Shown here piece after piece: positions 1 to 64,000 of a stretch of DNA of 64,000 bases. The DNA lies in the sequence record NC_025447.1. One strand, written 5' to 3'. The notes below the pieces were generated by a model. It saw nothing but the letters and a program-made list of their open reading frames with translations. It was not told where the DNA came from and did no database searches. Position 1 is the stretch's first letter. Each line of letters starts with the position of its first letter. The position numbers were made by a program, and so were the translations under genes.

Positions 1-353
1 ATCCATGAAGTACAATCTGTCCACGTGTTATAATATGCACCTGAACCAGAAAACGCACTCGGACTTCCAGTTATAAACACTTTTCCAGTACCGTCTTCTT
101 CATATAATTGACAACCACTACTGTTATTTTCCAAAAGGACTCTTTTAACATTAGTCGCACTAAGAATAAATTTACTCGACGCTACACCAGTTCCAGTACC
201 CTGACTGACTGCCGCTGATGCATACAAATTTTTCGTGTATGTATCATGAAAATACATAGCACTACCGCCGGAATATATTTTAAAACGTGTACTAGGATCA
301 GGCGGGTTAGGTGCAATATTCCCGTACTTAATCATTCTAACAAAAGGTAACAT
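1..353 (-). CDS. RCC1/BLIP-II-like repeat protein, MLPF-leader family (runs off window edge)
   Basis: Manual translation MLPFVRMIKYGNIAPNPPDPSTRFKIYSGGSAMYFHDTY...; close paralog of 6107-7255; same upstream cassette. Confidence 0.8.
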   Translation of the reverse strand, partial: MLPFVRMIKYGNIAPNPPDPSTRFKIYSGGSAMYFHDTYTKNLYASAAVSQGTGTGVASSKFILSATNVKRVLLENNSSGCQLYEEDGTGKVFITGSPSAFSGSGAYYNTWTDCTSW

Positions 354-424
354 ATTTCCCTCCTTATTCATTATACTATATTTAATACAAATAAGAATGC
401 TAGTATCAAGTACTGGCCTATATT

Positions 425-1162
425 TTAGACTGAATTGTTAGGATAATATCTCCCACGTCCCCATATTATTCGCACAGCACCACCACCAGCAGCCGTATAA
501 GAAAAATTATCCCATATACTACCACCACCACCATACATCTTACCAGCACCACCACTACCAGCACCACCATTATATGAACCATCGTATCTACCGCCAATAC
601 CATTAGCACCTTGAACAATGATACCAGTACCACCACCCGTACCAATGAACGAGGTATTATAGAATGCACCACCACCACCGCCGCCGCCAGCACCATTTTC
701 ACCAGTGATTGCATCTCCGTTACCACCTTTACCAGTGTAGCCACCAGCACCACCACCAATGACTGCACCACCACTTACACCAGCGTTGCCCCCATTACCA
801 CCACCATCATTAATAGCGTTAGCAGCTTTCCCACCTAGTCCACCAACCCTATATTCACCAGTGAAGCTAACACATAGTTTTTCAGTTCCACGATATAAAC
901 CGTTTTCAACTGCTGTAGTAGTGTTGGGATGTGTAAGAGAAACACTTAAGTACTCACCACTAGTAACCGGAATATTATTACGCCACGATAAGCCGCCACC
1001 AGCACCACGTTGACCACCCGGCGAAATAACACATACTGATATTTCGGTAACGCCAGCAGGAACTGTAAATTGTGTTGTTCCTATTGTCGTGATTAATTGT
1101 TCACCATCTGGCTTATATTCAATTTTATTCCCGTACTTTACCATTCTTCCAAAAGGTAACAT
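425..1162 (-). CDS. Glycine-rich protein with MLPF leader, putative virion/tail-associated
   Basis: ATG after AGGAGG; MLPFGRMVKYGN start; many GGxG/GAGG runs; Gly-rich domains of this style are common in phage tail-associated proteins. Confidence 0.7.
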   Translation of the reverse strand: MLPFGRMVKYGNKIEYKPDGEQLITTIGTTQFTVPAGVTEISVCVISPGGQRGAGGGLSWRNNIPVTSGEYLSVSLTHPNTTTAVENGLYRGTEKLCVSFTGEYRVGGLGGKAANAINDGGGNGGNAGVSGGAVIGGGAGGYTGKGGNGDAITGENGAGGGGGGGAFYNTSFIGTGGGTGIIVQGANGIGGRYDGSYNGGAGSGGAGKMYGGGGSIWDNFSYTAAGGGAVRIIWGRGRYYPNNSV

Positions 1163-1233
1163 ACTTCCTCCTTTATTCATTATACTATATTTAATACAAA
1201 TAAGAAAGCCAGTACTTTGTACTGGCTAAATTA

Positions 1234-2424
1234 TTACAATTGTCTAGGTGTATCCAGTACATATCTATTTGTAGTAGGACCACCATCATCATATGTTCCG
1301 GTTGAATATATATTTTTCATATCAGCAGTTAGGAAAGTACGATACGAACCGCGATATATTTTTATTTTATCATACATAGAATATGTTATTCCTGACGGCA
1401 ATGGACATGCAGTAAATTTACCAATAGTAACATTAGAACCAACACCCAATGAACCAGCATAGGCACTCGCATTTAAACCAGTTGCATATACACCTGTACT
1501 CGTAATTAGTATACTAGATTGTGTTGGGTATCCAGTATGAATTGAATACAAAGTACCAGGTGGTAGAGTAGTACTGTTATTTCCTAAAACTCCATTAACA
1601 GTGCTAGATGTAGTGTTATTTCCCCATGCTCCATTATTAGCTAACCCACCCACTAGGAACTGACGTGCTCCTGTATTTGGATTTTCAACTAAAGCACTTA
1701 CTGCACCAGTTGAGCATCCTGTGTATTGTAACGTTTTTGTGTATGTTGTATTTGGTTGATATAAAGTATATTCATTATATGAAGTCCATGTAGTCGCGGA
1801 ACTTATACCGGATGTAACACCACCAATATATAAATTATTTTGTTTATCAAACAACAATACACAGTTATTTGTTGACTGTATTTGTGCAATATCAACATTA
1901 GGTGTGACCGCTTTTACAAATGAACCATCGGTTATTTCATAAGTAGTTCCCGTTCCATCGGCGAATTGTCTAGCACTGTTCCACCCTGTACTCCATATTG
2001 TATTATTGTCCATTAAGAAAGTAAACCACGTAGTACCTGCATACATCTGTTTAATTGAAGTACTTGAACTTTGTGTGTACAAATTTTGAATATATTGGTT
2101 ATAACTTAAAAACGTAGTAGTACTAGTTGATAAACCAATATGACTACCATATCCACAGTAATAATAATTTGAGTCATTGTCTTTTACTAATAAAGTTCCT
2201 TGTGTAAGCCAGCAATCGTTAACGTTTTCTCTAATTAATGTCCATGATTTTAATGCAGTGTTGTTTCCTCTACCGAATTTCCCAAAACTATTAGTCCCAC
2301 GTGCATATAGTTGACCATCCGTATACAGAACCACAACATCTAAATCAGTTGGGATTATTTTCTTAATTTTAAGTGGTACTGGGGCAATATTCCCATAATT
2401 CATCATTCTTGCAAAAGGTAACAT
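1234..2424 (-). CDS. RCC1/BLIP-II-like repeat protein, MLPF-leader family
   Basis: Motifs LYARGTNSFGKFGRG, IWSTGWNSARQFADG, VYATGLNAS..GSLGVG. Confidence 0.75.
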   Translation of the reverse strand: MLPFARMMNYGNIAPVPLKIKKIIPTDLDVVVLYTDGQLYARGTNSFGKFGRGNNTALKSWTLIRENVNDCWLTQGTLLVKDNDSNYYYCGYGSHIGLSTSTTTFLSYNQYIQNLYTQSSSTSIKQMYAGTTWFTFLMDNNTIWSTGWNSARQFADGTGTTYEITDGSFVKAVTPNVDIAQIQSTNNCVLLFDKQNNLYIGGVTSGISSATTWTSYNEYTLYQPNTTYTKTLQYTGCSTGAVSALVENPNTGARQFLVGGLANNGAWGNNTTSSTVNGVLGNNSTTLPPGTLYSIHTGYPTQSSILITSTGVYATGLNASAYAGSLGVGSNVTIGKFTACPLPSGITYSMYDKIKIYRGSYRTFLTADMKNIYSTGTYDDGGPTTNRYVLDTPRQL

Positions 2425-2495
2425 ATTTCCCTCCTTTATTCATTATACTATATTTAATACAAATAAGAAAGCCAGTACAGTGTACTGGCATTATA

Positions 2496-3635
2496 TTATT
2501 TCCACGGTAGAAGTGAATCAGGAACCCTTGTTGGTACAGTAGTTGAAGACATTCCAGTAAGATTGGGTACACCACATGTGTATAAATTATTATATTCGTC
2601 AACTAACATCGTATAAGAATAGCTCTTACAAAAACTACTAAGATTACTACCTTCTAATGCAGTAAGATCCATTTCAGCGAATGATGTTATATACATATCA
2701 GTTGTACCAATACCACATTGACCATTTGAATTAAGGCCACATGAAAATAACTTATTATTATTATTAATTATACAGGATGGTCCGGTAAGGTTTGTCCCAA
2801 GCTCACCCACCAACTCCACTTCTCCTTGGAATGATAAATTTGGAATTAATGTACTCATTGGGGCTACTGACCTATTTCCTGTACCTGCTTGTCCATAGTC
2901 GTTAATAGATGCAACTTTAACATTACCATCATTAAGAAATATATAAGAAGTTTCATTTGTATTGACTGCTTTAATTGCATTACTAATCGAAGTATCTTGT
3001 GTAAATGTGAGCAAGTTTTGTGTCGTCGTTCCTGATACAAACGTTCTACCTGCATACCAATATGAACCATCATTTAGTACTAATCCAGTACTATATATTG
3101 CACAACCAGCACTGATAACATTTTCTATTGTACTATAGGTGAATCGTGAAACGCTTGAAGTTGATCCATTCCCAAAAACACCACCAGTACCAGCACCACA
3201 GTAGAACCACTTTCCATTTTTTAAAAATACACGCATACACGAAGATATCACAACACTATCAATATCATCTGCACTGACACCGAAATCAGTAAAGTTCTGT
3301 GTTATATCAACCCAAACGCCGTTAGTGTTTGAAGATAGTATTGGAATAACAGTACGTCTACCAGTGTACCAAATAGTACCATCTTTCTTTATAGCAATTG
3401 TTCCTTGTACCCCACCCCAATATCGTGTAACATTTGAGTTGACAAGAGTCCATTCAGTTGAAGAGTCCAATGAACTATTACCACTTTGTCCATATGCTGA
3501 AGAACCAAACCAATATAGATTGCCATTTGTGTGTAAATAAAATTTGGCATCAGCAGAACATTGTAACCTGTTTTTAGGTAGAATCAGTTCAGGTGCGATA
3601 TTCCCGTACTTAACCATTCTTGCAAAAGGTAACAT
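2496..3635 (-). CDS. RCC1/BLIP-II-like repeat protein, MLPF-leader family
   Basis: Start corrected to MLPFARMVKYGN; motifs FGSSAYGQSGN, CGLNSNGQCGIG; paralog of 4890-6032. Confidence 0.8.
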   Translation of the reverse strand: MLPFARMVKYGNIAPELILPKNRLQCSADAKFYLHTNGNLYWFGSSAYGQSGNSSLDSSTEWTLVNSNVTRYWGGVQGTIAIKKDGTIWYTGRRTVIPILSSNTNGVWVDITQNFTDFGVSADDIDSVVISSCMRVFLKNGKWFYCGAGTGGVFGNGSTSSVSRFTYSTIENVISAGCAIYSTGLVLNDGSYWYAGRTFVSGTTTQNLLTFTQDTSISNAIKAVNTNETSYIFLNDGNVKVASINDYGQAGTGNRSVAPMSTLIPNLSFQGEVELVGELGTNLTGPSCIINNNNKLFSCGLNSNGQCGIGTTDMYITSFAEMDLTALEGSNLSSFCKSYSYTMLVDEYNNLYTCGVPNLTGMSSTTVPTRVPDSLLPWK

Positions 3636-3705
3636 ATTCCCTCCTTTATTTGTTATACTATATTTAATACAAATAAGAAAGCCAGTACAGTGTACTGGCA
3701 TTATG

Positions 3706-4815
3706 TTATTTTGGTAAATCAATTTTAGTAAAGACTGCAACATCCTCGATTGCACCTGGAATGGCGTAATACGATCCAGTACTATACACATCTCCATTTT
3801 TGGTTAATATCGATGTCAAACCATCACTAAAAAGAACATCCCTAATCTCACTAACTTCAACGGGTAATTGTAAATTGGTAGCACTATATATAGCACCAGT
3901 TTGAGAATTGTTTAATCCCAAACCACGGTTCGCCCCAACACCCTTCTGATATGTACTAGTAATTACCATTTGTGTAGCAGTATTTAAGGCAGGTGAATTC
4001 GTCATAAACAATGGAGAACTATTAGGCAAAGTACTTACAGGAACTGCACGGAATGTAGTCGTACCTGAACTAAGAAAGTTTGGAGTTTGACCACATACGA
4101 AATATGATGTACCATTATAGTAATTGAATGCATTACCACCAATGGCTGCATCGATTACACCAGAACTACGCAATCCCCAAGTGTTAATTTGTGTTTGGTT
4201 CCCCGTACCATGCTGTCCACTACTATTCCATCCAGAACTATATAGCTTATTATCTAATGTAAGATACATACTATCATTCGCATTGGTCATTACTTTACGA
4301 ACGTTCGTAGCACATTGAGTTAATGTGTAAATTGATGAGGAACCAATACCCAAAGAACCACGATATCCATTATCTCCTGCACCATAGAGTACTGAATTAG
4401 TGCTAAGTACAAATATTAAACCATTTGTACATACAATATTAGCAATTTCACTTACTGGTATAGCATTGGTAAACCAATTAGTCCTTTCAACTAATACAGT
4501 ACTGTAAGAAGTAGTTGTAGAAGATGAGAACCAGTACGTTTGACCTGATGTCCATATCGTATTATCATTTTTAATAATAACAAGTGTACGATCACCCACG
4601 AAAAAATTAGAAACATCTGCACTTACTAATATCCATGAAGATACCGTGTTGGTATTACCATTTCCAGATTCACCACCTTGATTTCTACCTATGTAATATA
4701 AATCATGTGAATCAGTCAATAAGAATTGACCTTGTGTAGAAGCACCAACTTTAATTATATTTTTAGGACCAGGTACAATATTTCCGTACTTAACCATTCT
4801 TGCAAAAGGTAACAT
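3706..4815 (-). CDS. RCC1/BLIP-II-like repeat protein, MLPF-leader family
   Basis: Motifs LYGAGDNGYRGSLGIG, LYSSGWNSSGQHGTG. Confidence 0.8.
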   Translation of the reverse strand: MLPFARMVKYGNIVPGPKNIIKVGASTQGQFLLTDSHDLYYIGRNQGGESGNGNTNTVSSWILVSADVSNFFVGDRTLVIIKNDNTIWTSGQTYWFSSSTTTSYSTVLVERTNWFTNAIPVSEIANIVCTNGLIFVLSTNSVLYGAGDNGYRGSLGIGSSSIYTLTQCATNVRKVMTNANDSMYLTLDNKLYSSGWNSSGQHGTGNQTQINTWGLRSSGVIDAAIGGNAFNYYNGTSYFVCGQTPNFLSSGTTTFRAVPVSTLPNSSPLFMTNSPALNTATQMVITSTYQKGVGANRGLGLNNSQTGAIYSATNLQLPVEVSEIRDVLFSDGLTSILTKNGDVYSTGSYYAIPGAIEDVAVFTKIDLPK

Positions 4816-4889
4816 AATTCCCTCCTTTATTCATTATACTATATTTAATACAAAAAAGAAAAGCCAGTATCAAGTACTGGCATATTACA

Positions 4890-6032
4890 TTATTTCCACG
4901 GTAGAAGGGAATCGGGGACTCTGGTTGGAACTCTCACGGCTGGAACATTTCCAAGTTCAGCCAAACCACTCATATACAAATTGTTATTTTCATCAATTAT
5001 CATTGAATAGAAATTATCAATTACGAAGCCTGAAATTCGTCTTCCTTCTAATGCATCAAGAACCATTTCGGTGAAAGTTAATATATTTTCGGATGTTTGA
5101 TTAACACCACATGCACCATAGGTATTTCGACCACAAGTATATAACTTATTATTATTTTTAACAACACATCCATTCCCTTCGTTGTTGGATAAACCACCCA
5201 CCAACTCTATTTCACCTTGGAATGATAAATTGGGAATTAATGTACTCATTGGTACTGCTGATACTCTACCTACACCAGCTTGACCATATGCATTTGGTGA
5301 AGCAACCTTCACTGAACCATCATTAAGAAATATATATGAAGTACGGTATGTATTTACAGCTTGTATAGCATTGGTGATCGTATTGTCTTTTGTAAAACTT
5401 AATATATTTGATGTTGTTGTACTACCAGGAGCAACAGTATTTCCTGCATACCAATAGGAACCATCATCAAGAACTAACCCAGTACTGAGCAAAGAACAGC
5501 CATAACTTTTAACATTTTCTATAGTGCTGTATCTGAACGATGTGACATTAGCTGTTGACGCGTTACCAAATACACCACCCTCGCCAGCACCACAGTAGAA
5601 CCATTTTCCATTTTTCAAAAATACACGCAAATTCTGTCCAACAGCAATACCATCAATATCATCAGCACTGACACCAAAATCAGTGAAGTACTGGGTTACA
5701 TCAATCCAAACCCCATTTGTATTTGTTCCGATTTGTGGCATTACTATACTAGCACCTGTGAACCAAATAGTTCCATCATTCTTAATGGCAATGGAACCAA
5801 GAACACCACCCCAGTAACGTTCAATATTATTATTCACACGGGTCCATACGGTGGATGATTGTAATGAACCATTACCACCTTGTCCAAATGAAGATGAACC
5901 ATACCAGTACAAGTCACCATTAACATGCAAATAAAAACGAGTATTATAATTTGCTTGTAATCTATTTTTAAATAGAGGTTTTGGTTCTGGTGCTTCATTT
6001 CCGTACTTAACCATTCTTGCAAAAGGTAACAT
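4890..6032 (-). CDS. RCC1/BLIP-II-like repeat protein, MLPF-leader family
   Basis: Motifs YGSSSFGQGGN, ASPNAYGQAGVG, CGRNTYGACGV; ends PTRVPDSLLPWK like 2496-3635. Confidence 0.8.
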   Translation of the reverse strand: MLPFARMVKYGNEAPEPKPLFKNRLQANYNTRFYLHVNGDLYWYGSSSFGQGGNGSLQSSTVWTRVNNNIERYWGGVLGSIAIKNDGTIWFTGASIVMPQIGTNTNGVWIDVTQYFTDFGVSADDIDGIAVGQNLRVFLKNGKWFYCGAGEGGVFGNASTANVTSFRYSTIENVKSYGCSLLSTGLVLDDGSYWYAGNTVAPGSTTTSNILSFTKDNTITNAIQAVNTYRTSYIFLNDGSVKVASPNAYGQAGVGRVSAVPMSTLIPNLSFQGEIELVGGLSNNEGNGCVVKNNNKLYTCGRNTYGACGVNQTSENILTFTEMVLDALEGRRISGFVIDNFYSMIIDENNNLYMSGLAELGNVPAVRVPTRVPDSLLPWK

Positions 6033-6106
6033 AATTCCCTCCTTTATTCATTATACTATATTTAATACAAAAAAGAAAAGCCAGTATCAAGTACTGGCAT
6101 ATCAAA

Positions 6107-7255
6107 TCACTGCAAAAATGACATATCGACTTCGGTATAATTAAGAACGTTCTGTCCAGCAATACCTCCCATTACTACAATTGAAGCCCCACAATAATAT
6201 AACTTCGAAGTGTCAGTAAGTATAAGTGAACCAGATGGGGTGCGTACCAAATTACACGAAGTATTAAACGAAGTATATGAAGGGGTATAAGAGTACTGAT
6301 TAATATTATTACCAACACCTAATTGACCAGACGAGTTGCTTCCAGATGCATAAAGTACTTCATCACCTTTAACTATATGTGACGCCATGTTACCAACACA
6401 AGTATATAAACTATAAACTCCTGAACTCAATAATGTTGGAGTTTTGTATTGTATATCTGTAGATGAAGAAGTACCACCTGTGCCAAATTCGTTCCCGTAT
6501 TGTGCACCGAACTGTTTACCACAAGCGTACAAATTATTATCCGATTTAATAAAAAATGTACTCTGATAACTGACATTACAATCTATAACATCCGAAGAAA
6601 TCATCGTCACCCCAGTAATAGAAGTTTGATTGCCTGTACCTAACTGATAGTAATAGTTAAAACCACAACCCCATAAAGTATTATCTTCTTTTAGGTATAT
6701 GTTACCAACTGCCTTTTTAACCGAAGTTATAGTATCTACCCTTTTGAATGTGTTAAAAGAATTAATGTTTGTACCATCACCAAATGATGATAGGTTAGAG
6801 TTATTGTTAGCTCCACAACAATACAATGTACCATCGTTTGTTATCAAATTTACCTTCATATCATTAAAACTACTCATGTATTTTATATCAGAAACATTAA
6901 TACCACCTGATGTTATCCATGTAGTACAGTCCGTCCACAAAGTTTTTCTATCAGTTACACCAGTGAATGCCTTCGTGTTGCCAGTGATAAAAACTTTTCC
7001 CGTACCTTTCTCTTCGTACAATTGACAATCACTACTGTTATCTTCCAATAGAACTCGTTTAACATTCTCCGCACAAAGAATAAATTTACTCGATGCTACA
7101 CCTGTTCCAGTACCCCAATTCGTCGCAGAAGATGCATACAACTTATCAGTATAAGTATCATGAAGATACATGGAATCACTGGAATATATTTTAAAACGTC
7201 CATCATCACCAGGGGCAATATTCCCGTACTTAACCATTCTTGCAAAAGGTAACAT
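6107..7255 (-). CDS. RCC1/BLIP-II-like repeat protein, MLPF-leader family
   Basis: Start corrected; motifs CGFNYYYQLGTG, SGSNSSGQLGVG. Confidence 0.8.
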   Translation of the reverse strand: MLPFARMVKYGNIAPGDDGRFKIYSSDSMYLHDTYTDKLYASSATNWGTGTGVASSKFILCAENVKRVLLEDNSSDCQLYEEKGTGKVFITGNTKAFTGVTDRKTLWTDCTTWITSGGINVSDIKYMSSFNDMKVNLITNDGTLYCCGANNNSNLSSFGDGTNINSFNTFKRVDTITSVKKAVGNIYLKEDNTLWGCGFNYYYQLGTGNQTSITGVTMISSDVIDCNVSYQSTFFIKSDNNLYACGKQFGAQYGNEFGTGGTSSSTDIQYKTPTLLSSGVYSLYTCVGNMASHIVKGDEVLYASGSNSSGQLGVGNNINQYSYTPSYTSFNTSCNLVRTPSGSLILTDTSKLYYCGASIVVMGGIAGQNVLNYTEVDMSFLQ

Positions 7256-7303
7256 AATTCCCTCCTTATTCATTATATCATATTTACCCAATAAAGAAAA
7301 CCC

Positions 7304-7332
7304 TTGACATCCTTTCAGTACTGTTGTACTAT
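7304..7332 (+). promoter_or_regulatory. sigma70-type promoter for family A array, divergent from the MLPF array
   Basis: TTGACA-17-TACTAT, AGTACT in spacer; AAGGAG RBS before ATG 7358. Confidence 0.8.
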
Positions 7333-7357
7333 AGAAGGAATATAAGGAGAACTACAC

Positions 7358-7585
7358 ATGACAAATACTCTTAAGTACTACCTCAATACTCTAAATGAAC
7401 TAGAGTACGGGGAGTTTCTCTCGGATAGTTCGTGGCTAATTGAGCTAAAAAATTATAATAGTCCAGGATGCACCCTTATGATGAACAATGCAATTGATAC
7501 CCTCATTGTGAGTATTTTACACAGCAACATCTGCGGGGATAGCAATAAACAATTATCAAAAATCTTAGTACTGCTATCTATATGA
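7358..7585 (+). CDS. Small hypothetical protein, family A (divergent)
   Basis: RBS; N-terminal KYYL, C-terminal hydrophobic ILVLLSI. Confidence 0.65.
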   Translation: MTNTLKYYLNTLNELEYGEFLSDSSWLIELKNYNSPGCTLMMNNAIDTLIVSILHSNICGDSNKQLSKILVLLSI

Positions 7586-7785
7586 ATATCGAACAGTACT
7601 ACATCGATGCACTACCAACAAAAGGTCTACGAGAAAGCCTACTGTATACACAAAATACTATTATACACTACAAACGTTGTCCTAAACTCCTGAACTCGTA
7701 CAGGAATAATATCATAAGAAATGCTTTACAAGGGGCAGAAAGTATGCAATACTATTATATCCTTGCCCTTTTAATCGAGTACTAA
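7582..7785 (+). CDS. Small hypothetical protein, family A
   Basis: EQYY...YYILALLIEY. Confidence 0.75.
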   Translation: MNIEQYYIDALPTKGLRESLLYTQNTIIHYKRCPKLLNSYRNNIIRNALQGAESMQYYYILALLIEY

Positions 7786-7786
7786 T

Positions 7787-7996
7787 ATGAATACTGAACA
7801 TAAAGAATTCTACACCAAATACCTTAGCAACGAAGAACAATTGTTTCTAAGGAGTGTATCACCTTTAAGTATAGATACACCACACGCCAGAGATTGCTTT
7901 AATAATTGTATACGTAGTACTCTAGAAGCAATCGAATGTAATAACAAAAATATTATGTACTCTGGTTTAATAGGACTAATATATTTCTATGAATAA
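7787..7996 (+). CDS. Small hypothetical protein, family A
   Basis: HKEFY...FNNCI...LIGLIYFY. Confidence 0.75.
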   Translation: MNTEHKEFYTKYLSNEEQLFLRSVSPLSIDTPHARDCFNNCIRSTLEAIECNNKNIMYSGLIGLIYFYE

Positions 7997-8183
7997 TCAT
8001 AAAGATTTCTATTGTAGTAAACTACCCAAACAAGAACAGCTATCATTCTCTTTAGCACCACCTATGAGAAAGGATAATCTGTATTATAATTACGATTTCA
8101 GGATGGTGACACGTTATGCAATAGAACATACGTTCCCTGCAACTAAGTACCGCTCTATCCTGAACCTCATCTTTAAGTTCTAA
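7989..8183 (+). CDS. Small hypothetical protein, family A
   Basis: HKDFY...ILNLIFKF. Confidence 0.75.
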   Translation: MNNHKDFYCSKLPKQEQLSFSLAPPMRKDNLYYNYDFRMVTRYAIEHTFPATKYRSILNLIFKF

Positions 8184-8235
8184 AAGGTACACCAGGGACC
8201 GAGTACTTTAATATAGTAAGGCTAATTACATTATA

Positions 8236-8421
8236 ATGAATCATATAAGCTACTACTACCAACAACTATCCGACAGAGACAAGTACAGTCACAACTCCCA
8301 TGTGTGGTACTACAAACGCGGCAGTATAAGAGACAAACAACATTACTTCTGTATTTCTATTAAAGAAGCACTAACAACTAAGTACACGTACCGAGCAGTA
8401 CTTAAACTTATTGAAATGTAA
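8236..8421 (+). CDS. Small hypothetical protein, family A
   Basis: HISYYY...YRAVLKLI. Confidence 0.7.
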   Translation: MNHISYYYQQLSDRDKYSHNSHVWYYKRGSIRDKQHYFCISIKEALTTKYTYRAVLKLIEM

Positions 8422-8429
8422 GGAAGAAA

Positions 8430-8612
8430 ATGAATATAGAATTCTATTTAACTAAACTACAACACGCCGAAAGATTCAACTTCAATAAGTTCAATATTTT
8501 CTACAATTGCGGGAACAAAAAAGATAAACACACCTTCCTATATGTCGTCACAAGAGATGCACAAAACGAAAAGTACACATACAGAGAAGTAATGAAACTA
8601 ATCGCTATTTAA
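8430..8612 (+). CDS. Small hypothetical protein, family A
   Basis: IEFYL...YREVMKLI; AAGGAAG RBS. Confidence 0.7.
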   Translation: MNIEFYLTKLQHAERFNFNKFNIFYNCGNKKDKHTFLYVVTRDAQNEKYTYREVMKLIAI

Positions 8613-8620
8613 GGAATACT

Positions 8621-8800
8621 ATGCAACAATTCTATATAGAACGTATAACCATAAAAGACCGTTTCATGTACGACACCTTCGTTGATTACTACAACCTAGG
8701 AACAAAAAGTACTAAAAATATTAATCTCAATAGCTGCATTTATGCTGTACTAACACAAGATAATCCCTACAGGGAAATCCTCGCACTGGCATCTATATAA
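8621..8800 (+). CDS. Small hypothetical protein, family A (59 aa, not in ORF track)
   Basis: AAGGA RBS; MQQFYIERI...NSCIYAVL...YREILALASI. Confidence 0.7.
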   Translation: MQQFYIERITIKDRFMYDTFVDYYNLGTKSTKNINLNSCIYAVLTQDNPYREILALASI

Positions 8801-8810
8801 AGGAAACCAA

Positions 8811-9482
8811 ATGAAACTTAATGCACACAGCAAACAATACCTTAAGCACTTTAAGTACCTCAATAGTATTCAGGCAGAATCCGTTACATCTGCATATACG
8901 TATCACCCGAATGTACTAAAGAAACGAAATAAAAAGGAAAAATCCAGTACAAATGGAGTTAACGTATCAAAGAACCTTGAATTGTACATGAAGAAAAATA
9001 ATATAGCTGTTCATTATATGAATATCTATAATACTGATTTAAAAGTATTGAGTACTAATACGAGCACGAAGGTACTAAAGAACGCATCCTTCATCATCAA
9101 TATGCAGTTGGATAATACCCCGTGCACTTTAATGCTATACTTCGGGAATACATACTTCTTCGGGAATTGTAACACCTCCCACGATGTCAATACAGCACAA
9201 TTCCAAATGGGTGGCATATACTCTACTGATGCAGAAAAAGTACACGAGAATATGCACTTCTGGCAAGCACAACGTACAGAAGAAACTAAATCAATTGTAG
9301 ATTTCCTCAAAGAACTAGAACACAAAGAACTACAGGAAGAAGAACTATTCATGTACAGTACTGTAATCGATAATCCAGTACTCTATAAAAACGCGTACAA
9401 TCTGACAAAACATGTACAGGAAATTATCAGTACTAATAAGAAAATGCATCACCTCATTACGTATATTACAAACTATGTATAA
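8811..9482 (+). CDS. Hypothetical protein carrying family C motif
   Basis: AAGGA RBS; EEELFMYSTVID near C-terminus. Confidence 0.7.
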   Translation: MKLNAHSKQYLKHFKYLNSIQAESVTSAYTYHPNVLKKRNKKEKSSTNGVNVSKNLELYMKKNNIAVHYMNIYNTDLKVLSTNTSTKVLKNASFIINMQLDNTPCTLMLYFGNTYFFGNCNTSHDVNTAQFQMGGIYSTDAEKVHENMHFWQAQRTEETKSIVDFLKELEHKELQEEELFMYSTVIDNPVLYKNAYNLTKHVQEIISTNKKMHHLITYITNYV

Positions 9483-9657
9483 AGAATACTATATCTCTAA
9501 ACTACCCGTGCAGCAAAAATACTTTGCTGCATACAAAGTTCTTCTCATAACTCGTGCCGCTCGATCTAACTACATGAATAGCGTAAAACGTGCTATAGAA
9601 AATGATGACGCAATGAACCAGTACTATAACATTTTACTACTAATATATAAGTACTAA
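9475..9657 (+). CDS. Small hypothetical protein, family A
   Basis: Start corrected; MYKEYY...YYNILLLIYKY. Confidence 0.8.
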   Translation: MYKEYYISKLPVQQKYFAAYKVLLITRAARSNYMNSVKRAIENDDAMNQYYNILLLIYKY

Positions 9658-9667
9658 AGAGAACAAC

Positions 9668-9850
9668 ATGCACAAAGAATACTACAGGGATAAAATACCT
9701 ATGCATCTCCAGCACCATATACCAACAGAACCAATAGGAATAAAAGATCACGCAAAGATAATGTTCCAACAATGTACTAAGTACACGCTCATATACGATG
9801 ATAATCCATATATGCTGTACTACGTAGTAATGCTAACATTCAGGTACTAA
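9668..9850 (+). CDS. Small hypothetical protein, family A
   Basis: MHKEYY...FQQCT...LTFRY. Confidence 0.8.
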   Translation: MHKEYYRDKIPMHLQHHIPTEPIGIKDHAKIMFQQCTKYTLIYDDNPYMLYYVVMLTFRY

Positions 9851-9851
9851 T

Positions 9852-10043
9852 ATGAATAACCACAAAGAATACTACATAGAGAAACTCCCAATGTATCTCC
9901 AACACCTTGTACCAACAGAACCATTGGGTATAGAAAAAAACTACGAAAAAGACTACTTCATTCAGTGCACTAAATCCTCGATATATATTGAAGACTATAA
10001 TCGAGTACTGTATCACATCCTTTTACTAATATATAAGTACTAA
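9852..10043 (+). CDS. Small hypothetical protein, family A
   Basis: HKEYY...FIQCT...LLLIYKY. Confidence 0.8.
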   Translation: MNNHKEYYIEKLPMYLQHLVPTEPLGIEKNYEKDYFIQCTKSSIYIEDYNRVLYHILLLIYKY

Positions 10044-10044
10044 T

Positions 10045-10227
10045 ATGCACAAAGAATACTACACACAATTTCTCCCCAGCATTTTTGAACACTACGCCAG
10101 ATATAAAGTCCCTCTGGATAACGATTTGGCAGTACTGGGATTCAATAACTGCATAGAACGAAGTATAGAAAATAGTAGTAGTTATGACCAGCTATATAAC
10201 ACTATCCTACTTATATTCAGGTACTAA
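10045..10227 (+). CDS. Small hypothetical protein, family A
   Basis: MHKEYY...FNNCI...LLIFRY. Confidence 0.8.
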   Translation: MHKEYYTQFLPSIFEHYARYKVPLDNDLAVLGFNNCIERSIENSSSYDQLYNTILLIFRY

Positions 10228-10228
10228 C

Positions 10229-10417
10229 ATGCATAAAGAATACTACACAAAATATTTCCCAATGTACCTCAGAACTAATCTATTAGATAAACCTCGCGGT
10301 ATCAATGCACAAAATGATAAAGTGTATTTTACTATGTGCACTAAAGCATGTATACTAGATTTTGACAGCTACCATCGAGTACTGTATCATACCCTGTACC
10401 TAGCTTTCGTATTCTAA
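10229..10417 (+). CDS. Small hypothetical protein, family A
   Basis: Start corrected; MHKEYY...FTMCT; close to 9852-10043. Confidence 0.8.
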   Translation: MHKEYYTKYFPMYLRTNLLDKPRGINAQNDKVYFTMCTKACILDFDSYHRVLYHTLYLAFVF

Positions 10418-10426
10418 GAGAACAAT

Positions 10427-10612
10427 ATGCATAAAGAATTCTACTTAAGCCATCTGGATCTAAACTCCCAAATGCTTATACCACTAATCCCAATAGATAT
10501 CAAGGATAAGAAAAATACCGAACAATTCATTTACCATACACAGTGTGCGATCACCCCAAATTACATTCCATATGAATTGTACTACATTCTCGCCCTAATA
10601 TATAGGTACTAA
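10427..10612 (+). CDS. Small hypothetical protein, family A
   Basis: MHKEFY...LALIYRY. Confidence 0.8.
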   Translation: MHKEFYLSHLDLNSQMLIPLIPIDIKDKKNTEQFIYHTQCAITPNYIPYELYYILALIYRY

Positions 10613-10613
10613 T

Positions 10614-10799
10614 ATGCATAGAGAATACTACACACAATTTGTTAAAGGGAACTACAAACATGCCGTACCCAGAACCCCTTTAAATTCTCATGACCCAAGT
10701 ACTATATTCTTGTTTAATGACGCAATACGTACAGTACTCAATACTAAAGATGAAGATGTGCAGTACGTATTCTTACTATTACTTATATACAGACACTAA
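10614..10799 (+). CDS. Small hypothetical protein, family A
   Basis: MHREYY...LLLIYRH. Confidence 0.8.
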   Translation: MHREYYTQFVKGNYKHAVPRTPLNSHDPSTIFLFNDAIRTVLNTKDEDVQYVFLLLLIYRH

Positions 10800-10804
10800 C
10801 TAAT

Positions 10805-10987
10805 ATGAATAAAGAACATAAAGAATTCTATATAAGAAAACTAACATTCGTCCCCGTAAGAATATATAAAGAATGCGACCCAAGATTATACCTATGGCAC
10901 TTCAATGAGTGCATAAAAGATTCTATATACCCTAAGAACTATAAAGAACAATTGTGCTCAGTACTAACACTAGTACTATCATATTAA
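10805..10987 (+). CDS. Small hypothetical protein, family A
   Basis: HKEFY...FNECI...LVLSY. Confidence 0.8.
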   Translation: MNKEHKEFYIRKLTFVPVRIYKECDPRLYLWHFNECIKDSIYPKNYKEQLCSVLTLVLSY

Positions 10988-11002
10988 TTAATAGAGAATA
11001 CT

Positions 11003-11194
11003 ATGTATAAAAACTTCTATATAAGTAAACTAAAAGAAAATGAACAAGTATGGATTAGATCTATAATTCCACTGGCATTTAATAGATATGCATTTAACAG
11101 ATGTACCGAGATTGCTATAGACCCTTATAATATTAAAGAGAATGTACAGTATAATCAGTACTACTATATCTTAATGCTTATATATAGGAAGTAA
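11003..11194 (+). CDS. Small hypothetical protein, family A
   Basis: MYKNFY...FNRCT...LMLIYRK. Confidence 0.8.
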   Translation: MYKNFYISKLKENEQVWIRSIIPLAFNRYAFNRCTEIAIDPYNIKENVQYNQYYYILMLIYRK

Positions 11195-11821
11195 TTAAAC
11201 ACAAGTAGACAGGGGAAGCTCCTAGTGAACAACCTTTATGTACAGGCGAATTGTTAAAATTCAGCCTGGACAAATGCGATCACTAGGATTCTCCCCAGGC
11301 TAAACCCCGTAATCATAGGTAGTCATAAGTAATCATATATAAACATTTAAGTAATCATTTATAATCACTGTAGTGATCAGTAGTGATCAGTAGTGAGTAC
11401 TAGAGTACAGGAATGTTCACGTTTAATCAAGAACGTAGCAGTACTGATATGCCACTAAGTAGGCAGAGGAAGTCTGCCGTACTTTGTAGTTTCCAAGCTC
11501 CTTTTCCATTTTGCAAATTACATCAAATGTAATCAAAAGTAATCACGCAATGATTAGTACTGAATTATTACTTTCACCTTAATTTCAATTACCCCTTTAC
11601 CCTTCGGGGTAAAATTCAATTACCCCTTGAGGCTCCAGCAAAAAGTTGGTTAGTACTCCATCCTAAATCTCGATCCTAAAAATTTTGGAGTACCTATGAA
11701 ATAAAAGTTGGATCTTCGAAAGTTGAAATTTACGTTGGGACATATAGGATTTGTGGGATATAATGAGTTTTGTAGCGATACAGATTATACGATTTCAGTA
11801 CTGAATAATGAAAGAAAGCTA

Positions 11822-11849
11822 TTGACATTATGATTCAGTACTGTATAAT
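11822..11849 (+). promoter_or_regulatory. sigma70-type promoter with no downstream gene
   Basis: TTGACA-16-TATAAT with AGTACTG just before the -10. Confidence 0.75.
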
Positions 11850-12221
11850 GTTCTACATAGAGAGATGAGTTGCTGCGAACAATTCATTTACTCTACCTCC
11901 TGTCGTGAGACAGTACAGAAAAGATAGTTCCTCCTGTGGTGGTACATCTTTTTGAACCTCATATGAAAATCGTAATAACAGTACTGATATTAACAGAATG
12001 GTGTCAGTACTGATTTTAATCTAAAGCATTATGCCACCAGCTTGTGCTGGTGGATTCCCTCTAACAGTATTCAGTACTACATGATAGTCTTCATCCTCCT
12101 ACAGTAACAGTGAGGGCTATTGTGGCAGTACTGAATACTCCCTTTCAAAAGATAGATCTATGGTATAGTACTGACGGATTTTGGGCGTAGTAACCCTAGG
12201 TTGAATTTAGACGTAGAGATG

Positions 12222-12360
12222 TCTAGACCTCCAGATGGCTGGAAGTAAAGATGGCTATCCCTCTAGGCGGCTGGATGGCTAGATTTCTAGATGGCTGTAC
12301 TGCTAGACGTTTGGACGGCTAAACGGCTAGATGGTTACACGTCTGGATGTATAGACGGCT
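12222..12360 (+). repeat. Cluster of about 8-9 degenerate (A/G)GA(T/C)GGCT repeats
   Basis: ccagatggct, aagatggct, taggcggct, ggatggct, ctagatggct, tggacggct, aaacggct, tagatggtt, tagacggct. Confidence 0.7.
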
Positions 12361-12544
12361 AAATCAAAATTTTTATTTTATTTTTTCCAATAGTTCCCCT
12401 ACCGCGTGGGGATGGTTTCCCCGCAGTATCTGGAGTTAGATTTTTCTGAATCTGGAATCATTATCCCCGTTTTCGCCTGGTATGTCAACCGTCTGGATGA
12501 ATAATTTTAAAAAATAATCTAGTACTGAATTTTGGGCGTAACTA

Positions 12545-12614
12545 TGCACCCGGTGGGCTAGAGTCTTTCTCGACTTGATAAAAATATTATAGCAGTACTG
12601 AATTATAAAAGCAA
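12545..12614 (-). ncRNA. Gene-less promoter unit with two-hairpin CCCACNGGGTGC motif (copy a)
   Basis: TTGCTT-17-TATAAT then GTC-GAGAAA-GAC and CTAGCCCACCGGGTGC. Confidence 0.5.
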
Positions 12615-12684
12615 TAGCCTGGATGTAAAAAGTTTTAATTAATTTGCTTGTCATCCTGGGGCGTACTATGGTACTATGATTCAG

Positions 12685-12727
12685 TACTGAGAAAGTGCTA
12701 TGACCTGCTAAGGTGCGGGAGTGTATC
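12685..12727 (+). ncRNA. Degenerate copy of the two-hairpin motif
   Basis: GAGAAA loop then ACCT-GCTA-AGGT-GC-GGGAGTGTATC; probable promoter TTGTCA at 12648. Confidence 0.35.
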
Positions 12728-12760
12728 CTTTTTAAATTTACTGAATTTTGGGCGTAATTC

Positions 12761-12829
12761 CGCACCCCCTGGGGTATCCGCTTTCTCGCGTCTATGTAGT
12801 AATTATACGCTTTTTTAGTACTGAGTCAA
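12761..12829 (-). ncRNA. Gene-less promoter unit with two-hairpin motif (copy b)
   Basis: TTGACT-16-TATAAT then CGC-GAGAAA-GCG and ACCC-CAGG-GGGT-GC. Confidence 0.5.
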
Positions 12830-13160
12830 TAGCTAAAAACAAAATAATTGAAAATAATTTAACGCGTTTAAACGGCCCGTAAAGCCCTGGTTAGCTGGTG
12901 GCGGTGCAAATGTATAGCTTAGGTGTATTAATGCGTTAGAATGCGATTGAGGACGTTTTACGGGGTATAGTACTGATTCAGTACTGAATAGTAGTACTGA
13001 AAGATTGTTCTCCCTGGATTGTTCCAGTACTCCTATATAGAAAGAAAACTATTTTAAAAGTATTTGTAGAAAGTACTTGCAAAGTATTGGGAAAGGTGTA
13101 GAATGTTTTACATCGAGACGGGGGAAACGCTCCCGTTGCACTTTAAAAGAGATTAAAACG

Positions 13161-13523
13161 ATGGCGACTCAAATCAATACTATCATGCTTAACCTGGTTT
13201 CTTTCCGTGAAGAGATGAAAGATCTTCCCGCTGAGACTGTACGGATTCACATTGCAGCTTATCGGGAATTGATTGCAATGCTGCCGCTTAAGCGTGAACA
13301 GTATGCCGCTACTGCTATGCTCGATGCAATGATCCATAAGATGATCCAGACTGATTTAACGATGGCTTATCAGTACATGGGCGAAATGTTTGCAGTGTAT
13401 AGCAAGCCAGTACCAGGAATGGAAAGTACAGAAGTATTGCACGGCTTAAACTTAAAACAAGATGCATGGGATAATATGCCTCGTTTCCTGGTATGGGCTG
13501 ACAGTGGCAAGATTTACGAATAA
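13161..13523 (+). CDS. Early hypothetical protein
   Basis: Start corrected to MATQIN; own promoter cassette. Confidence 0.75.
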   Translation: MATQINTIMLNLVSFREEMKDLPAETVRIHIAAYRELIAMLPLKREQYAATAMLDAMIHKMIQTDLTMAYQYMGEMFAVYSKPVPGMESTEVLHGLNLKQDAWDNMPRFLVWADSGKIYE

Positions 13524-13617
13524 GTTTAATAAAGTACTTGCAAACTAAGTTTAAAAGCGTATAATGTTTTATATCAGGTGGGGAATAGTTCCCCACTATA
13601 ATAAAGAGGATTTAAAA

Positions 13618-13857
13618 ATGGCTAAATCAAAAATGTTCTTAGGACACAAAAACAAAACTCATTGGAATGTTTCCTTATGGATTAATAATGACGAATCATT
13701 ATACCGGTTGGCCCAGGACTTTATTGCCGCTAACACTAATCGTAATGATGCGGCCCGTCATATGATGCTATTTTTAGAACAGACTGGACAAGATAAAACT
13801 CCAGACGGCTTTAAGTATAGCACTACTGCGATCCGTGCGGCGATGGTTGGAATGTAA
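13618..13857 (+). CDS. Early hypothetical protein
   Basis: Start corrected to MAKSK after GAGGA; own cassette. Confidence 0.75.
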   Translation: MAKSKMFLGHKNKTHWNVSLWINNDESLYRLAQDFIAANTNRNDAARHMMLFLEQTGQDKTPDGFKYSTTAIRAAMVGM

Positions 13858-13940
13858 GAGAATAGATTAAAAGTACTATTGCACGGTGATAGTACTTTAT
13901 AATAAAGTTCTTTTTGTACAACAACGATAGGGGTAACAGC

Positions 13941-14207
13941 ATGACTATTACATATTTTGCAACGCGTGAACTTGCTCGGATTGCCGCACGCCAGGACGGG
14001 GCGACGTTTAAAGATATGGGCGTACAATCTGAACGTGGTAAACGTTGGGCCGTAGTAAAGCAAAGTACAGCCCGATCAATTCAGTACTGGCGAGCGGCTT
14101 TAAAGCGTCCTGATAGTGTATCGCGTCGCGTGGTAGAAATAAAGCACGACCGCAAGGGCAATCGCGTTACCGTGTACCGTACTAAAAAGATTGCAGTACT
14201 TGAATAA
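13941..14207 (+). CDS. Early hypothetical basic protein, paralog of 25998-26393
   Basis: FATRE..R..AR..G.TFKDMG....G.RWAV and HDRKGNRVTVY shared. Confidence 0.8.
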   Translation: MTITYFATRELARIAARQDGATFKDMGVQSERGKRWAVVKQSTARSIQYWRAALKRPDSVSRRVVEIKHDRKGNRVTVYRTKKIAVLE

Positions 14208-14294
14208 AAAGTACTTGCAAACTATGTTTAATGGCGTATAATGTTTTACATCGAGAGCGGGAACACTTCCCGCCTATAACCTGGAGTAATAAAA

Positions 14295-14525
14295 ATGACT
14301 AATATGTATATGACTGAAGTTAAAACCGTAAAAGATACTACCACGAATAAAACTACTTACTTACAGCGGATCTGCGGTGTATGGCAACGTATCAGCAAAT
14401 CAAAGTACTTTAAATTAACATCATATGCCAATCGTTCGGATTCATTCAGTACTGAAATAAAAGGTAATAAAGTACACCAATACGGCACTTATTATTATTA
14501 TAGCCTGGACGCGATTGCAGTATAA
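14295..14525 (+). CDS. Early hypothetical protein
   Basis: GGAG RBS, own cassette. Confidence 0.7.
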   Translation: MTNMYMTEVKTVKDTTTNKTTYLQRICGVWQRISKSKYFKLTSYANRSDSFSTEIKGNKVHQYGTYYYYSLDAIAV

Positions 14526-14555
14526 GTAGTTTACAAATCTTTACAATTGCCAGTA

Positions 14556-14635
14556 TTGACTTATTTTGTCAGTACTGGCATAATGTATCTATTGAAACGA
14601 ACAATTTGGCCCACGGGGTGCGGGAGTGTATCTAT
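14556..14635 (+). ncRNA. Gene-less promoter unit with two-hairpin motif (copy c)
   Basis: TTGACT-17-CATAAT then ATTG-AAACGAA-CAAT and GGCCCACGGGGTGCGGGAGTGTATCTAT. Confidence 0.5.
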
Positions 14636-14665
14636 AGAAAAAGTAGTTTATTACAGTTACAATTG

Positions 14666-14728
14666 TGCACCCGGTGGGTTAGCTGTTGTCATGGGGTATA
14701 TTATGCCAGTACTTGATAATGCTGTCAA
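14666..14728 (-). ncRNA. Gene-less promoter unit with motif (copy d), convergent with copy c
   Basis: TTGACA-17-CATAAT then CTAACCCACCGGGTGC. Confidence 0.5.
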
Positions 14729-14810
14729 TACTTTTTTTTTACTATTCAGTACTGAAAACTATTTTTAAAAAGTACTTGCAAACTATGTTTAAAGGCGTAT
14801 AATGTTTTAC

Positions 14811-14885
14811 ATCAGGACGGGGAATGAAATAAGTAACTCCCTGTTAAGTAGTCCAGGAGTAAGACATACGAAAACCTCCCCTGAT
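14811..14885 (+). ncRNA. Candidate three-way-junction RNA between tandem promoters (copy 1)
   Basis: ATCAGG/CCTGAT, ACGGGGA/TCCCTGT and GGAG/CTCC stems; near-identical copy at 24783-24855. Confidence 0.5.
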
Positions 14886-14953
14886 AAAATAGTTTGACAA
14901 AGATTTATAAAAGCGTATAATACTTACATCAACTACTGAATGAGGGTTACAAA

Positions 14954-15565
14954 ATGAAAACTATCACTACTACTACTTTCGTTATGGCTTTTTCTGAACT
15001 GAACGCAGAACAACAAACGGCGGCTATCGAACTGGTTCGGGATCGGGAACGTGCAAGTGAGGATAATTTCTTTGCTGAGTCAGTACTGGAATACTATAAA
15101 GAAACAGTACTACCAGAATACGGCATAGATGAAGCTGAATTGCAATACAGTGGTTTTTGGTCGCAAGGTGACGGTGCATCAATCAGTACTGACCACGTTG
15201 ACGCTGAGAAGTTTTTACGCAAGGTTAAGGCGTTAACGAAATATCGTTCCATCCGTCACCTGTTGAACGAAGATGATTTGGAAATGAGTGTAGAACGTTC
15301 CCAATCGCGTTATGCACACGAAAACACGGTAGGCGGTTGCGTTGATACTCGCTACACTGATTTAACTGTAAAACAGGCGGCGTTAGCTGAGGAACTGGAA
15401 AATTTACTGACTGACACGATCCGAGAATTATCTTGTAAGCTGTACCGTGATTTAGAAAATGCTTATGAAGACCAGTTTACTACTGAAAACATTGTAGGAC
15501 TGATTGAGGGTAACGAATATCAATTTAATGTTATCGATGGTGTAGTAGAATCTATCGCATATTAA
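14954..15565 (+). CDS. Early hypothetical acidic protein (YSGFWSQGDGA motif)
   Basis: 203 aa ORF, GAGG RBS, own promoter. Confidence 0.8.
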   Translation: MKTITTTTFVMAFSELNAEQQTAAIELVRDRERASEDNFFAESVLEYYKETVLPEYGIDEAELQYSGFWSQGDGASISTDHVDAEKFLRKVKALTKYRSIRHLLNEDDLEMSVERSQSRYAHENTVGGCVDTRYTDLTVKQAALAEELENLLTDTIRELSCKLYRDLENAYEDQFTTENIVGLIEGNEYQFNVIDGVVESIAY

Positions 15566-15623
15566 TTCAGTACTGAATCACTGGCGGGGAATGGTTCCCG
15601 CCTATATCCCAGGAGTAAGAGAA

Positions 15624-15860
15624 ATGATCGAACAAATCAAAACTACAACGCCAAACGTAACGGGTACAGTATCACACTTCATTGGTGACGATTCGCGGGG
15701 CGTTCCTTATTGTGCAGTACATGTAAACAAAAATGGCGACTACTGGCTAACGGTTTACGGTTCTTATTCTTTCGGGCGTAGTGCACACCAAAAGATCCTG
15801 GATAAAGTACAACCAACGGGTAAAAATATCACCGCTGAGATGTTTTATAAAAAGCACTAA
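15624..15860 (+). CDS. Early hypothetical protein
   Basis: Start corrected to MIEQIK after AGGAG. Confidence 0.7.
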   Translation: MIEQIKTTTPNVTGTVSHFIGDDSRGVPYCAVHVNKNGDYWLTVYGSYSFGRSAHQKILDKVQPTGKNITAEMFYKKH

Positions 15861-15945
15861 AAAGTACTTGCAAAGTAATTAGATTAACGTATAATACTTT
15901 ATATCGAGAGCGGGAATAGTTCCCGCCTTTACTGAGGATTATCTA

Positions 15946-16230
15946 ATGGGTAAAGTAATTAACTATACAGTACTAAGCAAGTCATTATCTATTAGCCAGT
16001 GCACCGATGGTTTTTGGCTGTACGATGAAACGCGTGGCATGAATTTAGCTATGCAGGAGAAAACTACTGATGCGGCATATCTTAAAGCACTGGAATACTA
16101 CCAGAAGCGTTTAAAGGAAGTAGAAAACGATTATAATAACCTGAAAGCGAAAGTAGATCATTTCGTCGGTCAATTCATTGACGATGACGAGGACGGGCAC
16201 TACTGCGACCGTTGCGGATCTTACAATTGA
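15946..16230 (+). CDS. Early hypothetical protein with C-terminal CxxC
   Basis: GAGGA RBS; HYCDRCG end. Confidence 0.75.
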   Translation: MGKVINYTVLSKSLSISQCTDGFWLYDETRGMNLAMQEKTTDAAYLKALEYYQKRLKEVENDYNNLKAKVDHFVGQFIDDDEDGHYCDRCGSYN

Positions 16231-16247
16231 GTACTGAGGATTATCTA

Positions 16248-16451
16248 ATGAGTGATTTAATTAAACGTATCAAAGAGCTTGAAGAAAAAGAATTGCAGTT
16301 GATCGGGTTACGGAATAAAGTATTCCATGATTTAGGTGGCTTCATTAATGCCTGGGATAGTGGCGATCCTGATGCGTTACCTGCTAACCGCCAGGCGATG
16401 ATCAATGATGTGCGTGGTGTCTTTGATTATGTTTTAAAGCAATTAAATTAA
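16248..16451 (+). CDS. Early hypothetical protein
   Basis: Start corrected to MSDLIK; same ACTGAGGATTATCTAATG start context as 15946. Confidence 0.75.
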   Translation: MSDLIKRIKELEEKELQLIGLRNKVFHDLGGFINAWDSGDPDALPANRQAMINDVRGVFDYVLKQLN

Positions 16452-16537
16452 AAAAGTACTTGCAATTAGTTTTCAGTACTGTATAATAGTTTACATCAAG
16501 GGGGAAATGGTTCTCCCCACTAATAAGGAGTTTTACA

Positions 16538-16759
16538 ATGGCTAATATCACTACTCTTTCCCAGCTTGAAGCACTGGTTAAATCTATGCGGGAACATGCC
16601 GACAATATCGGCGTAGAAGATCCGGCTGTATGTTTTTGCGACGAAATAAATGATGATACGCTCGTCATTGCAGAAGTACAAGACGTTTCTAACTATTCAT
16701 CGCGTTACACTGGCGGCGTAGCAAAGAAAGGTGATTTTTGTTTATATCTTACTAAGTAA
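16538..16759 (+). CDS. Early hypothetical protein
   Basis: TAAGGAG RBS, own cassette. Confidence 0.75.
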   Translation: MANITTLSQLEALVKSMREHADNIGVEDPAVCFCDEINDDTLVIAEVQDVSNYSSRYTGGVAKKGDFCLYLTK

Positions 16760-16766
16760 TAACCAG

Positions 16767-16792
16767 GGGGATCAAACGATCCCCTTTATTTT
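16767..16792 (+). terminator. Intrinsic terminator
   Basis: GGGGATC-AAAC-GATCCCC-TTTATTTT. Confidence 0.75.
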
Positions 16793-16823
16793 GCAGTACT
16801 GAATCATTTAATAGACGGATCTA

Positions 16824-16893
16824 TGCACCCTGTGGGTTAGTGACTATCTCGTCTTTATGTAGGTATTATGCCAGTACTGGATGCAGTTGTCAA
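16824..16893 (-). ncRNA. Gene-less promoter unit with two-hairpin motif (copy e)
   Basis: TTGACA-17-CATAAT then GAC-GAGATA-GTC-ACTAACCCACAGGGTGC. Confidence 0.5.
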
Positions 16894-17005
16894 GACTTTT
16901 TTTTCAAATACTTTTATATTAAAGTACTTGATAATAGTTTTTAAACGCGTATAATGTTTTACATCTAATCGGGAATACTCCCTAGTACTAACAAAGGATA
17001 TACAA

Positions 17006-17305
17006 ATGAAAACTGCAATCATCGCCCTGGCTTTATCTGTTTCCTCTTTCGCTGTTAACGCTTCCGTTGATGTACAGAAAGAAAAATTCATTCAGTGCAC
17101 TGTTGCAATGACTAACGAGGAAACGGCTGAGATCGTTACCAAATCCCTGGAACTGGCCCCTGCAATGTTTGCTAATGGCCCGTACCATGAAGAAGATGAT
17201 CAGGGTAGCACGACCATCTATTACGATGCAAAAAGTAAACGCGGTTCTGTCACTGTAATGGATACAGAGAAAGTTACATTCACTGGCGTAATTAATTGTT
17301 TATAA
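17006..17305 (+). CDS. Early protein with Sec signal peptide
   Basis: MKTAIIALALSVSSFAVNA cleavage-like N-terminus; AAGGA RBS. Confidence 0.75.
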   Translation: MKTAIIALALSVSSFAVNASVDVQKEKFIQCTVAMTNEETAEIVTKSLELAPAMFANGPYHEEDDQGSTTIYYDAKSKRGSVTVMDTEKVTFTGVINCL

Positions 17306-17322
17306 TATAGTACTGAATCACT

Positions 17323-17350
17323 AGCCCACTATAAGGAGTGGGCTTTTTTT
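17323..17350 (+). terminator. Intrinsic terminator
   Basis: AGCCCAC-loop-GTGGGCT-TTTTTT. Confidence 0.85.
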
Positions 17351-17543
17351 ATTGTAGGATTGTAGTACTGGTATACTTTGAAAATAGTTTTAAAAAAGTA
17401 GTTGACATTACCAGGGAAAAGCGTAGAATGTATTACATCAAGACGGGGAACATTAAGTAGACCGCCAGTAAGTCGAATGAAAAACTGGACACGTCAAACA
17501 AACTTTGATAAACTAACTTAAACTTTAATTGAGGATTTATAAA

Positions 17544-18026
17544 ATGGCTAATGTAAAATCATTTCTGAAAGCACTGATTTCTAACGATACTGTCATTGCT
17601 GCTGAATTGCTGGCTGACCTGGATAATGATACCATGAAAGCAGTACGCAACAATTTTAACATTGCTTACAGTGAAGCGAAAGAACTACAAGCCAAAAAGG
17701 TAGCAGAACTGGAAGAACAGAAAAAAGCCCGTGAAGCAGAACTGCAAGCAACAATAGAAAGTATTCAGGCGGCGGTGTCTGGTTTAGATCTGGAAGTGGT
17801 TATTGAAATGGCACATAAAGCCCTGGCGGTTAAGTACGGTGAAGATAAGCCGGAATCTAAGCCTAAAAAATGGATTCAAGAACGTGTTACGGTTGTCCTT
17901 GATAACGGGGAAGAACATTTGATTCCTGTACGCGGTAACTGCATTGCGGTAGTACTGGATGCTATCAAAGAAAGCGGTATGACTCGCGAGGAATGGATCG
18001 AATCTCACCGCAAAATTGAAGCATAA
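17544..18026 (+). CDS. H-NS/StpA-like protein with divergent DNA-binding motif
   Basis: Start corrected to MANVKS. Charged coiled-coil N-half; C-terminus VVLDNGEEHLIPVRGNCIAVVLDAIKESGMTREEWI aligns by eye with H-NS [36 protein letters not shown]. Confidence 0.6.
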   Translation: MANVKSFLKALISNDTVIAAELLADLDNDTMKAVRNNFNIAYSEAKELQAKKVAELEEQKKAREAELQATIESIQAAVSGLDLEVVIEMAHKALAVKYGEDKPESKPKKWIQERVTVVLDNGEEHLIPVRGNCIAVVLDAIKESGMTREEWIESHRKIEA

Positions 18027-18047
18027 CATTTAAAGTACTGAATCACT

Positions 18048-18073
18048 AGCCCACTTATACAGTGGGCTTTTTT
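18048..18073 (+). terminator. Intrinsic terminator
   Basis: AGCCCACT-TATAC-AGTGGGCT-TTTTT. Confidence 0.85.
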
Positions 18074-18300
18074 GTGTCTATAGTATTCCATGCCGTCAGC
18101 ACCTCATAGAATCGATTCTAACGCATTAAACTGATTATCTGATGCATCGCCCTAGCTGGTGGAGTTAAGGCCGTTAGAATGCGATTGAGAGCGTTTAAAG
18201 TATTTTGCAAAAAGTAATAAAAAGTACTTGCACGATTCAGAGATTAGCGTATAATGTTTTACATCAAGGCGAAACACCTTAACTAACTGAGGATATAAAG

Positions 18301-18453
18301 ATGAATACTTATGAACTGGATTGTTTCACGTTACAAGTAATGTCAGTATGCAGCAAGAAAGATTGGTCATCAAAGGAATTTAAAGCAGTTATTGCGTGTG
18401 CAAAACACGGCAAGACTATCAATGAAACGGCATCAATCATTGATAAACTTTAA
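18301..18453 (+). CDS. Small early protein (50 aa, not in track)
   Basis: GAGGA RBS, own promoter; MNTYELDCF...; resembles 22156-22299. Confidence 0.65.
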   Translation: MNTYELDCFTLQVMSVCSKKDWSSKEFKAVIACAKHGKTINETASIIDKL

Positions 18454-18522
18454 AAAATAGTTTGACAATAGTTTTAAGTACTGTATAATATTTTACATCA
18501 ACTACTGAGAAGGATTTAAAAA

Positions 18523-18750
18523 ATGGCTATCATCATCACTTACGTATCTGGCACTACTGGCACTTCTAGCACTGTTGCAGTACTGACCAACAAGAAAGGT
18601 GCGGAACTTCATTCTGCAATGAATACCTGGGCGGTGAATGAGTTCGGTCAGTGGGCTAGTGTAGAATACATTGAAACCTATCAAGTGCCGTCTATTAGCT
18701 TAACTGATTTAGGTGTAGATCGTATCCTTTGCCTGGATGAATTAAACTAA
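18523..18750 (+). CDS. Early hypothetical protein
   Basis: AAGGA RBS, own promoter. Confidence 0.75.
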   Translation: MAIIITYVSGTTGTSSTVAVLTNKKGAELHSAMNTWAVNEFGQWASVEYIETYQVPSISLTDLGVDRILCLDELN

Positions 18751-18835
18751 AAAGTACTTGCAAAGTAAATCGGATAAAGTATAATACATTACATCAAGGG
18801 GAGAAATGATTCTCCCCACTAAGAGGAAACTAAAA

Positions 18836-18979
18836 ATGAAAACTTGTCAATGTGGTAAAAAATCTATCACTGGTTTGAAACGGGGCGTTGCTCTTTGTCA
18901 GTATCACTATAACGCTCAAGTATGGGGTAAAGAGTGGGCAGACCAGGTGGAAGCTGTAAAGAAAGCAAAAAGTAAGTAA
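18836..18979 (+). CDS. Small early Cys-containing protein (47 aa, not in track)
   Basis: GAGGA RBS, own cassette; MKTCQCGKK...LCQYH. Confidence 0.65.
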   Translation: MKTCQCGKKSITGLKRGVALCQYHYNAQVWGKEWADQVEAVKKAKSK

Positions 18980-19060
18980 AATTATTATCACAGTACTATT
19001 GACATAGTTTGATAGTACTGGCATAATAGATTTTATCAAGACAACTAAGAGGAAACAATA

Positions 19061-19273
19061 ATGGCTATCATTACTAAAATCAAAGTTAACAAATCACTGG
19101 TTAAACTTGAACAAGTGAAAGCAGGTTATAAAGTATCGTGGTGCGGTATGTATCGGATGTTCACCGATATAGACAATGCAATCAAGTACTACACTGACAC
19201 CGTTGCCTCATTCGTTCGTTCTGATGTAGTACTGGCAGTACATGCACATAAAGCAGCGAAAGAAAGTAAGTAA
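19061..19273 (+). CDS. Early hypothetical protein, similar to 21877-22056
   Basis: GAGGA RBS; MAII start and Y.VS.....(F/Y)...D.A...Y pattern shared. Confidence 0.75.
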   Translation: MAIITKIKVNKSLVKLEQVKAGYKVSWCGMYRMFTDIDNAIKYYTDTVASFVRSDVVLAVHAHKAAKESK

Positions 19274-19364
19274 AAATATTATCACAGTACTATTGATATA
19301 GTTTGATAGTACTGGCATAATAGATTTTATCAAGACAACACATATTAATTTAAGGAATACTAAA

Positions 19365-19688
19365 ATGGCTAAAACTATCATCAACACCGTTTCCCTGGCT
19401 GCAATCCGTGCAATCAATGTTGACGGTAAACGTTGGACTGATTCATATGGCAATACTTATCATTCTTGTCATGTAAGCGTCGAACTGGATAACGGTTTGA
19501 ATGATCTGGCGGTTGAATCATTTACTTATGGCTATGAAGATGCATATCAACAAACGGCGTTATCTCTCTTAAAGGAATCAGTAGACGGGCTTAATACTGA
19601 TGAAACCTCCCTTACTCGTTTGTGCAATGATCTTAATATCCCGTTGCATTGTACTGTACAGAATGTTAAACGCAAAAAAGATCTTTAA
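19365..19688 (+). CDS. Early hypothetical protein, paralog of 25575-25898
   Basis: RWTDS(Y/H)GNTYHSC, FTYGY and VKRKKD shared. Confidence 0.8.
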   Translation: MAKTIINTVSLAAIRAINVDGKRWTDSYGNTYHSCHVSVELDNGLNDLAVESFTYGYEDAYQQTALSLLKESVDGLNTDETSLTRLCNDLNIPLHCTVQNVKRKKDL

Positions 19689-19768
19689 TTAGCTTTACTT
19701 TATGCAGATACTTTTATATAGTGTCTGCATAGGGGAAAGAAATTAAATTAACTTAAGAGGATCGTATA

Positions 19769-20038
19769 ATGAAAAATATCAGTACTTTAATCGATGCAGG
19801 TACACATGTTCGTCGGTCAATGGTTGCAACCAGTACTACAAAACAAGTAGCAAGCGGTTATCTTGTATTTGTACACGAAGGAAAGCTATTGGAACGTTCA
19901 ATCAATTTTGATGTTAAAAACAATTGCCGTTTTATTATTTTTAAGCGTGAACAATATAAAATTGATTTGCCAGCAAAGCCCATAAGCGGGGCGTACAACG
20001 TGCAATCATTGTTTGAGCGTCAACCATACACCTATTAA
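19769..20038 (+). CDS. Early hypothetical protein
   Basis: GAGGA RBS. Confidence 0.7.
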   Translation: MKNISTLIDAGTHVRRSMVATSTTKQVASGYLVFVHEGKLLERSINFDVKNNCRFIIFKREQYKIDLPAKPISGAYNVQSLFERQPYTY

Positions 20039-20089
20039 TCAAAACATCGTTAGCGGTCGATTTAGGCCGCTTATATTGGGGATTATACC

Positions 20090-20260
20090 ATGAACGTTAA
20101 TCAAGTACTGAATGAAGTTGAAAGCATCATTAAACCAATGAAACGTATTGATGCTGTTCCTACACCGGAAGAATGCCGCCTTTATGAGCGTTACAGTGTG
20201 GAACAAGCCCAGGAAATGGCCCGTATCCGTCCGGTTGCCAGTACTGATAAGGCGGCGTAA
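20090..20260 (+). CDS. Small hypothetical protein (56 aa, not in track)
   Basis: GGGGA RBS; MNVNQVLNEV... Confidence 0.6.
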   Translation: MNVNQVLNEVESIIKPMKRIDAVPTPEECRLYERYSVEQAQEMARIRPVASTDKAA

Positions 20261-20261
20261 T

Positions 20262-20471
20262 ATGCTTACTGTACAGGATAAGATCGACATCTTAAAGGTT
20301 AATATGTATGTGATTGATGCAGATCCTGAAAAAGTATTTGCATACGATGATTCTAATCGTAGTCCTTTTTATTGTAGTCATGTAGTTGGATACGTGCCGT
20401 TAGGGTATGTTATCGAAAGAGTGGTTGATGAAGCATACAAACATTTTTTAGAAAATAATACTTGCAATTAG
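20262..20471 (+). CDS. Early hypothetical protein
   Basis: Start corrected to MLTVQD, directly after upstream stop. Confidence 0.6.
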   Translation: MLTVQDKIDILKVNMYVIDADPEKVFAYDDSNRSPFYCSHVVGYVPLGYVIERVVDEAYKHFLENNTCN

Positions 20472-20538
20472 TTTTCAGTACTGTATAATTGTTTACATAG
20501 AGGGGGGAATGGTTCTCCCCGATACTAGGAGAATCAAA

Positions 20539-20691
20539 ATGAAACAATACAACGCTCGGTTTGATGTTACTATCGGCAACGGCAAAGGTCAATTTTCTTT
20601 CAGTACTCGTAGGAGTTATACAGAAAACTTCCTGCGTAATTGTGCACTGACCGCCGCACAAATTAAACATTACTTTCAGGCTAAAAAATGA
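20539..20691 (+). CDS. Small early protein
   Basis: Start corrected to MKQYN after AGGAG. Confidence 0.7.
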   Translation: MKQYNARFDVTIGNGKGQFSFSTRRSYTENFLRNCALTAAQIKHYFQAKK

Positions 20692-20777
20692 AATCATTGG
20701 CTTATTACAGTTCGGCCCTGGTCGGTGCATTGATCGCGGCATTGTTAGTAACTTATCTATTCTTTATGGTGATTTAA
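20688..20777 (+). CDS. 29 aa single-TM peptide
   Basis: ATGA overlap; SALVGALIAALLVTYLFFMVI. Confidence 0.5.
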   Translation: MKSLAYYSSALVGALIAALLVTYLFFMVI

Positions 20778-20915
20778 ATGAATCCTAACGGTTTAATTTA
20801 CAGTACTCCTAAAACGAAAGCAGATAAAGCGAAAGCACGTAAAGCGAAAGTAAAGCAGTACATCAAGCAAGGCATGACACGCAAAGCGGCATTGCTTAAA
20901 GCTAAAAATAAATGA
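20778..20915 (+). CDS. 45 aa Lys/Ala-rich basic peptide
   Basis: GGTGA RBS; MNPNGLIYSTPKTKADKAKARKAKVKQYIKQGMTRKAALLKAKNK. Confidence 0.55.
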   Translation: MNPNGLIYSTPKTKADKAKARKAKVKQYIKQGMTRKAALLKAKNK

Positions 20916-21005
20916 AAAAAGTGGTTGACTTCGGTCAGCCATTTTGCTATTATATATTCATTGAGAGATAGCTCACTAGCCCACAGGGTGCAGGAGTGTA
21001 TCTAT
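20914..21005 (+). ncRNA. Terminator-overlapped promoter plus two-hairpin motif (copy f)
   Basis: GTGGTTGAC-TTCG-GTCAGCCAT-TTT; TTGACT-17-TATTAT; TGAG-AGATAG-CTCA; CTAGCCCACAGGGTGC. Confidence 0.5.
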
Positions 21006-21138
21006 TGTATAATGATTGAGTACTGAAAACTATTTTAAAGTATTTGATAAAAAGTACTTGCAAACTATCTCAATGAGCGTATAATGTTTTATATCGCAAG
21101 GGGAAACGGTTTCCTCTCCAAATAAAAGGAATACCAAA

Positions 21139-21477
21139 ATGATCTCTATCGCTCAATCTAACTTTGAAAACGAAATCATCGCTCAGGCACTGCGTTTAAA
21201 TGATGGTCGGGCCGAAATCAATTACGGTTTCAATAGTGGTGGATGTGAAAAATATCAGTACTTTGTAACGGCTGATGGCTGTGTCCTGGGTATCAATACA
21301 GTTATTGTAAACATTCAGAAAATTAATTTCAATGATCCAGACGATAGCCAGTTTTACATCACGGGCGTAGACGTGAACTATGAGGATGACTCACTAACTG
21401 ATGATCACACTGGCGAGAAGTTAGAAAGTGCATACGGTGAAGATGATTATCAGTCAGTACCAGAAGATTTTGAATAA
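21139..21477 (+). CDS. Early acidic hypothetical protein
   Basis: AAGGA RBS, own cassette. Confidence 0.75.
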   Translation: MISIAQSNFENEIIAQALRLNDGRAEINYGFNSGGCEKYQYFVTADGCVLGINTVIVNIQKINFNDPDDSQFYITGVDVNYEDDSLTDDHTGEKLESAYGEDDYQSVPEDFE

Positions 21478-21572
21478 TATTAAAAAATAGTTTGACAATA
21501 GTTTTTAGTACTGTATAATTAATTACATCAAGGGGAGAATAGTTCTCCCCACTAACAGAGAGAGAAAACAAA

Positions 21573-21785
21573 ATGGCTAATATCCGCACTGTACTGAAAA
21601 ATGCAAAACAAGTTTTATTTTCTGATCATGAAAATTTCAACAAGGATATCACTGGCGTTCGGAATATCAAAGATGTAAAAAATGTTATGGGTATCTATTG
21701 CAATATGAAACGTGTTGGCACGTTCGGCGATAAAGTACTATACCAGGCAGGGGATTACAATTTTACACTGACTATCATTAACTAA
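21573..21785 (+). CDS. Early hypothetical protein
   Basis: Own cassette. Confidence 0.7.
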   Translation: MANIRTVLKNAKQVLFSDHENFNKDITGVRNIKDVKNVMGIYCNMKRVGTFGDKVLYQAGDYNFTLTIIN

Positions 21786-21876
21786 AAATATTATCACAGT
21801 ACTATTGACAACGTTTGATAGTACTGGCATAATAACTTTTATCAAGACAACGCATATTAATTTAAGGAATACTAAA

Positions 21877-22056
21877 ATGGCTATTATCGCAAAAACTGAA
21901 ATCATCGGCCTGGATTCTATCATCATGACGTTTGAAGATCAAAAAGGGATGTATGTAGTTTCCTATGGTGATTATGTTCGGGAGTATGAAACAGTAGACG
22001 AAGCCTTTGAAAGTTACATTCGCCAGGTTAATAAAGCATACGACGATTACCGCTAA
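21877..22056 (+). CDS. Early hypothetical protein
   Basis: Start corrected to MAIIAK after TAAGGA. Confidence 0.7.
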   Translation: MAIIAKTEIIGLDSIIMTFEDQKGMYVVSYGDYVREYETVDEAFESYIRQVNKAYDDYR

Positions 22057-22155
22057 AATATATTACCAGTACTATTAAATCTATTGACAATGTTTGATAG
22101 TACTGTATAATAAGTTTTATAAACAGTAGTTAACTTAACCTAAGAGAGAAAAATC

Positions 22156-22299
22156 ATGACAGCATTAGATTCATTCATCGACGCAGTACTGGCAAAAACT
22201 GGCGAGGATCTGACCGCAGAACAATACGCGATGATCGAACAATGTCAGCAAGACGGTAAATCGGTGAAAGATACTGTTAAGATTATCCGCAAGATGTAA
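22156..22299 (+). CDS. Small early protein (47 aa, not in track)
   Basis: Own promoter; MTALDSFIDAVL...GKSVKDTVKIIRKM; followed by AGCCCAC..GTGGGCT hairpin. Confidence 0.65.
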   Translation: MTALDSFIDAVLAKTGEDLTAEQYAMIEQCQQDGKSVKDTVKIIRKM

Positions 22300-22404
22300 G
22301 ATTATAGCCCACTGGTTAACGCTGGTGGGCTTTAATCATTTACCCTATACAATGCCAGTACTAAACCGTTTAACTCGTTAGAATGCGTTACAGGACGTTT
22401 AACA

Positions 22405-22602
22405 ATGATTAGCATGAAATCAGTACAAAAACAAATAGAAACATTATCAAAAATTAAACGTAAACAGTACTCATTAGAATATACAATCAATGGTAACTAT
22501 CATCTAATGAAAGAAAATAATTTTATAGTCATTGATGAATCATTGCAGATCATTAGTATAGTACTGAAAGCATTAATCAATGACAGAAAAAAGTTAAAAT
22601 AA
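22405..22602 (+). CDS. Hypothetical protein
   Basis: 65 aa ORF, weak RBS. Confidence 0.5.
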   Translation: MISMKSVQKQIETLSKIKRKQYSLEYTINGNYHLMKENNFIVIDESLQIISIVLKALINDRKKLK

Positions 22603-22606
22603 TCTA

Positions 22607-22690
22607 TTGACAATATTATCCAGTACTGGCATAATACTTACATCAAGACGAGAACGTCACTAACCCATAGGGTGCACAAATGTAACTATA
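22607..22690 (+). ncRNA. Gene-less promoter unit with two-hairpin motif (copy g)
   Basis: TTGACA-17-CATAAT; GAC-GAGAAC-GTC-ACTAACCCATAGGGTGC. Confidence 0.5.
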
Positions 22691-22785
22691 TAATATCGAT
22701 CAATAAATGATCAAAAAAGTACTGGATCAATTTAGCATAAGGCGTATAATTCTGATCAAATCTTGATCAAAGGCAATAAACGTAG

Positions 22786-22932
22786 TTGAAATTATATAGA
22801 AAGTACAAAGGCGTTACCATTCGTGGTAATGCTGGGGAATATGTAGTATCATACGGTTTGAATAAAATCAGTACTAGTAGTATTATTGTAGCATTACAGT
22901 ACTATAGTATTTTTATAATGAGGTTAAAATAA
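22786..22932 (+). CDS. Possible 48 aa protein (TTG start)
   Basis: YVVSYG shared with 21877; stop overlaps next ATG (TAATG). Confidence 0.4.
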   Translation: MKLYRKYKGVTIRGNAGEYVVSYGLNKISTSSIIVALQYYSIFIMRLK

Positions 22933-23189
22933 TGGCTGTTGGATTCGCGAAGGACGGGGCCGAGCAAGACGAGATTAACGCAGTGATTCAGGCCGCTGTA
23001 AACCACGCTAGAACGCAAATTAACGCACAAATAGAATCACTGATACATTGCCTCGACTGCGGCGATAAAATCCCTGAGAATCGCCGCCTGGCCGTTAAGG
23101 GGTGTAAGTACTGCATCACTTGCCAGGCTGATCATGATAGCATATTCAAACGCAATCCCCGTAATTGTTGGCATAGATCTATGAGATAA
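22932..23189 (+). CDS. DksA/TraR C4 zinc-finger protein, YbiI-like
   Basis: CLDCGDKIPENRRLAVKGCKYCITCQ; N-terminus MAVGFAKDGA..DEIN resembles E. coli YbiI MASGWANDDA..EQIN. Confidence 0.85.
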   Translation: MAVGFAKDGAEQDEINAVIQAAVNHARTQINAQIESLIHCLDCGDKIPENRRLAVKGCKYCITCQADHDSIFKRNPRNCWHRSMR

Positions 23190-23252
23190 AAAGTATTGAC
23201 AGTACTGTTAGTTAGTGTATAATATTTTATATCTTAACTGAGGATTGAAATC

Positions 23253-23609
23253 ATGGGTATACAACATATCACGCGTACTACAGACAATGGTGAGATCACT
23301 GGCTATCAAGTACAAGGCAAAGTAGCACAATTGCAGTACTGGTTTGTTAAACGTGGCATTGTTGCACCGGATCTTGATTATGATCGTGTAGCGTTTATTG
23401 ATTCTCTTTATGTTGATCCCGATAATCGCGGTAACGGTGAAGGTACTGAGTTAATGAATGCCTTTATTGATGCCGCCGATGATTCAGATTGTATCATCTT
23501 AGAATGCGATACTGGAGAAGATAACGAGTTTAATCTTAAAGAATGGTATGAAGGTTTTGGATTTGAAGTACTGATTAACTGCGAATATCCTATAATGATT
23601 TTATCCTAG
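23253..23609 (+). CDS. GNAT-family N-acetyltransferase
   Basis: Motif A IDSLYVDPDNRGNGEGTELM; motif B LKEWYEGFGF. Confidence 0.8.
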   Translation: MGIQHITRTTDNGEITGYQVQGKVAQLQYWFVKRGIVAPDLDYDRVAFIDSLYVDPDNRGNGEGTELMNAFIDAADDSDCIILECDTGEDNEFNLKEWYEGFGFEVLINCEYPIMILS

Positions 23610-23688
23610 TACTTGCAATTAGTTTTAAGTACTGTATAATAGTTTACATGAAGGGGAGAATAGTTCTCCCCACTACAAGGAAAGACAA

Positions 23689-23877
23689 ATGCAAAACTTA
23701 TCAAGTATTTTAGTACAAGATGATTTCGGTAATCCTGGAAGTGCTATCATCGTTCGGGGCAATAAGGCAACGTTTGTTATTGCTGGTGGACCTGTACAGC
23801 GTAGCATTAAAAACAATGCAGTTACAATCAATAATGTTCGCTATCGCTTAGATAAAGAATTGATTCATAAACTTTAA
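23689..23877 (+). CDS. Early hypothetical protein
   Basis: Own cassette, AAGGA RBS. Confidence 0.7.
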   Translation: MQNLSSILVQDDFGNPGSAIIVRGNKATFVIAGGPVQRSIKNNAVTINNVRYRLDKELIHKL

Positions 23878-23962
23878 AAAAGTATTTGACAAAGCATTGT
23901 AGTACTGTATAATAGTTTACATGAAGGGGAGAAATGATTCTCCCCACTAAGAGGAAAGAAAC

Positions 23963-24175
23963 ATGCAAGGTCAACTAATCGTTCGTAAATGGTCTGATAC
24001 TAACGAAAAACCGTGGGATGTTCAATATATCGGACCGGACGGTGTTTCACGTTATCAACCTGGCGTAACGCATAGTACTGAGCAATATGCCGCCGCTCAC
24101 CGCGAACGCCTGTTAGAATCTATGAAACAGGGATTCTGTGAAAAATTCATTCAAGATCATTGGCTGAAAGATTAA
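23963..24175 (+). CDS. Early hypothetical protein
   Basis: Own cassette, GAGGA RBS. Confidence 0.75.
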   Translation: MQGQLIVRKWSDTNEKPWDVQYIGPDGVSRYQPGVTHSTEQYAAAHRERLLESMKQGFCEKFIQDHWLKD

Positions 24176-24194
24176 TATATAAGGAGTACAGCTT

Positions 24195-24287
24195 ATGCAA
24201 ATGAATCCGATGATTGTTGTGTTAGCTGTACTTATGATCATTCATGCCATCGTAGAAGTACTAACACAATCAGGAGTAATACAATGA
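24195..24287 (+). CDS. 30 aa hydrophobic peptide
   Basis: AAGGAG RBS; MIVVLAVLMIIHAIVEVL. Confidence 0.55.
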   Translation: MQMNPMIVVLAVLMIIHAIVEVLTQSGVIQ

Positions 24288-24454
24288 TCCAAGTAGAATT
24301 ATCAGTACTGAAAGATCTGTTTTATCGGTTAGGCACTACTGGCGAATACCCTAAAGGGGATACTGCTAAACTATACATTGCATTGGATGTATGGCAACGT
24401 AATGAACTGGCTAACGCCTGGCGTAAAGGTAAATCAGAGGGGATTGCAGCATGA
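24284..24454 (+). CDS. Small hypothetical protein (56 aa)
   Basis: AGGAG RBS, ATGA overlap. Confidence 0.6.
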   Translation: MIQVELSVLKDLFYRLGTTGEYPKGDTAKLYIALDVWQRNELANAWRKGKSEGIAA

Positions 24455-24600
24455 AAGAATTTTTATTCGAAGTAGTGTTCCAGGGCGTAGGAAGTAACCA
24501 ACTGATTCGATCAAGTGGTTACAATGTTAACCAGGCATGGAATAACATTAAACAAATGTACCCGAACGCTATCACATATCGCAACCCAAAACAAGTTTAA
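24451..24600 (+). CDS. Small hypothetical protein (49 aa)
   Basis: GAGG RBS, ATGA overlap. Confidence 0.55.
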   Translation: MKEFLFEVVFQGVGSNQLIRSSGYNVNQAWNNIKQMYPNAITYRNPKQV

Positions 24601-24609
24601 AAAGAATAA

Positions 24610-24700
24610 AAAAAGGGATTGACTCCGGTCAGTCCCTTTGCTATTATATACGCATAGACAAAAACTAGCCCACAGGGTGCATAAATGTATCTATTATATG
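24610..24700 (+). ncRNA. Terminator-overlapped promoter plus motif (copy h)
   Basis: AAAGGGATTGAC-TCCG-GTCAGTCCCTTT; TTGACT-17-TATTAT; CTAGCCCACAGGGTGC. Confidence 0.5.
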
Positions 24701-24782
24701 CTGGTGGCTAGTACTATCAAGTACTGAAAACTATTTTTAAAAAGTACTTGCATTGTACTTAGAATCAAGTATAATGTTTTAC

Positions 24783-24855
24783 ATCAGGACGGGGAACGAA
24801 ACAAGTAACCCCGTTAAGTAGTCCAGGAGTAAGACATACGAAAACCTCCCCTGAT
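24783..24855 (+). ncRNA. Candidate three-way-junction RNA (copy 2)
   Basis: Near-identical to 14811-14885; variable arm keeps ACGGGG/CCCCGT pairing. Confidence 0.5.
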
Positions 24856-24921
24856 AAAATAGTTTGACAATAGAAATTAAACAAGTATAATACTTACATC
24901 AACCACAAAGAGGAATACAAA

Positions 24922-25122
24922 ATGAAACATTTTACTTTCGGTGTAGTAGGCTTTACAGTATCCAGCGGCGTTTATAAATCAGAACGCGGTGCTAAAAATG
25001 CAGCAAGTCGGGCGTATGGTTCACAGCGTGACTTACAGGTCGGTTATATTAGTAACATTAATAACATGTTTATTCCTGTTTCACAGCGTAAAGCGGGTAA
25101 CATGAAATGGGAAACAATTTGA
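24922..25122 (+). CDS. Early hypothetical protein
   Basis: GAGGA RBS, own promoter. Confidence 0.75.
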   Translation: MKHFTFGVVGFTVSSGVYKSERGAKNAASRAYGSQRDLQVGYISNINNMFIPVSQRKAGNMKWETI

Positions 25123-25211
25123 TAAAATAGTTTGACAATAGTTTTTAGTACTGTATAATATTTTACATCAAGTGGGGAATAGTTCCCCACCTAACAAAGA
25201 GAGAAATTAAA

Positions 25212-25487
25212 ATGCGGATTCTACTGACAGCTAACGAAATCGAGCAAGTACTGACTACTAACCTGGAAGACTGGAAACGTGATGCAGATATCCAGGCGGT
25301 GCAATGGCTCAATGATAAGTTAACGCCGGATGATTTAAGTAAGATTGTAGATCCACAATTCTATGAAGATATTCACGACACGGCTTTAAGCGTCGAGGAT
25401 GTACTTGATAAGCACTACATTGATATTGATTTGCAGGTTTACGGTCGTAAAAACTTTATCACTATTCACGACATTTATAATAATTAA
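25212..25487 (+). CDS. Early hypothetical acidic protein
   Basis: Own cassette. Confidence 0.7.
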   Translation: MRILLTANEIEQVLTTNLEDWKRDADIQAVQWLNDKLTPDDLSKIVDPQFYEDIHDTALSVEDVLDKHYIDIDLQVYGRKNFITIHDIYNN

Positions 25488-25574
25488 GTATTGACAAAGT
25501 ATCTTAGTACTGTATAATAGTTTACATCAAGGCAGGGGAATGGTTCCCCTCCTAACTAAAAGAGAGAAATTAAA

Positions 25575-25898
25575 ATGACTATGATCCTTACCCAGAAAGT
25601 AGAAATGAAAATTGTAACTTCCTTTGACATTAAAGTCAATCGGTGGACTGATAGCCACGGCAATACTTACCACTCATGCTACGTGTCTGCATTGATTGGT
25701 GACCGCTGGGAAGACCTGGGACATGAAACCTTTACTTACGGTTACGGTACACAAGGCGAATACACGGGCTTGGAGATCATTAAAGAAACTGTAATAGGTT
25801 TCAACCCGAAAGAGAAAGTACTACACAGAATTGAGGATGAGATCAACAAAGAAATTACAGTTCGTTACTACGATGTAAAACGTAAGAAAGATATGTAA
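25575..25898 (+). CDS. Early hypothetical protein, paralog of 19365-19688
   Basis: WTDSHGNTYHSC motif. Confidence 0.8.
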   Translation: MTMILTQKVEMKIVTSFDIKVNRWTDSHGNTYHSCYVSALIGDRWEDLGHETFTYGYGTQGEYTGLEIIKETVIGFNPKEKVLHRIEDEINKEITVRYYDVKRKKDM

Positions 25899-25997
25899 TA
25901 GAATCCATTTAAAGTACTATTTGACATTGCCCAGATAGTACTTTATAATAGACTCTAACTTGTAGTACTAATTAACTTAACTAATAGGATGTACACC

Positions 25998-26393
25998 ATG
26001 ATTACTAAATTCTTCGCTACCCGTGAACAAGCTCGCATCGTTGCCCGTGAAGAAGGTGAAACATTTAAAGACATGGGCAAAGATGCACCGAAAGGACAAC
26101 GCTGGGCGGTACAGTTCAAAGAGATCTCTGATATTGTGAATTCACCTGAGCCTGTACTTACAGCAGCAGAACTAAAGCAAGCTCAAGAACTGGCTGAAGT
26201 ACTGAACGCTCAAGATGACTTTTTGAAAGGTTCTGATATTGAAGTTACAGTTAACGCAAATGCATGGACTCACGCGGATCACCTGGCAAACCTTAAGCGT
26301 CCAAGTGAACTGATTCGTAACCAGAAAGAGATCCGTCATGACCGTAAAGGAAACCGTGTAACAGTATACAGTAAACGCCGCCAGGTTATCTAA
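25998..26393 (+). CDS. Early protein, paralog of 13941-14207 with a longer middle segment
   Basis: Shared N- and C-terminal blocks; same palindromic AAAGTACTAT..ATAGTACTTT promoter type. Confidence 0.8.
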   Translation: MITKFFATREQARIVAREEGETFKDMGKDAPKGQRWAVQFKEISDIVNSPEPVLTAAELKQAQELAEVLNAQDDFLKGSDIEVTVNANAWTHADHLANLKRPSELIRNQKEIRHDRKGNRVTVYSKRRQVI

Positions 26394-26416
26394 TAACTTT
26401 GCAGTACTAACAACAC

Positions 26417-26441
26417 GGCGGGAATATTTCCCGCCTTTTTT
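26417..26441 (+). terminator. Intrinsic terminator built from the same hairpin as cassette leaders
   Basis: GGCGGGAA-TAT-TTCCCGCC-TTTTTT. Confidence 0.8.
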
Positions 26442-26455
26442 ATAGGATAAACAAA

Positions 26456-26710
26456 ATGATTAAGGTTCAACTATCAAACGATAATGTATTACGGGTACAC
26501 TATAAAGCTCCACAGAGAATCATCACAAAGGCCGTACAGCTTGCTAATGAGTTTATTAATGGTAGTCTATTGCCTAGGAAGTTAAGCAACGGGAAACTAC
26601 GTGTAATCGACGTAGACACTAACAATAGAATAGTGATCGAGAGTACTGGAAAAATTAATCTATATGAACACCAACAATACAATAAAAAAATAAAACTAAT
26701 ATCACGTTGA
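26456..26710 (+). CDS. Hypothetical protein
   Basis: AGGA RBS. Confidence 0.65.
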   Translation: MIKVQLSNDNVLRVHYKAPQRIITKAVQLANEFINGSLLPRKLSNGKLRVIDVDTNNRIVIESTGKINLYEHQQYNKKIKLISR

Positions 26711-26763
26711 CAGTACTCAAATGTTTTAGTATTATGTATCTATACCAACACAGGAGAAACAAA

Positions 26764-26982
26764 ATGAAATTATCTAAAATCGAAAAGAAAACTATTGATG
26801 AAGCAGTGAAGCACGGTTATACCTTTCGTAATGATTCACACTTCACCAGTTTTCAACAGGGAAACCGTACCATCAAAAAACTCATTGATAAAGGTTTACT
26901 CACTAAGGTTGATAACGGGAACGGTGTAGAATATCAACCGACAGAAGACGCATTATCACTAAAGAAATATTCTATTATCTAA
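26764..26982 (+). CDS. Early hypothetical protein
   Basis: Start corrected after AGGAG; promoter block 26707-26766 duplicated at 26983-27042. Confidence 0.7.
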   Translation: MKLSKIEKKTIDEAVKHGYTFRNDSHFTSFQQGNRTIKKLIDKGLLTKVDNGNGVEYQPTEDALSLKKYSII

Positions 26983-27039
26983 TTGACAGTACTCAAATGT
27001 TTTAGTACTATGTACGCATACCAACACGGGGAAAACAAA

Positions 27040-27282
27040 ATGATTACTTTAGAAAAACGTATCAAAGAGACTACAACGCTGGTGGAACTGTTAACCGTTC
27101 TTAAATGCCGGGTAACTCCATTCAGTACACCGGACTTTATCAACATGGTGGACGTTAACGGTCGCTATCGTATTGCGGTCGAACAAGGTACGGCAAAAGT
27201 ATTCAGTACTAAAAATACGCGTGAAGTATTCCACGCAGTTCAAGTAAAAAAAGTAGTTGCCATTGATAGTAAAGTACTGTAA
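27040..27282 (+). CDS. Early hypothetical protein
   Basis: Start corrected; duplicated promoter block upstream. Confidence 0.7.
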   Translation: MITLEKRIKETTTLVELLTVLKCRVTPFSTPDFINMVDVNGRYRIAVEQGTAKVFSTKNTREVFHAVQVKKVVAIDSKVL

Positions 27283-27313
27283 TATAGTTTCATTAACTCA
27301 AGGAGTCAACACA

Positions 27314-27898
27314 ATGCGTAACTATACTAAATTCATCCGTTCACTTCATGCAATGGAAACCAACAAAGAGATCCTTTCAGCTTGTCGGTTAGCTGGACTG
27401 GAGATCGTCGGTGCGGGTTCTTCCCGTATTGTATTCGCTTTAAATGATCGGTTAGTGATTAAGGTCGCGAATTGTGATGCGGGTGTAGAACAAAATGAAA
27501 CTGAATGTAAGGTATGGAATTTTTTAGATTATGACCGTCCGCACCTTAAACAGTTCTTTGCCAAGGTGCATATGCATTTATGCGATCCTGATAATCTGCT
27601 TATTGTTATGGATCGTTTGAGTACTGCAAGCAAAGGCAGTGTAAAGCACGTAACCGCATGTAATGAGTTAAAGTACAATATTAAACGTAACACTATTGAA
27701 CGCCATCACCATTTCGCTGATGCTCTCAATCACGTTGATGATACATTATCCACACTAACGATAAGAGATATCAGAAAACAGAATATCGGCCAGGATCGCA
27801 ACGGCTTGATTAAAGTACTTGATTACGGTTTAACCCGCAATATCTGGAATCAGTACTATAAAAAACGTGATGTTAACGCGATAACTATAACACGATAA
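27314..27898 (+). CDS. Protein-kinase-like (PKL/APH fold) enzyme
   Basis: Gly loop GAGSSRIV, VIK lysine, QNETE helix C, catalytic RDIRKQN, metal-binding DYG; AAGGAG RBS. Confidence 0.75.
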   Translation: MRNYTKFIRSLHAMETNKEILSACRLAGLEIVGAGSSRIVFALNDRLVIKVANCDAGVEQNETECKVWNFLDYDRPHLKQFFAKVHMHLCDPDNLLIVMDRLSTASKGSVKHVTACNELKYNIKRNTIERHHHFADALNHVDDTLSTLTIRDIRKQNIGQDRNGLIKVLDYGLTRNIWNQYYKKRDVNAITITR

Positions 27899-27907
27899 AA
27901 AAGATTA

Positions 27908-28000
27908 AAAAAGGGATTGACTCCAGTCAGTCCCTTTGCTATTATATATTCATTGAGAGATAACTCACTGACCCATAGGGTGCGGAAGTGTATCTATTAT
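27908..28000 (+). ncRNA. Terminator-overlapped promoter plus two-hairpin motif (copy i)
   Basis: AAAGGGATTGAC-TCCA-GTCAGTCCCTTT; TGAG-AGATAA-CTCA; CTGACCCATAGGGTGC. Confidence 0.5.
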
Positions 28001-28122
28001 ATAAGTATTCAGTACTGAAAACTATTTTATAAAAAGTACTTGCAAACTATCTCAATGAGCGTATAATGTTTTATATCGAGAGGGGGAAATGGTTCTCCCT
28101 GGTACTAAAAGGAATCAAGACG

Positions 28123-28344
28123 ATGGCTACTATGACCTGCGTTCACGCTTCAAATCTTCTGAATGATGCAGCATTTAAAGCAGGTGAAGAATATCAATGC
28201 TATCGGGATGAAAATAAAAAAGTTTTCGTCGTTGATGCTAACGGTTTCCATATTGAATTGCAATCCGGTTTCACTGGCATTGATGGTAAATCTGTATGGG
28301 GCGTCCAGGACGATAACGGCACATATCATTTTAAACGTAATTAA
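28123..28344 (+). CDS. Early hypothetical protein
   Basis: Start corrected to MATMTC after AAGGA. Confidence 0.7.
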   Translation: MATMTCVHASNLLNDAAFKAGEEYQCYRDENKKVFVVDANGFHIELQSGFTGIDGKSVWGVQDDNGTYHFKRN

Positions 28345-28428
28345 GTATTGACAAAGTATATCAGTACTGTATAATAGTTTACATCAAGGGGAGAATAGTT
28401 CTCCCCACCAATAAAAGGAAACAAAATT

Positions 28429-28701
28429 ATGTCCAGCTACTCCGCTACTATGATTATTAAAGATATGAACGGTAATCCTACTTCTGCTGGTGGATCATTT
28501 GGTAACATTAATTTAGATGGGCGGTTATCAATTGAATCAGCCATCAATGCAGCGAAAGAAGTTTTTAAGAATGAATGTACTGTAAGCAAGCTGGATTATA
28601 TGGGCTTCGCTATCGAGAAAACTAATCGTTTTGTGGACTACAAAAAACCACTGATGATTGATACTAACCTGAAAGCAAACGAAGTGGAATACTTATTATG
28701 A
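28429..28701 (+). CDS. Early hypothetical protein
   Basis: Own cassette, AAGGA RBS. Confidence 0.75.
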   Translation: MSSYSATMIIKDMNGNPTSAGGSFGNINLDGRLSIESAINAAKEVFKNECTVSKLDYMGFAIEKTNRFVDYKKPLMIDTNLKANEVEYLL

Positions 28702-28889
28702 CAGTAGAAGAAGTTAAAAAAGTACTGGCAGTACTACGCTATCATAATCATTGTAAGGTGAAGAATGATCCTGATTATCTTGATTCATCGCTGGAAGAGG
28801 ATACACTACAAGCAATAAGCCATATGCAAAAAATGCTTAAGCGTATGACCGAAAAGAACAGGCCGGACTATATCGGAAATAAAATTTAA
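28698..28889 (+). CDS. Hypothetical protein
   Basis: ATGA overlap. Confidence 0.65.
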   Translation: MTVEEVKKVLAVLRYHNHCKVKNDPDYLDSSLEEDTLQAISHMQKMLKRMTEKNRPDYIGNKI

Positions 28890-28972
28890 AAAGTACTTGC
28901 ATTGTAAGTAAAACAAAGTATAATGTTTTACATAGGGGGAGATATCCTCCCCCACTAATAAGGAGTACTAAA

Positions 28973-29197
28973 ATGGCTAACTTTGATGAACTGATGCGGG
29001 AAGTAGCTACCCTGGCAGAAGAGAAGAAATCATTTGATTCTATCTATAACACCGCTTACAGTGATTCAGTACTGGCATGTACTCAGGATCAAAAAGATGA
29101 ACTGATCGCCACCTATCATGAAGCATGGAAGTATTACCGCCAATGGGAGAAAGAAGAAAGCGAGTCTACCATCAACGGCATCAATAATCTAATCTAA
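28973..29197 (+). CDS. Early hypothetical protein
   Basis: TAAGGAG RBS, own cassette. Confidence 0.75.
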   Translation: MANFDELMREVATLAEEKKSFDSIYNTAYSDSVLACTQDQKDELIATYHEAWKYYRQWEKEESESTINGINNLI

Positions 29198-29271
29198 AGT
29201 TTTATTTCAGTACTATTGACAATGCGTGATAGTACTGATGTGATAACTTTACTAACTAAAGGGGAAACATA

Positions 29272-29529
29272 ATGGAACAGTTCACACAATATCGGGTAAA
29301 TCCTCAAGCTATGGCCTACGTAGAAGACCATAAAACGTTACCAGTACTAACACCAATTAAAGGCCATATCTATCGTGCTATGCAGTGGAATAACGCCTAT
29401 AATGGCTATAAAGCGGTATCCGCTGCAATGTACTTAGGGGATGGCGAATGGTTTGATCCAAATAATCCTGGTGCACTCGATAGTACTGAAAAAATGACAT
29501 GGGCCGACTATATCGAAGATATCTCATAA
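29272..29529 (+). CDS. Hypothetical protein
   Basis: GGGGA RBS. Confidence 0.7.
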   Translation: MEQFTQYRVNPQAMAYVEDHKTLPVLTPIKGHIYRAMQWNNAYNGYKAVSAAMYLGDGEWFDPNNPGALDSTEKMTWADYIEDIS

Positions 29530-29617
29530 AAACTATTTGACAGTACTACAAGATAATGTATAATGTTTTACATAGAGCGGGGGAATAGTTCTCCCGCACC
29601 TTTAGGAGTAAAACATT

Positions 29618-29818
29618 ATGTCAATCGCTAACGAATTGGTTGCAGTACTGAATGAAGCAAAAGCCAACTGCATCGATGTACAGATCAAAGAGCTTGGCAA
29701 TGGCTTGATCGGCTGTACTTGTACAGTGCAAACGGCTACCGATTATCGGGAAGTGGAATCACTCGAATCACTGGTACGGTATATTAAAATCCTGGTAGAA
29801 GATTGGAGAATCATCTAA
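29618..29818 (+). CDS. Early hypothetical protein
   Basis: AGGAG RBS, own cassette. Confidence 0.7.
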   Translation: MSIANELVAVLNEAKANCIDVQIKELGNGLIGCTCTVQTATDYREVESLESLVRYIKILVEDWRII

Positions 29819-29831
29819 CAAAAAAGAATAA

Positions 29832-29915
29832 AAAAAGGGATTGACTCCGGTCAGTCCCTTTGCTATTATATACGCATAGACAAAAACTAGCCCACTGGGT
29901 GCAGAGAAGTATCTG
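29832..29915 (+). ncRNA. Terminator-overlapped promoter plus motif (copy j)
   Basis: Near-identical to copy h; CTAGCCCACTGGGTGC. Confidence 0.5.
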
Positions 29916-30074
29916 TAAGATAGTTAATAACGGTGAGTAACTATCTGCTGGTGGATGTAATTCCAGTACTCAAAACTATTTCAAAAAAGTATTGACAAAG
30001 TATAGCAGTACTGAGATAATGTATCTCGTAGGGCGGCAATAGTGCAGCCCACCTCCAAAAGAGCGAGATATAAA

Positions 30075-30290
30075 ATGGCGTTAACCAAACAAGAAATTAT
30101 CGACCGTATCAAAGAGTCAACTGGCTGGTATGTTGGGGACCGTTTAATTGTTAAAGTTCTCGATTATTCAAATAATCCTCTTGCACCGGAACCAGTGGCA
30201 TACAAATTATCCTGGATATCTGCGTTTAGCGGTAAGCGTGAAAGATGTGTGTACTATCCGAACACCGTCGGGCTACAGTTCTGTAAATAA
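30075..30290 (+). CDS. Early hypothetical protein
   Basis: Start corrected; promoter block duplicated at 30309. Confidence 0.65.
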   Translation: MALTKQEIIDRIKESTGWYVGDRLIVKVLDYSNNPLAPEPVAYKLSWISAFSGKRERCVYYPNTVGLQFCK

Positions 30291-30390
30291 ATTTTAATAG
30301 AAAAAGTATTGACAAAGTATATCAGTACTGCAATAATGTATCTCGTAGGGCGGCAATGGTGCGACGGCCCACAAAGTTAGGAGATTCAAA

Positions 30391-30717
30391 ATGAGTACTT
30401 CAATCGCTATCGTTAAAGCTTTCATCCGTACCAATTTCGACCGCATTACTGTTGATGGTAATGATCGGGAAGTAGAATACTCTTTCATTGTTGCACAAAC
30501 CGCAAACGGTGCACGCTATATCTTAAATGACAGTGAAGCTAACCACTACTTCTATAATAAAGGATTACACTACATCCCTAGCGAAGTAGTCTACACTAAG
30601 ATGAATAAGCTGGTAGACAAGATTAACGCTAAAGGTACTATCGATTTACAGTACTGGAGCGAAACCGAACCAGAATACGGATCACATCGTTACCTGAATC
30701 CAGGAATTAAAATGTAA
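30391..30717 (+). CDS. Early hypothetical protein
   Basis: AGGAG RBS. Confidence 0.75.
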   Translation: MSTSIAIVKAFIRTNFDRITVDGNDREVEYSFIVAQTANGARYILNDSEANHYFYNKGLHYIPSEVVYTKMNKLVDKINAKGTIDLQYWSETEPEYGSHRYLNPGIKM

Positions 30718-30806
30718 AAAGTACTTGCATTGTACTTAGAATCAAGTATAATGTTTTACATAGAGAGGGGGAAATGGTTCTCCCTCCTAAATTAAGGAGT
30801 TTTATC

Positions 30807-31208
30807 ATGACCTTCTCAATCACTTCCTTCGCTGACGTTTTAGTACTGGCTCGGACTTTTGGTAAAGATGCACTGGAGTACGCTGTAAGTAATGGCACTC
30901 TCCAACCGGAACAATGCCGCATCATTGGAAACTGTAAACGTTGGGCGGTATCCAATACTATTGCACTAGAAAACTTCAACGATGGTAACAATGAGTATTC
31001 AGTTGATGCAGTATTCGAAGCCGTTGATCTTGGCGGTATCTATAACACTAACCTAAATGATGTGCGTATCGTTCGCACGGGGTTCGGTGCTTATGATGTA
31101 TCTATCCGTGAAGCTATGAACACCGGATACATTAGTAAGGACTTACTTGCTCACATCATGCAGCTATGGACGGAACGTAACGAAGCACGCACTATCTTAG
31201 GACTATAA
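30807..31208 (+). CDS. Early hypothetical protein
   Basis: Start corrected to MTFSITS after TAAGGAG. Confidence 0.75.
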   Translation: MTFSITSFADVLVLARTFGKDALEYAVSNGTLQPEQCRIIGNCKRWAVSNTIALENFNDGNNEYSVDAVFEAVDLGGIYNTNLNDVRIVRTGFGAYDVSIREAMNTGYISKDLLAHIMQLWTERNEARTILGL

Positions 31209-31276
31209 GCATTACACATCACCAAACATCATAGGCCGCTCTCTAGCGGCCTTAACTATATCAGGAGTACATACAT

Positions 31277-31486
31277 ATGTTCTATACAGTATACAGCGTT
31301 CTAGGTACTATTGCTGGCGTACATGATAACGTCGCTGATGCTATGCGTACAGTACTAACACAAGTCCCCCTCAAGCCTAAGACTGTTAAGCAGATGACAG
31401 CTAGACTTACCAGGGCTGGCGATGGCGTGGAAGTATGGCAGGACTACGGGGATACACAGATAATCGTTAGCGTAACGAAGGATTAA
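31277..31486 (+). CDS. Hypothetical protein
   Basis: AGGAG RBS. Confidence 0.7.
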   Translation: MFYTVYSVLGTIAGVHDNVADAMRTVLTQVPLKPKTVKQMTARLTRAGDGVEVWQDYGDTQIIVSVTKD

Positions 31487-31514
31487 TGCGTAAAGGGATC
31501 TAGTACTGATTCAG

Positions 31515-31580
31515 AAAAAAGTCAAGGCGTTTTTAAAATTATGCGTTAAAAAAATGCATAGGTAATCCCTTGACTTTTTT
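31515..31580. repeat. 13 bp perfect inverted repeat at the early/middle block boundary
   Basis: AAAAAAGTCAAGG (31515-31527) and CCTTGACTTTTTT (31568-31580). Confidence 0.7.
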
Positions 31581-31735
31581 GAAATAAAAGGGATTGGACT
31601 ATGGCAAAATGCGTGGGGGGCTAAAGTGCGGGTAACCTTAGCGACTTCGATAAAGGGGTATTACGAATAAAATGTTATTGACTTTTTATACAATTCATAT
31701 ATTATATGATTGATATTATTTTCAAGGGAGTCCCT

Positions 31736-31933
31736 ATGCGTATTTTAACTCAAGCAGAACACCACGAAAGACTTATCAATAACATGGCTATGATAATGTA
31801 TAAGTCACATGAACGTGGTATTGCCTATAAGCGTGAATTAATTATGGCACTATTCATTGGAACTAACTTTCAGGAAAGGTATGTCAAGGATTGGATTTGG
31901 TATTTAATTGAAGATGTAACGAGTAAACTATGA
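31736..31933 (+). CDS. Family B small protein
   Basis: GTNFQE; start corrected after GGGAG; TTGACT promoter at 31678. Confidence 0.8.
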   Translation: MRILTQAEHHERLINNMAMIMYKSHERGIAYKRELIMALFIGTNFQERYVKDWIWYLIEDVTSKL

Positions 31934-32130
31934 AAATGCGTAAATTAACCGAAAAAGAATATCAAGCACTGTTACGTAAAAACTTCACAAAGATTTATAA
32001 TACAGACTCACACGTAGAACGAATGGAGTTATACCTTTTGATTACATTGGGAACTAACTATCAGGATGCATGGGTAACGAAATATGTGGATACATTGAAA
32101 AATGAAATTTTGTCCACGAGGAAACAATGA
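31930..32130 (+). CDS. Family B small protein
   Basis: GTNYQD. Confidence 0.8.
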   Translation: MKMRKLTEKEYQALLRKNFTKIYNTDSHVERMELYLLITLGTNYQDAWVTKYVDTLKNEILSTRKQ

Positions 32131-32336
32131 AAACTATAACACGAACCCAATCATTCGGACTTATCTTGTAATACATGGACTTAATGGTGGATATCAGCAA
32201 AGACCTGCCTAAAACTGCAATTGAAGTTGCAAGAGCAGAGATCCGCATGTTGGCTGTACTGAACACAAACCATCAGGAAGAGTATGTTGACGATTGGATT
32301 CGATTTTTAATAGAAGATATTAAGAGTAAACTATGA
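32127..32336 (+). pseudogene. Family B member with in-frame TAA at codon 15
   Basis: MKTITRTQSFGLIL*YMDL...LNTNHQEEYVDDW...IKSKL; ATGA overlaps at both ends. Confidence 0.75.
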
Positions 32337-32545
32337 TTATATTAACACCTGAAGAATATAAGAAACGTTTTAAATCTGTCCAGGCTGAAATATTACTTAT
32401 ATACCTTTCAAATGCAGATCTTAACTTATCAAGGGTAATGGAGAAGGATTTACTTATGGGTGCATTTTTGGATACAGACTTTCAGGAGTATTATGTAGGG
32501 GAATACTTTATTGCACTTCAGAACCACATTAAGAGTAAACTATGA
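32333..32545 (+). CDS. Family B small protein
   Basis: DTDFQE. Confidence 0.8.
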   Translation: MIILTPEEYKKRFKSVQAEILLIYLSNADLNLSRVMEKDLLMGAFLDTDFQEYYVGEYFIALQNHIKSKL

Positions 32546-32757
32546 TTATTCTAGAAAAATCATATCAATATACTGAACGCATCGCTGCCAGACAACTTGA
32601 AATCCTCATAATATACGAAGATACTTCTGATTTAAACTTAGCTGAGGTATTGGAAAATGAAATACTTTTGGGTGCATTCTTGGGAACAGACTATCAGGAG
32701 TATTATGAGGAAAAGTATTTGTCATCTCTTGAGAAATACATCAGGAGCAAATTATGA
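32542..32757 (+). CDS. Family B small protein
   Basis: GTDYQE. Confidence 0.8.
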   Translation: MIILEKSYQYTERIAARQLEILIIYEDTSDLNLAEVLENEILLGAFLGTDYQEYYEEKYLSSLEKYIRSKL

Positions 32758-32990
32758 AAGTCATTACTGACTTTGAATATAAGGCTCGCTCAGTGAGTGC
32801 AGCGAAGAAAGAGAACACCATCTACCTCACGATGCAAGACATAGAATGGGATAAAATTGAAGAGATGGTTGCTGAAGTATGGCTTGACGCGTTCATGGAT
32901 ACACAGTATCAAAATACGTTCATAGGTAAGTATCTAAATGTTATTATGAAGCACATAGAAAGGAAATCAGCAAATGCGTCACTTAAATGA
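32754..32990 (+). CDS. Family B small protein
   Basis: DTQYQN. Confidence 0.8.
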   Translation: MKVITDFEYKARSVSAAKKENTIYLTMQDIEWDKIEEMVAEVWLDAFMDTQYQNTFIGKYLNVIMKHIERKSANASLK

Positions 32991-33231
32991 TGATGAATAT
33001 TCAAAAAGAGTCAAAAAACTTACTCCGAATGCAAGACTAATCTACGATGACGGTGAACTTTCATGGAACGAGATGAAAGTGAAAGTTCATGAGCTATGGT
33101 TGCTGTACTTTATTGGGACTCAATATCAAGAGAAATATTGCACAGACTTCATAGAACAACTAATGGAACTTATACAGGAAAAAGTAAATGAAAGCATCAT
33201 CGCAAAATATAAAAACTTTATCAAGCACTGA
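32974..33231 (+). CDS. Family B small protein
   Basis: GTQYQE. Confidence 0.8.
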   Translation: MRHLNDDEYSKRVKKLTPNARLIYDDGELSWNEMKVKVHELWLLYFIGTQYQEKYCTDFIEQLMELIQEKVNESIIAKYKNFIKH

Positions 33232-33460
33232 GTATCAAACTGCCCTCTTCTCCCTTCTAAACACTCTCCGCACGAACAATAAACTTTATAATTCCCGTGA
33301 AGCTGATATCGTCAACGGTGATGTGTTTCTTATGAAATTTATAGGAACGAACTATCAAGAAATGTTTGTTCTACGATACATCTCTGCACTGAGAAATCAA
33401 GTTCAAGAAAAAACCCGCCAAGCCCAAAGAGAATGGAAGAGACAATGCAACAAAGACTAA
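33188..33460 (+). CDS. Family B small protein
   Basis: GTNYQE. Confidence 0.8.
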   Translation: MKASSQNIKTLSSTEYQTALFSLLNTLRTNNKLYNSREADIVNGDVFLMKFIGTNYQEMFVLRYISALRNQVQEKTRQAQREWKRQCNKD

Positions 33461-33696
33461 ATCACAAAATGTATTTTAAACTATTACAGAATCTGGGACA
33501 AAAACACTATGATACAGTATCTGAAATATTACCCTATGATATCATGCGTTTAATTCATAGTGAGGCAGAGATGCTTGTACTGATGACAGGCACTGATAAA
33601 ACAGCAATTACCAAATCTATAGATATGTTCATCGATGCACACTGCCAACACATTAGAACCGAGATATGGAGACGTGAGAATGAAAATCCTGACTGA
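33445..33696 (+). CDS. Family B small protein (divergent)
   Basis: EMLVLMTGTDK. Confidence 0.65.
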   Translation: MQQRLNHKMYFKLLQNLGQKHYDTVSEILPYDIMRLIHSEAEMLVLMTGTDKTAITKSIDMFIDAHCQHIRTEIWRRENENPD

Positions 33697-33895
33697 GCAT
33701 GAGTATTACAATAGGTTAAGAACTATACAAGGAAAAGTCTCGTGGACTTTTTTAGATAATTCTATTGCAGAAGCGGACCGATGTGTTATAATAGCTGAAA
33801 TGAAGCTATTACTCTTCATTGGGACAAACTATCAAAGTATCTACATAGACGCATGGTTAAGCAGCTTACGTCTGAAGTCGGTGAGTTTAAAATGA
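33680..33895 (+). CDS. Family B small protein
   Basis: GTNYQS; start corrected. Confidence 0.8.
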   Translation: MKILTEHEYYNRLRTIQGKVSWTFLDNSIAEADRCVIIAEMKLLLFIGTNYQSIYIDAWLSSLRLKSVSLK

Positions 33896-34110
33896 GAAAA
33901 TTAATAGGTTTCGAATATGTTAAGCTTCTACAAACCTGTGGAATCAGAAGGAGAATGATTCAAAAGGATAAAAGAATTGCCGAAGAACGAAAGTATATAA
34001 TGATAACTGAACTTTATGTCTTAACACTCTTAGGCACAAACTATCAACACACTTATGTAGACCTATGGATCGATGCACTACAGAAAGAGGTTAAAAGTAA
34101 ATGCAAATGA
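33892..34110 (+). CDS. Family B small protein
   Basis: GTNYQH; start corrected. Confidence 0.8.
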   Translation: MRKLIGFEYVKLLQTCGIRRRMIQKDKRIAEERKYIMITELYVLTLLGTNYQHTYVDLWIDALQKEVKSKCK

Positions 34111-34331
34111 TTATTTTAACTTACATTGAATATCAAAAACGTTTAAATGCATCCAGAGACATAAGGATTCAAATATTCAATAACAAAAGATTGAAGCCTG
34201 ATATCAGGAAAATCAAAATCATAGAAGCAGAGTTGTGCAACTTTCTAGGGACGAACTATCAGGCAGGTAAGGTAGAAAACTATCTTATAGAACTCATGAA
34301 TAGTATTGAAAATAAATGTAAGGGTAATTAA
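34107..34331 (+). CDS. Family B small protein
   Basis: GTNYQA. Confidence 0.8.
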   Translation: MIILTYIEYQKRLNASRDIRIQIFNNKRLKPDIRKIKIIEAELCNFLGTNYQAGKVENYLIELMNSIENKCKGN

Positions 34332-34332
34332 C

Positions 34333-34599
34333 ATGAAAATGATCAATTTAAGTAAAGATGAATATAACGAGCGACGTGCAAAAATCTCAACTAAACGCAC
34401 CGAAATCTATTACAGCGAAGAAATCAAACACGACAAGAAGATGATTATGATACGTGAGTTGATAATGGGTGCTATGCTAGGAACTAACTATCAAGAACAA
34501 GAGGTACAACTCGTATTAAATGAATTACTAATGGAAATCAGAGGTAAGCTGTACTTTCATCAAATGACCCGCCCACTAAGGTGTACTAGGAATGATTAA
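34333..34599 (+). CDS. Family B small protein
   Basis: GTNYQE; start corrected. Confidence 0.8.
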   Translation: MKMINLSKDEYNERRAKISTKRTEIYYSEEIKHDKKMIMIRELIMGAMLGTNYQEQEVQLVLNELLMEIRGKLYFHQMTRPLRCTRND

Positions 34600-34807
34600 C
34601 ATCACATTACAAGAAAGGTTCATACGCATCAACTATGCAATTTCCAAATTAGATGCTACAATAGGATTTCAAAGTCTACCATTCAAAACAAGAATGATAT
34701 TAGAGTGTGAAGCCAAGTTAGGTGTACTGTTAGGGACGCAACACCAACAACGATATGTGGAAATCTGGATTGACCTTTTAACCCAAAATATATATGAGAG
34801 AATGTAA
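34592..34807 (+). CDS. Family B small protein
   Basis: GTQHQQ. Confidence 0.8.
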   Translation: MINITLQERFIRINYAISKLDATIGFQSLPFKTRMILECEAKLGVLLGTQHQQRYVEIWIDLLTQNIYERM

Positions 34808-35044
34808 ATGCAAAATGAAATGATATACTTAACACCTGCTGAGTTAACAGAAAGACTAGTTAAATCCAGAAGATATACAAATCAACTTCCTCACAACCCA
34901 AACCAGACCCCAGCCGAAAGGAGTGCAGAAGTTTTATTCCAATCACTACCATACCTTCTTGGAACTAATAGACAAGAGTATCATATCGAACGTATAATTA
35001 AATATCTTAAAATTACTATTAAGGAAAAAGTAAATGCAAAATGA
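34808..35044 (+). CDS. Family B small protein
   Basis: GTNRQE; recent duplicate of next gene. Confidence 0.8.
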   Translation: MQNEMIYLTPAELTERLVKSRRYTNQLPHNPNQTPAERSAEVLFQSLPYLLGTNRQEYHIERIIKYLKITIKEKVNAK

Positions 35045-35279
35045 AATGATATACTTAACATATAATGAATACGTCGAGAGATTAGTTAGTGCCAAGAGAT
35101 ATGCCAATCAACTTCCTAATGATCCAAACCAAACCCCAGAGGAAAAGAATGCGGAAGCTCTATTCCAAGCACTACCATACCTTCTTGGAACTGATAGGCA
35201 GGAGTATCACGTTGAACGTATAATTAAATCTCTTAAAATCACTATTAAGGAAAAGATACATGAAACACTTGACAGATGA
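35034..35279 (+). CDS. Family B small protein
   Basis: GTDRQE. Confidence 0.8.
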   Translation: MQNEMIYLTYNEYVERLVSAKRYANQLPNDPNQTPEEKNAEALFQALPYLLGTDRQEYHVERIIKSLKITIKEKIHETLDR

Positions 35280-35490
35280 TGAACATGGGCTTATAGTAAT
35301 GGATGTAATCAACATCGAATACAAAAAGTTGATACGCTACCGTTGTTATGAAGATAAGCAACTAGTTCTAGCAGAACAGAAGTTGTTTCGACTCTTAAAC
35401 ACAAACTACCAAGCACAATACGAAGAATCGTATATGTACCTTTTGGCGAGGAAAGCAAAAAGAGATTATGAAAATTTTAAGCAAAGGTGA
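35260..35490 (+). CDS. Family B small protein
   Basis: NTNYQA. Confidence 0.8.
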   Translation: MKHLTDDEHGLIVMDVINIEYKKLIRYRCYEDKQLVLAEQKLFRLLNTNYQAQYEESYMYLLARKAKRDYENFKQR

Positions 35491-35689
35491 TTCAGTAATA
35501 TTACTTATAGAGAGTTCAAGTAAATTCTTAAACATAACACTGTCTGATATAGATGAAGATGATAAAGAAGTACTGAGAGCAGATTTAAGAGTACTGTTAC
35601 ATCTCGGAACAAACCTACAAGAAGAATATGTAGAGTGCTACATCAATGAACTTAAAGAATCAGTACTGAGAAGATGCAAATGCAAATGA
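35468..35689 (+). CDS. Family B small protein
   Basis: GTNLQE. Confidence 0.8.
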   Translation: MKILSKGDSVILLIESSSKFLNITLSDIDEDDKEVLRADLRVLLHLGTNLQEEYVECYINELKESVLRRCKCK

Positions 35690-35907
35690 AAATGATTACC
35701 GACGAAGAATACCTAACAATTATAAATGGATTGTTTTTGAAGTTGTTTGTTATTAACACATCAGATATACCAGATATGGATAAAATTATTAAGAGAAATG
35801 AAATCTATGTTCTAGCTACCCTGGGAACTAACTATCAAGAATACGATATTAATGATTATATTAATACACTTAAACGAGCGATTGAACTAAAATGCCAAAA
35901 CCACTAG
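35686..35907 (+). CDS. Family B small protein
   Basis: GTNYQE. Confidence 0.8.
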   Translation: MKMITDEEYLTIINGLFLKLFVINTSDIPDMDKIIKRNEIYVLATLGTNYQEYDINDYINTLKRAIELKCQNH

Positions 35908-36107
35908 GAACAGCAGAATACATTGAACTCATGGGATTACACTTCTCATCCTTTCAGAAACTTATGCGAGAATCAAAGAATGATTTAGAATATACCATCA
36001 GAGGTTCAGATTTAAGAATGCTTCTCACCCTAGACACAGATTCCCAAGAGCGTTTTGTCAATGAGCACATTAGAGCACTTTTAATGGAAATTCAAAGTAA
36101 ACTATGA
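35892..36107 (+). CDS. Family B small protein
   Basis: DTDSQE. Confidence 0.8.
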   Translation: MPKPLGTAEYIELMGLHFSSFQKLMRESKNDLEYTIRGSDLRMLLTLDTDSQERFVNEHIRALLMEIQSKL

Positions 36108-36319
36108 AGGTAATATCAAACCAAGAGTACTTGGCACTATTCAGGAAGAATAATCACAAATATATGGCACTTGATTCAAGAACTGATATAAGTGAACTTG
36201 AAAAAAATCTTTTGCGTTCAGAGATGATAGTACTGACACTCTTAGGAACACAGCATCAAGAAAGAACTGTTAATTCACACATAGAAATACTTAAGAAGCT
36301 TATACAGGAAAAGTTATGA
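36104..36319 (+). CDS. Family B small protein
   Basis: GTQHQE. Confidence 0.8.
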   Translation: MKVISNQEYLALFRKNNHKYMALDSRTDISELEKNLLRSEMIVLTLLGTQHQERTVNSHIEILKKLIQEKL

Positions 36320-36537
36320 GAATCATAACACAACAAGATATTCTTAAGTTCACAAGGGTTCATGCATCTGAATTTGATGCTATATTATCAAAAAGTTACA
36401 ACAACCCTTATACAGAAGATGTACACTACAATGAATTATGGGTGTATATACTTTTAGGTACAGATCATCAAGAGCAAGCCGTACAGAGGTATTTGAGTGC
36501 TTTAAGTACTGCTACTGCTAATGGAGTATGTGTTTAA
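36316..36537 (+). CDS. Family B small protein
   Basis: GTDHQE. Confidence 0.8.
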   Translation: MRIITQQDILKFTRVHASEFDAILSKSYNNPYTEDVHYNELWVYILLGTDHQEQAVQRYLSALSTATANGVCV

Positions 36538-36538
36538 T

Positions 36539-36781
36539 ATGAAAGTACTATCTGAATTAGAAATGCATAATAGATTATACAAGTACTACCATTTACTTAA
36601 ACCTATACAGAGGATTAAGTGTCCCTTTGAAGTGAAACAGGTTTTAATTTATGAGCATAAGTTCTTTGTATCATTAGGTACGAACCATCAAGAGTACTTT
36701 TTGAAGTTGTACTTGATTACATTAATAGATTTAATTCACTATAAAACCAAACAAGCTAATAAAGAGAAATATGAAAACTAA
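36539..36781 (+). CDS. Family B small protein
   Basis: GTNHQE; start corrected. Confidence 0.8.
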   Translation: MKVLSELEMHNRLYKYYHLLKPIQRIKCPFEVKQVLIYEHKFFVSLGTNHQEYFLKLYLITLIDLIHYKTKQANKEKYEN

Positions 36782-37112
36782 AATTCAACTCAGGGTATAC
36801 ATATCGTATGAAAATATATACGTTAAAAGTAGTCTATGTAAAGATGTAATGGACTACAAAGGTAAACCATTCACAGTTACTTACAGTTTAACAGGAGGTT
36901 TATATATCTCTTTTGCTAATTACGAAAATAATATGTACGAACACATTGACATTGAAGATTTAAGTACTTTATCACCAGAGGAATACTTTCAGGAATCATT
37001 AGTATGGGATTTAGAGTTTCCTATGCCATTAGTACATAAGATGATAGTACTAATGAAAGAATCTAAACAGGAGCCTAATGGTGATTATGAAGAACACATT
37101 ATTGAGTATTAA
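36771..37112 (+). CDS. Family C protein
   Basis: EEYFQESLVWD. Confidence 0.75.
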   Translation: MKTKIQLRVYISYENIYVKSSLCKDVMDYKGKPFTVTYSLTGGLYISFANYENNMYEHIDIEDLSTLSPEEYFQESLVWDLEFPMPLVHKMIVLMKESKQEPNGDYEEHIIEY

Positions 37113-37144
37113 GAGTTCTGATAGTACTGATAGTACAAATGTTC

Positions 37145-37173
37145 TTGACAGTACTTTTCATTACTGATATAGT
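37145..37173 (+). promoter_or_regulatory. sigma70-type promoter
   Basis: TTGACA-17-TATAGT with TGn extension. Confidence 0.7.
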
Positions 37174-37202
37174 GCACCAACGTTAATCATAGGGTACAGA
37201 TT

Positions 37203-37448
37203 ATGTTAAAATTTTTAAATTTCCTTATCGTCTTGTGTATTGTTCTTGGAATTGCACCGTTTGTATTAGCGTATCTGGATTCAGATGAAATGCAGAAGAT
37301 GAATTGCACAAAGACAGGACAGAGTAGAGAAGAGACGGTTATGATGCCTGTAACGGTTATTGTGAATAACATACCAATTACGAACATGATTCCTACCCTA
37401 ACGACAACGTACCAGTACTCTTGTACAGATGGAGAGAGGTGGAGATGA
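37203..37448 (+). CDS. Small membrane-anchored protein
   Basis: N-terminal TM FLNFLIVLCIVLGIAPFVLA; two further Cys in the C-domain. Confidence 0.7.
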   Translation: MLKFLNFLIVLCIVLGIAPFVLAYLDSDEMQKMNCTKTGQSREETVMMPVTVIVNNIPITNMIPTLTTTYQYSCTDGERWR

Positions 37449-37765
37449 AATTTAATATAGCAAAAACATCGAATGTATGTATATTTGGTTATGCAGATGA
37501 GTTAGGTGATATTGACATTCTTTTGTACAAAAAGGATGGTGTTATGCATTTCAAGTACCAGGATGAAGAGGCAGACAATTATCCTTTACCTAATTTAGTA
37601 CAAATGCAGGAAGAGGAATTATTCCAGTACAGCTTAGTATATGACATTGATATTTGCACGATGCCAGTACTAATTAATATTCAAAAAGTGATGCTCGATG
37701 TGTTTGATAGGCTAATACAAGGCACACAAGGAAGAACCATATATGTCAATGTACAAGACAATTAA
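37445..37765 (+). CDS. Family C protein
   Basis: EEELFQYSLVYD; start corrected. Confidence 0.75.
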   Translation: MKFNIAKTSNVCIFGYADELGDIDILLYKKDGVMHFKYQDEEADNYPLPNLVQMQEEELFQYSLVYDIDICTMPVLINIQKVMLDVFDRLIQGTQGRTIYVNVQDN

Positions 37766-37958
37766 TCAAGAATGGAAGACCCAAAAGTACAGGGAATTCA
37801 GTACTAGTTTAACAAAAGATGCATTGAATTTAAAAAGAACAGAGTTTGATATGTTTATTTTTCTTGGAACACGTTCACAGGAACAATACATTCATTATTA
37901 TATAAGTTCATTGCGAACGGAGATCGTATGCAAAACACAGGGTATTATAAAAAAGTAA
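37743..37958 (+). CDS. Family B small protein
   Basis: GTRSQE. Confidence 0.75.
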   Translation: MSMYKTINQEWKTQKYREFSTSLTKDALNLKRTEFDMFIFLGTRSQEQYIHYYISSLRTEIVCKTQGIIKK

Positions 37959-38194
37959 ACCAATATTTGTACGCTACAAAGTACAGGGATTTTTGTTTAA
38001 AGGGTGGTGATGAAGATTTTTCTTTGCGATTATCAGAATTTAATCTGTTATTTTATCTTGGTACATCGGAACAAGAAGAAATGGCACAGAAATTTATCAA
38101 GCACCTTGAACAAAAAATTCATATGCAAATTTTGATGCTTAAGGTACATAATGAGATAAACAAATATGAACCCAACAATAGTACAGGATCTTAA
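37928..38194 (+). CDS. Family B small protein
   Basis: GTSEQE. Confidence 0.75.
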   Translation: MQNTGYYKKVNQYLYATKYRDFCLKGGDEDFSLRLSEFNLLFYLGTSEQEEMAQKFIKHLEQKIHMQILMLKVHNEINKYEPNNSTGS

Positions 38195-38552
38195 ACAAGT
38201 AATATTCCTTTTGAATACAAGAAGTGAATTGTATACAGAGTTAGAAGAGATTAATGCATTTTATCAGAATTTTGTAATTCAAGAGTTCAGTGATTTAATT
38301 ACAGATGCATTATTTGAATTCTCGGAGAAATACAAAGGAACAGAGTTCAGTGTTAAGAATGTTATTCGTCCAATTACAAGGAAAATTATATTATCACATT
38401 TTACATTTGACAATAAAGATTTATTCAGTCATAATCCAAGTACAGCTTTATATTTTATTCCTGATTCAGACAAAAATCATCCTATTCATTACGGATGGAT
38501 TTTGTCGTACATAGTACAAGGAAAGGAGTATCCTATTAAATGGAACGATTAG
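38166..38552 (+). CDS. Hypothetical protein
   Basis: 128 aa ORF in operon. Confidence 0.65.
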   Translation: MNPTIVQDLKQVIFLLNTRSELYTELEEINAFYQNFVIQEFSDLITDALFEFSEKYKGTEFSVKNVIRPITRKIILSHFTFDNKDLFSHNPSTALYFIPDSDKNHPIHYGWILSYIVQGKEYPIKWND

Positions 38553-38701
38553 GGCGATTAGATTATTACACAATTAATACAAATTATTTGTTGCGTAATA
38601 TAAAATCCGATTACAAAATATGGATAAAGAACAGAGATAGTATGTGTTATGAATTTTATTTAGATTATGCCATCAAACGCTTTTTAAGAGAAGAACATTA
38701 A
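38540..38701 (+). CDS. Small hypothetical protein (53 aa, not in track)
   Basis: AGGAG RBS; MERLGRLDYY... Confidence 0.55.
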   Translation: MERLGRLDYYTINTNYLLRNIKSDYKIWIKNRDSMCYEFYLDYAIKRFLREEH

Positions 38702-38892
38702 TGCACACCACGCACACAGAGCACAAAAATACAAAAACGATAAATGTTTTAAATGATTCTTTATTGGTGAGTATAAATTTATATTATAAAATTCATTTAA
38801 ATGGTGGTATTGAAAATTTTAGTTATTATTTGAGTACAATATCGCAAGAGCATTTAATATACCAAGATCATTTATTGCACCCGAATCCATAA
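38701..38892 (+). CDS. Hypothetical protein
   Basis: TAATG coupling only. Confidence 0.45.
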   Translation: MHTTHTEHKNTKTINVLNDSLLVSINLYYKIHLNGGIENFSYYLSTISQEHLIYQDHLLHPNP

Positions 38893-38900
38893 GGCAAATT

Positions 38901-39446
38901 ATGAATGATATAGAATTATTAGCACACAAGATTAGTACAATAATGCTTATCCTCAATAACAACCATCCTATATCGAAGATAGATGGAATCCTGAGTCAGA
39001 GGACAGGTGGTAGTTTATATTTGACATTAACAGAGGTTATCGCAAGGAATTACATTGATATTGAAATCGAGAACAGTGATGCATCAGGAAAGGTTGATGT
39101 AGGTGCATTAATCAGTTCAAATCCAGTATCAGCATCCCCATTGACCAAAGGTGTTAGTACAGGATTCGAAGGGTATTTGTGGTACAATACCAATGATGAT
39201 TATTTTATATATCAGCATTCCAATACAAATTATGATGAAGACAAATTTCAGTTCATAGACCCTTATGATGAAGCTGAAGTATTTCAAAAATCATTAATCA
39301 CAAAACCGCATGAGATGATGTATCTAATGTTATTCAGTACAATGCATTTGAATCCATTAATTAAAGGTTTAAAATTTTATATTCAATTGAATTTAGTCCA
39401 TGTAGTTTATGATTTATTAATGCAAGGATATAGTTATGAAGTATAA
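38901..39446 (+). CDS. Family C protein
   Basis: EAEVFQKSLI. Confidence 0.75.
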   Translation: MNDIELLAHKISTIMLILNNNHPISKIDGILSQRTGGSLYLTLTEVIARNYIDIEIENSDASGKVDVGALISSNPVSASPLTKGVSTGFEGYLWYNTNDDYFIYQHSNTNYDEDKFQFIDPYDEAEVFQKSLITKPHEMMYLMLFSTMHLNPLIKGLKFYIQLNLVHVVYDLLMQGYSYEV

Positions 39447-39753
39447 AATGCTTAATACAGTATCAGGGGTATATGTAGAATTAGAATCCGATTATTCAGA
39501 TGGATGGAATTTTATTAAACGACACGATAGAAATACATGGTACATGGCACATTTGGATAATGACGTAATAATAGATAATTTTGTCGATTTTAATACATTA
39601 TCAGAAGAAGAATTTTTCCAAATGCAATTTGTGCTTGATACAAATGGATTTGATTTGCTATTATTAAGGAATATTCAGAAAGCGGTTAATGAATTCATAA
39701 TCCAAAATAATTCAGGTAAAATGGGGATGTTCCATGATCTGGAAGTACAATGA
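39436..39753 (+). CDS. Family C protein
   Basis: EEEFFQMQFVLD. Confidence 0.75.
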   Translation: MKYKMLNTVSGVYVELESDYSDGWNFIKRHDRNTWYMAHLDNDVIIDNFVDFNTLSEEEFFQMQFVLDTNGFDLLLLRNIQKAVNEFIIQNNSGKMGMFHDLEVQ

Positions 39754-40291
39754 AATTCAGTACACCTACGCTAATGCAATCCTTATGGGACAAAAGTTAG
39801 CTTGTATTGTTGCAGCCTTATATAATGCCCAGAAATATCACAAGCGTCATTTCCACAAATGTATTGGTATTATTCCATCGAAGTACAATACATATATTGC
39901 GTGCACGAGTCATTTTGATAAACGATTCAATACACCTGATACCCCAAATGCCAGTAGTGTTATTGGTCTTTTGGATTTCGCACCTGGTGCTGTTATTGGA
40001 AAGAATGATTTAGAGTACACATGGTATAATAAAAATGCCCCGTTAGTAATGGTAAAATATGATACAGAAACGAATAAAACAATAGAGTACAATACATATA
40101 AATCAGAGGAAGAATTTTTCCAAGGTTCATTGCTTGTGCCAGTGCGTTTGTTGTTTTATAATGTCCTTATTAGTACAGTACACAATAGTCCATTACACAA
40201 GAATCACAAAATTAATTTCAATTTTTGTGCTTATGCGATTGATGGTGTGTATGAGTGTTTAATGGAGGTATTGAGTTATGAAGCTGAATAA
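39734..40291 (+). CDS. Family C protein
   Basis: EEEFFQGSLL; similar to 38901. Confidence 0.75.
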   Translation: MIWKYNEIQYTYANAILMGQKLACIVAALYNAQKYHKRHFHKCIGIIPSKYNTYIACTSHFDKRFNTPDTPNASSVIGLLDFAPGAVIGKNDLEYTWYNKNAPLVMVKYDTETNKTIEYNTYKSEEEFFQGSLLVPVRLLFYNVLISTVHNSPLHKNHKINFNFCAYAIDGVYECLMEVLSYEAE

Positions 40292-40619
40292 TACATTTGA
40301 TATTAATAAGTTAAGAGAATGGTTTTATAGTATTGAAATTGAAGCCATCCCGTATCATAGATATGAACAATATAATTTAACCAGTATTGATATCAGTGAG
40401 TTGTACGCGTATTATCAAAGTGCATTAGAGATGCATAAGTTATTTTTGAGTACAGATTTTGTTCTAAATTACAATTTTGAGGAATTTAATAATTATAATT
40501 TAGTACAGAAATATGTAGTAGCAAAGTATATGTACCTTCAAGGAATTACAAGTAATTTGGAATTCAATACAGTCCTTGCTTTAGTTGAGGTAATTTTATG
40601 CAGTACATGTATGATTTAG
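40278..40619 (+). CDS. Hypothetical protein
   Basis: GGAGG RBS. Confidence 0.65.
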   Translation: MKLNNTFDINKLREWFYSIEIEAIPYHRYEQYNLTSIDISELYAYYQSALEMHKLFLSTDFVLNYNFEEFNNYNLVQKYVVAKYMYLQGITSNLEFNTVLALVEVILCSTCMI

Positions 40620-41104
40620 AGTTCAGCTTAGATGCTGCATTTAAATATGTTCACAAGATAGAAACAATATACAGTACATTATGTGCAATACAATCAGTAT
40701 CATCTGAGTTTGATGTTGGTGAAAAATATCAGGTATGGAATAATACATTTCTAAACAAAGAACGTTGCTCTACGGGGTTTAATATTTTAACATTTAATCC
40801 CAGCAATTGTTACCCAGAGAAGCATGAACGTTATCCGAATGACGACATGTGGTTTGATTACACAAAAGATGGTGATATGTCATCCCTTGTAGTTCCTGAT
40901 GATTTTAATGCCGAAGATTTAACGGAAGAGTGGTGGTTTCAACAGAATTTAGTACACGATGATATTGATTTATTTTTTTATGTAGTATTTAAAATGCTTT
41001 ACCACAACAATATATTAAAAGATAGTGTGTTTTTTTCATGTCTATATATTGATGATTTGTACAATGAAATCCAAATCAACATTCCCAGCACGCCTGTATC
41101 GTAA
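40598..41104 (+). CDS. Family C protein
   Basis: EEWWFQQNLVHD. Confidence 0.75.
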   Translation: MQYMYDLEFSLDAAFKYVHKIETIYSTLCAIQSVSSEFDVGEKYQVWNNTFLNKERCSTGFNILTFNPSNCYPEKHERYPNDDMWFDYTKDGDMSSLVVPDDFNAEDLTEEWWFQQNLVHDDIDLFFYVVFKMLYHNNILKDSVFFSCLYIDDLYNEIQINIPSTPVS

Positions 41105-41129
41105 GATATGGGCTTTTTTCGTTTTGGTA

Positions 41130-41158
41130 TTGACAAAGAAGTGCAAAGCTGTTATCAT
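41130..41158 (+). promoter_or_regulatory. sigma70-type promoter
   Basis: TTGACA-17-TATCAT with TGn. Confidence 0.7.
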
Positions 41159-41186
41159 GTGTAATCATTTTAAAGGAGAACATATA

Positions 41187-41687
41187 GTGAGTTTCATAAT
41201 CCCAAGTACATACGAAGATGCATCAAGTGCAGTTCATAAGATTCATTATATTTTTAATTTAATTATTAGATCTGCAAAAATTAAAATGTATGCACCTCTT
41301 GTGACAAATAATCGAAATGAAGAAATTTTTATTAGCACAGACAAAATTATTTTTCCATATTTCAATGAAGATAGATTGTGGTTCATACATTTAGCTGCAT
41401 TACAAAAATATAAGATGTCAATTCGTAATAATTTGGTTATACCGTTATATCATCCCGATATTGGAGAGGATGAGTATTTTCAGTACAGCACAGTACACCA
41501 CCATGAAGATATCTTTGCTGCTATGCTTATTGCTAAATTGAACACCGTTGATTTGGAGCAGTACAAATACAATAATAAATCATGTAAGATCATAATCCCT
41601 GCATTCATAGCTCTTTATGATTATGTGGTGCATAACAAAAAAGATGATACATATGCTTTCAATGAAGAGTATTTGAATTTTTTTTAA
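41187..41687 (+). CDS. Family C protein
   Basis: GTG start after AAGGAG; EDEYFQYSTVH. Confidence 0.75.
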   Translation: MSFIIPSTYEDASSAVHKIHYIFNLIIRSAKIKMYAPLVTNNRNEEIFISTDKIIFPYFNEDRLWFIHLAALQKYKMSIRNNLVIPLYHPDIGEDEYFQYSTVHHHEDIFAAMLIAKLNTVDLEQYKYNNKSCKIIIPAFIALYDYVVHNKKDDTYAFNEEYLNFF

Positions 41688-41696
41688 GGAGAACAT

Positions 41697-42224
41697 ATGA
41701 GCAGTGACGTGCAGAAATCAATGACATTCAATGAAATTGGTGCATTTAAAGATAAGATCATTGATTGTCTTGAATACATGATTTGTAGTAATATCGAAAG
41801 TATCGAGATATTTAACAAGACAAATCGCTCTTACCATATGATGTACATTGCAAACAATAATGGTATCATTCCATTTATTTCGGATAGTACAATATGGTAC
41901 GCATGTGATACGAAAAAAACCACAATAGGTTTACATTTATTTGAGACACATTATGATCTAATTATTCCTGAACATTGTATGCAAGAAGAAGAATATTTTC
42001 AAATGCAATGTATACATTCACCATTAGTGTTGTTTAGTTTATATATTATACCTTATATCACCAAATGTGTTCATGAGAATAAAGCTCCGTGGAATCATGA
42101 ATTTGTATCGTTGAAGTTATTGTATAATGTATTAGTAGAATATTATGATTACAGGCACAATGGTACAATCAGTGATGTATGGGATTTTGAATCGCTAAGG
42201 GTGAAAACATACACAGGTGAATGA
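41697..42224 (+). CDS. Family C protein
   Basis: EEEYFQMQCIH. Confidence 0.75.
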   Translation: MSSDVQKSMTFNEIGAFKDKIIDCLEYMICSNIESIEIFNKTNRSYHMMYIANNNGIIPFISDSTIWYACDTKKTTIGLHLFETHYDLIIPEHCMQEEEYFQMQCIHSPLVLFSLYIIPYITKCVHENKAPWNHEFVSLKLLYNVLVEYYDYRHNGTISDVWDFESLRVKTYTGE

Positions 42225-42840
42225 TATGACCAGAATTAAAATGTATGATTTGATGCAGTACAGTAAAATTGCCATTCCAGTGCTTAATAAAGTGCTGGAT
42301 GCATTCATTGCCAAATACCCTGAGAATTCAGTGTTATGTATTCCATTTAGTGTTCCAGATAAAGATGATATATTCCAAGTGAATGTCAGTACACGTGGTA
42401 TTACATTGCAGCAGAAATACATGGATACGGAATATTATGGAATAAAGTTGGATTCAGTACAGGGTTCAAAATCAGCCTATGATTTTTTTGTTCCTAATAA
42501 TATAGAGTCATGGGAAACAAACATTTCAAAGAAAGATGAAAATGATGTTCCTATTAGTGGTGTGTTCAACAATAAAGTTTTTTATTATTACGAAACCGAC
42601 AAATTCCCTGAAGAGTTATATTACAATTCAGAAATGAGTGAGGATATAGATGCATTCATGTTTCAATTATCTTTAGTACATGATATCATTGATGTTCAAG
42701 AGTTAAGAGCAGAAATCAATTTAGCTAAAGAGTTATCGGACATGCTGCCACCGTTTAGTATGCTTTTTTGTGAAGGAGGTTATTTTTCAAAAGAAGTGTT
42801 TGAACATTTCGTAGATGTTGTAAAAGGGTTGGATATATAG
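42217..42840 (+). CDS. Family C protein
   Basis: DAFMFQLSLVHD. Confidence 0.75.
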   Translation: MNDMTRIKMYDLMQYSKIAIPVLNKVLDAFIAKYPENSVLCIPFSVPDKDDIFQVNVSTRGITLQQKYMDTEYYGIKLDSVQGSKSAYDFFVPNNIESWETNISKKDENDVPISGVFNNKVFYYYETDKFPEELYYNSEMSEDIDAFMFQLSLVHDIIDVQELRAEINLAKELSDMLPPFSMLFCEGGYFSKEVFEHFVDVVKGLDI

Positions 42841-42841
42841 T

Positions 42842-43036
42842 ATGCTTATAATTGATATTAAACAAAAATACCGTAAGTTTGATTGGTTCACCGATAGTTT
42901 CCAGCTTGAATTATTACATATGAATATCAGTGAAACATTATGTGCAGAAACACAAGATGAATTTGATGATAGAGTGATGAACATAGTAATGCTTTCTTGC
43001 TTTAAACATTTTGGTTATTTTTTCGGACAGAATTGA
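42842..43036 (+). CDS. Small hypothetical protein
   Basis: Fills operon gap. Confidence 0.55.
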   Translation: MLIIDIKQKYRKFDWFTDSFQLELLHMNISETLCAETQDEFDDRVMNIVMLSCFKHFGYFFGQN

Positions 43037-43045
43037 GGTAAAAAA

Positions 43046-43561
43046 ATGCATCAACACAAGCATCATTCATATGATTTTGCAATTAACATTATGAAGTTCA
43101 TTCGAGCGTTGGAGGATGGGAAGCTTAGTCATAAGTACAGGAAAGAGGGTAACAATTGGTTCAGAAATGATTCCGAGTTCAGTTGTCATAAAATCGTGTA
43201 TAGTAATCAGTACAGTGCCAATTACCTACAAGATGTAGTGATGTGTTTTGAATACGTGTTGCAGTTCAGGGGTTCAATCCAAGATGAGTTGATGGAGAAC
43301 ATGTACATCCGATACCTTCCAATGCTCAAAGATGAAAATGTATTATTAAATTCAATATACCAACGAGTTCGTGAAATTGAGTGCAGGGATATATTAGATA
43401 CAGAAGAATCGTATTTCCAGCATTCCCTGATTTATTCACCTGATTTATTACAGGTACATAATTTGTTTAATACATTACGTCAGAACATCAGTACAGACAT
43501 ATTTTTGTCATTATCGGATTATGATACATTTGTCAAAGATTTAGAGGAAATAGGTTTATGA
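43046..43561 (+). CDS. Family C protein
   Basis: EESYFQHSLIY. Confidence 0.75.
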   Translation: MHQHKHHSYDFAINIMKFIRALEDGKLSHKYRKEGNNWFRNDSEFSCHKIVYSNQYSANYLQDVVMCFEYVLQFRGSIQDELMENMYIRYLPMLKDENVLLNSIYQRVREIECRDILDTEESYFQHSLIYSPDLLQVHNLFNTLRQNISTDIFLSLSDYDTFVKDLEEIGL

Positions 43562-43899
43562 GTCGATTTTCGGTTTGTGTGGTAAACATAAAAAGTGATG
43601 GTAGTTTAATTGAATTAGATGTATATGATGATGATAATGCATATGGTATTAAAGTACAGGACAATGATGTGCAGTTCAGTTCAAGAACAAATTTTGAAAA
43701 TCCAGTCCAAGTTCCTAATTTCATAGAAGATGAAGCAGCACGTTTCCAATACGAAACGGCATATGACAATGTACATATGCATATTATTATGCAACAAAGT
43801 TTAGTTCAATTAGTTCCTTTGTTCAGACAAAATATATATGTACATGAATTGTCGATCAATGACGTTCGCAGTTCCGTATTGTTCGATACAAATATGTAA
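43558..43899 (+). CDS. Family C protein
   Basis: EAARFQYETAYD. Confidence 0.7.
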   Translation: MSRFSVCVVNIKSDGSLIELDVYDDDNAYGIKVQDNDVQFSSRTNFENPVQVPNFIEDEAARFQYETAYDNVHMHIIMQQSLVQLVPLFRQNIYVHELSINDVRSSVLFDTNM

Positions 43900-43909
43900 G
43901 GAAAGTACA

Positions 43910-44461
43910 ATGAGTTCAATGAGTTTATTAGATACATTAGAAAAAGACAGAAGTGCAATTAAGCGTTTAAAAGAGCAAGTACAAAAGATTGTATACAACG
44001 TTGATAAGTTTGAAGTCCCAGGAAGATTTGGTGATATTTCCCATACGGAGATCAAATCCCTTAAGTCAGATTTGTTGATTAAAAATAAAAATGGGTTGAT
44101 TTTAGTTTTGAGTTCAGATATGATGGGGGCAACACATAGTTATAATGCAGTATCGGTGCGTTCCGAGTGTGAAGGTATATATCTATCACAGGGTTTCAAT
44201 AGCGAGACACAGGTTTGTTTTTGTGATGCAGTACATGATCCTATGAAGTTCACGAGAAGTGAAGCCCAAGCGTTATTAGAGCTATCAGACGAGAGTTTGT
44301 TTCAGTACAGTACAATGTATGACAATGATAAGCTTCGTTGTATGTACGCTGTAAAGCATTATACACAGGAGTTTTCTGGATTTGCATACCTTTTAGTTAG
44401 AACCAATACCAGATATATTGATATGTTAGAAGATTACATCGATAAAGTTGTTAATGTATGA
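43910..44461 (+). CDS. Family C protein
   Basis: DESLFQYSTMYD; start corrected. Confidence 0.75.
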   Translation: MSSMSLLDTLEKDRSAIKRLKEQVQKIVYNVDKFEVPGRFGDISHTEIKSLKSDLLIKNKNGLILVLSSDMMGATHSYNAVSVRSECEGIYLSQGFNSETQVCFCDAVHDPMKFTRSEAQALLELSDESLFQYSTMYDNDKLRCMYAVKHYTQEFSGFAYLLVRTNTRYIDMLEDYIDKVVNV

Positions 44462-44476
44462 TTTTGTGATGGGATG

Positions 44477-44653
44477 ATGCTAATGAAAGAGTTATTTGAA
44501 GATCAGTTCAATACATATGTGGATAATATTCTTTATTCCAGTCGTGCCAGTCAACGAGGAAATCGTGCTTACAATATTGATTACCTATTGGTGGTGCTGA
44601 GTTCACAGTACACCAATGCGGTACAAAGGGTTTATTATGAAAAGTGCAAGTAA
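44477..44653 (+). CDS. Small hypothetical protein (58 aa, not in track)
   Basis: MLMKELFEDQFNTYVDNIL... Confidence 0.5.
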   Translation: MLMKELFEDQFNTYVDNILYSSRASQRGNRAYNIDYLLVVLSSQYTNAVQRVYYEKCK

Positions 44654-44846
44654 TAGTGATATTGCAAAGGAGAAGTTTAAGTGCAGTTTAGATTACGGTT
44701 TAAATGATTTTCTTACATGCACAATGTACAGGAATGATGATTATGAGCAATCCGTAATTTCGTTGCACAGATATTTCGAAATAATTTACGCAAGATATCT
44801 TAGAAGGTTAGAGGGAATAGGGGATTGGAATTATGATTACGTTTGA
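44616..44846 (+). CDS. Small hypothetical protein
   Basis: ORF in operon; start uncertain. Confidence 0.55.
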   Translation: MRYKGFIMKSASNSDIAKEKFKCSLDYGLNDFLTCTMYRNDDYEQSVISLHRYFEIIYARYLRRLEGIGDWNYDYV

Positions 44847-45069
44847 AGAACCAGAAACAATGAGTCCATATACGATGAAAGGTTTTGAATTCATGATGGA
44901 TTCGATTTTGAAGAATTCGTGTTTAGTACACAATCCTGAGCGTGCAACAGTGAGGGAATATCAGGACAATGCATTACAGCGTGTAATGAATATGTACAGG
45001 AATACGAGTCGCAAGCTTTGTGCGTTGAAAAGGATTGAAGAAATCAAGGTTTCTAGGCTGAATAAATAG
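44833..45069 (+). CDS. Small hypothetical protein
   Basis: ORF in operon. Confidence 0.6.
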   Translation: MITFEEPETMSPYTMKGFEFMMDSILKNSCLVHNPERATVREYQDNALQRVMNMYRNTSRKLCALKRIEEIKVSRLNK

Positions 45070-45268
45070 AGACGTTTCATTTTGACAGGCCGCAGGGGGG
45101 GTCAAAAAAATTTCCGCTGAAAAACATGCTAAGGTATATGTTTAATATAAAGTTTTATATTGTGTTTTTCAGAGTACAGTTCATGTTTCCTGAAACAAAA
45201 AAAATACCCCGCCACCGAACGTGCTCTTTATATTGGAGTTTACCTTATTAATTATAGTAGAGATTAAG
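45070..45268. other. Structured intergenic island
   Basis: TTTTGAC..GTCAAAA, CTGAAAAACA/TGTTTTTCAG, AATATAAA/TTTATATT and TGTTTC/GAAACA inverted repeats; G7 run. Confidence 0.5.
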
Positions 45269-45646
45269 ATGGAAATAAAATATAATGAATTTTGTGCAAG
45301 GACATGGATGTACACTGGTGAGTTAGTTACGCACTCTAACTTATACAAGGGTGATTTAAACTACGCCAGGGACAAGATTTTAAAGTACTGGAATGCTGAC
45401 TTTTATTTGATGGATTTTAGTACTGGGTTTAGGGGTAAAGCAACCGAGATGTTGGACTATACAGTACTTGATGATGCTGCACTGTTTCAGGAGGCATTAG
45501 TATTTGATAAGAAGTACATCTGTACATTAGAAGAGATGATTGAATTACAGCGTAGAATTAAATGTATTCACAGGGAATGTATAGATATCTGGTGCAGTAC
45601 TGGTGAAGATAATTTTTGTAATCATTTCAATCTAGGGGAAGTGTGA
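45269..45646 (+). CDS. Family C protein (LFQEALVFD subgroup)
   Basis: DAALFQEALVFDKKY. Confidence 0.75.
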   Translation: MEIKYNEFCARTWMYTGELVTHSNLYKGDLNYARDKILKYWNADFYLMDFSTGFRGKATEMLDYTVLDDAALFQEALVFDKKYICTLEEMIELQRRIKCIHRECIDIWCSTGEDNFCNHFNLGEV

Positions 45647-45870
45647 TGGAATTTGATTTTTTAATATCAGTACATACGGTCAAGGGTGCACCTCAGTACC
45701 TTTGTAATTTAAACAAAGGTGATTTGATTATGGATACAGATACAGAGGTTGTATACAGTTCTAATGTTCTGTGCAAGGAATTTCAGAATTCGAAAATGCT
45801 TGAGTTATTGTGCATTGCTGATTGTAATATTCTGTACAAATTCAGTACTAATCTGAAGGAGATTTTATGA
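45643..45870 (+). CDS. Short paralog of 46235-46591
   Basis: Shares MEFDFLISVH..QY.CNLNKGDL, then diverges. Confidence 0.65.
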   Translation: MMEFDFLISVHTVKGAPQYLCNLNKGDLIMDTDTEVVYSSNVLCKEFQNSKMLELLCIADCNILYKFSTNLKEIL

Positions 45871-46235
45871 AAAAAGAAATTAGAATCCAATTCGGTATGA
45901 GGAAAAAAGAGGTCATCTGTACACTGAATCATGCGGACGTGGAAATGGGTGGTGCATTACAAAAATTCTCACATTTTGTTCTTGTACTATATGAAAATGG
46001 GTCTTTTAAAATCTTCACATATGATGATTCAAAAAATTACCGTAATGATTTTGTAAATCTTACAGTACTGTCAGAAGAGGAATTCTTTCAGGAAAGTACT
46101 GTCTGGAATTTACAAGGAGCACCAATTGAATACGTCCGTGCTACACAGGTAGAGATGATCAAAACAATGCAGAACTATCCAGAAGATTATATGACTAAGT
46201 TTCATGAATCTTTTAATGTAGAGGTTGAGTACTGA
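45867..46235 (+). CDS. Family C protein
   Basis: EEEFFQESTVWN. Confidence 0.75.
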   Translation: MKKEIRIQFGMRKKEVICTLNHADVEMGGALQKFSHFVLVLYENGSFKIFTYDDSKNYRNDFVNLTVLSEEEFFQESTVWNLQGAPIEYVRATQVEMIKTMQNYPEDYMTKFHESFNVEVEY

Positions 46236-46591
46236 TGGAATTTGATTTTTTAATATCAGTACATTCTTTTAAGCACAGTTTTCAGTACTTTTGTAATTTA
46301 AACAAAGGTGATTTAATGCACAGTGCGAATGAGTATATTCATTTTACTGATGGTAAATTCTCATTTATTGATTACAGTTCATTAGATTTTCCATACACTG
46401 ATATGCCGGACTATACATTGATGGATGCTGGTGAACTATTTCAAGCTGCATTAGTATTTGACAAGAAGTACATCTGTACATTTGAAGAAGTAATTACTAT
46501 ACAAAATGAAATGAAGGTGTATGCATCGTTGAATAAACCTAATGAATGTATTAATCAAGAATACAAATTCAATATAGGAATTCCAAAATGA
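46235..46591 (+). CDS. Family C protein
   Basis: AGELFQAALVFDKKY. Confidence 0.75.
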   Translation: MEFDFLISVHSFKHSFQYFCNLNKGDLMHSANEYIHFTDGKFSFIDYSSLDFPYTDMPDYTLMDAGELFQAALVFDKKYICTFEEVITIQNEMKVYASLNKPNECINQEYKFNIGIPK

Positions 46592-46947
46592 CATATGATT
46601 ATTCTATGTACTATTATAAGTTACCTAAAGGATGGGACTTGTGCTGTAATCTTATTAAGGGAGACTCGGAACATGAGTTGAGTTTATATATGCACTACAA
46701 AGATTCTTGTTTTAAATTTATTCATGTATTACATGATGGCTATGACTATGAATCTGAGAGTCTTATAGATTATACAGTACTGGACGATGGTGAACTATTT
46801 CAGGAAGCATTAGTGTTTGATAAGAATAAGTACTCCTGTACATTTGAAGAAATGGTTTCTTTGCAAAATGAAATGAAGAGATTTGAAAAAGAAAACGTAT
46901 TTAATCCATCCCCATCAAGAACGAATAATTATTATTTCAATATATGA
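46588..46947 (+). CDS. Family C protein
   Basis: DGELFQEALVFDK. Confidence 0.75.
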   Translation: MTYDYSMYYYKLPKGWDLCCNLIKGDSEHELSLYMHYKDSCFKFIHVLHDGYDYESESLIDYTVLDDGELFQEALVFDKNKYSCTFEEMVSLQNEMKRFEKENVFNPSPSRTNNYYFNI

Positions 46948-46956
46948 GATTATAAA

Positions 46957-47451
46957 ATGACATTACAGAGTTCATTGGAAAAAGCAAAGAAGATTCATGA
47001 GTACATGAATATGGTAAAAGAAGGTTCAGTTTACGGTGTTTTCAAAGACACAAGTACTCAATATTATGTGCCAGATAACCTCCTTTATAATGACTGCTCA
47101 GATACAGAAACGTGCGTACTGGATACAGAAACGTGTGTACTGGATACCGACCCTAATGATTATGAATGTTTCATTGATATGCATAATGAGTACATGGTCT
47201 ATATTAATGATGCAGATATTACCATATACAGTACTGACTGCGATTCCGATGACATTATAATTCCGAGTGAAGTACTAGAAGGTCAGTGGGATAGTGAAGA
47301 GTATTACTTCCAACAAAGTACTGTTTACGATGATGAAGTACTTGATGTTATTATAATTATGTGGTACTTTAAAAGTATTGGTTCTGGGAACTTCTATTTC
47401 GATTACAAATACGTAAAGAAAACTGTAGATAACGGTATTAACAGGTGTTGA
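46957..47451 (+). CDS. Family C protein (MSLxSAL..WxSEEYYFQ subgroup)
   Basis: WDSEEYYFQQSTVYD; internal 21 bp tandem duplication. Confidence 0.8.
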   Translation: MTLQSSLEKAKKIHEYMNMVKEGSVYGVFKDTSTQYYVPDNLLYNDCSDTETCVLDTETCVLDTDPNDYECFIDMHNEYMVYINDADITIYSTDCDSDDIIIPSEVLEGQWDSEEYYFQQSTVYDDEVLDVIIIMWYFKSIGSGNFYFDYKYVKKTVDNGINRC

Positions 47452-47452
47452 A

Positions 47453-47923
47453 ATGAGTTTAGAAAGAGCATTAGAGATTGCGAAGTTAATTGATTTATGC
47501 AGCAAAGAAATTGTATCAAATTGTCTCAATGGATATCTATTCAAGGAAGGTAAATCATATTGTCGAATGATATACGATGACAGTAGTGAATATATCCATA
47601 TGTATGAAGAAAACTTAGATTCTTCTGAAACAACACTCAATGGGTGTGATGTTAATTTGGAAGATAATTACATGTACTTCTGTCGTGATGCTGATATTTT
47701 AATACAAGATTCTGACATTCTAACTGGTGGTGAAGAGAAACATCTTCCGTATTCAGTACTGGATAATAACTGGGGTAGTGAAGATTACTATTTCCAGCAG
47801 AGTACTATATATAATGAAGATATACTTGACAAACTTGTTATTTCTTGGTACTTTCATAACACGGATTATAGTAGCTTCTACATAGACTTGGATCTACTAA
47901 GAGTACTTAAAGAGGATATATGA
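47453..47923 (+). CDS. Family C protein
   Basis: WGSEDYYFQQSTIYN. Confidence 0.8.
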   Translation: MSLERALEIAKLIDLCSKEIVSNCLNGYLFKEGKSYCRMIYDDSSEYIHMYEENLDSSETTLNGCDVNLEDNYMYFCRDADILIQDSDILTGGEEKHLPYSVLDNNWGSEDYYFQQSTIYNEDILDKLVISWYFHNTDYSSFYIDLDLLRVLKEDI

Positions 47924-48360
47924 GTTTAGAAAAAGCACTAGAACTAGCCAACAAAATACATCAGTACCATGATAAAATAAAAAGTGGGTTCTATGCTGAT
48001 AAAGTACATGCATATGGGAATGAATATTACCTCACTGGAGTAAAGAGATACTCTAATGATATTTTACTTATGGGTCATGATAAAGACAATAATATACAGT
48101 ACTCTTCATGTAGTCAATATACTAGTTTTATGGTATATATTCCTGGTACTAAGATTACTTTTGACACATCAAATACACCTGTTGACTTCGAGGTACTTGA
48201 TGGCCCGTGGGGTACTGAAGAGTATTACTTCCAACAGAGTCTCATTTTTAACCAAGAAATGCTTGATTCCTTGGTTGTGTTGTGGTACTTTAAGGAATTG
48301 AATTTTGAACCATTCTTTCTTGACTGGGGATCATGTGAGTATTTAATTTCAGGGGAATAA
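47920..48360 (+). CDS. Family C protein
   Basis: WGTEEYYFQQSLIFN. Confidence 0.8.
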   Translation: MSLEKALELANKIHQYHDKIKSGFYADKVHAYGNEYYLTGVKRYSNDILLMGHDKDNNIQYSSCSQYTSFMVYIPGTKITFDTSNTPVDFEVLDGPWGTEEYYFQQSLIFNQEMLDSLVVLWYFKELNFEPFFLDWGSCEYLISGE

Positions 48361-48362
48361 TA

Positions 48363-48851
48363 ATGTCATTACAAAGTGCGTTGAAAGAAGCAAAGAAGAT
48401 TCATGAGTACATGATTATGGTACAGGAAGGTTCAGTACCAGGTGTATACAAAACATCAGATACGGAATTCTTCGTTAAGGATAGAGATGATTATGACGAT
48501 TCAGAGGTATGTGCAGAAACATTAGTACTGCACACTGATACTGGTGACAGTGATAACTGTGAATATCATATGTACAATCAGTACATTAGTTATTGCCGTA
48601 ATGAAGATATTACCATCTACAACACAGATAGTGATGCTGATGACACTATCATTCCTTATTCAGTTCTGGAAGGTCAGTGGGATAGTGAAGAATATTACTT
48701 CCAGAATAGTACTATCTACAATGAAGAAGAACTGGATGTTATTGTGATTATGTGGTATTTCAAAAGTATTGACTCCAGTAGTTTCTATTTTGATTATGAA
48801 TATGTAGAGAATACAGTAGGAGAAGGTAATGTCATTACAAAGTGCTCTTGA
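48363..48851 (+). CDS. Family C protein
   Basis: WDSEEYYFQNSTIYN. Confidence 0.8.
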   Translation: MSLQSALKEAKKIHEYMIMVQEGSVPGVYKTSDTEFFVKDRDDYDDSEVCAETLVLHTDTGDSDNCEYHMYNQYISYCRNEDITIYNTDSDADDTIIPYSVLEGQWDSEEYYFQNSTIYNEEELDVIVIMWYFKSIDSSSFYFDYEYVENTVGEGNVITKCS

Positions 48852-49281
48852 AAAAGCAAAAGAACTACATGGATACTTTGAAGATATAAAGGCCGGAAAG
48901 TTCAAAGAAGTGTACAAAGCCGAGAACGGTAACTACTACAAAGATGAAATGTATAATAACTCCGTTGGTGTAAGGGTTATTCTTGGGTTGAATTCCAATA
49001 GCCCAGTGTCGTATTCGGAATACAATAGAGATGCAGAATTCATTAGTTATGTTGAAAATGGTAGCATTCGTTTTATTAATAGACAAAAACCATTAACATT
49101 GAATTGTGAAGTACTGAATGGTCCGTGGAATAGTGAAGAGTATTACTTCCAAAACAGTACTGTATATGATGATGAAGTACTTGAAGCATTAGTTATTATG
49201 TGGTACTTCAAGAGTGTTAGCTGTCCTCGATTTTATTTGGATTTCGAAGATCTTCGTAAAGTACCAGAAGGTATAGAATGA
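48829..49281 (+). CDS. Family C protein
   Basis: WNSEEYYFQNSTVYD. Confidence 0.8.
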   Translation: MSLQSALEKAKELHGYFEDIKAGKFKEVYKAENGNYYKDEMYNNSVGVRVILGLNSNSPVSYSEYNRDAEFISYVENGSIRFINRQKPLTLNCEVLNGPWNSEEYYFQNSTVYDDEVLEALVIMWYFKSVSCPRFYLDFEDLRKVPEGIE

Positions 49282-49592
49282 AAAACTTATTCAGTGTTCA
49301 GTACGTTCCTGGTGAAATTGGTTTATTGTATCTATTTGACCATGATAATTCATTATTACTAGTAGTGAAGAAATGCCAAGCTAGTTCGTTTGTTGAATAC
49401 ATTCACGATAGTGAATACATTCCTGATTTCCTAGAGTGTGATTATCACGATGAACATGAATCATTTATTTTTCAGGAATCACTCGTATGGGATAAATCGA
49501 TCAACTTCTTTACGTTAATTGAATTACAAAAGCAGGTGAAGTATTATTGGGATTACTTAATTACACAGGATTACATTGAGATTGAAACATAA
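49278..49592 (+). CDS. Family C protein
   Basis: ESFIFQESLVWD. Confidence 0.75.
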   Translation: MKNLFSVQYVPGEIGLLYLFDHDNSLLLVVKKCQASSFVEYIHDSEYIPDFLECDYHDEHESFIFQESLVWDKSINFFTLIELQKQVKYYWDYLITQDYIEIET

Positions 49593-49900
49593 TGACAAAA
49601 AATGAATTTGATTCACTTTGTACGGTTTATAATTCATTGACAGAAATACCTGACTTTATTAATTACATTTCAGCTTTAAATCAAATTATGAATAGTTTTG
49701 AACAATCGTTTGAAGAGAAATATGCAGGTAGAAAAGTTCTATGTCATATGTCAATGTACTTGGGAGATGGTGAGCCTTACACTACCAGTACTACATGTGA
49801 AATAAAAAAATATAATATATTATTGGGCACAATAGAATTCACAGTATCCAATGGTGGTAGTTATATGTACTTTAGAGATGGAGTGGTTGAATTATTATGA
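49592..49900 (+). CDS. Hypothetical protein
   Basis: TAATG coupling. Confidence 0.65.
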   Translation: MTKNEFDSLCTVYNSLTEIPDFINYISALNQIMNSFEQSFEEKYAGRKVLCHMSMYLGDGEPYTTSTTCEIKKYNILLGTIEFTVSNGGSYMYFRDGVVELL

Positions 49901-50346
49901 GTTACGAAAGTGCAATCAAGAAAGCAAATGATATTCTAAAAGTTGTTCAGTTCTTCAAAGAAAATCCTGAATACTTAGCTGATGAAAACCATGATCACGA
50001 TGAGAGATTGAGACGAAAAATTGTCGCTTTATTTGACACTAATGCGGATAATTATAGTCTAATTGAGTTAGCATACGATTATATTTCATTGAACCGAAAC
50101 GGACATTTAGTTAATATAGAAAGACATGCGAGTGAAGAATCTTTTAAAATTTCAGACATTTTATCCCTGAGTACTGAAGAAGGGTACTTCCAGGGTAGTA
50201 CTGTTTATGAACAAGGAACACTTGACAATCTATGCACATTCAGTGTAATATATCAGAAATCAGTACTGGATGTATTTTATCTTGACACTGCTGAACTGGA
50301 TACACTAATCAATTTTGTTACTACTGAAGAGGCCACATTTGAGTGA
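49897..50346 (+). CDS. Family C protein
   Basis: EEGYFQGSTVYE. Confidence 0.75.
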   Translation: MSYESAIKKANDILKVVQFFKENPEYLADENHDHDERLRRKIVALFDTNADNYSLIELAYDYISLNRNGHLVNIERHASEESFKISDILSLSTEEGYFQGSTVYEQGTLDNLCTFSVIYQKSVLDVFYLDTAELDTLINFVTTEEATFE

Positions 50347-50879
50347 TGAAAGTTAACATCAATGACTTTGATGCATTACAAGATTTATCAAAAAAGATTC
50401 GCATAATCGTACCAGTACTCAAAAAATGCAGTACTGGTTTAATTGATCCTAGTACTGTTGTTAATGAGAAGTACAATTTTCATCGTGTATTACAGGGTAC
50501 AGGTGCATTTCAGAAGTGTGATGTACGTGAGAAACACGTAATTGATACATCATTGTTTTCTATTGGTGCACCTGTGTCGAATAATTCTATTTTCCTGGAT
50601 AACGCAGGAAATATTCAACAATTAACATTTAAGAAAAGGAAAAAGAACAATAACATTGGTGTGTACGCGATGAAGTGGGGTCAACCTGATTTGAAGCGTG
50701 AAATTCACATCCCTAAGTACAATTACAATGCATTTGACGAACAGTGTTTTCAACTATCGTGTACTGACCCTGACTATGCAATCATTCAGTTCTATATGGA
50801 ATTGCAGATAGCATTTAACAGTAATTTATATATTAACTTGTTGGCAATGAACATCGATGAAGTATTCAAAAACATTTAA
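50343..50879 (+). CDS. Family C protein
   Basis: DEQCFQLSCTD. Confidence 0.7.
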   Translation: MMKVNINDFDALQDLSKKIRIIVPVLKKCSTGLIDPSTVVNEKYNFHRVLQGTGAFQKCDVREKHVIDTSLFSIGAPVSNNSIFLDNAGNIQQLTFKKRKKNNNIGVYAMKWGQPDLKREIHIPKYNYNAFDEQCFQLSCTDPDYAIIQFYMELQIAFNSNLYINLLAMNIDEVFKNI

Positions 50880-51075
50880 TCGAATTGAATACATGAGAAC
50901 TGTGAGTGCAGTGTGGGACATATGGTTCACTACTAAACCAAAAATGGATTACCATGACTTTAAGCTCTTGTTCTTCGTTGGCTCTAACAAACAGGATGTT
51001 GCAATGAAGGGTTATATTCAGCACTTACAGGAACTAATACAGAAGAGGGTTAATGAAAATAATAGACCAAGATGA
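50857..51075 (+). CDS. Family B small protein
   Basis: FFVGSNKQD. Confidence 0.7.
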   Translation: MKYSKTFNRIEYMRTVSAVWDIWFTTKPKMDYHDFKLLFFVGSNKQDVAMKGYIQHLQELIQKRVNENNRPR

Positions 51076-51244
51076 TATTGCTAAACTATTCAATATATAT
51101 TCTACTAGAATGATGCAAACAGACTCATATAGTACTGAATTCAAAGAGTTGAAAGTACTGATGTACTTGGGAACCCAATATCAGGAACAAGTTATTTTGG
51201 AATATATTAATTCGTTGAAGAAGGATATCCGTTATGTACGATGA
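51053..51244 (+). CDS. Family B small protein
   Basis: YLGTQYQE. Confidence 0.75.
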   Translation: MKIIDQDDIAKLFNIYSTRMMQTDSYSTEFKELKVLMYLGTQYQEQVILEYINSLKKDIRYVR

Positions 51245-51794
51245 TTTAGATCTTGCGTTTGAACGTATGGTAATTTTAATGCAATGTGCAGAAATGCATG
51301 AAACAATCCGTCGCACCAAAGGGATTGAATATACAAGTAAACTATTCTCATACGAAAGTCGTCGAGGGATGGATCATTTTTACTGCACTGATTGTTCAAA
51401 GTTTTCAGTACTGAAATATTATCATCCTACTGTTTCCAATAATAGTTTAATATCCACATATGACGGTGATCTGTTTAGTGTAATGTATGACACATTACAT
51501 CCATCAATTTCAATCTATAAAGATTGCGATAGTAGTTTATCGTATATAATTGAAGATTACTTATCTCCTAATACTGAAGAGAATATTTTTCAGAACAGTG
51601 TGTTGCATGATGAATTAAGTATAAAATGCATCTATATGTTCAATAAGTTAAAAGAGTACGCCGATAATAATTACTTCATTGATGATTTAGCGGTATTGTC
51701 TGTTTCCGTTTTTAATACAAATGATATTGATATGAAATACTATAATGAGATTTGTAAAGTACATCATATGTATAAGGAACTATTATGTCAATAA
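51234..51794 (+). CDS. Family C protein
   Basis: EENIFQNSVLHD. Confidence 0.75.
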   Translation: MYDDLDLAFERMVILMQCAEMHETIRRTKGIEYTSKLFSYESRRGMDHFYCTDCSKFSVLKYYHPTVSNNSLISTYDGDLFSVMYDTLHPSISIYKDCDSSLSYIIEDYLSPNTEENIFQNSVLHDELSIKCIYMFNKLKEYADNNYFIDDLAVLSVSVFNTNDIDMKYYNEICKVHHMYKELLCQ

Positions 51795-52387
51795 ATGCAA
51801 ATAAATGTTGTAGTGCAGATGTGCATTTGTTTTTTAAGAAATTAGCAAATGATATTATATATATGCAGGAAATGATTTATCACAAACGAGCGGATTTAGA
51901 AAAAGCATTAGTACAGTTCTCATTTATGCTTGATGGTGATATATTTCTAGAGAGTGATGCATTGCAAATAGTATTAGACAAAAATGCTAAAAGATTTTTA
52001 TTTCATATAGATAATAAATTATGTTCCTCCGTATGTCGTACTTTTTATAATCGTGATTCGGACTTATATCAATTCCTTTATTCTAAAGGTGCAGTAGAAG
52101 CATCATATGGTGATGGTTATGCCCTAGGAAAGAGTATTCCATTTATGAAATCATTTAAAATAGAACACATCAGTACTGATGAAGATGCAATGTTCACAAA
52201 TGATATAACTATGGGACGTGAAGATGCAATGCGATATATTACAAATTCTATGCATACATTCTTTCAACGAACAGAATTTGATAATGTATATATATCAAAT
52301 GTAAATATTTTCAATGACCTGTGTCAGTACTTGAGAAGTGTTTGTAATTTCGATGAAAGCTATTGTAAGCTATATACTGAGGTATAA
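51785..52387 (+). CDS. Hypothetical protein, possible divergent family C
   Basis: DEDAMFTND. Confidence 0.65.
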   Translation: MSINANKCCSADVHLFFKKLANDIIYMQEMIYHKRADLEKALVQFSFMLDGDIFLESDALQIVLDKNAKRFLFHIDNKLCSSVCRTFYNRDSDLYQFLYSKGAVEASYGDGYALGKSIPFMKSFKIEHISTDEDAMFTNDITMGREDAMRYITNSMHTFFQRTEFDNVYISNVNIFNDLCQYLRSVCNFDESYCKLYTEV

Positions 52388-52392
52388 AACAA

Positions 52393-52755
52393 ATGAACAC
52401 ATTAAGTATTACATACTATACAACTAAAAAATTAGTTACTTGTTTAATATCTTTGAAGACAAACCATGATGATATGTTTGATATGGCTGCATATGAATTA
52501 GAATTATCAGAAGATGGCTTCAAGAGCTATGAAGTATATAGCTATGTCCGTGAAGATGTAATTGACACTACACTAATGCAAGAGGATGAGTTATTCCAAG
52601 AAAGTTTAGTATGGGATAATAAGTACGATTGTAACTTTGATTTCTTATGTTTAATCCAGAAAGAAATGAAAAGAATCTTTGATAATTATCCAATCAAACG
52701 TTTCAGTACTGCACCTGAGCAATATAAAAGGATTATATTCACCTATGAAGATTGA
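52393..52755 (+). CDS. Family C protein
   Basis: EDELFQESLVWD. Confidence 0.75.
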   Translation: MNTLSITYYTTKKLVTCLISLKTNHDDMFDMAAYELELSEDGFKSYEVYSYVREDVIDTTLMQEDELFQESLVWDNKYDCNFDFLCLIQKEMKRIFDNYPIKRFSTAPEQYKRIIFTYED

Positions 52756-53122
52756 ATTTGAAGTTATTACATATAGTATAGGTGATGGTATCCGTTGCTA
52801 TGTACAAGCAAGGCATATGGTTCCTGATGATAAACTGTCACCCAAAAGCTTCTGTATCACACAAGATCTCTTAGATATCAACGGAGAGTACAAGTACATA
52901 TATTATCTTACTAAGGGTTATTGTAGTACACGTGGTTTTAATATTGTAGCTGTTTCTAGAGATGAAATTGATGATTTAACTGAGTACGGGGAAGAAGAGA
53001 TGTTCCAGTACAGTACTGTTTTTAATGAACTGGATGTGTTTCTGTTACGAAAAATACAACACATTATGCAAGAATGTTTGCATCATAAGAGAGGTATGGT
53101 ATGCGACGTGAATCTGAATTAG
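52745..53122 (+). CDS. Family C protein
   Basis: EEEMFQYSTVFN; start corrected. Confidence 0.75.
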   Translation: MKIEFEVITYSIGDGIRCYVQARHMVPDDKLSPKSFCITQDLLDINGEYKYIYYLTKGYCSTRGFNIVAVSRDEIDDLTEYGEEEMFQYSTVFNELDVFLLRKIQHIMQECLHHKRGMVCDVNLN

Positions 53123-53442
53123 TTAAAGTAATGTACGCTACTCATATTAAACTACTACTTGTTAAATTTGATTATAATAAAAAACATAATGATTTCTATA
53201 CTTTAATTCGTGATGAAAATACATTCTCCTTGCGATGCAACAATATACCCTTGAAGATAAATGATTTTACTTCACTTGACGAGGGGGAATTATTTCAAGA
53301 ATCATTAGTTTTTAATAGTAATATAAAAATTGATATAGAAGTTATTAAAAAATACCAGATTCTATTGAACAAAATTATGAATTGTTATCCATGTGAAATA
53401 GGTGGTCATATGCAGTTCAAATCAAAAATGTATGAATTATGA
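53101..53442 (+). CDS. Family C protein
   Basis: EGELFQESLVFN. Confidence 0.75.
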   Translation: MRRESELVKVMYATHIKLLLVKFDYNKKHNDFYTLIRDENTFSLRCNNIPLKINDFTSLDEGELFQESLVFNSNIKIDIEVIKKYQILLNKIMNCYPCEIGGHMQFKSKMYEL

Positions 53443-53449
53443 GGTTTAT

Positions 53450-53986
53450 ATGTTAGATAAAAAAATGAACTCTGGAACCCAATATAATCATCTTAAGTTG
53501 GATACATTCGAATCAGCTATCAGTACAGCACAAGATATAATTGATATTATCAAGTTCATTAAAGAAGATAAGTTCAAATGTTTGAAAATACTAAATCGTT
53601 CAATGTACCGTGATAAAAATATTCATGTATCAGTACGTAGACCGAAAGATCAAGAAAGTGGGAGAGATTTCTATAACAACAGTGAGCAGTTCGAATGTGA
53701 ATATGATCCAGAATTTAGAGGTGGTTTCATGTGTTACTGTATGAAGGATACCTCACACATTGAGATACGTTCATCGAAAGGTGGCATACGTACATTAGAG
53801 TTTATTGATATAGTTTTAAATCAGGAATACTACTTTCAACTATCATTATTGTTTCCTGCATACGATTTAGGAGTTCTATTCATGTATAAGTACTTTCATG
53901 AGCACTGGAATGAAGACTTCTATCTGGACTTAGAAGATTACCAATTAGTTTGGAAAGAAATGGTAGAACTTCGCAACCCATCTTGA
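53450..53986 (+). CDS. Family C protein
   Basis: QEYYFQLSLLF; start corrected after GAGGT. Confidence 0.75.
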   Translation: MLDKKMNSGTQYNHLKLDTFESAISTAQDIIDIIKFIKEDKFKCLKILNRSMYRDKNIHVSVRRPKDQESGRDFYNNSEQFECEYDPEFRGGFMCYCMKDTSHIEIRSSKGGIRTLEFIDIVLNQEYYFQLSLLFPAYDLGVLFMYKYFHEHWNEDFYLDLEDYQLVWKEMVELRNPS

Positions 53987-54012
53987 CACCCTCCGATTCT
54001 TTGTGATATAAT
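53983..54012 (+). promoter_or_regulatory. sigma70-type promoter
   Basis: TTGACA-18-TATAAT with TGn. Confidence 0.65.
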
Positions 54013-54045
54013 CTCTTTATATTAATTGTAAAGGGTTATATCACA

Positions 54046-54522
54046 ATGTCCAAAGACCTATCATTTAGCAATGCACAAAAAATAGCAAAAGACATTATCA
54101 GGGTTTATAAATTCCTTACAAATGTTACTGAAGATTTTTCCGTGGGCAAACATACAGTCAAAAAACGAAATGGATACCTTTCCTTTATGGATGGGTTACT
54201 CTATAGTTCAGATGAATCAACTTGTAGTATTAGAGTGCTTGATGAAGTACCAAGTGGTGATTTTATTTCATACCATTTCCCAAGTTCAGATAATTTCAAA
54301 TACTACAATCATCATCTTATAAATGAAGGATTTGATACGGCTGAAATTAACACTGAAGAAGAGTTCTTCCAGTACAGTACTGTGTATCCAGAGAGGATTG
54401 TTTTCAGTTCAGTGATTTACACTGCCCTTAAAAATGAACTAAATTCAGATAGTGATCATTTCTACTTGGACCTGAACAATCTCGATTGTATTATTGAGTA
54501 CCTGGAGAAAAATGGTTTATGA
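54046..54522 (+). CDS. Family C protein
   Basis: EEEFFQYSTVY. Confidence 0.75.
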   Translation: MSKDLSFSNAQKIAKDIIRVYKFLTNVTEDFSVGKHTVKKRNGYLSFMDGLLYSSDESTCSIRVLDEVPSGDFISYHFPSSDNFKYYNHHLINEGFDTAEINTEEEFFQYSTVYPERIVFSSVIYTALKNELNSDSDHFYLDLNNLDCIIEYLEKNGL

Positions 54523-55013
54523 TTACTACAGAATATGATTACGATGGTGTTTTAGAATTTGCAGACAATATCTATCGCATTGCAAAGGAGTTCAGAAGTC
54601 CTGACCCATTTGGTGGTATGTTCGAATACGATGAGTTTAGTTCATCCAAAGGAAGACTTGCGTTTACTAATGAAAGAGGTAATCAAATCTATGCCGAGTA
54701 CTTTGATGACAATGACTTTCATTACAAAGCCGGATACATTTCATATTGCCCTGGGTCTGATTTGAAGATTAATATTGACAATTATAGAGAAGCAGTATTT
54801 GTTAAGTATGATGATTTAGTGTTCATGTCAGAGGAAATGTACTTTCAGGGTTCTTGTATTCATGATGTAAAAGTACTTAATGCTATGTTATTTTATGGTG
54901 CACTACTTCATCATTACAAATACAAACAACGATTCTTTTTAGATTTAGTAGTATACTATAAATGCGTGGATTATTTGAATGCAAAATACGACAACAATTC
55001 AGTACATGACTGA
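54519..55013 (+). CDS. Family C protein
   Basis: EEMYFQGSCIHD. Confidence 0.75.
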   Translation: MITTEYDYDGVLEFADNIYRIAKEFRSPDPFGGMFEYDEFSSSKGRLAFTNERGNQIYAEYFDDNDFHYKAGYISYCPGSDLKINIDNYREAVFVKYDDLVFMSEEMYFQGSCIHDVKVLNAMLFYGALLHHYKYKQRFFLDLVVYYKCVDYLNAKYDNNSVHD

Positions 55014-55341
55014 TGGTACTGAATACTTTGTTTCAAGATATGTAATCAGACACAATCATTATGTAACCTATATTCCAGAATACAATCAATTTTATATCCA
55101 GATTTATCAAGACAATGGAAAGATAAATGATATATATTCAGAAATAAAAATCCCTGATTATAGTACTTTATCAGAAGAGGAATTGTTTCAGCAGAGCACT
55201 ATCAGTACTGAAGATGTGTACAAAATAATGGAATACCAGAAGGTACTTAAATATTTTCATGAAGTACAGGATATACAAATAGATATTCTTACTGCGTGGA
55301 GTTATATCACACACGAGGTAAATTATGTTCGAAATGATTAA
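55006..55341 (+). CDS. Family C protein
   Basis: EEELFQQSTI; start corrected. Confidence 0.75.
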   Translation: MTDGTEYFVSRYVIRHNHYVTYIPEYNQFYIQIYQDNGKINDIYSEIKIPDYSTLSEEELFQQSTISTEDVYKIMEYQKVLKYFHEVQDIQIDILTAWSYITHEVNYVRND

Positions 55342-55738
55342 AATTATGCAACGATGTGTTGTTGACCAACACGGGATATATGGATATCGTTTAAGTGCTC
55401 CTATTGACAAAAATAAAACAACCTATGTAAGCTATAATGCTGTACAAGGATTTGATATATTCATTAGTACTAATTATCAAATCAATCAAGCTAAAGATGT
55501 GTCTATAATGACCCCTGATGAGTTATTTCAGTACAGCTTAGTCTTTCCTTCATGTATCGATTTACAACGTCTAGGAGCGATACAGAAGGTTTTACGCGAA
55601 CATAAAGTACAACCCAATAAAGTCACACACATTCCAGAAACAATCTTCAAAACCATAGAAGTAGAAACTCCTGATTATATGTTAAGTGATGATGAGTACT
55701 ACGAGAAACACTTCCCTGGTAAAGTTTGGAGAGATTGA
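55325..55738 (+). CDS. Family C protein
   Basis: DELFQYSLVF. Confidence 0.75.
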   Translation: MFEMIKIMQRCVVDQHGIYGYRLSAPIDKNKTTYVSYNAVQGFDIFISTNYQINQAKDVSIMTPDELFQYSLVFPSCIDLQRLGAIQKVLREHKVQPNKVTHIPETIFKTIEVETPDYMLSDDEYYEKHFPGKVWRD

Positions 55739-56229
55739 TGAACCGAAAGTACAGAGAAACTATGAAGTTCGCTAGGGAGTGTTTAGAAGTGTTTGAGTTC
55801 ATCAATGCTCATAAAGATTTACTCCATAGATACATTGCAATCAGTGAGACAGATGACCATAGGTACATATGTTCTCGAATTCAAGATAAGATATATAAGA
55901 TTGTGTTCTCGGAAACATACACAGATACATCTAATTCACTATATGATTTTGCACGTACTGATTACGTTTCATACAAATCTTGGTCTGATAGTATTAAAAT
56001 TGTGCACAAGCAAAATACATTTTATTCTTTTCTTACGGACATTTCCGAAGAAAGTTACTTTCAAAACAGTTTAATTTATACAGAAAAAGAACTCAAAATG
56101 TTATATATTATGTCGTACTTTAAAAAGTACTGCAAATTTAATACATTATCTTTTGAGATTTCTGCAATGAAAGTATTCATTAAAAATGTAAAAGAACTAA
56201 AGAGGGCTTTTAATGTACATAGAAAATGA
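55738..56229 (+). CDS. Family C protein
   Basis: EESYFQNSLIY. Confidence 0.75.
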   Translation: MNRKYRETMKFARECLEVFEFINAHKDLLHRYIAISETDDHRYICSRIQDKIYKIVFSETYTDTSNSLYDFARTDYVSYKSWSDSIKIVHKQNTFYSFLTDISEESYFQNSLIYTEKELKMLYIMSYFKKYCKFNTLSFEISAMKVFIKNVKELKRAFNVHRK

Positions 56230-56755
56230 GAATGTAAAATGCATTACTGAAATTTGTATAAAATTAATGAAAATTTTCATTAACCCAAAATACAAAAAAC
56301 GTTCATTACATCATAATATTGATGAGCATTGTACCATTAATATACTAGGTAGTATTCTTGATGTAAAATATGATGGTAGAATGTTATTTGGCATAAGAGA
56401 AGAGAAAATAGATGATGCATTCTTTTCCTGTAAAGATAAATTTGAACCTTCTGATTATAAAGTAATTATTCGTGATGATAGCATCTACATTAGTAGTGAT
56501 TATTCAAATTACTTCGATAAAATATACAATGAAAACGTTGACTACCATTATGAAATGATAGATTTACCAGTAACAGACATTGATATGGAGAGAATCAAAT
56601 TTTCATTATCAGATAATGAGTACTTAGGTATACAAACATATTATTCACTACAAGGAAAGATTCCACCTGCTATGTATATAAGGATTGAGATTGGTAATGT
56701 ATTCAATGATAAGGTTATATCTATTGCTGATAAAATATTGAGGGTTGAATTATGA
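56213..56755 (+). CDS. Hypothetical protein
   Basis: 180 aa ORF in operon. Confidence 0.7.
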   Translation: MYIENENVKCITEICIKLMKIFINPKYKKRSLHHNIDEHCTINILGSILDVKYDGRMLFGIREEKIDDAFFSCKDKFEPSDYKVIIRDDSIYISSDYSNYFDKIYNENVDYHYEMIDLPVTDIDMERIKFSLSDNEYLGIQTYYSLQGKIPPAMYIRIEIGNVFNDKVISIADKILRVEL

Positions 56756-57315
56756 ATATCAATGATTACCAATTTCATAGGCTTGAATTTCGTCATTGTG
56801 TTGCATTTGCAAAAACATTGATGTGCATCATTGACACTCTTTCATCCAAACAATTTCGTAAGGATAATGATTTATTTCTGAAAAAAGGTCGTGTAACATC
56901 AACCGATATCGGTATTGAACTATTTGTTGATATCAGTGTTGATACCGGAGACAGTACAAGGGTTGGTTGTATAGGTCATATTGGTACACATTGCTTCACA
57001 TGGAATCCAAATACAAGTCAAGTACGAGTTGATTATAGAAATTCACGTTGGGTTGATCTTAGTACTGAATCAGATTTAGAATCAGCTATGTTCCAGCTAA
57101 GTTTAATTCACAATCCTAATGAACTTCTTTACATTATTACTTTCAGTTATCTGTTACAAAACTACGATAATCCATCAGGATTTTTCATAGAATCAGATAT
57201 AGATGAAATTATGGAAGAGATTCCCAGTTTAAAGAATATTCTCGAAGAAAAAGATTTCTATGAAGACTTCAGAGATTTATACGACATGCACTTGGAGTTA
57301 TTTAAGAATGGATAA
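56752..57315 (+). CDS. Family C protein
   Basis: ESAMFQLSLIH. Confidence 0.75.
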   Translation: MNINDYQFHRLEFRHCVAFAKTLMCIIDTLSSKQFRKDNDLFLKKGRVTSTDIGIELFVDISVDTGDSTRVGCIGHIGTHCFTWNPNTSQVRVDYRNSRWVDLSTESDLESAMFQLSLIHNPNELLYIITFSYLLQNYDNPSGFFIESDIDEIMEEIPSLKNILEEKDFYEDFRDLYDMHLELFKNG

Positions 57316-57826
57316 AGATGATATTCTAATTAGACTAATTAATAGTTTAATAAAGTTCTCAAATAATGATGTCGATACATACAAAGTGGGGGATATTGAA
57401 TTTAAATCATTTGGTATGTACGGTGAGGATAAAACATATTATGCGTCAATGAAATTTCAAGATTTTCACGAGATGTTAATATCGTTATCATATGAAGATG
57501 TTGATCCAAGATGGAGTTCCAGTATTTCACTATCGAGAATGGTAATTCGTAGTAAGCATCGTTATATTTCGTCAAAGAATACTCCTAACTTGATTAATAT
57601 TGTGTTGAATGAAAATACAAATCCCCTATCTAAACATGATATCGTACCGTTAACCGATGAAGTTCTTTTTCAATTGAGTACCATTTGTGATGAAGATGTG
57701 ATATCATGTATGAAAATTTATGAGAAGGTTGGGAGTGATATTCCCATGAACTATTACCTAACTATAGATGGAACGTACCTTCGAGATGAGGTTCTAGCGT
57801 ACATTGACAGTGTTTTACCAAAATAA
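57308..57826 (+). CDS. Family C protein
   Basis: DEVLFQLSTICD; start corrected. Confidence 0.75.
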   Translation: MDKDDILIRLINSLIKFSNNDVDTYKVGDIEFKSFGMYGEDKTYYASMKFQDFHEMLISLSYEDVDPRWSSSISLSRMVIRSKHRYISSKNTPNLINIVLNENTNPLSKHDIVPLTDEVLFQLSTICDEDVISCMKIYEKVGSDIPMNYYLTIDGTYLRDEVLAYIDSVLPK

Positions 57827-57886
57827 AGACCCGTATGGGTCTTTTTGTGTTTATGGCTTTACAAGAGCATTCAGGTGTGTTATACT
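57825..57886 (+). terminator. Intrinsic terminator followed by sigma70-type promoter
   Basis: AAAGACCC-GTAT-GGGTCTTT-TT; then TTTACA-17-TATACT at 57858-57886. Confidence 0.75.
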
Positions 57887-57913
57887 TGATTTTAACTAGA
57901 GTTGGAGGAATCT

Positions 57914-58480
57914 ATGAGTACTGAATTAATTAAAGAAGTCACATTACTTCTGAAGCATTGTTTTAAGTTCATTCCTGATACTGGCTCACGCCAGTACATT
58001 AAAGTTAATGAGAAATATAACATCAATATCCTTGTATCTGAAACTGCGAGCAGTTATGCTAACATTGAGTTGGATTCTGAAGAAAAATATACAGTATTAC
58101 AAATCATAGCAGATGTACAACGTAAACAAGATTATCGTTCTTCATTTTACAACGATTATCTGTGCGTTTGCTCAAACTTCAGTGAGAATAAAATTGTGTA
58201 TAAGAATTTATACACACATGAAGTGATTGATACATATAATTATAAAATTTCATCTGATGAATACAATGTTCTAATGTTCAACGCAAACCTTTTGTATGAT
58301 GCCAGTACTGTACGCTGTTTAGAGTTAGCATATAAAATTCCAAAGATCATGGAAAGAAAAGATTTGATTCACTTTAAAACAATTTTAAAATACAGTACAA
58401 AAGAATTAGAGGATTTAGTACAGGCTCTTAAGAATTTCATTAATGAACATGTACCTGTTAAATTCGAGGATGCACAATGA
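57914..58480 (+). CDS. Hypothetical protein, possible divergent family C
   Basis: GGAGG RBS; VLMFNANLLYD. Confidence 0.7.
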   Translation: MSTELIKEVTLLLKHCFKFIPDTGSRQYIKVNEKYNINILVSETASSYANIELDSEEKYTVLQIIADVQRKQDYRSSFYNDYLCVCSNFSENKIVYKNLYTHEVIDTYNYKISSDEYNVLMFNANLLYDASTVRCLELAYKIPKIMERKDLIHFKTILKYSTKELEDLVQALKNFINEHVPVKFEDAQ

Positions 58481-59061
58481 ACCATATCAGAACTAAAATT
58501 TTGAGACTCATGCATGACATTGCAGAACTTTCAGAGATTCATGACATTACGGAAATTGTTGAATTTGATAATTATCGACTGAAAATTGAAAACAAATCCA
58601 AACATCGTTTTGGTTCAGTTCAGTTGGATGTATATAAAACTTATGAATTTTCTAAAAAAATTAAAAGTTCATGGGATACGATTACTATGTACATTCGCAC
58701 ATCCAGAAATCGTGAACGTATTGGTTCTATTTCTTCTAATATGGTATTTGCGAATGCATTACATGAAAAAATGAATAAAATTGTAGAATCTGATTTCAGT
58801 GAAGATGATGGTTTTATTGGGTTGGATGTTCCACCAGAATTAGACCAAAGTGAAGATATTCGAGATGCATTCATTTTCCAGAAATCATTGTTGGACAATT
58901 ACAAAGAATTCGAGTACTTAATGCTTTGTTACGATACTGCAAAAATTCTTGATTGTGGTGAACTAGTTATGTACAATGATTTTATCAATTGCAAGACTGA
59001 TGTTCTGAATACACTACTTCAAAATATAGAATCTGTTAAGGAAAAATATGAACGCTTATAG
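58477..59061 (+). CDS. Family C protein
   Basis: DAFIFQKSLLD. Confidence 0.75.
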   Translation: MNHIRTKILRLMHDIAELSEIHDITEIVEFDNYRLKIENKSKHRFGSVQLDVYKTYEFSKKIKSSWDTITMYIRTSRNRERIGSISSNMVFANALHEKMNKIVESDFSEDDGFIGLDVPPELDQSEDIRDAFIFQKSLLDNYKEFEYLMLCYDTAKILDCGELVMYNDFINCKTDVLNTLLQNIESVKEKYERL

Positions 59062-59629
59062 TTATATGACAGAACGCCATCAGTTATTATATGATATCAG
59101 TAAAAAAATGCTATCAATTGTTGGTAGTGCGAAAGAAATTGAAAAACAATATCTCATCCGTGATGTAGCAATTTCATCTAAATGTTGGTCAAATGAATAT
59201 TACGACCACGGTATTCTTACTATTTCTGGGGCTAGAAATATTTGTATTGTAAAAAATAAAAGTAAAAGTAATGAAGAGTGTGAGATTAGAACCGATATAC
59301 AAATTAAGGATGATGGAAGTTTTTCACACCACCCATTCCATATTAGTACTATTGGTGTTTTATATAATATTAAAGTACTATTCGGTGATGAAGAGTATGT
59401 GTTAAAAGCTATCAATCCAGATTCAAGTACAGTTGAAGAAGAACTGTTCCAGATGAGCACTGTTATACCTGAAGAGGTTCTTAGTACTGTTGTTTTTTGT
59501 AGTTTAATTTATCATACATACAAAAAGAACCAATTCGATTTCCACATTTTAGGAACGTACATCTTCAATACTTTGAATGTTGATCGTTTAAAAGCATTAA
59601 ATGCAGCAATGGATAAGGTGCTACAATGA
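59048..59629 (+). CDS. Family C protein
   Basis: EEELFQMSTVI. Confidence 0.75.
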   Translation: MNAYSYMTERHQLLYDISKKMLSIVGSAKEIEKQYLIRDVAISSKCWSNEYYDHGILTISGARNICIVKNKSKSNEECEIRTDIQIKDDGSFSHHPFHISTIGVLYNIKVLFGDEEYVLKAINPDSSTVEEELFQMSTVIPEEVLSTVVFCSLIYHTYKKNQFDFHILGTYIFNTLNVDRLKALNAAMDKVLQ

Positions 59630-60054
59630 CAAGAGATGATTGTTTGTACATATGGGATATAATTGAAACTACACTTTCAAATCCAGAAAATTATAAAACA
59701 AAAAAAAGACAACGACACAAAATATGGATAGATTTGTTCGTTGAGGGCATACACGCAGTGACTATTTGGGATTCACCGAGGGCATCAGCATCTACTCTAT
59801 TGGACAATGAATGCATTGATTGCATTAATTCCACTTTTCATCTCTACGGTACTACATTTTTCGGTACATTTCTGGATATTGAAAGTAAAGATGATATTGA
59901 TTCACTTGCGTTACAATACCAAGTACTGTATAATACTAAATTAATTTACGATTTAGTACTAGCTTCTTATGTGTATAAATTAATGATGAAATATAATCAT
60001 ATTTCTGTTTCAGTTTATACTAAGGATATTCTTTCATTAAGAGACAAAACATGA
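59626..60054 (+). CDS. Hypothetical protein, possible divergent family C
   Basis: DSLALQYQVLYN. Confidence 0.65.
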   Translation: MTRDDCLYIWDIIETTLSNPENYKTKKRQRHKIWIDLFVEGIHAVTIWDSPRASASTLLDNECIDCINSTFHLYGTTFFGTFLDIESKDDIDSLALQYQVLYNTKLIYDLVLASYVYKLMMKYNHISVSVYTKDILSLRDKT

Positions 60055-60560
60055 GTTTATTAAATGCACGCGAATTAGTTGAGATGTATGAGATTTTGTC
60101 TTCATATAAAAATTCTCATGGAGATGTGATTCTCGACAAAAAGTTCCATGTCAGTGTTGAACATATATCAAATATAGATATGATTTCTTTGGTGGAAAGT
60201 AATAAGTCAGGTCTTGAACGCGATATCATGCGTTTGATTTATATTCCCAAACCATCATATACTAATGATAGTTCAATTAGTAATGAGACATTCATGTATA
60301 GTCCTGGTACGGATTCTACTATAGTATCGCTGTCCAATAAATCAATGGGTACTTTCCAATTCATCTATACCAGTACTGATAACATTGAAGAAATTGAATT
60401 TCAAAACAATACATTAAGTCCATGTAGTAGTGTTATAACCTTTATGTCATATCTATGGTCAACTAAAACAAGTGCTGTTGTATATAGTTCAAATTATACA
60501 CAAGATAGTATTGTTGAATCATATAAAGTTCTAAAGGAATACTATGAAAATAACAAATGA
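60051..60560 (+). CDS. Family C protein
   Basis: EEIEFQNNTL. Confidence 0.7.
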   Translation: MSLLNARELVEMYEILSSYKNSHGDVILDKKFHVSVEHISNIDMISLVESNKSGLERDIMRLIYIPKPSYTNDSSISNETFMYSPGTDSTIVSLSNKSMGTFQFIYTSTDNIEEIEFQNNTLSPCSSVITFMSYLWSTKTSAVVYSSNYTQDSIVESYKVLKEYYENNK

Positions 60561-61125
60561 TTTTATTAAAAGTGTAGTACACCCTATGCTTAGTATTATG
60601 AAAAAAATACAGAATCTACCGGAAGATAACGATTACAAGTTTAATCGTTTTGATTCAGATGTGTTTTGTATTGAAATTGAAATTAATAACAATCGCAATT
60701 TACATTTAAAATTCAAAGAATCGTCAAGTCCGTACTACAACTTTGATATGAATTTTAAAATAGATACTGACATTGAAGAAAACGTAATATCAAATCATAC
60801 TAGCAAAAATGGTTTTATGCATAGAACTACTATGTACAATAATAAAAATAGTATTATATCTAAATGGAATCATCAATTCACTAAAATTTGTGAAATTGAA
60901 TATAGTGATTTTGGTGAAGAGAATTACTTTCAGTTAAGTACAATTCATGAACTTCCACCGTATGATTATGTTAAAACATGGTTTGATATTCATAATATAA
61001 TTGATGATGCAATCAAACTTCCTTTTGGTGTGTCAATATCATATACTGCTCCTAAAACATTTGTTTTTACTGAAGATATGATTATGAAAAAGATATGGGC
61101 AATTATCCCACTTATGATGGATTAA
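60544..61125 (+). CDS. Family C protein
   Basis: EENYFQLSTIHE. Confidence 0.75.
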   Translation: MKITNDFIKSVVHPMLSIMKKIQNLPEDNDYKFNRFDSDVFCIEIEINNNRNLHLKFKESSSPYYNFDMNFKIDTDIEENVISNHTSKNGFMHRTTMYNNKNSIISKWNHQFTKICEIEYSDFGEENYFQLSTIHELPPYDYVKTWFDIHNIIDDAIKLPFGVSISYTAPKTFVFTEDMIMKKIWAIIPLMMD

Positions 61126-61130
61126 ATTCG

Positions 61131-61168
61131 TACCAGGGGTTGACTCTGGTATTTTTGTATGATACATT
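61131..61168 (+). terminator. Terminator overlapping the -35 of the next promoter
   Basis: TACCAGGG-GTTGA-CTCTGGTA-TTTTT; TTGACT-17-TACATT. Confidence 0.7.
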
Positions 61169-61186
61169 GTCCTAAAGGAGAATTTT

Positions 61187-61738
61187 ATGAACTACAATCA
61201 TGATCTTTTTACATTATGTGCATCCAAATGTGTTGATGGATGGACAGATAAAATCAATACCATAATTCATCGATATCTGGTCTTTAGTTCTCGTGCACGA
61301 AGTGAGGGGGCTATGGATTTCAAATATACACTATCTATTGATGGTGTAACTATCCATGCAGACGAAGAACGTCTGAGCATTAATTTGTATGATTCATGTG
61401 TATTTGCTATTCACCAAAAGATGGGGAAAGGATGGGGTTGTAATAACATTAACTCAAAAGCTATCTTTTGGGTTGGTCACCACCAGACAGTACTTGATCC
61501 TTCAATCAAATCTAATCTTTTATCCGATAATATGGTTTATGATTTATTGTACTCCGAAGAACAACATTTTCAGTTAAGTACATTACATGATCTGGCACAG
61601 TACGAGGATTGTTACAAAACATTAGAACTATGCCATTCCCTTGAACTTAAAGATAAATTGATACAAGTTTACCCTTCATTCTTTCATGAAGAAGTACAAA
61701 GTACACTAGATCATATTTTATATGGATACGATAAATGA
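61187..61738 (+). CDS. Family C protein
   Basis: EEQHFQLSTLHD; AAGGAG RBS. Confidence 0.75.
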   Translation: MNYNHDLFTLCASKCVDGWTDKINTIIHRYLVFSSRARSEGAMDFKYTLSIDGVTIHADEERLSINLYDSCVFAIHQKMGKGWGCNNINSKAIFWVGHHQTVLDPSIKSNLLSDNMVYDLLYSEEQHFQLSTLHDLAQYEDCYKTLELCHSLELKDKLIQVYPSFFHEEVQSTLDHILYGYDK

Positions 61739-62337
61739 GAAAAAGTTATCAAGAAGCTATTGACTTAATTCGTGAAGTTATCAAGGTGGCTCCTGCTGCT
61801 ATTGAGTTCAAGAAGTCCATATACAAGAAGTATGGTTCAATGTCGAGTATGTGCTTTCAAAAGAAACGTAGAGCATTCACTACCCAGTACTGGAATGATT
61901 CTATCATCCTGAGCAATGAGACTCAGCGTATTTTAACACTAGAATCTGAACCTAATGAGTACGGGGAAGGGAACATTTGTGTACCTGATTATGATGAAAT
62001 TAACTTCAACTGCGGTGATTTTGAAACAACATTATTACTTCATGAGGGTTATCCAGAAGGTGATGTATTAGCTGAGTACAATCCAAAAACTAAAATTCTC
62101 AAAAGAGGAATCCAGTTCACTATTAATAACAAAGATGATGTTCAAGCAGCACTGATGCAACTGAGTACAAGTGAACCTATCACTATTAGTGTAGAAGAGT
62201 TATGGGGAATTATTTCAGTACTCAATGAGTGCTACAAAGTAAAATCATTGCGTAAACACAGCATTATATTACATACCAATATGGCAAATATAAAATGTAA
62301 GCACATTCAAGAAATGGTGGTTCCAGATGGACTTTAA
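61735..62337 (+). CDS. Hypothetical protein, possible divergent family C
   Basis: QAALMQLSTS. Confidence 0.7.
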   Translation: MRKSYQEAIDLIREVIKVAPAAIEFKKSIYKKYGSMSSMCFQKKRRAFTTQYWNDSIILSNETQRILTLESEPNEYGEGNICVPDYDEINFNCGDFETTLLLHEGYPEGDVLAEYNPKTKILKRGIQFTINNKDDVQAALMQLSTSEPITISVEELWGIISVLNECYKVKSLRKHSIILHTNMANIKCKHIQEMVVPDGL

Positions 62338-62911
62338 AGAAATTGAAAGTAAATTAAAGTACTTCAAAGATATCAAACTTCTTTGGAAAAAGTATAAAGT
62401 TGATTACAATTTCAGTGATGATGAGACAATAAAATACATTGAGATTAATATCAAAATCAAGTTCAAGAATAATAATTATGGTGAAGTAACCTTAAATCAT
62501 ACTGGTATATCACTCAAGGACTATGATGGTACAACACTCGCATATTTTGACTTCACACCAGAACCAGGTGAAACACTACTTAGTGAGATAAATTCCTATG
62601 ACATGGAAGTGTTCGGCGGGAATCCGTTACTGTTCCGACTTTCTGAAGAGTGGAGTGAAGAGTACTACACTTACAAAGATGGTGTAGTACTTGACATTCA
62701 TGGAGAAGTTGTGAATGACTTGGAAGAACGTTTGTTCCAAGAATTGTGTGTTTCAAATACTTCATATGCATACAATCATATCCTTGACATGTTTGATTTA
62801 TATAGTAAAATAGATGCTGAAATGAAGGCACATGGTATTCATTACCTTACAATTAACGACTATGCTCAACTCGAAACCGCTGTGAAAGCATTGACTAAAG
62901 TACTGAAATAG
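62327..62911 (+). CDS. Family C protein
   Basis: EERLFQELCV. Confidence 0.7.
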   Translation: MDFKEIESKLKYFKDIKLLWKKYKVDYNFSDDETIKYIEINIKIKFKNNNYGEVTLNHTGISLKDYDGTTLAYFDFTPEPGETLLSEINSYDMEVFGGNPLLFRLSEEWSEEYYTYKDGVVLDIHGEVVNDLEERLFQELCVSNTSYAYNHILDMFDLYSKIDAEMKAHGIHYLTINDYAQLETAVKALTKVLK

Positions 62912-62920
62912 GAATGAAAT

Positions 62921-63334
62921 ATGAAACTGTATCATGCGAGTACTGTAAAAATTGATAACTTTTATATCCCGTATGGTGGTCTTCATATGGGAGGTAAACA
63001 CAGTGCTTTGGAAGCTGCATTACGCAAGCTGAGAAGCCCACTGAACGTAGTAGACGCATGTACAGTATACTTGCATACCTTAGAAGTTGATGTTGATAAC
63101 GTGCTTCTGTGTGAAGATTTAGGCAGTGATGATGAGTGGCGTTCACTTATTGAGAATTGCACTGCTCAAGGTTATGATGCTGTTCAGTACAAAAATGATT
63201 ACGAGCCAGACAATGTTCCTAGCTTTATGATTTGGGATGCATCTAAAGTTCGCATCATTGAAGTTGATGCTATGCATATGGATGAAGCTGAAATGATTAT
63301 CGAAGATTTTCTTGATGAATATGAAGGTGTATAA
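62921..63334 (+). CDS. Putative ADP-ribosyltransferase-fold protein (ART-PolyVal-like)
   Basis: N-terminal KLYHAS, GGLHMG..A, and C-terminal GYDAVQYKND.E...SFMIWDASKVRI; this pattern resembles small phage ART-like domains. Confidence 0.5.
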   Translation: MKLYHASTVKIDNFYIPYGGLHMGGKHSALEAALRKLRSPLNVVDACTVYLHTLEVDVDNVLLCEDLGSDDEWRSLIENCTAQGYDAVQYKNDYEPDNVPSFMIWDASKVRIIEVDAMHMDEAEMIIEDFLDEYEGV

Positions 63335-63870
63335 TGTCTGACCCGATGGTAGCACTGGCACGTACAAAATTACTATTAAAGATTGGTGAGATTTTTACGG
63401 TTCTTCTGTCCAATAATATTGATATCACTGAGCTAGATATTAAGCAACCGTGGGAAGTGACTATGTTCTCGGCGTTCCACCGATTGTCATATAAAGGTGA
63501 AAGTGTTCTTGATTTTAACCCTAAAGCAAAATTCATAGATTATGCTGCGTTGTACAGAGAGTTGCACCGAAATATTTATTCCGGTTGTATAACCAATAAC
63601 TTCAAAGAAATTAAAGTTCAAACTGCATCACATGAGTTCAATGATTTACTTTATCCAGAATTTAATCTAACGGAAGAATTACTCTTTCAGTACTCGTTAA
63701 TTCTCACAAATCTCGAAACGCTAGAGTACTACAAAGAGTTAGTAGATATTTTTATGAATACACGACTTTCAAAAGATATTGTGATATTCTGGTATACAGA
63801 GCATGTTACGGAGGAATTGCTTACTGAATTTCTTCTAAATATGACAGCTATAAAGGAGAAGTTATGTTAG
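63334..63870 (+). CDS. Family C protein
   Basis: EELLFQYSLI. Confidence 0.75.
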   Translation: MSDPMVALARTKLLLKIGEIFTVLLSNNIDITELDIKQPWEVTMFSAFHRLSYKGESVLDFNPKAKFIDYAALYRELHRNIYSGCITNNFKEIKVQTASHEFNDLLYPEFNLTEELLFQYSLILTNLETLEYYKELVDIFMNTRLSKDIVIFWYTEHVTEELLTEFLLNMTAIKEKLC

Positions 63871-64000
63871 ATATTTTAGGAAACATCGATACTGCAAATT
63901 ATTTTATCCAGGACGCACTGTTCAATACAGTTCAACAAGGATTAGAAGTTCGTCATAACGTTTACCAAGGTGATGGTTATTTCGTTGATATTGTTGAGGC
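63864..64000 (+). CDS. Partial hypothetical protein (runs off window)
   Basis: AAGGAG RBS; MLDILGNIDTANY... open to end. Confidence 0.6.
   Translation, partial: MLDILGNIDTANYFIQDALFNTVQQGLEVRHNVYQGDGYFVDIVE

Follow-up and report, generated by a model that had tools for sequence, protein, structure and literature searches.

The stretch of DNA analysed here (the window, 64,000 nt of NC_025447.1) comes from Escherichia phage 121Q (Asteriusvirus), a giant or jumbo phage of E. coli. All of the features described below lie within the direct terminal repeat (DTR) of this phage, a location absent from the original prediction.

11458..31638, + strand: direct terminal repeat of 121Q, present in the record as a single collapsed copy

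The repeat measures ~20.2 kb and makes up 5.8% of the 121Q genome. Base 1 of five relatives whose sequences start at the physical end aligns to 11458, and at the concatemer junction of JP4 31638 is joined to 11458. The annotated DTR of vB_Ec-M-J is 21,525 bp long, and a 20,993-bp DTR has been shown in fEgEco12 by PhageTerm and restriction digests (PMC13070987). The repeat consists of a row of ~50 tiny early genes (51 were counted), mainly ORFans together with a DksA/TraR zinc finger protein, a GNAT protein and a weak kinase-like protein. Most of these genes are each preceded by a host-type promoter, and for about half the message also begins with a small RNA hairpin. Those with the full unit (promoter, ACAT, hairpin and Shine-Dalgarno sequence) are listed here with gp277, whose leader is long.

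13065..13160, + strand: gp266, promoter and leader hairpin
13526..13617, + strand: gp267, promoter and leader hairpin, stem GTGGGGAA/TTCCCCAC
14203..14294, + strand: gp269, promoter and leader hairpin, stem GCGGGAA/TTCCCGC
15856..15945, + strand: gp273, promoter and leader hairpin
16448..16537, + strand: gp275, promoter and leader hairpin, stem with G·U and one mismatch
16916..17005, + strand: gp276, promoter and weak hairpin
17390..17543, + strand: gp277, promoter with 108-nt structured leader
18216..18300, + strand: gp278, promoter and weak hairpin
18746..18835, + strand: gp280, promoter and leader hairpin
20450..20538, + strand: gp286, promoter and leader hairpin
21046..21138, + strand: gp288, promoter and leader hairpin
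21480..21572, + strand: gp289, promoter (12/12 consensus) and leader hairpin
23601..23688, + strand: gp296, promoter and leader hairpin
23874..23962, + strand: gp297, promoter (12/12) and leader hairpin
25120..25211, + strand: gp302, promoter (12/12) and leader hairpin
25479..25574, + strand: gp303, promoter (12/12) and leader hairpin
28028..28122, + strand: gp309, promoter and leader hairpin
28336..28428, + strand: gp310, promoter (12/12) and leader hairpin
28885..28972, + strand: gp312, promoter and leader hairpin, stem GGGGGAG/CTCCCCC
29525..29617, + strand: gp314, promoter (12/12) and leader hairpin
29984..30074, + strand: gp315, promoter and variant hairpin
30301..30390, + strand: gp316, promoter and variant hairpin
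30713..30806, + strand: gp317, promoter (near-exact copy of that at 24737) and leader hairpin

Since the whole finding lies inside the DTR, the terminal repeat is probably the first-injected early region, and the array probably serves as an immediate-early gene array for host takeover, its early timing being read from the sequence. Host-takeover modules in terminal redundancies are familiar from Bacillus phage SPO1 and the T5 pre-early region, which likewise combine a long direct terminal repeat, many small early genes and strong host-type promoters. Closer to 121Q, the Rak2-like phage CBB has clusters of early RpoD-type promoters both beside and on its 22-kb terminal repeat; in contrast to 121Q, the CBB paper gives promoters only and no leader hairpin (PMC5259590). 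A search of the literature on Rak2-like phages found no description of a leader hairpin or of cassette shuffling.

The + strand of the 20-kb repeat contains 21 near-consensus sigma-70 promoters (at least 11 of 12 consensus matches), against 0.56 ± 0.81 expected in Markov-1 random sequence. Thirteen are perfect, out of 32 perfect promoters in the whole genome, and looser criteria give ~40 promoters in the repeat. When promoter and GC-hairpin are sought together under strict criteria, the + strand gives 22 hits genome-wide, of which 16 fall in the DTR. A repeat search recovered 20 in-register copies of a 66-nt promoter and leader unit, a second promoter subfamily of 13-14 copies and a third of 7-8. 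The promoters have an A-rich tract upstream and carry AGTACT palindromes at constant positions, and promoter and hairpin subtypes are combined in mixed fashion.

Does each gene have such a unit? The full motif had been predicted ahead of each of more than 30 small genes. The unit is real at the places named, but it precedes 22 of the 51 genes (two hairpins are weak and two variant), with three gene-less or long-leader units in addition. The idea of one strong promoter per gene is overstated: about 15 genes lack a promoter of their own, and the hairpin is missing from four other promoters that share the same start region and from about 10 that belong to other types. Furthermore, ~10 terminators divide the array, with none between most cassettes; thus, it is not built of one insulated unit per gene.

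Several blocks recur almost exactly, as predicted: those at 18973, 19267 and 21779 are 75-93% identical over 105 nt, those at 29984 and 30301 are 94% identical, and the pairs 26685/26961 (81%) and 24737/30714 are also confirmed. Two of the three proposed pairs of scattered paralogs stand, gp268/gp304 (36% identity) and gp282/gp303 (38%). The third, gp281/gp290 (19061/21877), has the promoter-leader block in common but not the protein. Further units and cassettes are as follows.

15566..15623, + strand: gp272, hairpin and Shine-Dalgarno sequence, no promoter; cassette placed elsewhere in relatives
18973..19060, + strand: gp281, type-C promoter unit, palindrome CAGTACTAT..ATAGTACTG across the -35 box and spacer, CATAAT as -10 box, no hairpin
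19267, 21779, 22064, 22587: other copies of the type-C unit
26685..27039, + strand: gp306 cassette, flanked by 81%-identical 83-nt promoter blocks

The array was compared among nine genomes, 121Q and eight relatives, with the Klebsiella phage K64-1 representing another genus. About 15 of the 51 genes are polymorphic among the eight relatives and gp272 is transposed; shared genes keep a largely collinear arrangement within the genus and are scrambled in K64-1. Promoter-leader units cover 24.3% of the DNA and contain 44 of the 71 breakpoints found among the eight relatives (p ~2e-11). Direct repeats of at least 12 bp (12-103 bp) belonging to the units flank 18 of 40 distinct indels, and in 13 of the 40 these repeats are 43-103 bp long. 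Cassette order is therefore not identical among relatives, and breakpoints are enriched in the repeats.

Individual cassettes illustrate both gain and loss. In relatives, an extra cassette lies between two copies of the gp267 unit (80-bp overlap). Extra cassettes are also flanked by overlaps of 45 bp at 16920-16964 in the gp276 unit (seven relatives), 54-72 bp in the gp286 unit (five), 99 bp in the gp310 unit (three) and 43-67 bp in the gp312 unit (seven). In six relatives, an extra gene of 60 codons has on either side a sequence that aligns to the gp303 unit through 25581, 7 nt into gp303. Conversely, the gp280 cassette is missing from four of the eight relatives (JP4, CRJP21, E9.1 and TH47), gp314 from BF17 and TH47, gp306 from E9.1 and TH47 (junction overlap 61 bp) and gp281, which is flanked by a 77-bp repeat, from two. 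The gp278 cassette is found in 121Q and fEgEco12 only. The gp315 cassette occurs only in 121Q among the nine genomes, with no homolog of gp315 in any locus; its unit is 94% identical to that of gp316 over 62 nt, and the 68-bp repeat that flanks it is single copy in all eight relatives.

These repeat-flanked indels, with junctions in repeated promoter and leader sequence, support the predicted mobility: the genes behave as cassettes of promoter, leader and gene that are gained, lost, duplicated and moved among related phages. Mechanistically, units of ~70-100 bp in direct orientation would allow homologous recombination to delete, duplicate, insert or move cassettes and leave their neighbours unbroken.

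Could the pattern have arisen without recombination-prone cassettes, by common descent, a need for strong promoters, and illegitimate indels filtered to intergenic positions? The units make up 76% of intergenic DNA and contain 44 of the 49 breakpoints that are intergenic or in units, so the enrichment is mostly accounted for by intergenic location and is largely what would be expected if purifying selection removed events that disrupt genes. Conservation of orthologous units equals that of coding DNA (0.907 versus 0.904), with no sign of general homogenisation, and the collinearity within the genus fits as well. Orthologs are usually nearer to each other than to any paralog (23 of 27 units), indicating that recombination between units is occasional, not constant. 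Some events have no flanking repeat, for example those at 23877, 18265/18510 and 24906/25206. However, the thirteen distinct indels bounded by long direct repeats argue against this explanation, as does the fact that the repeat pairs of highest similarity in 121Q are exactly those flanking the polymorphic or unique cassettes gp281, gp306 and gp315; we regard it as rather unlikely.

Recombining cassettes of a similar kind, termed PeSL (promoter-early stem-loop), are known from the T4-type phages RB49/phi1, T4/PST and KVP40/nt-1 (PMC2839356, PMC4122927). In both systems the early promoters are strong, sigma-70-like and preceded by an AT-rich tract, the repeated intergenic units each contain a stem-loop made of a G-run and a C-run, small ORFans are clustered, and indels or replacements between close relatives have their junctions in the repeated units. 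The label "PeSL-like" is apt for the shuffling and not for the anatomy. In a PeSL the stem-loop precedes the promoter and acts as a terminator, a function that has been demonstrated (PMC2839356), whereas the 121Q hairpin follows the promoter, starting 13 nt downstream of the -10 box within the 5' leader, and is without a U-tract; moreover, the 121Q array is located in the terminal repeat of a jumbo phage that is not T4-type. A terminator-then-promoter layout is found only in the four type-D units of 121Q, and K64-1 has seven units similar to these.

20918..21040, + strand: type-D unit, 12-bp terminator-like stem-loop containing the -35 box, then a short conserved RNA element
24612, 27910, 29834: other copies of the type-D unit

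What is the function of the leader hairpin? The stem has 8-9 bp (-12 to -16 kcal/mol) and begins at its 13-nt offset in nearly all units. Folding z-scores range from -1.6 to -3.5, with nine of ten below -2, and all MFE structures leave both the Shine-Dalgarno sequence and the AUG unpaired. Five of the nine stem pairs change on both sides; double-changed cells number 34, compared with 11.6 ± 3.3 in shuffles (0 of 500 reaching this), and the covariation score is 0.418 versus at most 0.18 for slid partners. Among 81 unique copies, position 4 is GC in 42, AT in 24 and GU in 15, and position 6 is GC in 71 and CG in 9. It is therefore structure that is conserved, not sequence. G·T pairs outnumber T·G pairs on the sense strand by 35 to 3, and the near-confinement of G·U pairs to this strand points to RNA. 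The data support a sense-strand-specific fold that acts at the RNA level. K64-1, in which the gp277 protein is 37% identical to that of 121Q, has hairpins with unrelated stems at the same offset, at 9 of 38 promoters versus 5.7% of control positions (121Q: 16 of 41 versus 6.1%).

The ~40 promoters, many of which match the full consensus or come close to it, are predicted targets of host RNA polymerase with sigma-70, and transcripts of successive promoters would overlap, since the terminators cut the array only into blocks. For the 22 genes with a full unit, the message is predicted to begin at the A of the conserved CAT; the few unpaired bases and the G/C-rich hairpin would be followed by an A-rich single strand with the Shine-Dalgarno sequence and start codon. 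We infer that the hairpin may then stabilise the short early messages: placed close to the 5' end, it would be an obstacle to the decay by RNase E/RppH that depends on that end, as in the ompA and T7 gene 10 leaders. RNase E is described as scanning from the 5' end and being blocked by obstacles (PMC11194081), and 5' stem-loop stabilisers are referenced in PMC3997798. The ompA and papA leaders of E. coli and the T7 gene 10 leader resemble those of 121Q in having a short G/C-rich hairpin near the 5' end, an A/U-rich single strand after it and a strong Shine-Dalgarno sequence that is not occluded. They differ in that the 121Q design recurs in over 20 genes within a single region as part of a recombining DNA repeat, and in the 4-5 nt that the predicted start leaves unpaired ahead of the stem. 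This number is said to be the upper limit of protection in the classic ompA experiments.

Alternatively, the hairpin might be an RNA operator by which a phage protein turns the terminal-repeat genes as a class off, or on, at a defined moment, with stabilisation being secondary. Such a protein could be a translational repressor or endonuclease, like T4 RegA/RegB or MS2 coat protein. Constraint falls on the sequence in addition to the structure (the GGGRA...TYCCC core is near-invariant, the ACAT 5' flank conserved and ACTAA a frequent 3' flank), the hairpin is limited to one temporal or positional gene class, and its 5' arm holds GGAG, the RegB target word. A search of 121Q for RegA/RegB homologs gave no match, and control queries were likewise undetected. 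K64-1, however, keeps the position of the stem and not its sequence, with several unrelated stem families in one genome; this diversity is easier to reconcile with a generic structural role than with a single specific binding protein, and we consider an operator unlikely.

A further suggestion is that the hairpins serve long read-through transcripts as 3'-end barriers between cistrons or as processing points, their distance from the promoter being a legacy of copying. The scarcity of terminators in the array is consistent with this, as are the promoterless hairpin ahead of gp272 and the use of the same stem family, followed by a U-tract, as a terminator.

26417..26435, + strand: intrinsic terminator, hairpin-family stem GGCGGGAA/TTCCCGCC then TTTTTT

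With family members in these two settings, the role of the hairpin need not be one bound to the 5' end. By contrast, the unrelated K64-1 hairpins keep their offset from the -10 box, which argues for selection on the distance to the start; we regard this explanation as quite unlikely. The two roles are not mutually exclusive: in read-through transcripts, a leader hairpin would also halt 3' exonucleases behind the upstream gene.

It is very improbable that the inverted repeat acts in DNA, as a dimeric repressor site blocking early promoters or a target of site-specific recombination (the latter a role that the PeSL authors speculated on for GGGG...CCCC motifs): the palindrome does lie immediately downstream of the start, a position suited to a roadblock, and several junctions map near the hairpin, but compensatory changes preserve pairing and not sequence, the excess G·T pairs would turn into A·C mismatches when the opposite strand folds and would make the half-sites of duplex DNA asymmetric, and the joints in metagenome contigs are ambiguous repeat mappings.

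We therefore favour, as somewhat probable when taken whole, an early takeover array in 121Q that combines sigma-70 promoters, hairpins acting in RNA and recombining cassettes. The array also contains two units without genes.

14764..14890, + strand: gene-less unit sA, promoter and start of the hairpin units, then ~75-nt structured RNA
24736..24860, + strand: gene-less unit sB, second copy of the sA RNA unit

These had been proposed to be empty or RNA-only cassettes. "RNA-only" fits better than "empty", and they are best read as conserved non-coding transcription units: two copies are found in every Asteriusvirus relative, and the structured core is kept in K64-1. In the sA RNA, 5' AUCAGG pairs with 3' CCUGAU, and the terminal helix of both RNAs closes exactly at the predicted +1.

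At 100% identity, the region 13046-31208 of the window corresponds to genome positions 137046-155208 of Escherichia phage 121Q (Asteriusvirus, 348,532 bp); it carries genes 266-317, all on the + strand and nearly all annotated as 'hypothetical'. Where does this array lie in the phage genome? Window position 11458 aligns with base 1 of five relatives whose records begin at the physical genome end, the JP4 record holds the repeat twice with position 31638 joined directly to 11458, bases 1-21,525 of vB_Ec-M-J are annotated as 'Direct Terminal Repeats', and fEgEco12 has a direct terminal repeat of 20,993 bp supported by PhageTerm and confirmed by restriction digest (PMC13070987). Thus, comparison with relatives places the direct terminal repeat of 121Q at 11458-31638 (~20.2 kb), present in the assembly as a single collapsed copy. 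The array at 13046-31208 lies entirely within it, an essential context that could not be known to the original prediction. In this respect the array resembles the early modules of SPO1, T5 and CBB-type phages, which likewise lie inside a long direct terminal repeat. In the related phage CBB, RpoD-type promoters cluster among short hypothetical genes, with three on the 22-kb terminal repeat, and the genes of these clusters have been proposed to be early genes (PMC5259590).

A repeat search of the region recovered a 66-nt unit in 20 in-register copies, consisting of an A-rich tract 5' of the -35 box, AGTACT fused to TTGCAA or TTGACA, a 16-nt spacer, TATAAT, TTTACAT and a G-rich arm. Two more promoter subfamilies were present in 13-14 and 7-8 copies, and all four sets of near-exact recurring blocks named in the original prediction were found again. 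The + strand of the terminal repeat contains 21 sigma-70 promoters that match the consensus at 11 or more of 12 positions, including 13 perfect ones; 0.56 +/- 0.81 promoters of this quality are expected in Markov-1 random sequence. Although it makes up 5.8% of the genome, the terminal repeat holds 13 of the 32 perfect promoters, and 16 of the 22 strict matches to a promoter followed by a G/C hairpin on the + strand of the whole genome. A perfect promoter outside the terminal repeat, at genome position 107532, has an 8-bp hairpin (stem GGGGATGA / TCATCCCT) of equal offset and design.

The promoter-hairpin motif is therefore real, but it had been assigned to more than 30 genes, whereas a complete unit of promoter, ACAT, hairpin and Shine-Dalgarno sequence precedes 22 (two with a weak and two with a variant hairpin), in addition to three gene-less or long-leader units. 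Four promoters (gp271, gp279, gp295 and gp301) share the same start region and have no hairpin, and about ten are of other types. P268, with a spacer of 13 nt, and P313, with a poor -10 box, are doubtful as promoters on direct reading of the sequence. The idea of one promoter and one insulated unit per gene has to be given up: about 15 of the 51 genes lack a dedicated promoter, and a terminator scan found roughly ten intrinsic terminators splitting the array. The array is thus organised in successive blocks that each contain several promoters and give overlapping transcripts. The 9-bp inverted repeat of the type-C promoters, which bear palindromes and no hairpin, resembles the kind of operator that a dimeric DNA-binding protein would recognise.

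Terminators and type-C promoters of the array (window positions)
16765, true intrinsic terminator (terminator scan)
17323, true intrinsic terminator (terminator scan)
18048, true intrinsic terminator (terminator scan)
26417, true intrinsic terminator (terminator scan)
Type-D units (stem-loops containing the -35 box), true intrinsic terminators (terminator scan)
18979-19033, type-C promoter, inverted repeat CAGTACTAT ... ATAGTACTG across the -35 box and spacer
19273-19327, type-C promoter, the same inverted repeat
21785-21839, type-C promoter, the same inverted repeat

Are the genes of the array exchanged as cassettes? Chained blastn of the 121Q repeat against eight Asteriusvirus relatives revealed 40 distinct indels or replacements of at least 40 bp. 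Direct repeats of at least 12 bp flank 18 of them (12-103 bp; 43-103 bp in 13 cases), and these repeats are the promoter-leader units. For example, six relatives carry an extra gene of 60 codons, to each flank of which the gp303 unit with the first 7 nt of gp303 (25479-25581) aligns, and the units of gp267, gp276, gp286, gp288, gp310 and gp312 likewise flank other extra genes. Conversely, gp281 is absent from two relatives, gp306 from two and gp315, for which no homolog was found across the nine loci, from all eight; the 121Q repeats bounding these genes (77, 61 and 68 bp, respectively) are exactly the near-identical blocks that had first been noticed. The gp272 cassette lies 5' of gp273 in 121Q and 3' of the gp275 homolog in relatives. 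Within the genus, about 15 of the 51 genes are polymorphic, and at least a dozen cassettes found in relatives are missing from 121Q. In Klebsiella phage K64-1, which belongs to another genus, 20 genes have homologs, their order being scrambled on the left and in the middle and collinear on the right. Promoter and hairpin subtypes combine in mixed fashion; the GTGGGGAA stem is found both behind a TTGCAA..GCG promoter and behind a TTGACA..AGTACTG promoter.

The expected gain and loss of cassettes with junctions in the repeats is thus borne out, and 44 of the 71 breakpoints fall in units, which cover 24.3% of the region (binomial p ~2e-11). Since units make up 76% of all intergenic DNA, selection against gene disruption would account for most of this enrichment; judged from the sequences, the flanking repeats are the stronger argument for cassette exchange. 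Conservation of orthologous units (0.907) is close to that of coding DNA (0.904), and in 23 of 27 cases an orthologous unit is a nearer match than any paralog. This suggests that promoter, leader and gene are normally inherited whole and that exchange is occasional; on the same 23 of 27 cases, ongoing gene conversion or constant homogenisation among units was rejected. The units of gp290, gp296, gp302 and gp309 look like promoter swaps. Among public RNA runs, relatives of 121Q DNA are present only in contigs (Logan), from metatranscriptomes and from one run that is probably DNA. The many joints in these contigs at promoters and hairpins were rejected as junction evidence: their sides are short (21-65 nt, at 85% likeness), and they most probably reflect sequences that map ambiguously to the repeats. 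The gene set of the terminal repeat appears to turn over by cassette exchange at shared regulatory repeats.

The cassettes had been likened to PeSLs, the promoter-early stem-loop cassettes of T4-type phages. In RB49 and phi1 these elements have the order stem-loop, AT-rich tract, early promoter; the stem-loop has been shown to terminate transcription, and recombination between elements generates indels and mini-circles (PMC2839356; PMC4122927). The 121Q units share with them a strong sigma-70-like promoter, an AT-rich upstream region, a G-run/C-run hairpin, an ORFan context and indel junctions between close relatives inside repeated units. However, 121Q is not a T4-type phage, its array lies in a direct terminal repeat and not in a T4-type hyperplastic region, and in the 22 main units the hairpin is located 3' of the promoter instead of forming an upstream terminator. 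A PeSL layout is encountered only in the four type-D units (20918, 24612, 27910 and 29834), where a terminator-like stem contains the -35 box. The comparison therefore survives for the shuffling and fails for the anatomy: from its sequence, the array would be classed as PeSL-like at the DNA level and not as a member of the PeSL family. Its ingredients are of known kinds: an early module placed in a terminal repeat, shuffling as in PeSLs, and hairpins in 5' leaders. The array would extend the PeSL idea beyond T4-type phages with a different layout of promoter, leader hairpin and gene. No paper describing the leader hairpin or cassette exchange was found in the literature on the Rak2-like phage group.

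What do the cassettes encode? Pfam identifies a DksA/TraR zinc finger in gp294 and a weak, sub-threshold protein kinase domain match (E 5e-4) in gp308 (194 aa, 27314-27898), whose homolog in one relative is annotated as a Ser/Thr kinase; gp308 could be an early host-modifying kinase. The record annotates gp295 as GNAT, and PHROGs matches were to function-unknown families only. Together with the ORFans, this content fits an accessory host-takeover set and proves nothing. Among the suggested paralogs, gp268/gp304 (36% identity) and gp282/gp303 (38%) were upheld; gp281/gp290 was rejected because the shared sequence is limited to the upstream block. The annotated start codons of gp315 (30042-30290) and gp317 (30774-31208) fall inside the leader hairpin, and ATG 30075 and ATG 30807, respectively, each after a Shine-Dalgarno sequence, appear to be better starts.

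Interest in phage therapy is yielding many new isolates of Rak2-like jumbo phages, although a function is assigned to fewer than 20% of their genes; we know of no description of their early programme. The present analysis locates about 50 ORFans in the terminal repeat, which is likely to be the first part of the genome to act, and offers a testable map of their promoters and leaders. Host-range and anti-defence functions would most naturally be sought among the polymorphic cassettes.

Several units have no gene, and it had been proposed that they are empty or RNA-only cassettes.

Gene-less units (window positions)
14764-14890, sA, promoter and start as in hairpin units
24736-24860, sB, promoter and start as in hairpin units
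20918-21040, second family
24612-24720, second family
27910-28030, second family
29834-29960, second family
14555-14735, second family
16800-16900, second family
22605-22700, second family
12523-12807, second family

For sA and sB, the RNA-only alternative prevails over the empty one. Both carry a ~75-nt sequence of which each of the eight relatives has two copies (~92% identity) and whose core is conserved in K64-1. In the consensus fold, the predicted 5' end, AUCAGG, pairs with a 3' CCUGAU just before the next promoter, and four sequences carry a compensatory change at one of the pairs. The most plausible reading of sA and sB is as cassettes for a small RNA. The second family has a promoter, which often lies within a terminator-like stem of 12 bp; after it come a short element whose core is CCCAC(A/G)GGGTGC and then GTATCTAT. 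Its members lie in either orientation, and the minus-strand promoters at 14728 and 16893 create convergent pairs; K64-1 has seven similar units. A permissive-threshold Rfam search of 11000-33000 gave only three sub-threshold chance matches, one merely a terminator, and a tRNA search of the region found none. The annotated genes gp270 (14583-14768) and gp293 (22786-22932) overlap gene-less RNA units and may not be real genes.

In almost every hairpin unit, the stem starts at the 13th base past the -10 hexamer. With the A of the conserved CAT, the 8th base past the -10 box, as the inferred start of transcription, the transcript would begin with 4-5 unpaired nt followed by a stem of 8-9 bp with a predicted energy of -12 to -16 kcal/mol (z -1.6 to -3.5). 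The closing helix of the sA/sB RNA begins at this same predicted start in the consensus fold. The Shine-Dalgarno sequence and AUG are unpaired in all predicted leader structures, and leaders without a hairpin are predicted to be unstructured.

Pairing was examined in 81 distinct copies from 121Q and six relatives, counted outward from the loop, because MAFFT alignments of whole leaders (A1, A2) gapped the 5' arm and were unusable for pairs. Pair identity varies at position 4 (G-C 42, A-U 24, G·U 15), position 6 (G-C 71, C-G 9), position 7 (G-C 57, A-U 13, U-A 6) and position 8 (G-C 36, A-U 21, C-G 4). The 42 copies whose loop is 3 nt long were aligned over 23 columns without gaps, and changes on both sides are seen at five of nine stem pairs. 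Double-changed cells number 34 against 11.6 +/- 3.3 in shuffles, none of 500 reaching 34, where the copies were chosen for six contiguous pairs and include many orthologs and paralogs, so that cells outnumber independent events. Covariation scores 0.418, compared with no more than 0.18 once partners are slid. Does the fold belong to RNA or to DNA? Among the 81 copies, G·T pairs with G on the 5' arm outnumber the reverse order by 35 to 3. Because the opposite strand would then have A·C mismatches, this asymmetry assigns the fold to the sense strand; the sequences thus point to a hairpin in the sense-strand RNA and make a symmetric protein site in duplex DNA unlikely.

K64-1 has a terminal repeat of the same architecture, with 37% protein identity for gp277. 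Its hairpins (7-10 bp) have quite different stem sequences and are offset as in 121Q. A hairpin lies at this offset behind 9 of the 38 promoters, where control positions give a rate of 5.7% (121Q: 16 of 41, control rate 6.1%). That place and pairing are kept and sequence is not provides the best evidence that a structure near the 5' end is under selection.

What is the role of the leader hairpin? The leaders of ompA and T7 gene 10 are known 5' stabilisers, in which a brief unpaired stretch precedes a stable hairpin and the A-rich ribosome site stays open. References to such leaders are among those listed in PMC3997798, and RNase E is described in PMC11194081 as scanning from the 5' end and being held up by structural obstacles. 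Given the similar layout and the scanning model, the most likely role by analogy is that of a 5' mRNA stabiliser: the hairpin would be an obstacle to RNase E moving from the 5' end. As most cassettes have no separating terminators, the same hairpin in read-through transcripts might also halt 3' exonucleases behind the upstream gene. This mechanism is plausible, and the leader design, a compact and portable combination of consensus promoter, 5' hairpin and open ribosome site, could serve as an expression part.

The hairpin may not be limited to a 5'-end role, since gp272 is preceded by a hairpin and Shine-Dalgarno sequence without a promoter, and a member of the leader stem family followed by a T-run forms the true terminator at 26417. 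It is also possible that the hairpin is the target of a specific RNA-binding regulator. The core GGGRA/TYCCC and its flanks are conserved within the genus; however, K64-1 has several unrelated stem families, which argues against one dedicated reader. Pfam models of RegA and RegB had no match in 121Q, nor in control genomes, and were therefore uninformative. A function as an intrinsic terminator is rejected for the 22 main units, where an ACTAA-like sequence without a U-tract follows the hairpin and the terminator scan called none.

A bolder reading, which we consider improbable, is that the hairpin is a class tag and not a passive stabiliser, timing the fate of the host-takeover set. It would mark every message of the terminal repeat, presumed to be injected first, for one putative phage-encoded or host factor, leading to selective translation, protection or later destruction of these messages, and would form a two-layer control code with AGTACT. 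If true, this would be a DNA and RNA code specific to Rak2-like jumbo phages, its DNA layer consisting of AGTACT palindromes at fixed promoter positions.

AGTACT is by far the most over-represented palindromic hexamer in the 121Q genome, with 903 copies against 118 expected, and CAGTACTG occurs 194 times against 3.4 expected; eight palindromic hexamers, such as CCATGG, CAGCTG, AGGCCT and AGCGCT, are absent. AGTACT is densest in 11458-31638, with 117 copies, 49 of them inside genes. In many promoters it is both fused to the -35 box and immediately 5' of the -10 box, ~22 bp apart. The leftmost 1.6 kb of the terminal repeat (11458-13046), in which no gene is annotated, contains a perfect + strand promoter at 11822, strong minus-strand promoters at 12829, 12629 and 12488, and long inverted repeats made of CAGTACTG; the GC skew switches sign there.

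Follow-up and report, generated by a model that had tools for sequence, protein, structure and literature searches.

Sequence comparison indicates that three intergenic repeats of Escherichia phage 121Q (Asteriusvirus), a giant E. coli phage, are genuine copies of one small knotted RNA read from the + strand, and that its pseudoknot is present in ~500 phage genomes besides 121Q. The leader pseudoknot family appears to be undescribed in Rfam and in the literature searched.

Copies of the leader RNA in phage 121Q

We analysed a window of 64,000 nucleotides from the 121Q genome (NC_025447.1). The initial annotation had placed three structured repeats in it, and a sequence check, together with motif and model R1 searches, located all three exactly there, on the + strand (Table 1). 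The joint motif TTAAGTAG-N-CC-N2-6-AGTAAG has three matches in the window, which are the three repeats, with 0 expected from 100 shuffles. Across the whole 348,532-bp genome, model R1 returned just these three matches at 52–54 bits each, the next scoring 15 bits. All of the stems named for the copies were recovered (ATCAGG/CCTGAT, ACGGGG/CCC(C/T)GT and GGAG/CTCC in copies 1 and 2; ATCAAG/TTTGAT, GACG/CGTC and CCAGT/ACTGG in copy 3) and, as had been observed, the differences between copies 1 and 2, which include a 2-nt indel, sit in the second hairpin, where pairing is held via a G-U pair.

Every copy begins ~7 nt past a sigma70-type −10 box. From this 7-nt spacing we infer the 121Q transcription start sites, with transcription itself predicted from promoter consensus. 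The tandem promoters described around copies 1 and 2 are present as promoter-like sites, the downstream one having perfect consensus in both cases. P1 of copy 2 is absent from the consensus scan list because its −35 box matches at 3/6 positions only; an A/T-rich stretch precedes it. Copy 3 has no second promoter, and its predicted transcript continues into gene 277 (17544–18026). The gene downstream of copy 3 that had been called H-NS-like shows no sequence similarity to H-NS.

Table 1. Features of the three leader RNA copies in phage 121Q (window coordinates).
Feature	Position	Strand	Details
Promoter P1, copy 1	14776..14803	+	TTGCAA-16-TATAAT, consensus scan; predicted start A 14811; same cassette upstream of copy 2
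Copy 1 leader RNA	14811..14885	+	model R1, 52.5 bits
Copy 1 outer stem	14811-14816/14880-14885	+	
Copy 1 hairpin	14817-14823/14838-14844	+	one G-U pair
Copy 1 pseudoknot core	14845-14879	+	
Copy 1 S1	14851-14853 with 14863-14865	+	GUC/GAC
Copy 1 S2	14856-14859 with 14876-14879	+	GGAG/CUCC
Copy 1 A-rich loop	14866-14875	+	
Promoter P2, copy 1	14894..14921	+	TTGACA-16-TATAAT, 12/12; predicted to drive gene 271 (14954-15565)
Promoter, copy 3	17402..17429	+	TTGACA-16-TAGAAT, consensus scan; predicted start A 17437
Copy 3 leader RNA	17437..17509	+	model R1, 53.6 bits
Copy 3 outer stem	17437-17442/17504-17509	+	
Copy 3 GACG/CGUC stem	17442-17445/17492-17495	+	
Copy 3 pseudoknot core	17454-17488	+	
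Copy 3 S1	17460-17462 with 17472-17474	+	GAC/GUC
Copy 3 S2	17465-17469 with 17484-17488	+	CCAGU/ACUGG
Promoter P1, copy 2	24748..24775	+	TTGCAT-16-TATAAT, by eye and alignment to copy 1 P1; predicted start A 24783
Copy 2 leader RNA	24783..24855	+	model R1, 54 bits
Copy 2 outer stem	24783-24788/24850-24855	+	
Copy 2 hairpin	24789-24794/24809-24814	+	
Copy 2 pseudoknot core	24815-24849	+	
Copy 2 S1	24821-24823 with 24833-24835	+	GUC/GAC
Copy 2 S2	24826-24829 with 24846-24849	+	GGAG/CUCC
Promoter P2, copy 2	24864..24891	+	12/12, consensus scan; predicted to drive gene 301 (24922-25122)

The Rfam search that the initial annotation had proposed matched no known family: the Rfam 15 covariance models gave 0 matches at the gathering cut-off in the window, and noise only at E up to 10 around copies 1 and 3 and at E up to 5 on the T7 leader. 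Several other identities were rejected. ARAGORN predicted 0 genes in the window, which discounts a tRNA, tmRNA or tRNA-like element; a small ORF would have its ATG inside the −10 box and be shifted in frame by the indel between copies 1 and 2; and blastn of copy 2 against 5,426 E. coli genomes, as for a mimic of a host RNA, found no match. Resemblances seen by eye to CsrA sites (GGA motifs), a RegB site (GGAG), CRISPR repeats and −10-like pause elements were set aside, as neither copy 3 nor T7 retains the motifs. The literature search found no description of the T7/121Q pseudoknot element; the T7 sequence string is present in three papers, in one of which it is printed only within a construct.

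Fold and covariation of the core

Folded singly, the copies have energies that do not stand out (z −1.1 to −2.2), and the case for structure is therefore based on comparing phages rather than on thermodynamics. This comparison showed the predicted fold of the core to be an H-type pseudoknot. The conserved core (~42 nt) reads (U)AAGUAG-N-C, 1–2 nt, the S2 5′ strand, (A)UAA, G-N′-C, NNANGAAAA(N) and the S2 3′ strand, with 20 positions invariant across the family; the motifs AAGUAG-N-C ... UAAG-N′-C ... A-N-GAAAA are present in all three 121Q copies. Helix S1 pairs G-N-C with G-N′-C, and its middle pair is A-U in 22 sequences, U-A in 5 and C-G in 4, a three-state compensatory pattern. Helix S2, the third stem of the initial annotation, occurs as GGAG/CUCC, CCAGU/ACUGG, CCUG/CAGG or CUUG/CAAG, with three pairs altered on both sides. 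Both helices are paired in all three 121Q copies, with compensatory variation, and they meet at invariant pairs (C-G of S1 and G-C of S2), where the invariant UAA and the A-rich loop are also placed.

Over 32 distinct sequences, pairing holds in 99.6% of cells and covariation scores 0.497, compared with 0.099 in shuffles (0/500 reach 0.497) and at most 0.124 with slid partners. RNAalifold recovers S2 unaided, and a profile with the covarying columns masked returns the same 34 sequences with a clean E-value gap. G-U pairs are seen on the + strand only, which places the pairing in RNA, not DNA. A mutual-information scan of the core for further tertiary covariation found the S1 and S2 pairs alone above lineage signal.

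Covariation between phages (in round figures, 0.50 against 0.10 in shuffles) thus supports the structured + strand RNA with covarying stems and invariant motifs that had been proposed, and the leader does look like an aptamer or protein-binding RNA. The earlier three-way junction holds for its named stems but does not fully describe the fold, as the TTAAGTAG-NC part pairs with the TAAG-N′C of the third-stem loop, a loop of 14–16 nt that is partly paired into the pseudoknot. By the same pairing, the motifs described as conserved and unpaired are indeed conserved, but some of them are paired and form S1. GGGGAA, listed among the unpaired motifs, is paired in copies 1 and 2 and belongs to a 5′ hairpin theme common on early leaders of these phages, and is therefore not a family-wide invariant. 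In 121Q an outer stem wraps the core, and in copies 1 and 2 a hairpin precedes it. These two elements are accessory: the outer stem is missing from T7-type members, and copy 3 lacks a local second hairpin. The pre-core hairpin of T7-type members shows compensatory changes when read by eye, the ungapped alignment mixing two registers.

Occurrence among phages

The core is also found in T7, between the annotated E. coli promoters A1 and A2, of which A1 is experimentally established. In the T7 leader it starts ~50 nt from the 5′ end, behind other hairpins. The T7 version occurs in 485 phage records (Autographiviridae), one copy each, at ~270–700 bp where listed coordinates start at the genome left end, and the 121Q version occurs in 45 records. 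The core is present in all Asteriusvirus relatives found, in some Vequintavirinae and Justusliebigvirus phages, and in an Erwinia jumbo phage. Within the 121Q group the copies are 84–95% identical and move together with their promoters; relatives with terminal repeats carry six copies per virion genome.

Promoter, pseudoknot, then a second full promoter is the usual layout in T7-type phages, Asteriusvirus, Vequintavirinae, Justusliebigvirus and the Erwinia phage, the second promoter being missing from copy 3 and from some relatives. Placement is always promoter-proximal, and the downstream genes vary, with no common function; the 121Q copies lie no more than ~100 nt past a host-type early promoter, on the strand predicted to be transcribed. 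Other early leaders of these phages often carry simple 5′ hairpins.

In IMG/VR, a first pattern (TTAAGTAG..AGTAAG) matched 113 stretches, all by chance, and a second, core-based pattern found family members. A strict core pattern gave 13 matches in 185,579 species genomes, approximately the chance number by estimate, one of which is a family member on a 2.7-kb MAG contig. No family member was found in bacterial chromosomes save for two weak matches in Rac and e14, cryptic prophages of E. coli K-12; both matches directly follow the early-left promoter, where lambda has nutL. Model R1 found no match in HK022 (searched to E up to 5), lambda, P22, HK97, T5, rV5 or RaK2, and noise only in T4.

Possible roles of the pseudoknot

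Our best guess, held with low confidence and guided by analogy, is a leader that binds a host factor and acts in cis on host RNA polymerase. Host sigma70 RNA polymerase would make the RNA as the first ~75 nt of transcripts from early promoters, which probably lie in the part of the genome that forms the terminal repeat in relatives. The invariant junction would be a binding site for a host component conserved across Enterobacterales, and the nascent RNA would act on its own transcribing polymerase, sustaining processive early transcription through protection from Rho or pausing, as likened to HK022 put RNA and to the boxA leaders of rrn operons and lambda. A cis role is favoured by the presence of three copies only, each immediately behind a promoter, by the variety of downstream genes, by the lack of a terminator-type expression platform and by the nutL-like position of the weak Rac and e14 matches. 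Within 700 nt downstream, 25 family matches have an rrn-type boxA (0.007 expected), which is just 18–24 nt away in two contigs. Near the pseudoknot, boxA occurs in T7-type members only and, against a cis role, none (GCUCUUUAACAA-like, up to 2 mismatches) was found near any 121Q copy. In T7 the early terminator TE works and the A2 and A3 transcripts are without the element, so that any antitermination would be neither general nor essential. In most phages the second strong promoter would also let downstream genes be expressed without the pseudoknot, an arrangement that suits no less well an RNA whose production is an end in itself and which acts in trans.

The put RNAs of HK022 (putL and putR), the model for the cis mechanism, are also short structured RNAs just past early promoters used by host RNA polymerase, with no protein-coding role and no classic expression platform. 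They are, however, two stem-loops of dissimilar sequence rather than a pseudoknot, without a match when R1 was run against the HK022 sequence only, and they suppress intrinsic terminators, an activity that the early terminator of T7 speaks against in the present family. The lambda nut and rrn boxA-boxB leaders are likewise promoter-proximal, and many T7-type members have an rrn-type boxA in the same leader. The invariant GAAAA beside a stem recalls the boxB loop of nutR, although lambda boxB, the binding site of N, is a hairpin of 5 bp closed by a pentaloop, and the 121Q copies without boxA, as well as the lack of R1 matches in lambda and P22, also distinguish the family from nut-type leaders.

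A decoy or sponge acting in trans, itself only a tentative proposal, is ranked nearly as likely as the cis leader. The promoter-pseudoknot unit would, within the first minutes, produce large amounts of an aptamer that titrates out or inhibits a host protein, perhaps an RNA-binding regulator, a nuclease or a defence component, and read-through into genes would be incidental. The usual layout favours this, since the second full promoter makes the genes independent of the first, as do the copy numbers in 121Q and its terminal-repeat relatives, the recurrence of the cassette before different genes in unrelated phages, and the RNase III cut at R0.3 in T7, which frees the A1 leader as a separate RNA. 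However, neither a terminator nor a known processing site closes the 121Q RNAs, the second promoter is missing from copy 3 and from some relatives, and there is no known partner, nor any look-alike host RNA by model outside Rac and e14. We consider it unlikely that the element is a passive 5′ structure that guards the end from RppH or RNase E, or insulates the leader, with no specific ligand. The 121Q outer stem begins at about nt 1–3 of the predicted transcript and simple hairpins are frequent on other early leaders, but a stabiliser would not need 20 invariant loop and junction nucleotides across distant phage families, and the T7 core has other hairpins ahead of it.

An operator for a phage-encoded early protein, serving autoregulation or shut-off as do the T4 gene 32 leader pseudoknot or RegA sites, is quite unlikely. 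Invariant purine motifs, single-stranded and set on covarying stems, are a typical feature of protein operators, the element is confined to phages, and the gene 32 element, which lies in the 5′ leader of a phage early mRNA, is likewise a compact H-type pseudoknot and is recognised by a protein. That element is, however, tied to one gene and its own product, whereas the present family precedes many unrelated genes and has no match in T4. Its 20 invariant positions are common to T7-type podoviruses and 350-kb myoviruses, for which we know of no shared early protein, and it is placed far ahead of ribosome-binding sites, from which a promoter often separates it. A riboswitch aptamer that responds, as infection begins, to a metabolite or signal of the host is improbable. 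The preQ1-I, SAM-II and guanidine-III aptamers (34–50 nt) offer an analogy in size, H-type topology, A-rich third loop and invariant nucleotides at the helix junction, but the family matches none of them by sequence or covariance model (nor any Rfam riboswitch, even at E up to 10), has neither an expression platform of the terminator or ribosome-binding-site type nor a link to metabolic genes, and precedes genes without a common function. That there is no RNA function at all, the repeats being a DNA-level signal or a hitch-hiker on a mobile promoter cassette through recent transfer, is highly improbable. The identity of the 121Q-group copies and their travel with promoters would suit it, but covariation already disfavours it: compensatory changes are repeated in separate lineages, G-U pairs suit + strand RNA only, and the core is kept from T7 to jumbo phages while flanks and stems have diverged. 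The PeSL (promoter-early stem-loop) cassettes of T4-type phages are also repeated mobile modules of promoter and structure between small early genes; in these, a terminator-like stem-loop precedes the promoter and a role as recombination substrate has been proposed, whereas here the structure is a conserved pseudoknot downstream of its promoter and under RNA-level constraint.

The RNA is present in unrelated enteric phages and in each case belongs to the earliest transcripts, which suggests that they have a host target in common. A plausible though tentative reading is that it represents a new aptamer class, carried on the very first host-made transcripts of very different virulent enterobacterial phages and capturing one conserved host component. 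The phages concerned are T7-type podoviruses, rV5- and phi92-type myoviruses and 350-kb jumbo phages, and candidate components are RNA polymerase or a Nus factor, a ribonuclease or a defence protein. Few viruses have been studied as closely as T7, and transcription biochemists use its A1 promoter as a standard tool, yet the A1–A2 pseudoknot appears undescribed in Rfam and in the literature searched. Annotators could use the pseudoknot as a marker of immediate-early promoters and of the leading genome end. If the aptamer reading is true, the element would be an RNA-only takeover step that precedes any phage protein and was overlooked even in T7, and the pseudoknot may thus reveal a new RNA-level step in host takeover or elongation control.

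The three copies in 121Q

The three sequences singled out in the initial annotation are present in the 121Q window together with the stems named for them, and all three are intergenic. A joint motif matches just these three copies in the window, with 0 matches expected by chance, and both the pattern and the covariance model return the same three only from the whole 121Q genome (52–54 bits; next best, 15 bits). Their folding energies are unremarkable alone (z −1.1 to −2.2). Megablast assigned the window to Escherichia phage 121Q (Asteriusvirus), whose record is 348,532 bp in length; window positions equal record positions minus 124,000. Coordinates of all features are collected in the table below.

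The surrounding region contains small early genes in a row on one strand, of which nearly all are listed as hypothetical proteins. A sigma70-type promoter of its own precedes almost every one of them, and several are followed by intrinsic terminators. A −10 box lies ~7 nt before each copy, reading TATAAT at copies 1 and 2 and TAGAAT at copy 3, and the predicted 121Q start sites are placed from promoter spacing. About 9 nt after copies 1 and 2 is a perfect TTGACA-16-TATAAT promoter, serving genes 271 and 301, and copy 3 runs straight into gene 277. Upstream of copies 1 and 2 there is also a promoter with no ORF, whose transcript would contain GCCCAC(N)GGGUGC, so that the units are stacked as promoter–RNA, promoter–pseudoknot and promoter–gene. 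At ordinary early promoters, the mRNA begins with ACAUCAAG followed by a simple G(N)GGGAAUAGUUCCC(N)C-type hairpin, and the ACGGGG...CCCCGU hairpin of copies 1 and 2 looks like an expanded form of this common early 5′ hairpin.

The gene downstream of copy 3, gene 277, had been described as H-NS-like, a reading that sequence comparison did not bear out: its product has no H-NS match among solved structures or in Pfam, where the best E-value was 0.02 and the hits were to unrelated families, all under the cut-off. By sequence, the product comprises a charged middle part, which is probably helical, and a small C-terminal part.

Coordinates of the pseudoknot copies and associated features
Feature	Sequence	Position	Strand	Detail
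Copy 1	121Q window	14811-14885	+	
Copy 2	121Q window	24783-24855	+	
Copy 3	121Q window	17437-17509	+	
Gene 277	121Q window	17544-18026		
ORF-less promoter before copy 1	121Q window	14556-14621		TTGACT-17-CATAAT; motif 14609-14621
ORF-less promoter before copy 2	121Q window	24619-24680		TTGACT-17-TATTAT; motif 24668-24680
Leader with simple hairpin	121Q window	25132-25190		ACAUCAAG
Leader with simple hairpin	sequence L117	3090-3150		ACAUCAAG
Leader with simple hairpin	EmilieFrey (L115)	3085-3150		ACAUCAAG
Leader with simple hairpin	sequence L125	500-545		ACAUCAAG
Core with S1 mismatch	EmilieFrey (L115)	3034-3076		C-A
Segment with three-copy early block in terminal repeat	G17 (L118)	1-21350		
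Defective copy	CMSTMSU (L119)	14036-14075		
Exact boxA	T7 (L127)	433-445		GCTCTTTAACAA
Exact boxA	sequence L170	4166-4177		GCTCTTTAACAA
Rac match (L272)	E. coli K-12	1419512-1419556	-	23.4 bits; between racR and ydaG
e14 match (L273)	E. coli K-12	1202119-1202157	-	16.2 bits; between ymfK and ymfJ

A covarying pseudoknot core

The initial annotation proposed a three-way junction carrying conserved unpaired motifs. For copies 1 and 2 that proposal describes the fold fairly, but the part that defines the family is a pseudoknot, and some of the motifs taken to be unpaired are paired within it. An alignment of 34 core sequences contains 20 invariant columns and two covarying helices. Helix S2, the third stem of the earlier proposal, occurs as GGAG/CUCC, CCAG/CUGG, CCUG/CAGG or CUUG/CAAG and is recovered by RNAalifold unaided; outside the 121Q group it has a fifth pair, which is G-U, G-C, A-U or U-A. 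Helix S1 consists of three pairs, formed by the G-N-C after AAGUA with the G-N′-C after UAA, and because this partner lies inside the S2 loop the fold is an H-type pseudoknot.

Across the 32 distinct rows, 99.6% of cells are paired and the covariation score is 0.497, compared with 0.099 ± 0.025 for shuffled alignments, none of 500 shuffles reaching the observed value. When the pairing partner was slid, the score was at most 0.124. At the middle S1 position, 22 of the 32 rows have A-U, five have U-A, four have C-G and one is mismatched. The U-A state is found in 121Q-type copies and one T7-type contig, and C-G in phages G17, muut and outra and in LIMEzero-like contigs; since both alternatives to A-U are spread over more than one phage group, the changes look independent, as judged from phage groups rather than from a tree. 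The sole mismatch at this pair in the family, C-A, belongs to EmilieFrey, whose close relatives muut and outra have C-G.

Our first IMG/VR selection required pairing and was repeated blind, using an nhmmer profile in which every covarying column was masked. This gave 61 matches (E at most 3e-5) clear of noise (E at least 3e-3), comprising the same 34 distinct sequences plus one damaged copy from an UNVERIFIED record. G-U pairs, present in S2, the 121Q hairpin and the copy-3 outer stem, are consistent with the + strand alone, which places the constraint on RNA, not DNA.

The outer stem is confined to myovirus versions, and comparison of the copy types shows one G-C pair exchanged for A-U and one for G-U. 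The pre-core hairpin changes only to G-U in the 121Q group; in T7-type members a hairpin at its position shows compensatory changes by eye (for example CCGG/CCGG, CCAG/CUGG, CCAC/GUGG and CGGG/CCCG). Copy-3-type members are different in that the 5′ strand finds its partner downstream of the core (GACG/CGUC, or GACGG/CCGUC in LTH01).

Rfam returned no match in the window at gathering cut-offs, nor when E-values were relaxed for the T7 leader and the surroundings of copies 1 and 3. A tRNA identity was rejected for the window copies, as was an ORF reading, no conserved ORF being present in the element. No E. coli chromosomal look-alike was found by blastn, and a strict pattern applied to one genome per prokaryote species gave roughly the estimated chance number plus one T7-like contig. 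We consider the RNA family to be real and strongly supported, and it is apparently undescribed in the literature searched.

Relatives in phages and possible relatives in prophages

In T7 the core occupies the interval separating A1 from A2, both annotated as E. coli promoters, starting ~52 nt past the A1 start and ending 2 nt before the A2 −35 box. The T7 copy is the sole family member known to lie behind an experimentally established promoter, the annotated A1. The T7 version was found by blastn in 485 phage records at one site each, ~270–700 bp from the genome left end where listed coordinates run from that end; carriers include T7, T3, phiA1122 and Kayfunavirus, and many phages of Klebsiella, Salmonella, Yersinia, Serratia, Pantoea and Aeromonas. 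Scanning IMG/VR with the core pattern added more T7-type contigs as well as other contexts, among them a 366-kb jumbo contig and a group resembling LIMEzero.

The copy-1 type (84–100% identity) is present in 45 phage records by blastn and the copy-3 type in 38, 36 of which are from the 121Q group. Beyond Asteriusvirus, the copy-1 type occurs in unrelated 137–147-kb myoviruses, namely Justusliebigvirus (EmilieFrey, muut, outra) and Vequintavirinae (A73, W70, A7_1, A5-4), where the promoter–element–promoter layout is kept and the downstream genes are different. Diverged copies in the Erwinia jumbo phage Hallingskeid, the Vequintavirinae phage LTH01 and EJP2 were matched by the copy-3 query. The CMSTMSU copy is without the S2 5′ strand and one C of the 3′ side; as this record is UNVERIFIED and sparsely annotated, errors in sequencing are a likelier cause than natural breakage.

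G17 and vB_Ec-M-J were sequenced with physical ends, and their copies fall within the direct terminal repeat, hence twice per genome. In these relatives the repeat holds the whole three-copy early block (H53 and H94 in vB_Ec-M-J), and its length is estimated at ~22 kb from the difference between the G17 and 121Q records. The 121Q record is probably permuted and without the repeat, which would bring the virion genome to six copies.

In E. coli K-12 (NC_000913), the family model gave two weak matches only, both in cryptic lambdoid prophages (Rac and e14). Each is flanked by the repressor gene on one side and the first early-left gene on the other, just past a sigma70-type early-left promoter, a place that is occupied in lambda by nutL. 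In the Rac type, UAAGUAGCCAGCC is retained and S1 may form as GCC/GGC, with mixed support for S2; the type is conserved in ~12 temperate phages. These elements are possible distant relatives of the family. No match was returned in T5, rV5, RaK2, lambda, HK022, P22 or HK97, and T4 gave noise only.

Genomic setting and possible function

The element is always promoter-proximal, on predicted host-polymerase transcripts from the genome end or terminal repeat, with a second promoter ≤40 nt downstream in most members. The genes that follow differ between phages, encoding Ocr in T7 and various small proteins of unknown function in others, and no terminator or ribosome-binding-site platform was found with the element. 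An rrn-type boxA lies ≤700 nt downstream in 25 of the 61 family matches, Autographiviridae-type, compared with 0.007 expected; two IMG/VR contigs, relatives of Pantoea phage LIMEzero, have it just 18–24 nt past the pseudoknot, and it is absent near every 121Q-type copy. In T7-type early leaders the boxA downstream of the pseudoknot is exact, GCTCTTTAACAA, as in T7 and L170. Invariant nucleotides are concentrated at the two-helix junction and the A-rich loop, clustered as they are in aptamers.

Covariation all but excludes a repeat that acts at DNA level or has no function. Our first choice, tentatively held, is that the pseudoknot would act in cis on the elongating polymerase; slightly less probable is an RNA made for its own sake and acting in trans, and the clues do not decide between the two. 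Less likely than either are a riboswitch, a passive structure that stabilises the transcript at its 5′ end and an operator bound by a phage protein. Considered as a whole, the position, the variable genes, the second promoter, the boxA and the junction invariants fit an element that would serve as a binding site for a conserved host component.

What the first reader, a model, noticed from the sequence alone, without database searches (positions are those of the whole stretch)
17402..18073. Phage H-NS-like protein with an altered DNA-binding motif in its own promoter-terminator unit
Seen: coiled-coil N-half; C-domain matches H-NS spacing by eye, but TWTGQGRTP is replaced by LIPVRGNCI; structured 5' leader. 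Established: the H-NS (Q/R)GR AT-hook-like motif drives AT-rich DNA binding, and T7 gp5.5 and truncated H-NS variants antagonise silencing. Inference: a dominant-negative mimic protecting this AT-rich genome from xenogeneic silencing, or a re-specified phage nucleoid protein, possibly the reader of the AGTACT motif.
Basis: partly seen in the sequence, partly recalled or inferred. Interest (0 to 1): 0.65.

Follow-up and report, generated by a model that had tools for sequence, protein, structure and literature searches.

The report
Divergent H-NS-like protein of jumbo phage
An early gene in the terminal-repeat region of the giant, AT-rich E. coli phage 121Q encodes a very diverged relative of the bacterial DNA-silencing protein H-NS whose DNA-contact loop carries Gly-Asn (as in Pseudomonas MvaT) instead of Gly-Arg, so this lytic phage probably brings its own nucleoid protein to deal with host silencing.

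Summary
The window is Escherichia phage 121Q (Asteriusvirus). The finding is gp277, annotated as a hypothetical protein: CDS 17544-18026 (+), 160 aa.

**Confirmed**
- A near-consensus sigma-70 promoter, a terminator, and a long N-terminal helix.
- A C-terminal domain that aligns without gaps to the H-NS DNA-binding domain, with TWTGQGRTP replaced by LIPVRGNCI.

**Not confirmed**
- The structured leader: fold z-scores are -0.14 and -0.9.
- The leader is nevertheless a conserved, diverged copy of a repeated promoter-proximal element.

**Relation to H-NS**
- Pfam and NCBIfam H-NS models do not match.
- Profile-profile comparison with an H-NS profile gives 94.7% probability, E 6e-8. The score is 52 against at most 18.5 in 200 shuffles.
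- Central dimerisation site 2 and the DNA-binding domain each score independently.
- A model of the C-terminal domain ranks the H-NS domain first in Foldseek and the MvaT domain first in VIA-align, but absolute scores are weak.

**The loop**
- Gly131-Asn132 is invariant in all 20 family members. It sits where H-NS has Gly113-Arg114 and where MvaT has its minor-groove Asn100.
- The C-terminal part is the most constrained (dN/dS 0.07). The altered motif is therefore probably a different working DNA-reading loop, not a dead one.

**Context and mechanism**
- In relatives the gene lies about 6 kb from the left end, inside the 20-21 kb direct terminal repeat.
- The mechanism (anti-silencing, silencing or heteromerisation with H-NS) is untested.

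This scan reached the same reading before on another jumbo phage (s1-160387).

The parts
17402..17429 (+). Sigma-70-type promoter, TTGACA - 16 nt - TAGAAT, preceded by an A-rich stretch (AAAAAAGTAG)
   Evidence: 11 of 12 consensus positions. Identical in phage vB_Ec-M-J.
17430..17543 (+). Long 5' leader (about 108 nt from a start near 17436). It is a diverged copy of a promoter-proximal element also present at 14806-14900 and 24778-24870, here without the second promoter. Shine-Dalgarno GAGGA at 17531-17535, 8 nt before the ATG.
   Evidence: Alignment of the three leaders. The first ~20 nt recur at other early promoters. Promoter plus leader 93% identical to vB_Ec-M-J. Folds not better than shuffles. 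No Rfam family.
17544..18026 (+). CDS of gp277, 160 aa plus TAA stop (P0001): a divergent H-NS-family protein
   Evidence: dN/dS 0.128 against vB_Ec-M-J. Family of about 18 true relatives among 1.84 billion representative proteins.
17544..17726 (+). N-terminal helical part (aa 1-61): two short helices and the first half of a 50-residue helix. No detectable sequence similarity to H-NS dimerisation site 1.
   Evidence: Model. hhalign of the N-terminal halves gives probability 6.9%. No PF22470 match.
17727..17840 (+). aa 62-99: end of the long helix, the G80-L-D turn and helix 4. Aligns with H-NS central dimerisation site 2 (G69-I-D).
   Evidence: hhalign of this segment alone: probability 61%, E 8e-5, score 22.2 against at most 14.3 in 60 shuffles. 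Alignment.
17841..17882 (+). Lys/Pro-rich linker (aa 100-113). Over aa 97-113, the span for which charge was computed, the net charge is +1, less basic than the H-NS linker (+3 to +7).
   Evidence: pLDDT dips to 61 here.
17883..18008 (+). C-terminal H-NS-fold domain (aa 114-155): beta-hairpin, loop, two helices
   Evidence: Models. Foldseek rank 1 is 2L93, the H-NS C-terminal domain. VIA-align rank 1 is 2MXF, the MvaT C-terminal domain. hhalign of this domain alone: probability 65%, E 6e-5, score 23.4 against at most 14.1 in shuffles. dN/dS 0.067.
17928..17945 (+). Loop V129-R-G-N-C-I134, opposite H-NS G111-Q-G-R-T-P116. G131 and N132 are invariant in 20 of 20 family members.
   Evidence: MvaT N100 superposes on H-NS R114 (PMC4466236).
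18048..18074 (+). Intrinsic terminator: an 8-bp stem with 5 G-C pairs, then a T run
   Evidence: A near-identical hairpin closes the upstream gene at 17323-17344.

Best explanation
gp277 is a full-length but very diverged member of the H-NS family of nucleoid-associated proteins, encoded by a lytic jumbo phage.

**Shown**
- It has the H-NS order of parts: two short helices, one long helix, a Gly-Leu-Asp turn and fourth helix like H-NS dimerisation site 2, a Lys/Pro linker, and a beta-hairpin/loop/helix domain like the H-NS DNA-binding domain.
- In the loop that H-NS inserts into the minor groove, the family has an invariant Gly-Asn instead of Gly-Arg.

**Inferred**
- The protein is made at once by host RNA polymerase from its own strong promoter, on the first DNA to enter the cell. 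In relatives the gene lies in the direct terminal repeat, about 6 kb from the left end.
- It self-associates through its helical half and binds AT-rich DNA through the Gly-Asn loop, the way MvaT uses Asn100.
- Its most likely role is to occupy the 65% A+T phage genome in competition with host H-NS/StpA. That would make it a Ler-like anti-silencer or phage chromatin protein, rather than a poison of H-NS made by removing a DNA-binding domain.
For: **Homology**
- hhalign of the 20-sequence phage family against a 16-sequence H-NS profile (chromosomal plus plasmid paralogues): probability 94.7%, E 6.3e-8, 85 columns, phage 70-160 against H-NS 57-137.
- 200 column shuffles reach at most a score of 18.5, against 52.4 for the real pair.
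- The site-2 segment and the C-terminal domain each score on their own: 22.2 and 23.4, against at most 14.3 in shuffles.
- An independent GenBank note for the Muenster homologue (37% identical): HHpred hit to NP_417155.1, which is StpA, at 97.2%.

**Fold**
- A C-terminal-domain model (pLDDT 78.5) ranks 2L93 (H-NS C-terminal domain) first of 350,542 chains in Foldseek. 1HNR and 2LEV (Ler) are also listed.
- VIA-align ranks 2MXF (MvaT C-terminal domain with DNA) first of 48,161 chains: Z 3.7, rmsd 2.7 over 44 of 47 residues, one Z unit above the next chain.
- Language-model neighbours are H-NS clusters, but this is a lead only (score 0.76).

**A working loop**
- G131-N132 are the only invariant residues apart from Met1 in an alignment with 31% mean column identity.
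- dN/dS is 0.067 for residues 100-160 and 0.178 for 1-99.
- In MvaT, N100 occupies the place of H-NS R114. N100A weakens DNA binding more than 3-fold and abolishes repression (PMC4466236).
- Most family members keep a Lys six residues after the Asn, as H-NS does (K120).

**Timing and context**
- Consensus promoter and terminator.
- The gene lies inside the annotated direct terminal repeats of vB_Ec-M-J (6853-7335 of 1-21525) and Muenster (5709-6209 of 1-20030).
- It is gene 001 of Serratia phage BF and gene 006 of Salmonella phage Munch.
- The window has 34.8% G+C.
Against: - No H-NS model of Pfam or NCBIfam matches, and an HMM of the family finds no H-NS chain in the PDB.
- Structural scores are weak in absolute terms: Foldseek E 1.2, TM 0.45-0.49, and Z 3.7 and 2.0. 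These are ordinary for a 50-residue domain, but not proof.
- The N-terminal 60 residues show no sequence relation to H-NS.
- The 121Q linker is only weakly basic (+1 against +3 to +7 in H-NS). The core C-terminal domain of the Asteriusvirus proteins has net charge -3 and has lost the Lys after the loop, so DNA affinity may be low.
- Self-association, DNA binding, early expression and any effect on H-NS are all untested.
- RNA-library contigs of relatives over the gene do not prove transcription.
Confidence: 0.5

Rival explanations
1. H-NS antagonist by hetero-oligomerisation. The site-2-like turn and helix (residues about 62-99) dock onto the central dimerisation site of host H-NS/StpA. Because the phage protein's site 1 is foreign, H-NS filaments are capped or broken. 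The effect would resemble T7 gp5.5 or H-NST.
For: - The segment aligned with H-NS site 2 scores on its own, and the G-[LI]-D turn is shared.
- Truncated H-NS forms and T7 protein 5.5 act through the oligomerisation region (reviews PMC7074111 and PMC6606824).
- The phage genome is 65% A+T, hence a natural H-NS target.
Against: - All known dominant-negative forms lack the DNA-binding domain. Here that domain is present and is the most conserved part.
- There is no sequence similarity to site 1.
- The similarity at site 2 is only 16-24% identity.
- No interaction test could be run. Complex prediction was unreachable in 13 attempts.
Confidence: 0.2
2. A phage-made silencer or organiser rather than an anti-silencer. 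It would coat AT-rich DNA to repress transcription. Possible targets are host horizontally acquired loci such as defence islands, as proposed for the EPV1 phage H-NS, or the phage's own early or terminal-repeat genes as a timing device.
For: - The architecture is that of a complete silencer: oligomerisation half, linker and DNA-binding domain.
- Phage and prophage homologues of silencers (EPV1 H-NS, CgpS/Lsr2) are thought to repress (PMC7074111).
- The promoter and leader of its own gene are unusually conserved, which would suit autoregulation.
Against: - Nothing here separates repression from anti-repression.
- The weakly basic linker argues against strong filament formation on DNA.
- An early protein that silences AT-rich DNA would also silence the phage itself, unless it is specifically targeted.
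Confidence: 0.2
3. Not a DNA-binding H-NS relative at all. It would be a helical early protein whose small C-terminal beta-hairpin/helix domain resembles H-NS by convergence and binds something else, such as RNA or a host protein.
For: - Curated HMMs do not match.
- Structural scores are below the usual significance levels.
- The C-terminal domain of the 121Q protein is acidic.
- There are weak PHROG matches to scaffold-like families (phrog_206, E 7e-4).
Against: - Two collinear segments each score far above shuffles against H-NS.
- An independent HHpred run by others reached StpA.
- Two different structure aligners both put H-NS-family domains first among 48,000 to 350,000 chains.
- The invariant residues fall exactly in the DNA-inserting loop.
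Confidence: 0.1

Closest known systems
H-NS / StpA of Enterobacteria (Pfam PF22470 + PF00816)
   Same: - Same order of elements: two short helices, a long helix, a Gly-x-Asp turn plus helix (site 2), a flexible Lys-rich linker, then beta-hairpin, loop, helix, helix.
- The C-terminal alignment is gapless. It keeps K96/R114, the hairpin Gly (G104/G122), the loop Gly (G113/G131), G127/G145 and F133-L134/W151-I152.
   Different: - The signature TWTG(Q/R)GRxP is not kept: W to I, G111 to V, R114 to N.
- The linker is much less basic.
- The N-terminal site 1 is unrelated in sequence.
- Curated HMMs do not match.
- It is encoded by a lytic phage in its terminal repeat.
MvaT / MvaU of Pseudomonas (AT-pincer, PDB 2MXF)
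   Same: - Gly-Asn in the minor-groove loop. MvaT N100 takes the place of H-NS R114 (PMC4466236).
- The MvaT C-terminal domain is the best structural match in the search that does not depend on Foldseek (Z 3.7).
   Different: [quoted passage not shown] The phage loop has H-NS length.
- No clear counterpart of the second pincer arm R80. The conserved R114 aligns with H-NS K96.
- The lysine network of MvaT is only partly present.
Ler of the LEE island (PDB 2LEV)
   Same: - An H-NS-family DNA-binding domain joined to a diverged helical N-terminal part.
- Acts as an anti-silencer by competing with H-NS on AT-rich DNA. This is the mode of action proposed here.
- The Ler domain appears in all three structure searches.
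   Different: - Ler keeps an Arg-Gly-Arg loop.
- It is a chromosomal island regulator.
- No functional data exist for gp277.
T7 gp5.5, H-NST and truncated H-NS (dominant-negative antagonists)
   Same: They are made by phages or islands to relieve H-NS silencing, and they work through the oligomerisation region.
   Different: They have no DNA-binding domain. gp277 has one, and it is the most constrained part of the protein.
Phage-encoded silencer homologues (EPV1 H-NS; Lsr2/CgpS of actinophages and prophages)
   Same: Xenogeneic-silencer homologues carried by phages (PMC7074111).
   Different: - Those are recognisable by ordinary sequence models and are mostly in temperate phages.
- A tblastn with E. 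coli H-NS finds no phage in 50,697 records.
- The present family is confined to Rak2-like jumbo phages and a few metagenomic contigs.

Membership tests
H-NS family (Pfam Histone_HNS PF00816, Histone_HNS_N PF22470) | Match to the curated C-terminal model PF00816 at or above the gathering score | tested here: not met
   No PF00816 match for P0001 even at E up to 10. No match anywhere in the 121Q genome in six frames. E. coli hns and stpA score 59.6 and 63.6 bits as positive controls.
H-NS family (Pfam Histone_HNS PF00816, Histone_HNS_N PF22470) | N-terminal dimerisation site 1 (PF22470; the LNNIRTLRA-type helices) | tested here: not met
   No PF22470 match. hhalign of the N-terminal halves gives probability 6.9%. 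Only the number and order of predicted helices agree.
H-NS family (Pfam Histone_HNS PF00816, Histone_HNS_N PF22470) | Remote homology by profile-profile comparison over site 2, the linker and the DNA-binding domain | tested here: met
   Probability 94.7%, E 6.3e-8 over 85 columns. Shuffle maximum 18.5 against 52.4. Both segments score separately. HHpred to StpA at 97.2% for the Muenster homologue, by its annotators.
H-NS family (Pfam Histone_HNS PF00816, Histone_HNS_N PF22470) | C-terminal fold: two-stranded hairpin, loop, alpha helix, short helix | tested here: met
   Predicted elements E114-118, E124-128, H135-144 and H148-155. The best chains are the H-NS domain 2L93 (Foldseek rank 1, TM 0.45/0.49, E 1.2) and the MvaT domain 2MXF (VIA Z 3.7). 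Ler 2LEV scores Z 2.0. The ranks are consistent, but the absolute scores are weak.
H-NS family (Pfam Histone_HNS PF00816, Histone_HNS_N PF22470) | Signature T-W-T-G-(Q/R)-G-R-x-P with Arg114 in the minor groove | tested here: not met
   The phage has L-I-P-V-R-G-N-C-I. Only G113 is kept, and Arg114 is Asn in 20 of 20 family members.
H-NS family (Pfam Histone_HNS PF00816, Histone_HNS_N PF22470) | Strongly basic linker before the DNA-binding domain | tested here: not met
   Net charge +1 in 121Q and 0 to +4 across the family, against +3 to +7 in 16 H-NS proteins.
H-NS family (Pfam Histone_HNS PF00816, Histone_HNS_N PF22470) | Self-oligomerisation and binding to or bridging of AT-rich DNA | not testable with these tools
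   This needs biochemistry. The complex predictor could not be reached.
MvaT-type silencers (AT-pincer) | Gly-Asn in loop 2, with Asn reading the minor groove | tested here: met
   At the sequence level, G131-N132 are invariant and align with H-NS G113-R114. The MvaT structure paper equates these with MvaT G99-N100. The function of the Asn is not tested.
MvaT-type silencers (AT-pincer) | Loop 2 shortened by two residues (KGGNH), and Arg80 as the second arm of the pincer | tested here: not met
   The phage loop has the H-NS length. The conserved Arg114 aligns with H-NS K96 at the start of strand 1, not with the position described for R80. No MvaT sequence was at hand for a direct profile comparison.
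Dominant-negative H-NS antagonists (H-NST, truncated H-NS, T7 gp5.5) | Oligomerisation-region binder that lacks a DNA-binding domain | tested here: not met
   The C-terminal domain is present in all family members and is under the strongest purifying selection.

The most novel reading that the evidence does not exclude
Rak2-like jumbo phages carry a third solution for reading AT-rich DNA within the H-NS fold: an H-NS-length loop with MvaT's Asn. The protein is delivered as an immediate-early product from the terminal repeat. It would build phage-specific chromatin on the incoming 65% A+T genome. It would exclude, or co-polymerise through site 2 with and cap, host H-NS/StpA. It might also recognise a phage-enriched word such as AGTACT.
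Probability: 0.2. Interest if true: 0.75.

Novelty: new variant of a known kind. Interest (0 to 1): 0.55.

Why it matters
H-NS silences AT-rich foreign DNA. How large lytic phages with 65% A+T genomes, and no known nucleus-like shelter, escape it is little studied. The known phage answers (T7 gp5.5, T4 Arn and MotB, LUZ24 Mip) are small inhibitors, not H-NS relatives.

A conserved, immediate-early, full-length H-NS-family protein with a Gly-Asn loop would be a different strategy: the phage brings its own nucleoid protein. It would also give a natural experiment on how the H-NS fold reads the minor groove, since it combines the loop length of H-NS with the Asn of MvaT.

The claim can be tested directly with DNA-binding assays, reporter assays and phage deletions in laboratory E. 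coli.

In all Asteriusvirus records inspected here the gene is annotated as a hypothetical protein. None of the genome papers searched mentions H-NS.

Tried and rejected
- **Curated family scans.** Pfam, PHROGs and NCBIfam gave no informative family. The PHROG 'head scaffolding' match (phrog_206, E 7e-4) was set aside: it is a helical-bias match, and a scaffold role does not fit a position among early genes with sigma-70 promoters.
- **HMM against PDB sequences.** No H-NS chain appeared. The top hit, ApeA (E 0.012), was judged to be chance.
- **Structure searches with the whole model.** These returned only generic long-helix matches, so the C-terminal domain was modelled alone.
- **The search for related loci.** The scan of viral contigs found nothing.
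- **tblastn of H-NS against phages.** No phage was found.
- **Long repetitive proteins from the profile search.** P0035, P0043 and P0044 are repeat or low-complexity proteins, not relatives.
- **RNA structure in the leader.** Not better than shuffles. The Rfam Trp_leader matches below threshold are just the terminator hairpins.
- **Expression.** Only short contigs of 90-95% relatives turned up in wastewater metatranscriptome libraries. They show presence in RNA libraries, not transcription.
- **Complex prediction.** Complex prediction (H-NS 1-83 with gp277 1-100) was attempted 13 times and never answered. There is no result for or against heteromerisation.
- **MvaT profile.** No MvaT sequence could be obtained from a tool, so no direct profile comparison with the MvaT family was made.
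Full report
**Identity of the window and the gene**

The region is 100% identical to Escherichia phage 121Q (KM507819, genus Asteriusvirus, 348.5 kb). The window is genome 124001-188000. The finding is gp277, annotated 'hypothetical protein'. The ORF runs from the ATG at 17544 to the TAA at 18024-18026 and gives 160 aa. A GAGGA lies 8 nt upstream of the ATG.

**The observation**

- The scan finds TTGACA-16-TAGAAT at 17402-17429 (11 of 12) and a terminator hairpin at 18048-18068 with a T run.
- The preceding gene ends in a near-identical terminator at 17323-17344. The gene therefore stands in its own promoter-terminator unit.
- The AlphaFold2 model built on a 20-sequence family alignment has mean pLDDT 83. 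It shows helices 7-12, 16-23, 28-77 and 83-97, a low-confidence linker, strands 114-118 and 124-128, a loop, and helices 135-144 and 148-155.
- BLASTP against E. coli H-NS (taken from NC_000913) aligns 88-152 with H-NS 74-134 at 27% identity, E 0.001 for the pair.
- The 'structured leader' is not supported. The z-scores are -0.14 and -0.91, and no Rfam family matches.

**Relatives**

- Close homologues (82-97% identity) are in all Asteriusvirus coliphages and related Salmonella phages.
- Homologues at 31-38% identity are in Klebsiella (RaK2, K64-1, Muenster), Salmonella (Munch, 7t3, SE_PL), Erwinia and Serratia jumbo phages. A Yersinia jumbo phage also carries one.
- A profile search of 1.84 billion representative proteins gave only 22 hits. 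Three of these are unrelated repeat proteins.
- The distant members sit on short metagenomic contigs full of small same-strand ORFs, which look like phage early regions. One contig carries two paralogues.
- None has a Pfam domain.
- In the family alignment (31% mean column identity) the only invariant residues besides Met1 are G131 and N132. R114, G122, G145, R148, I152, K97, G80 and L23 are nearly invariant.

**Is it H-NS-like?**

- Curated models say no. PF00816 and PF22470 do not match the protein or any frame of the genome. NCBIfam gives nothing, and the family HMM finds no H-NS chain in the PDB.
- Profile-profile comparison says yes. Against 14 close H-NS/StpA sequences the probability is 88%.
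- Against a more diverse profile that adds nine plasmid paralogues, the probability is 94.7%, E 6.3e-8, over 85 columns: phage 70-160 against H-NS 57-137.
- In 200 column-shuffled controls the best score was 18.5, against 52.4 for the real pair. The reversed profile gave 22.9.
- Split in two, the segment matching H-NS dimerisation site 2 (with G80-L-D opposite G69-I-D) and the C-terminal domain each score above all shuffles. The scores are 22.2 and 23.4, against at most 14.3 and 14.1.
- The N-terminal 80 residues alone give nothing (probability 6.9%).
- Independently, the annotators of Klebsiella phage Muenster noted for its homologue 'HHpred hit to NP_417155.1 97.2% probability'. I confirmed that NP_417155.1 is StpA. 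RefSeq calls the K64-1 homologue 'DNA-binding protein'.

**Fold**

- Searches with the whole model were swamped by the long helix.
- A model of residues 104-160 alone, built on nine diverse family members taken by reference from fetched contigs, has pLDDT 78.5.
- In Foldseek against 350,542 PDB chains the first hit is 2L93, the C-terminal domain of Salmonella H-NS (TM 0.45/0.49, 26% identity, E 1.2). 1HNR is at rank 10 and the Ler domain 2LEV at rank 48.
- VIA-align against 48,161 representatives, which does not depend on Foldseek, puts 2MXF first. This is the MvaT C-terminal domain bound to DNA: Z 3.7, rmsd 2.7 over 44 of its 47 residues. Only 13 chains reach Z 2, and Ler is among them.
- Re-alignment of Foldseek's list leaves only Ler above Z 2.
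- These scores are not significant one by one, as expected for about 50 residues. But three members of one family come out on top of two independent searches.
- A language-model look-up also lists H-NS clusters. At a score of 0.76 this is a lead only.

**The loop**

- In H-NS the Q112-G113-R114 loop enters the minor groove.
- The MvaT structure paper (PMC4466236) states that MvaT's loop 2 is KGGNH and that the N100 side chain is placed like R114 of H-NS.
- It also reports that R80 and N100 form the 'AT-pincer'. N100A weakens binding more than 3-fold, and N100A fails to repress in vivo.
- In the phage family the residue opposite R114 is Asn in all 20 sequences, preceded by an invariant Gly. The residue opposite Q112 varies (R, N, S, T, K, H).
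- The loop has the H-NS length, not MvaT's shortened one.
- The C-terminal 61 codons have dN/dS 0.067 against 0.178 for the first 99, measured against vB_Ec-M-J (whole gene 0.128, dS 0.78).
- The altered motif is therefore the best-conserved feature of the family. It matches a known working solution, which argues against a decayed DNA-binding domain.
- Caveats: the linker is only weakly basic (+1, against +3 to +7 in H-NS). The Asteriusvirus proteins have also lost the Lys that most family members and H-NS carry six residues after the loop.

**Genomic setting**

- In vB_Ec-M-J the orthologue lies at 6853-7335, inside the annotated 21,525-bp direct terminal repeat.
- In Muenster it lies at 5709-6209 of a 20,030-bp repeat.
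- Many Asteriusvirus records that include both repeats hold the gene twice.
- Terminal repeats of about 21 kb were confirmed by restriction digests for fEgEco12 (PMC13070987). PhageTerm gave the same for Sharanji (PMC11895373).
- In Serratia phage BF it is gene 001 and in Salmonella phage Munch gene 006.
- By synteny, the physical left end of 121Q should lie near window position 11,400. That makes gp277 about the twelfth gene from the end. All of these genes are on one strand and have host-type promoters.
- The window has 34.8% G+C.
- I infer immediate-early expression by host RNA polymerase. This is not shown. Wastewater metatranscriptome libraries hold short contigs of relatives over the gene, which is no proof of transcription.

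**The leader**

- Promoter plus leader are 93% identical between 121Q and vB_Ec-M-J, although synonymous sites of the CDS are near saturation.
- The leader aligns with elements upstream of gp271 (about 14806-14900) and of the gene at 24922 (about 24778-24870).
- In those two copies a first promoter, an element of about 90 nt and a second promoter precede the gene. In the gp277 copy the second promoter has decayed.
- This explains the long leader. None of the three folds better than shuffles in a convincing way (z -0.91, -0.74, -1.83).

**Mechanism**

- The shown parts are the architecture, the homology signal, the invariant Gly-Asn, the selection pattern and the position of the gene.
- The inferred parts are self-association, AT-rich DNA binding through the Gly-Asn loop, early synthesis and the biological role.
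- I favour a Ler-like role, meaning competition with H-NS/StpA on the incoming AT-rich phage DNA. The protein keeps a constrained DNA-binding domain but has a foreign site 1.
- Heteromerisation with H-NS through the site-2-like segment remains possible. So does a silencing role.
- The only in-silico test available, complex prediction with H-NS 1-83 and gp277 1-100, could not be run, so there is no result either way.
- Nothing ties the protein to AGTACT. That word occurs 264 times in the window against 19.8 expected and belongs to the repeated promoter and terminator units as well as to coding DNA.

**Novelty**

- Silencer homologues on plasmids, islands, prophages and one metagenomic phage (EPV1), and Lsr2 in actinophages, are known (PMC7074111).
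- A tblastn with H-NS finds no phage in 50,697 records.
- The jumbo-phage papers I searched do not mention H-NS.
- The StpA likeness exists only as a GenBank note for Muenster.
- This scan had already reached the same reading on another Rak2-like phage (s1-160387, seen after my own analysis).
- I rate it a new variant of a known kind.

Noticed in passing
window 14806-14900, 17430-17543, 24778-24870: Three related promoter-proximal elements. In two of them the order is first promoter, an element of about 90 nt (AUCAGGACGGGGAA...CCUCCCCUGAU), second promoter, RBS. The copy before gp277 has lost the second promoter and serves as a long leader. Its promoter plus leader are 93% identical to vB_Ec-M-J, while the CDS is 82% identical.
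   Followed up: partly
window about 11,400 to about 32,500: By synteny with vB_Ec-M-J (gene 001 corresponds to 121Q gp266) and Muenster, the physical left end of the 121Q genome should lie near window 11,400. The next ~21 kb would then correspond to the direct terminal repeat of relatives. The 121Q record holds it once.
   Followed up: partly
whole window; e.g. 16923, 17309, 17364, 18034, 18223: AGTACT occurs 264 times against 19.8 expected (no shuffle above 35). Copies sit at the upstream edge of the -35 hexamer of early promoters, and between the stop codon and the terminator hairpin, as well as inside genes.
   Followed up: partly
L009:698-1291 and L009:2047-2640: One metagenomic contig carries two 197-aa paralogues of the family about 750 bp apart. 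They are followed by a DksA/TraR-type zinc-finger gene, as in Salmonella phage Munch.
   Followed up: no
window 14954-15565 (gp271): This 203-aa early gene in the terminal-repeat region has the same length as (612 nt), and a comparable position to, the gene that the Muenster and K64-1 annotators call a 'YeeU-like antitoxin'. A DksA-like zinc-finger gene (gp294) and an acetyltransferase (gp295) lie about 5 kb downstream of gp277.
   Followed up: no
L021:206-667 (IncX4 plasmid): A plasmid H-NS paralogue next to hha has the loop S-G-N-G-K-R-P instead of T-G-Q-G-R-T-P. This shows that the first and third loop positions vary within bona fide H-NS proteins.
   Followed up: no
window 17278-17351 and 18011-18075: The sub-threshold Rfam Trp_leader matches (19 and 27 bits, gathering score 41) coincide with the two near-identical terminator hairpins. 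They are not leaders.
   Followed up: yes
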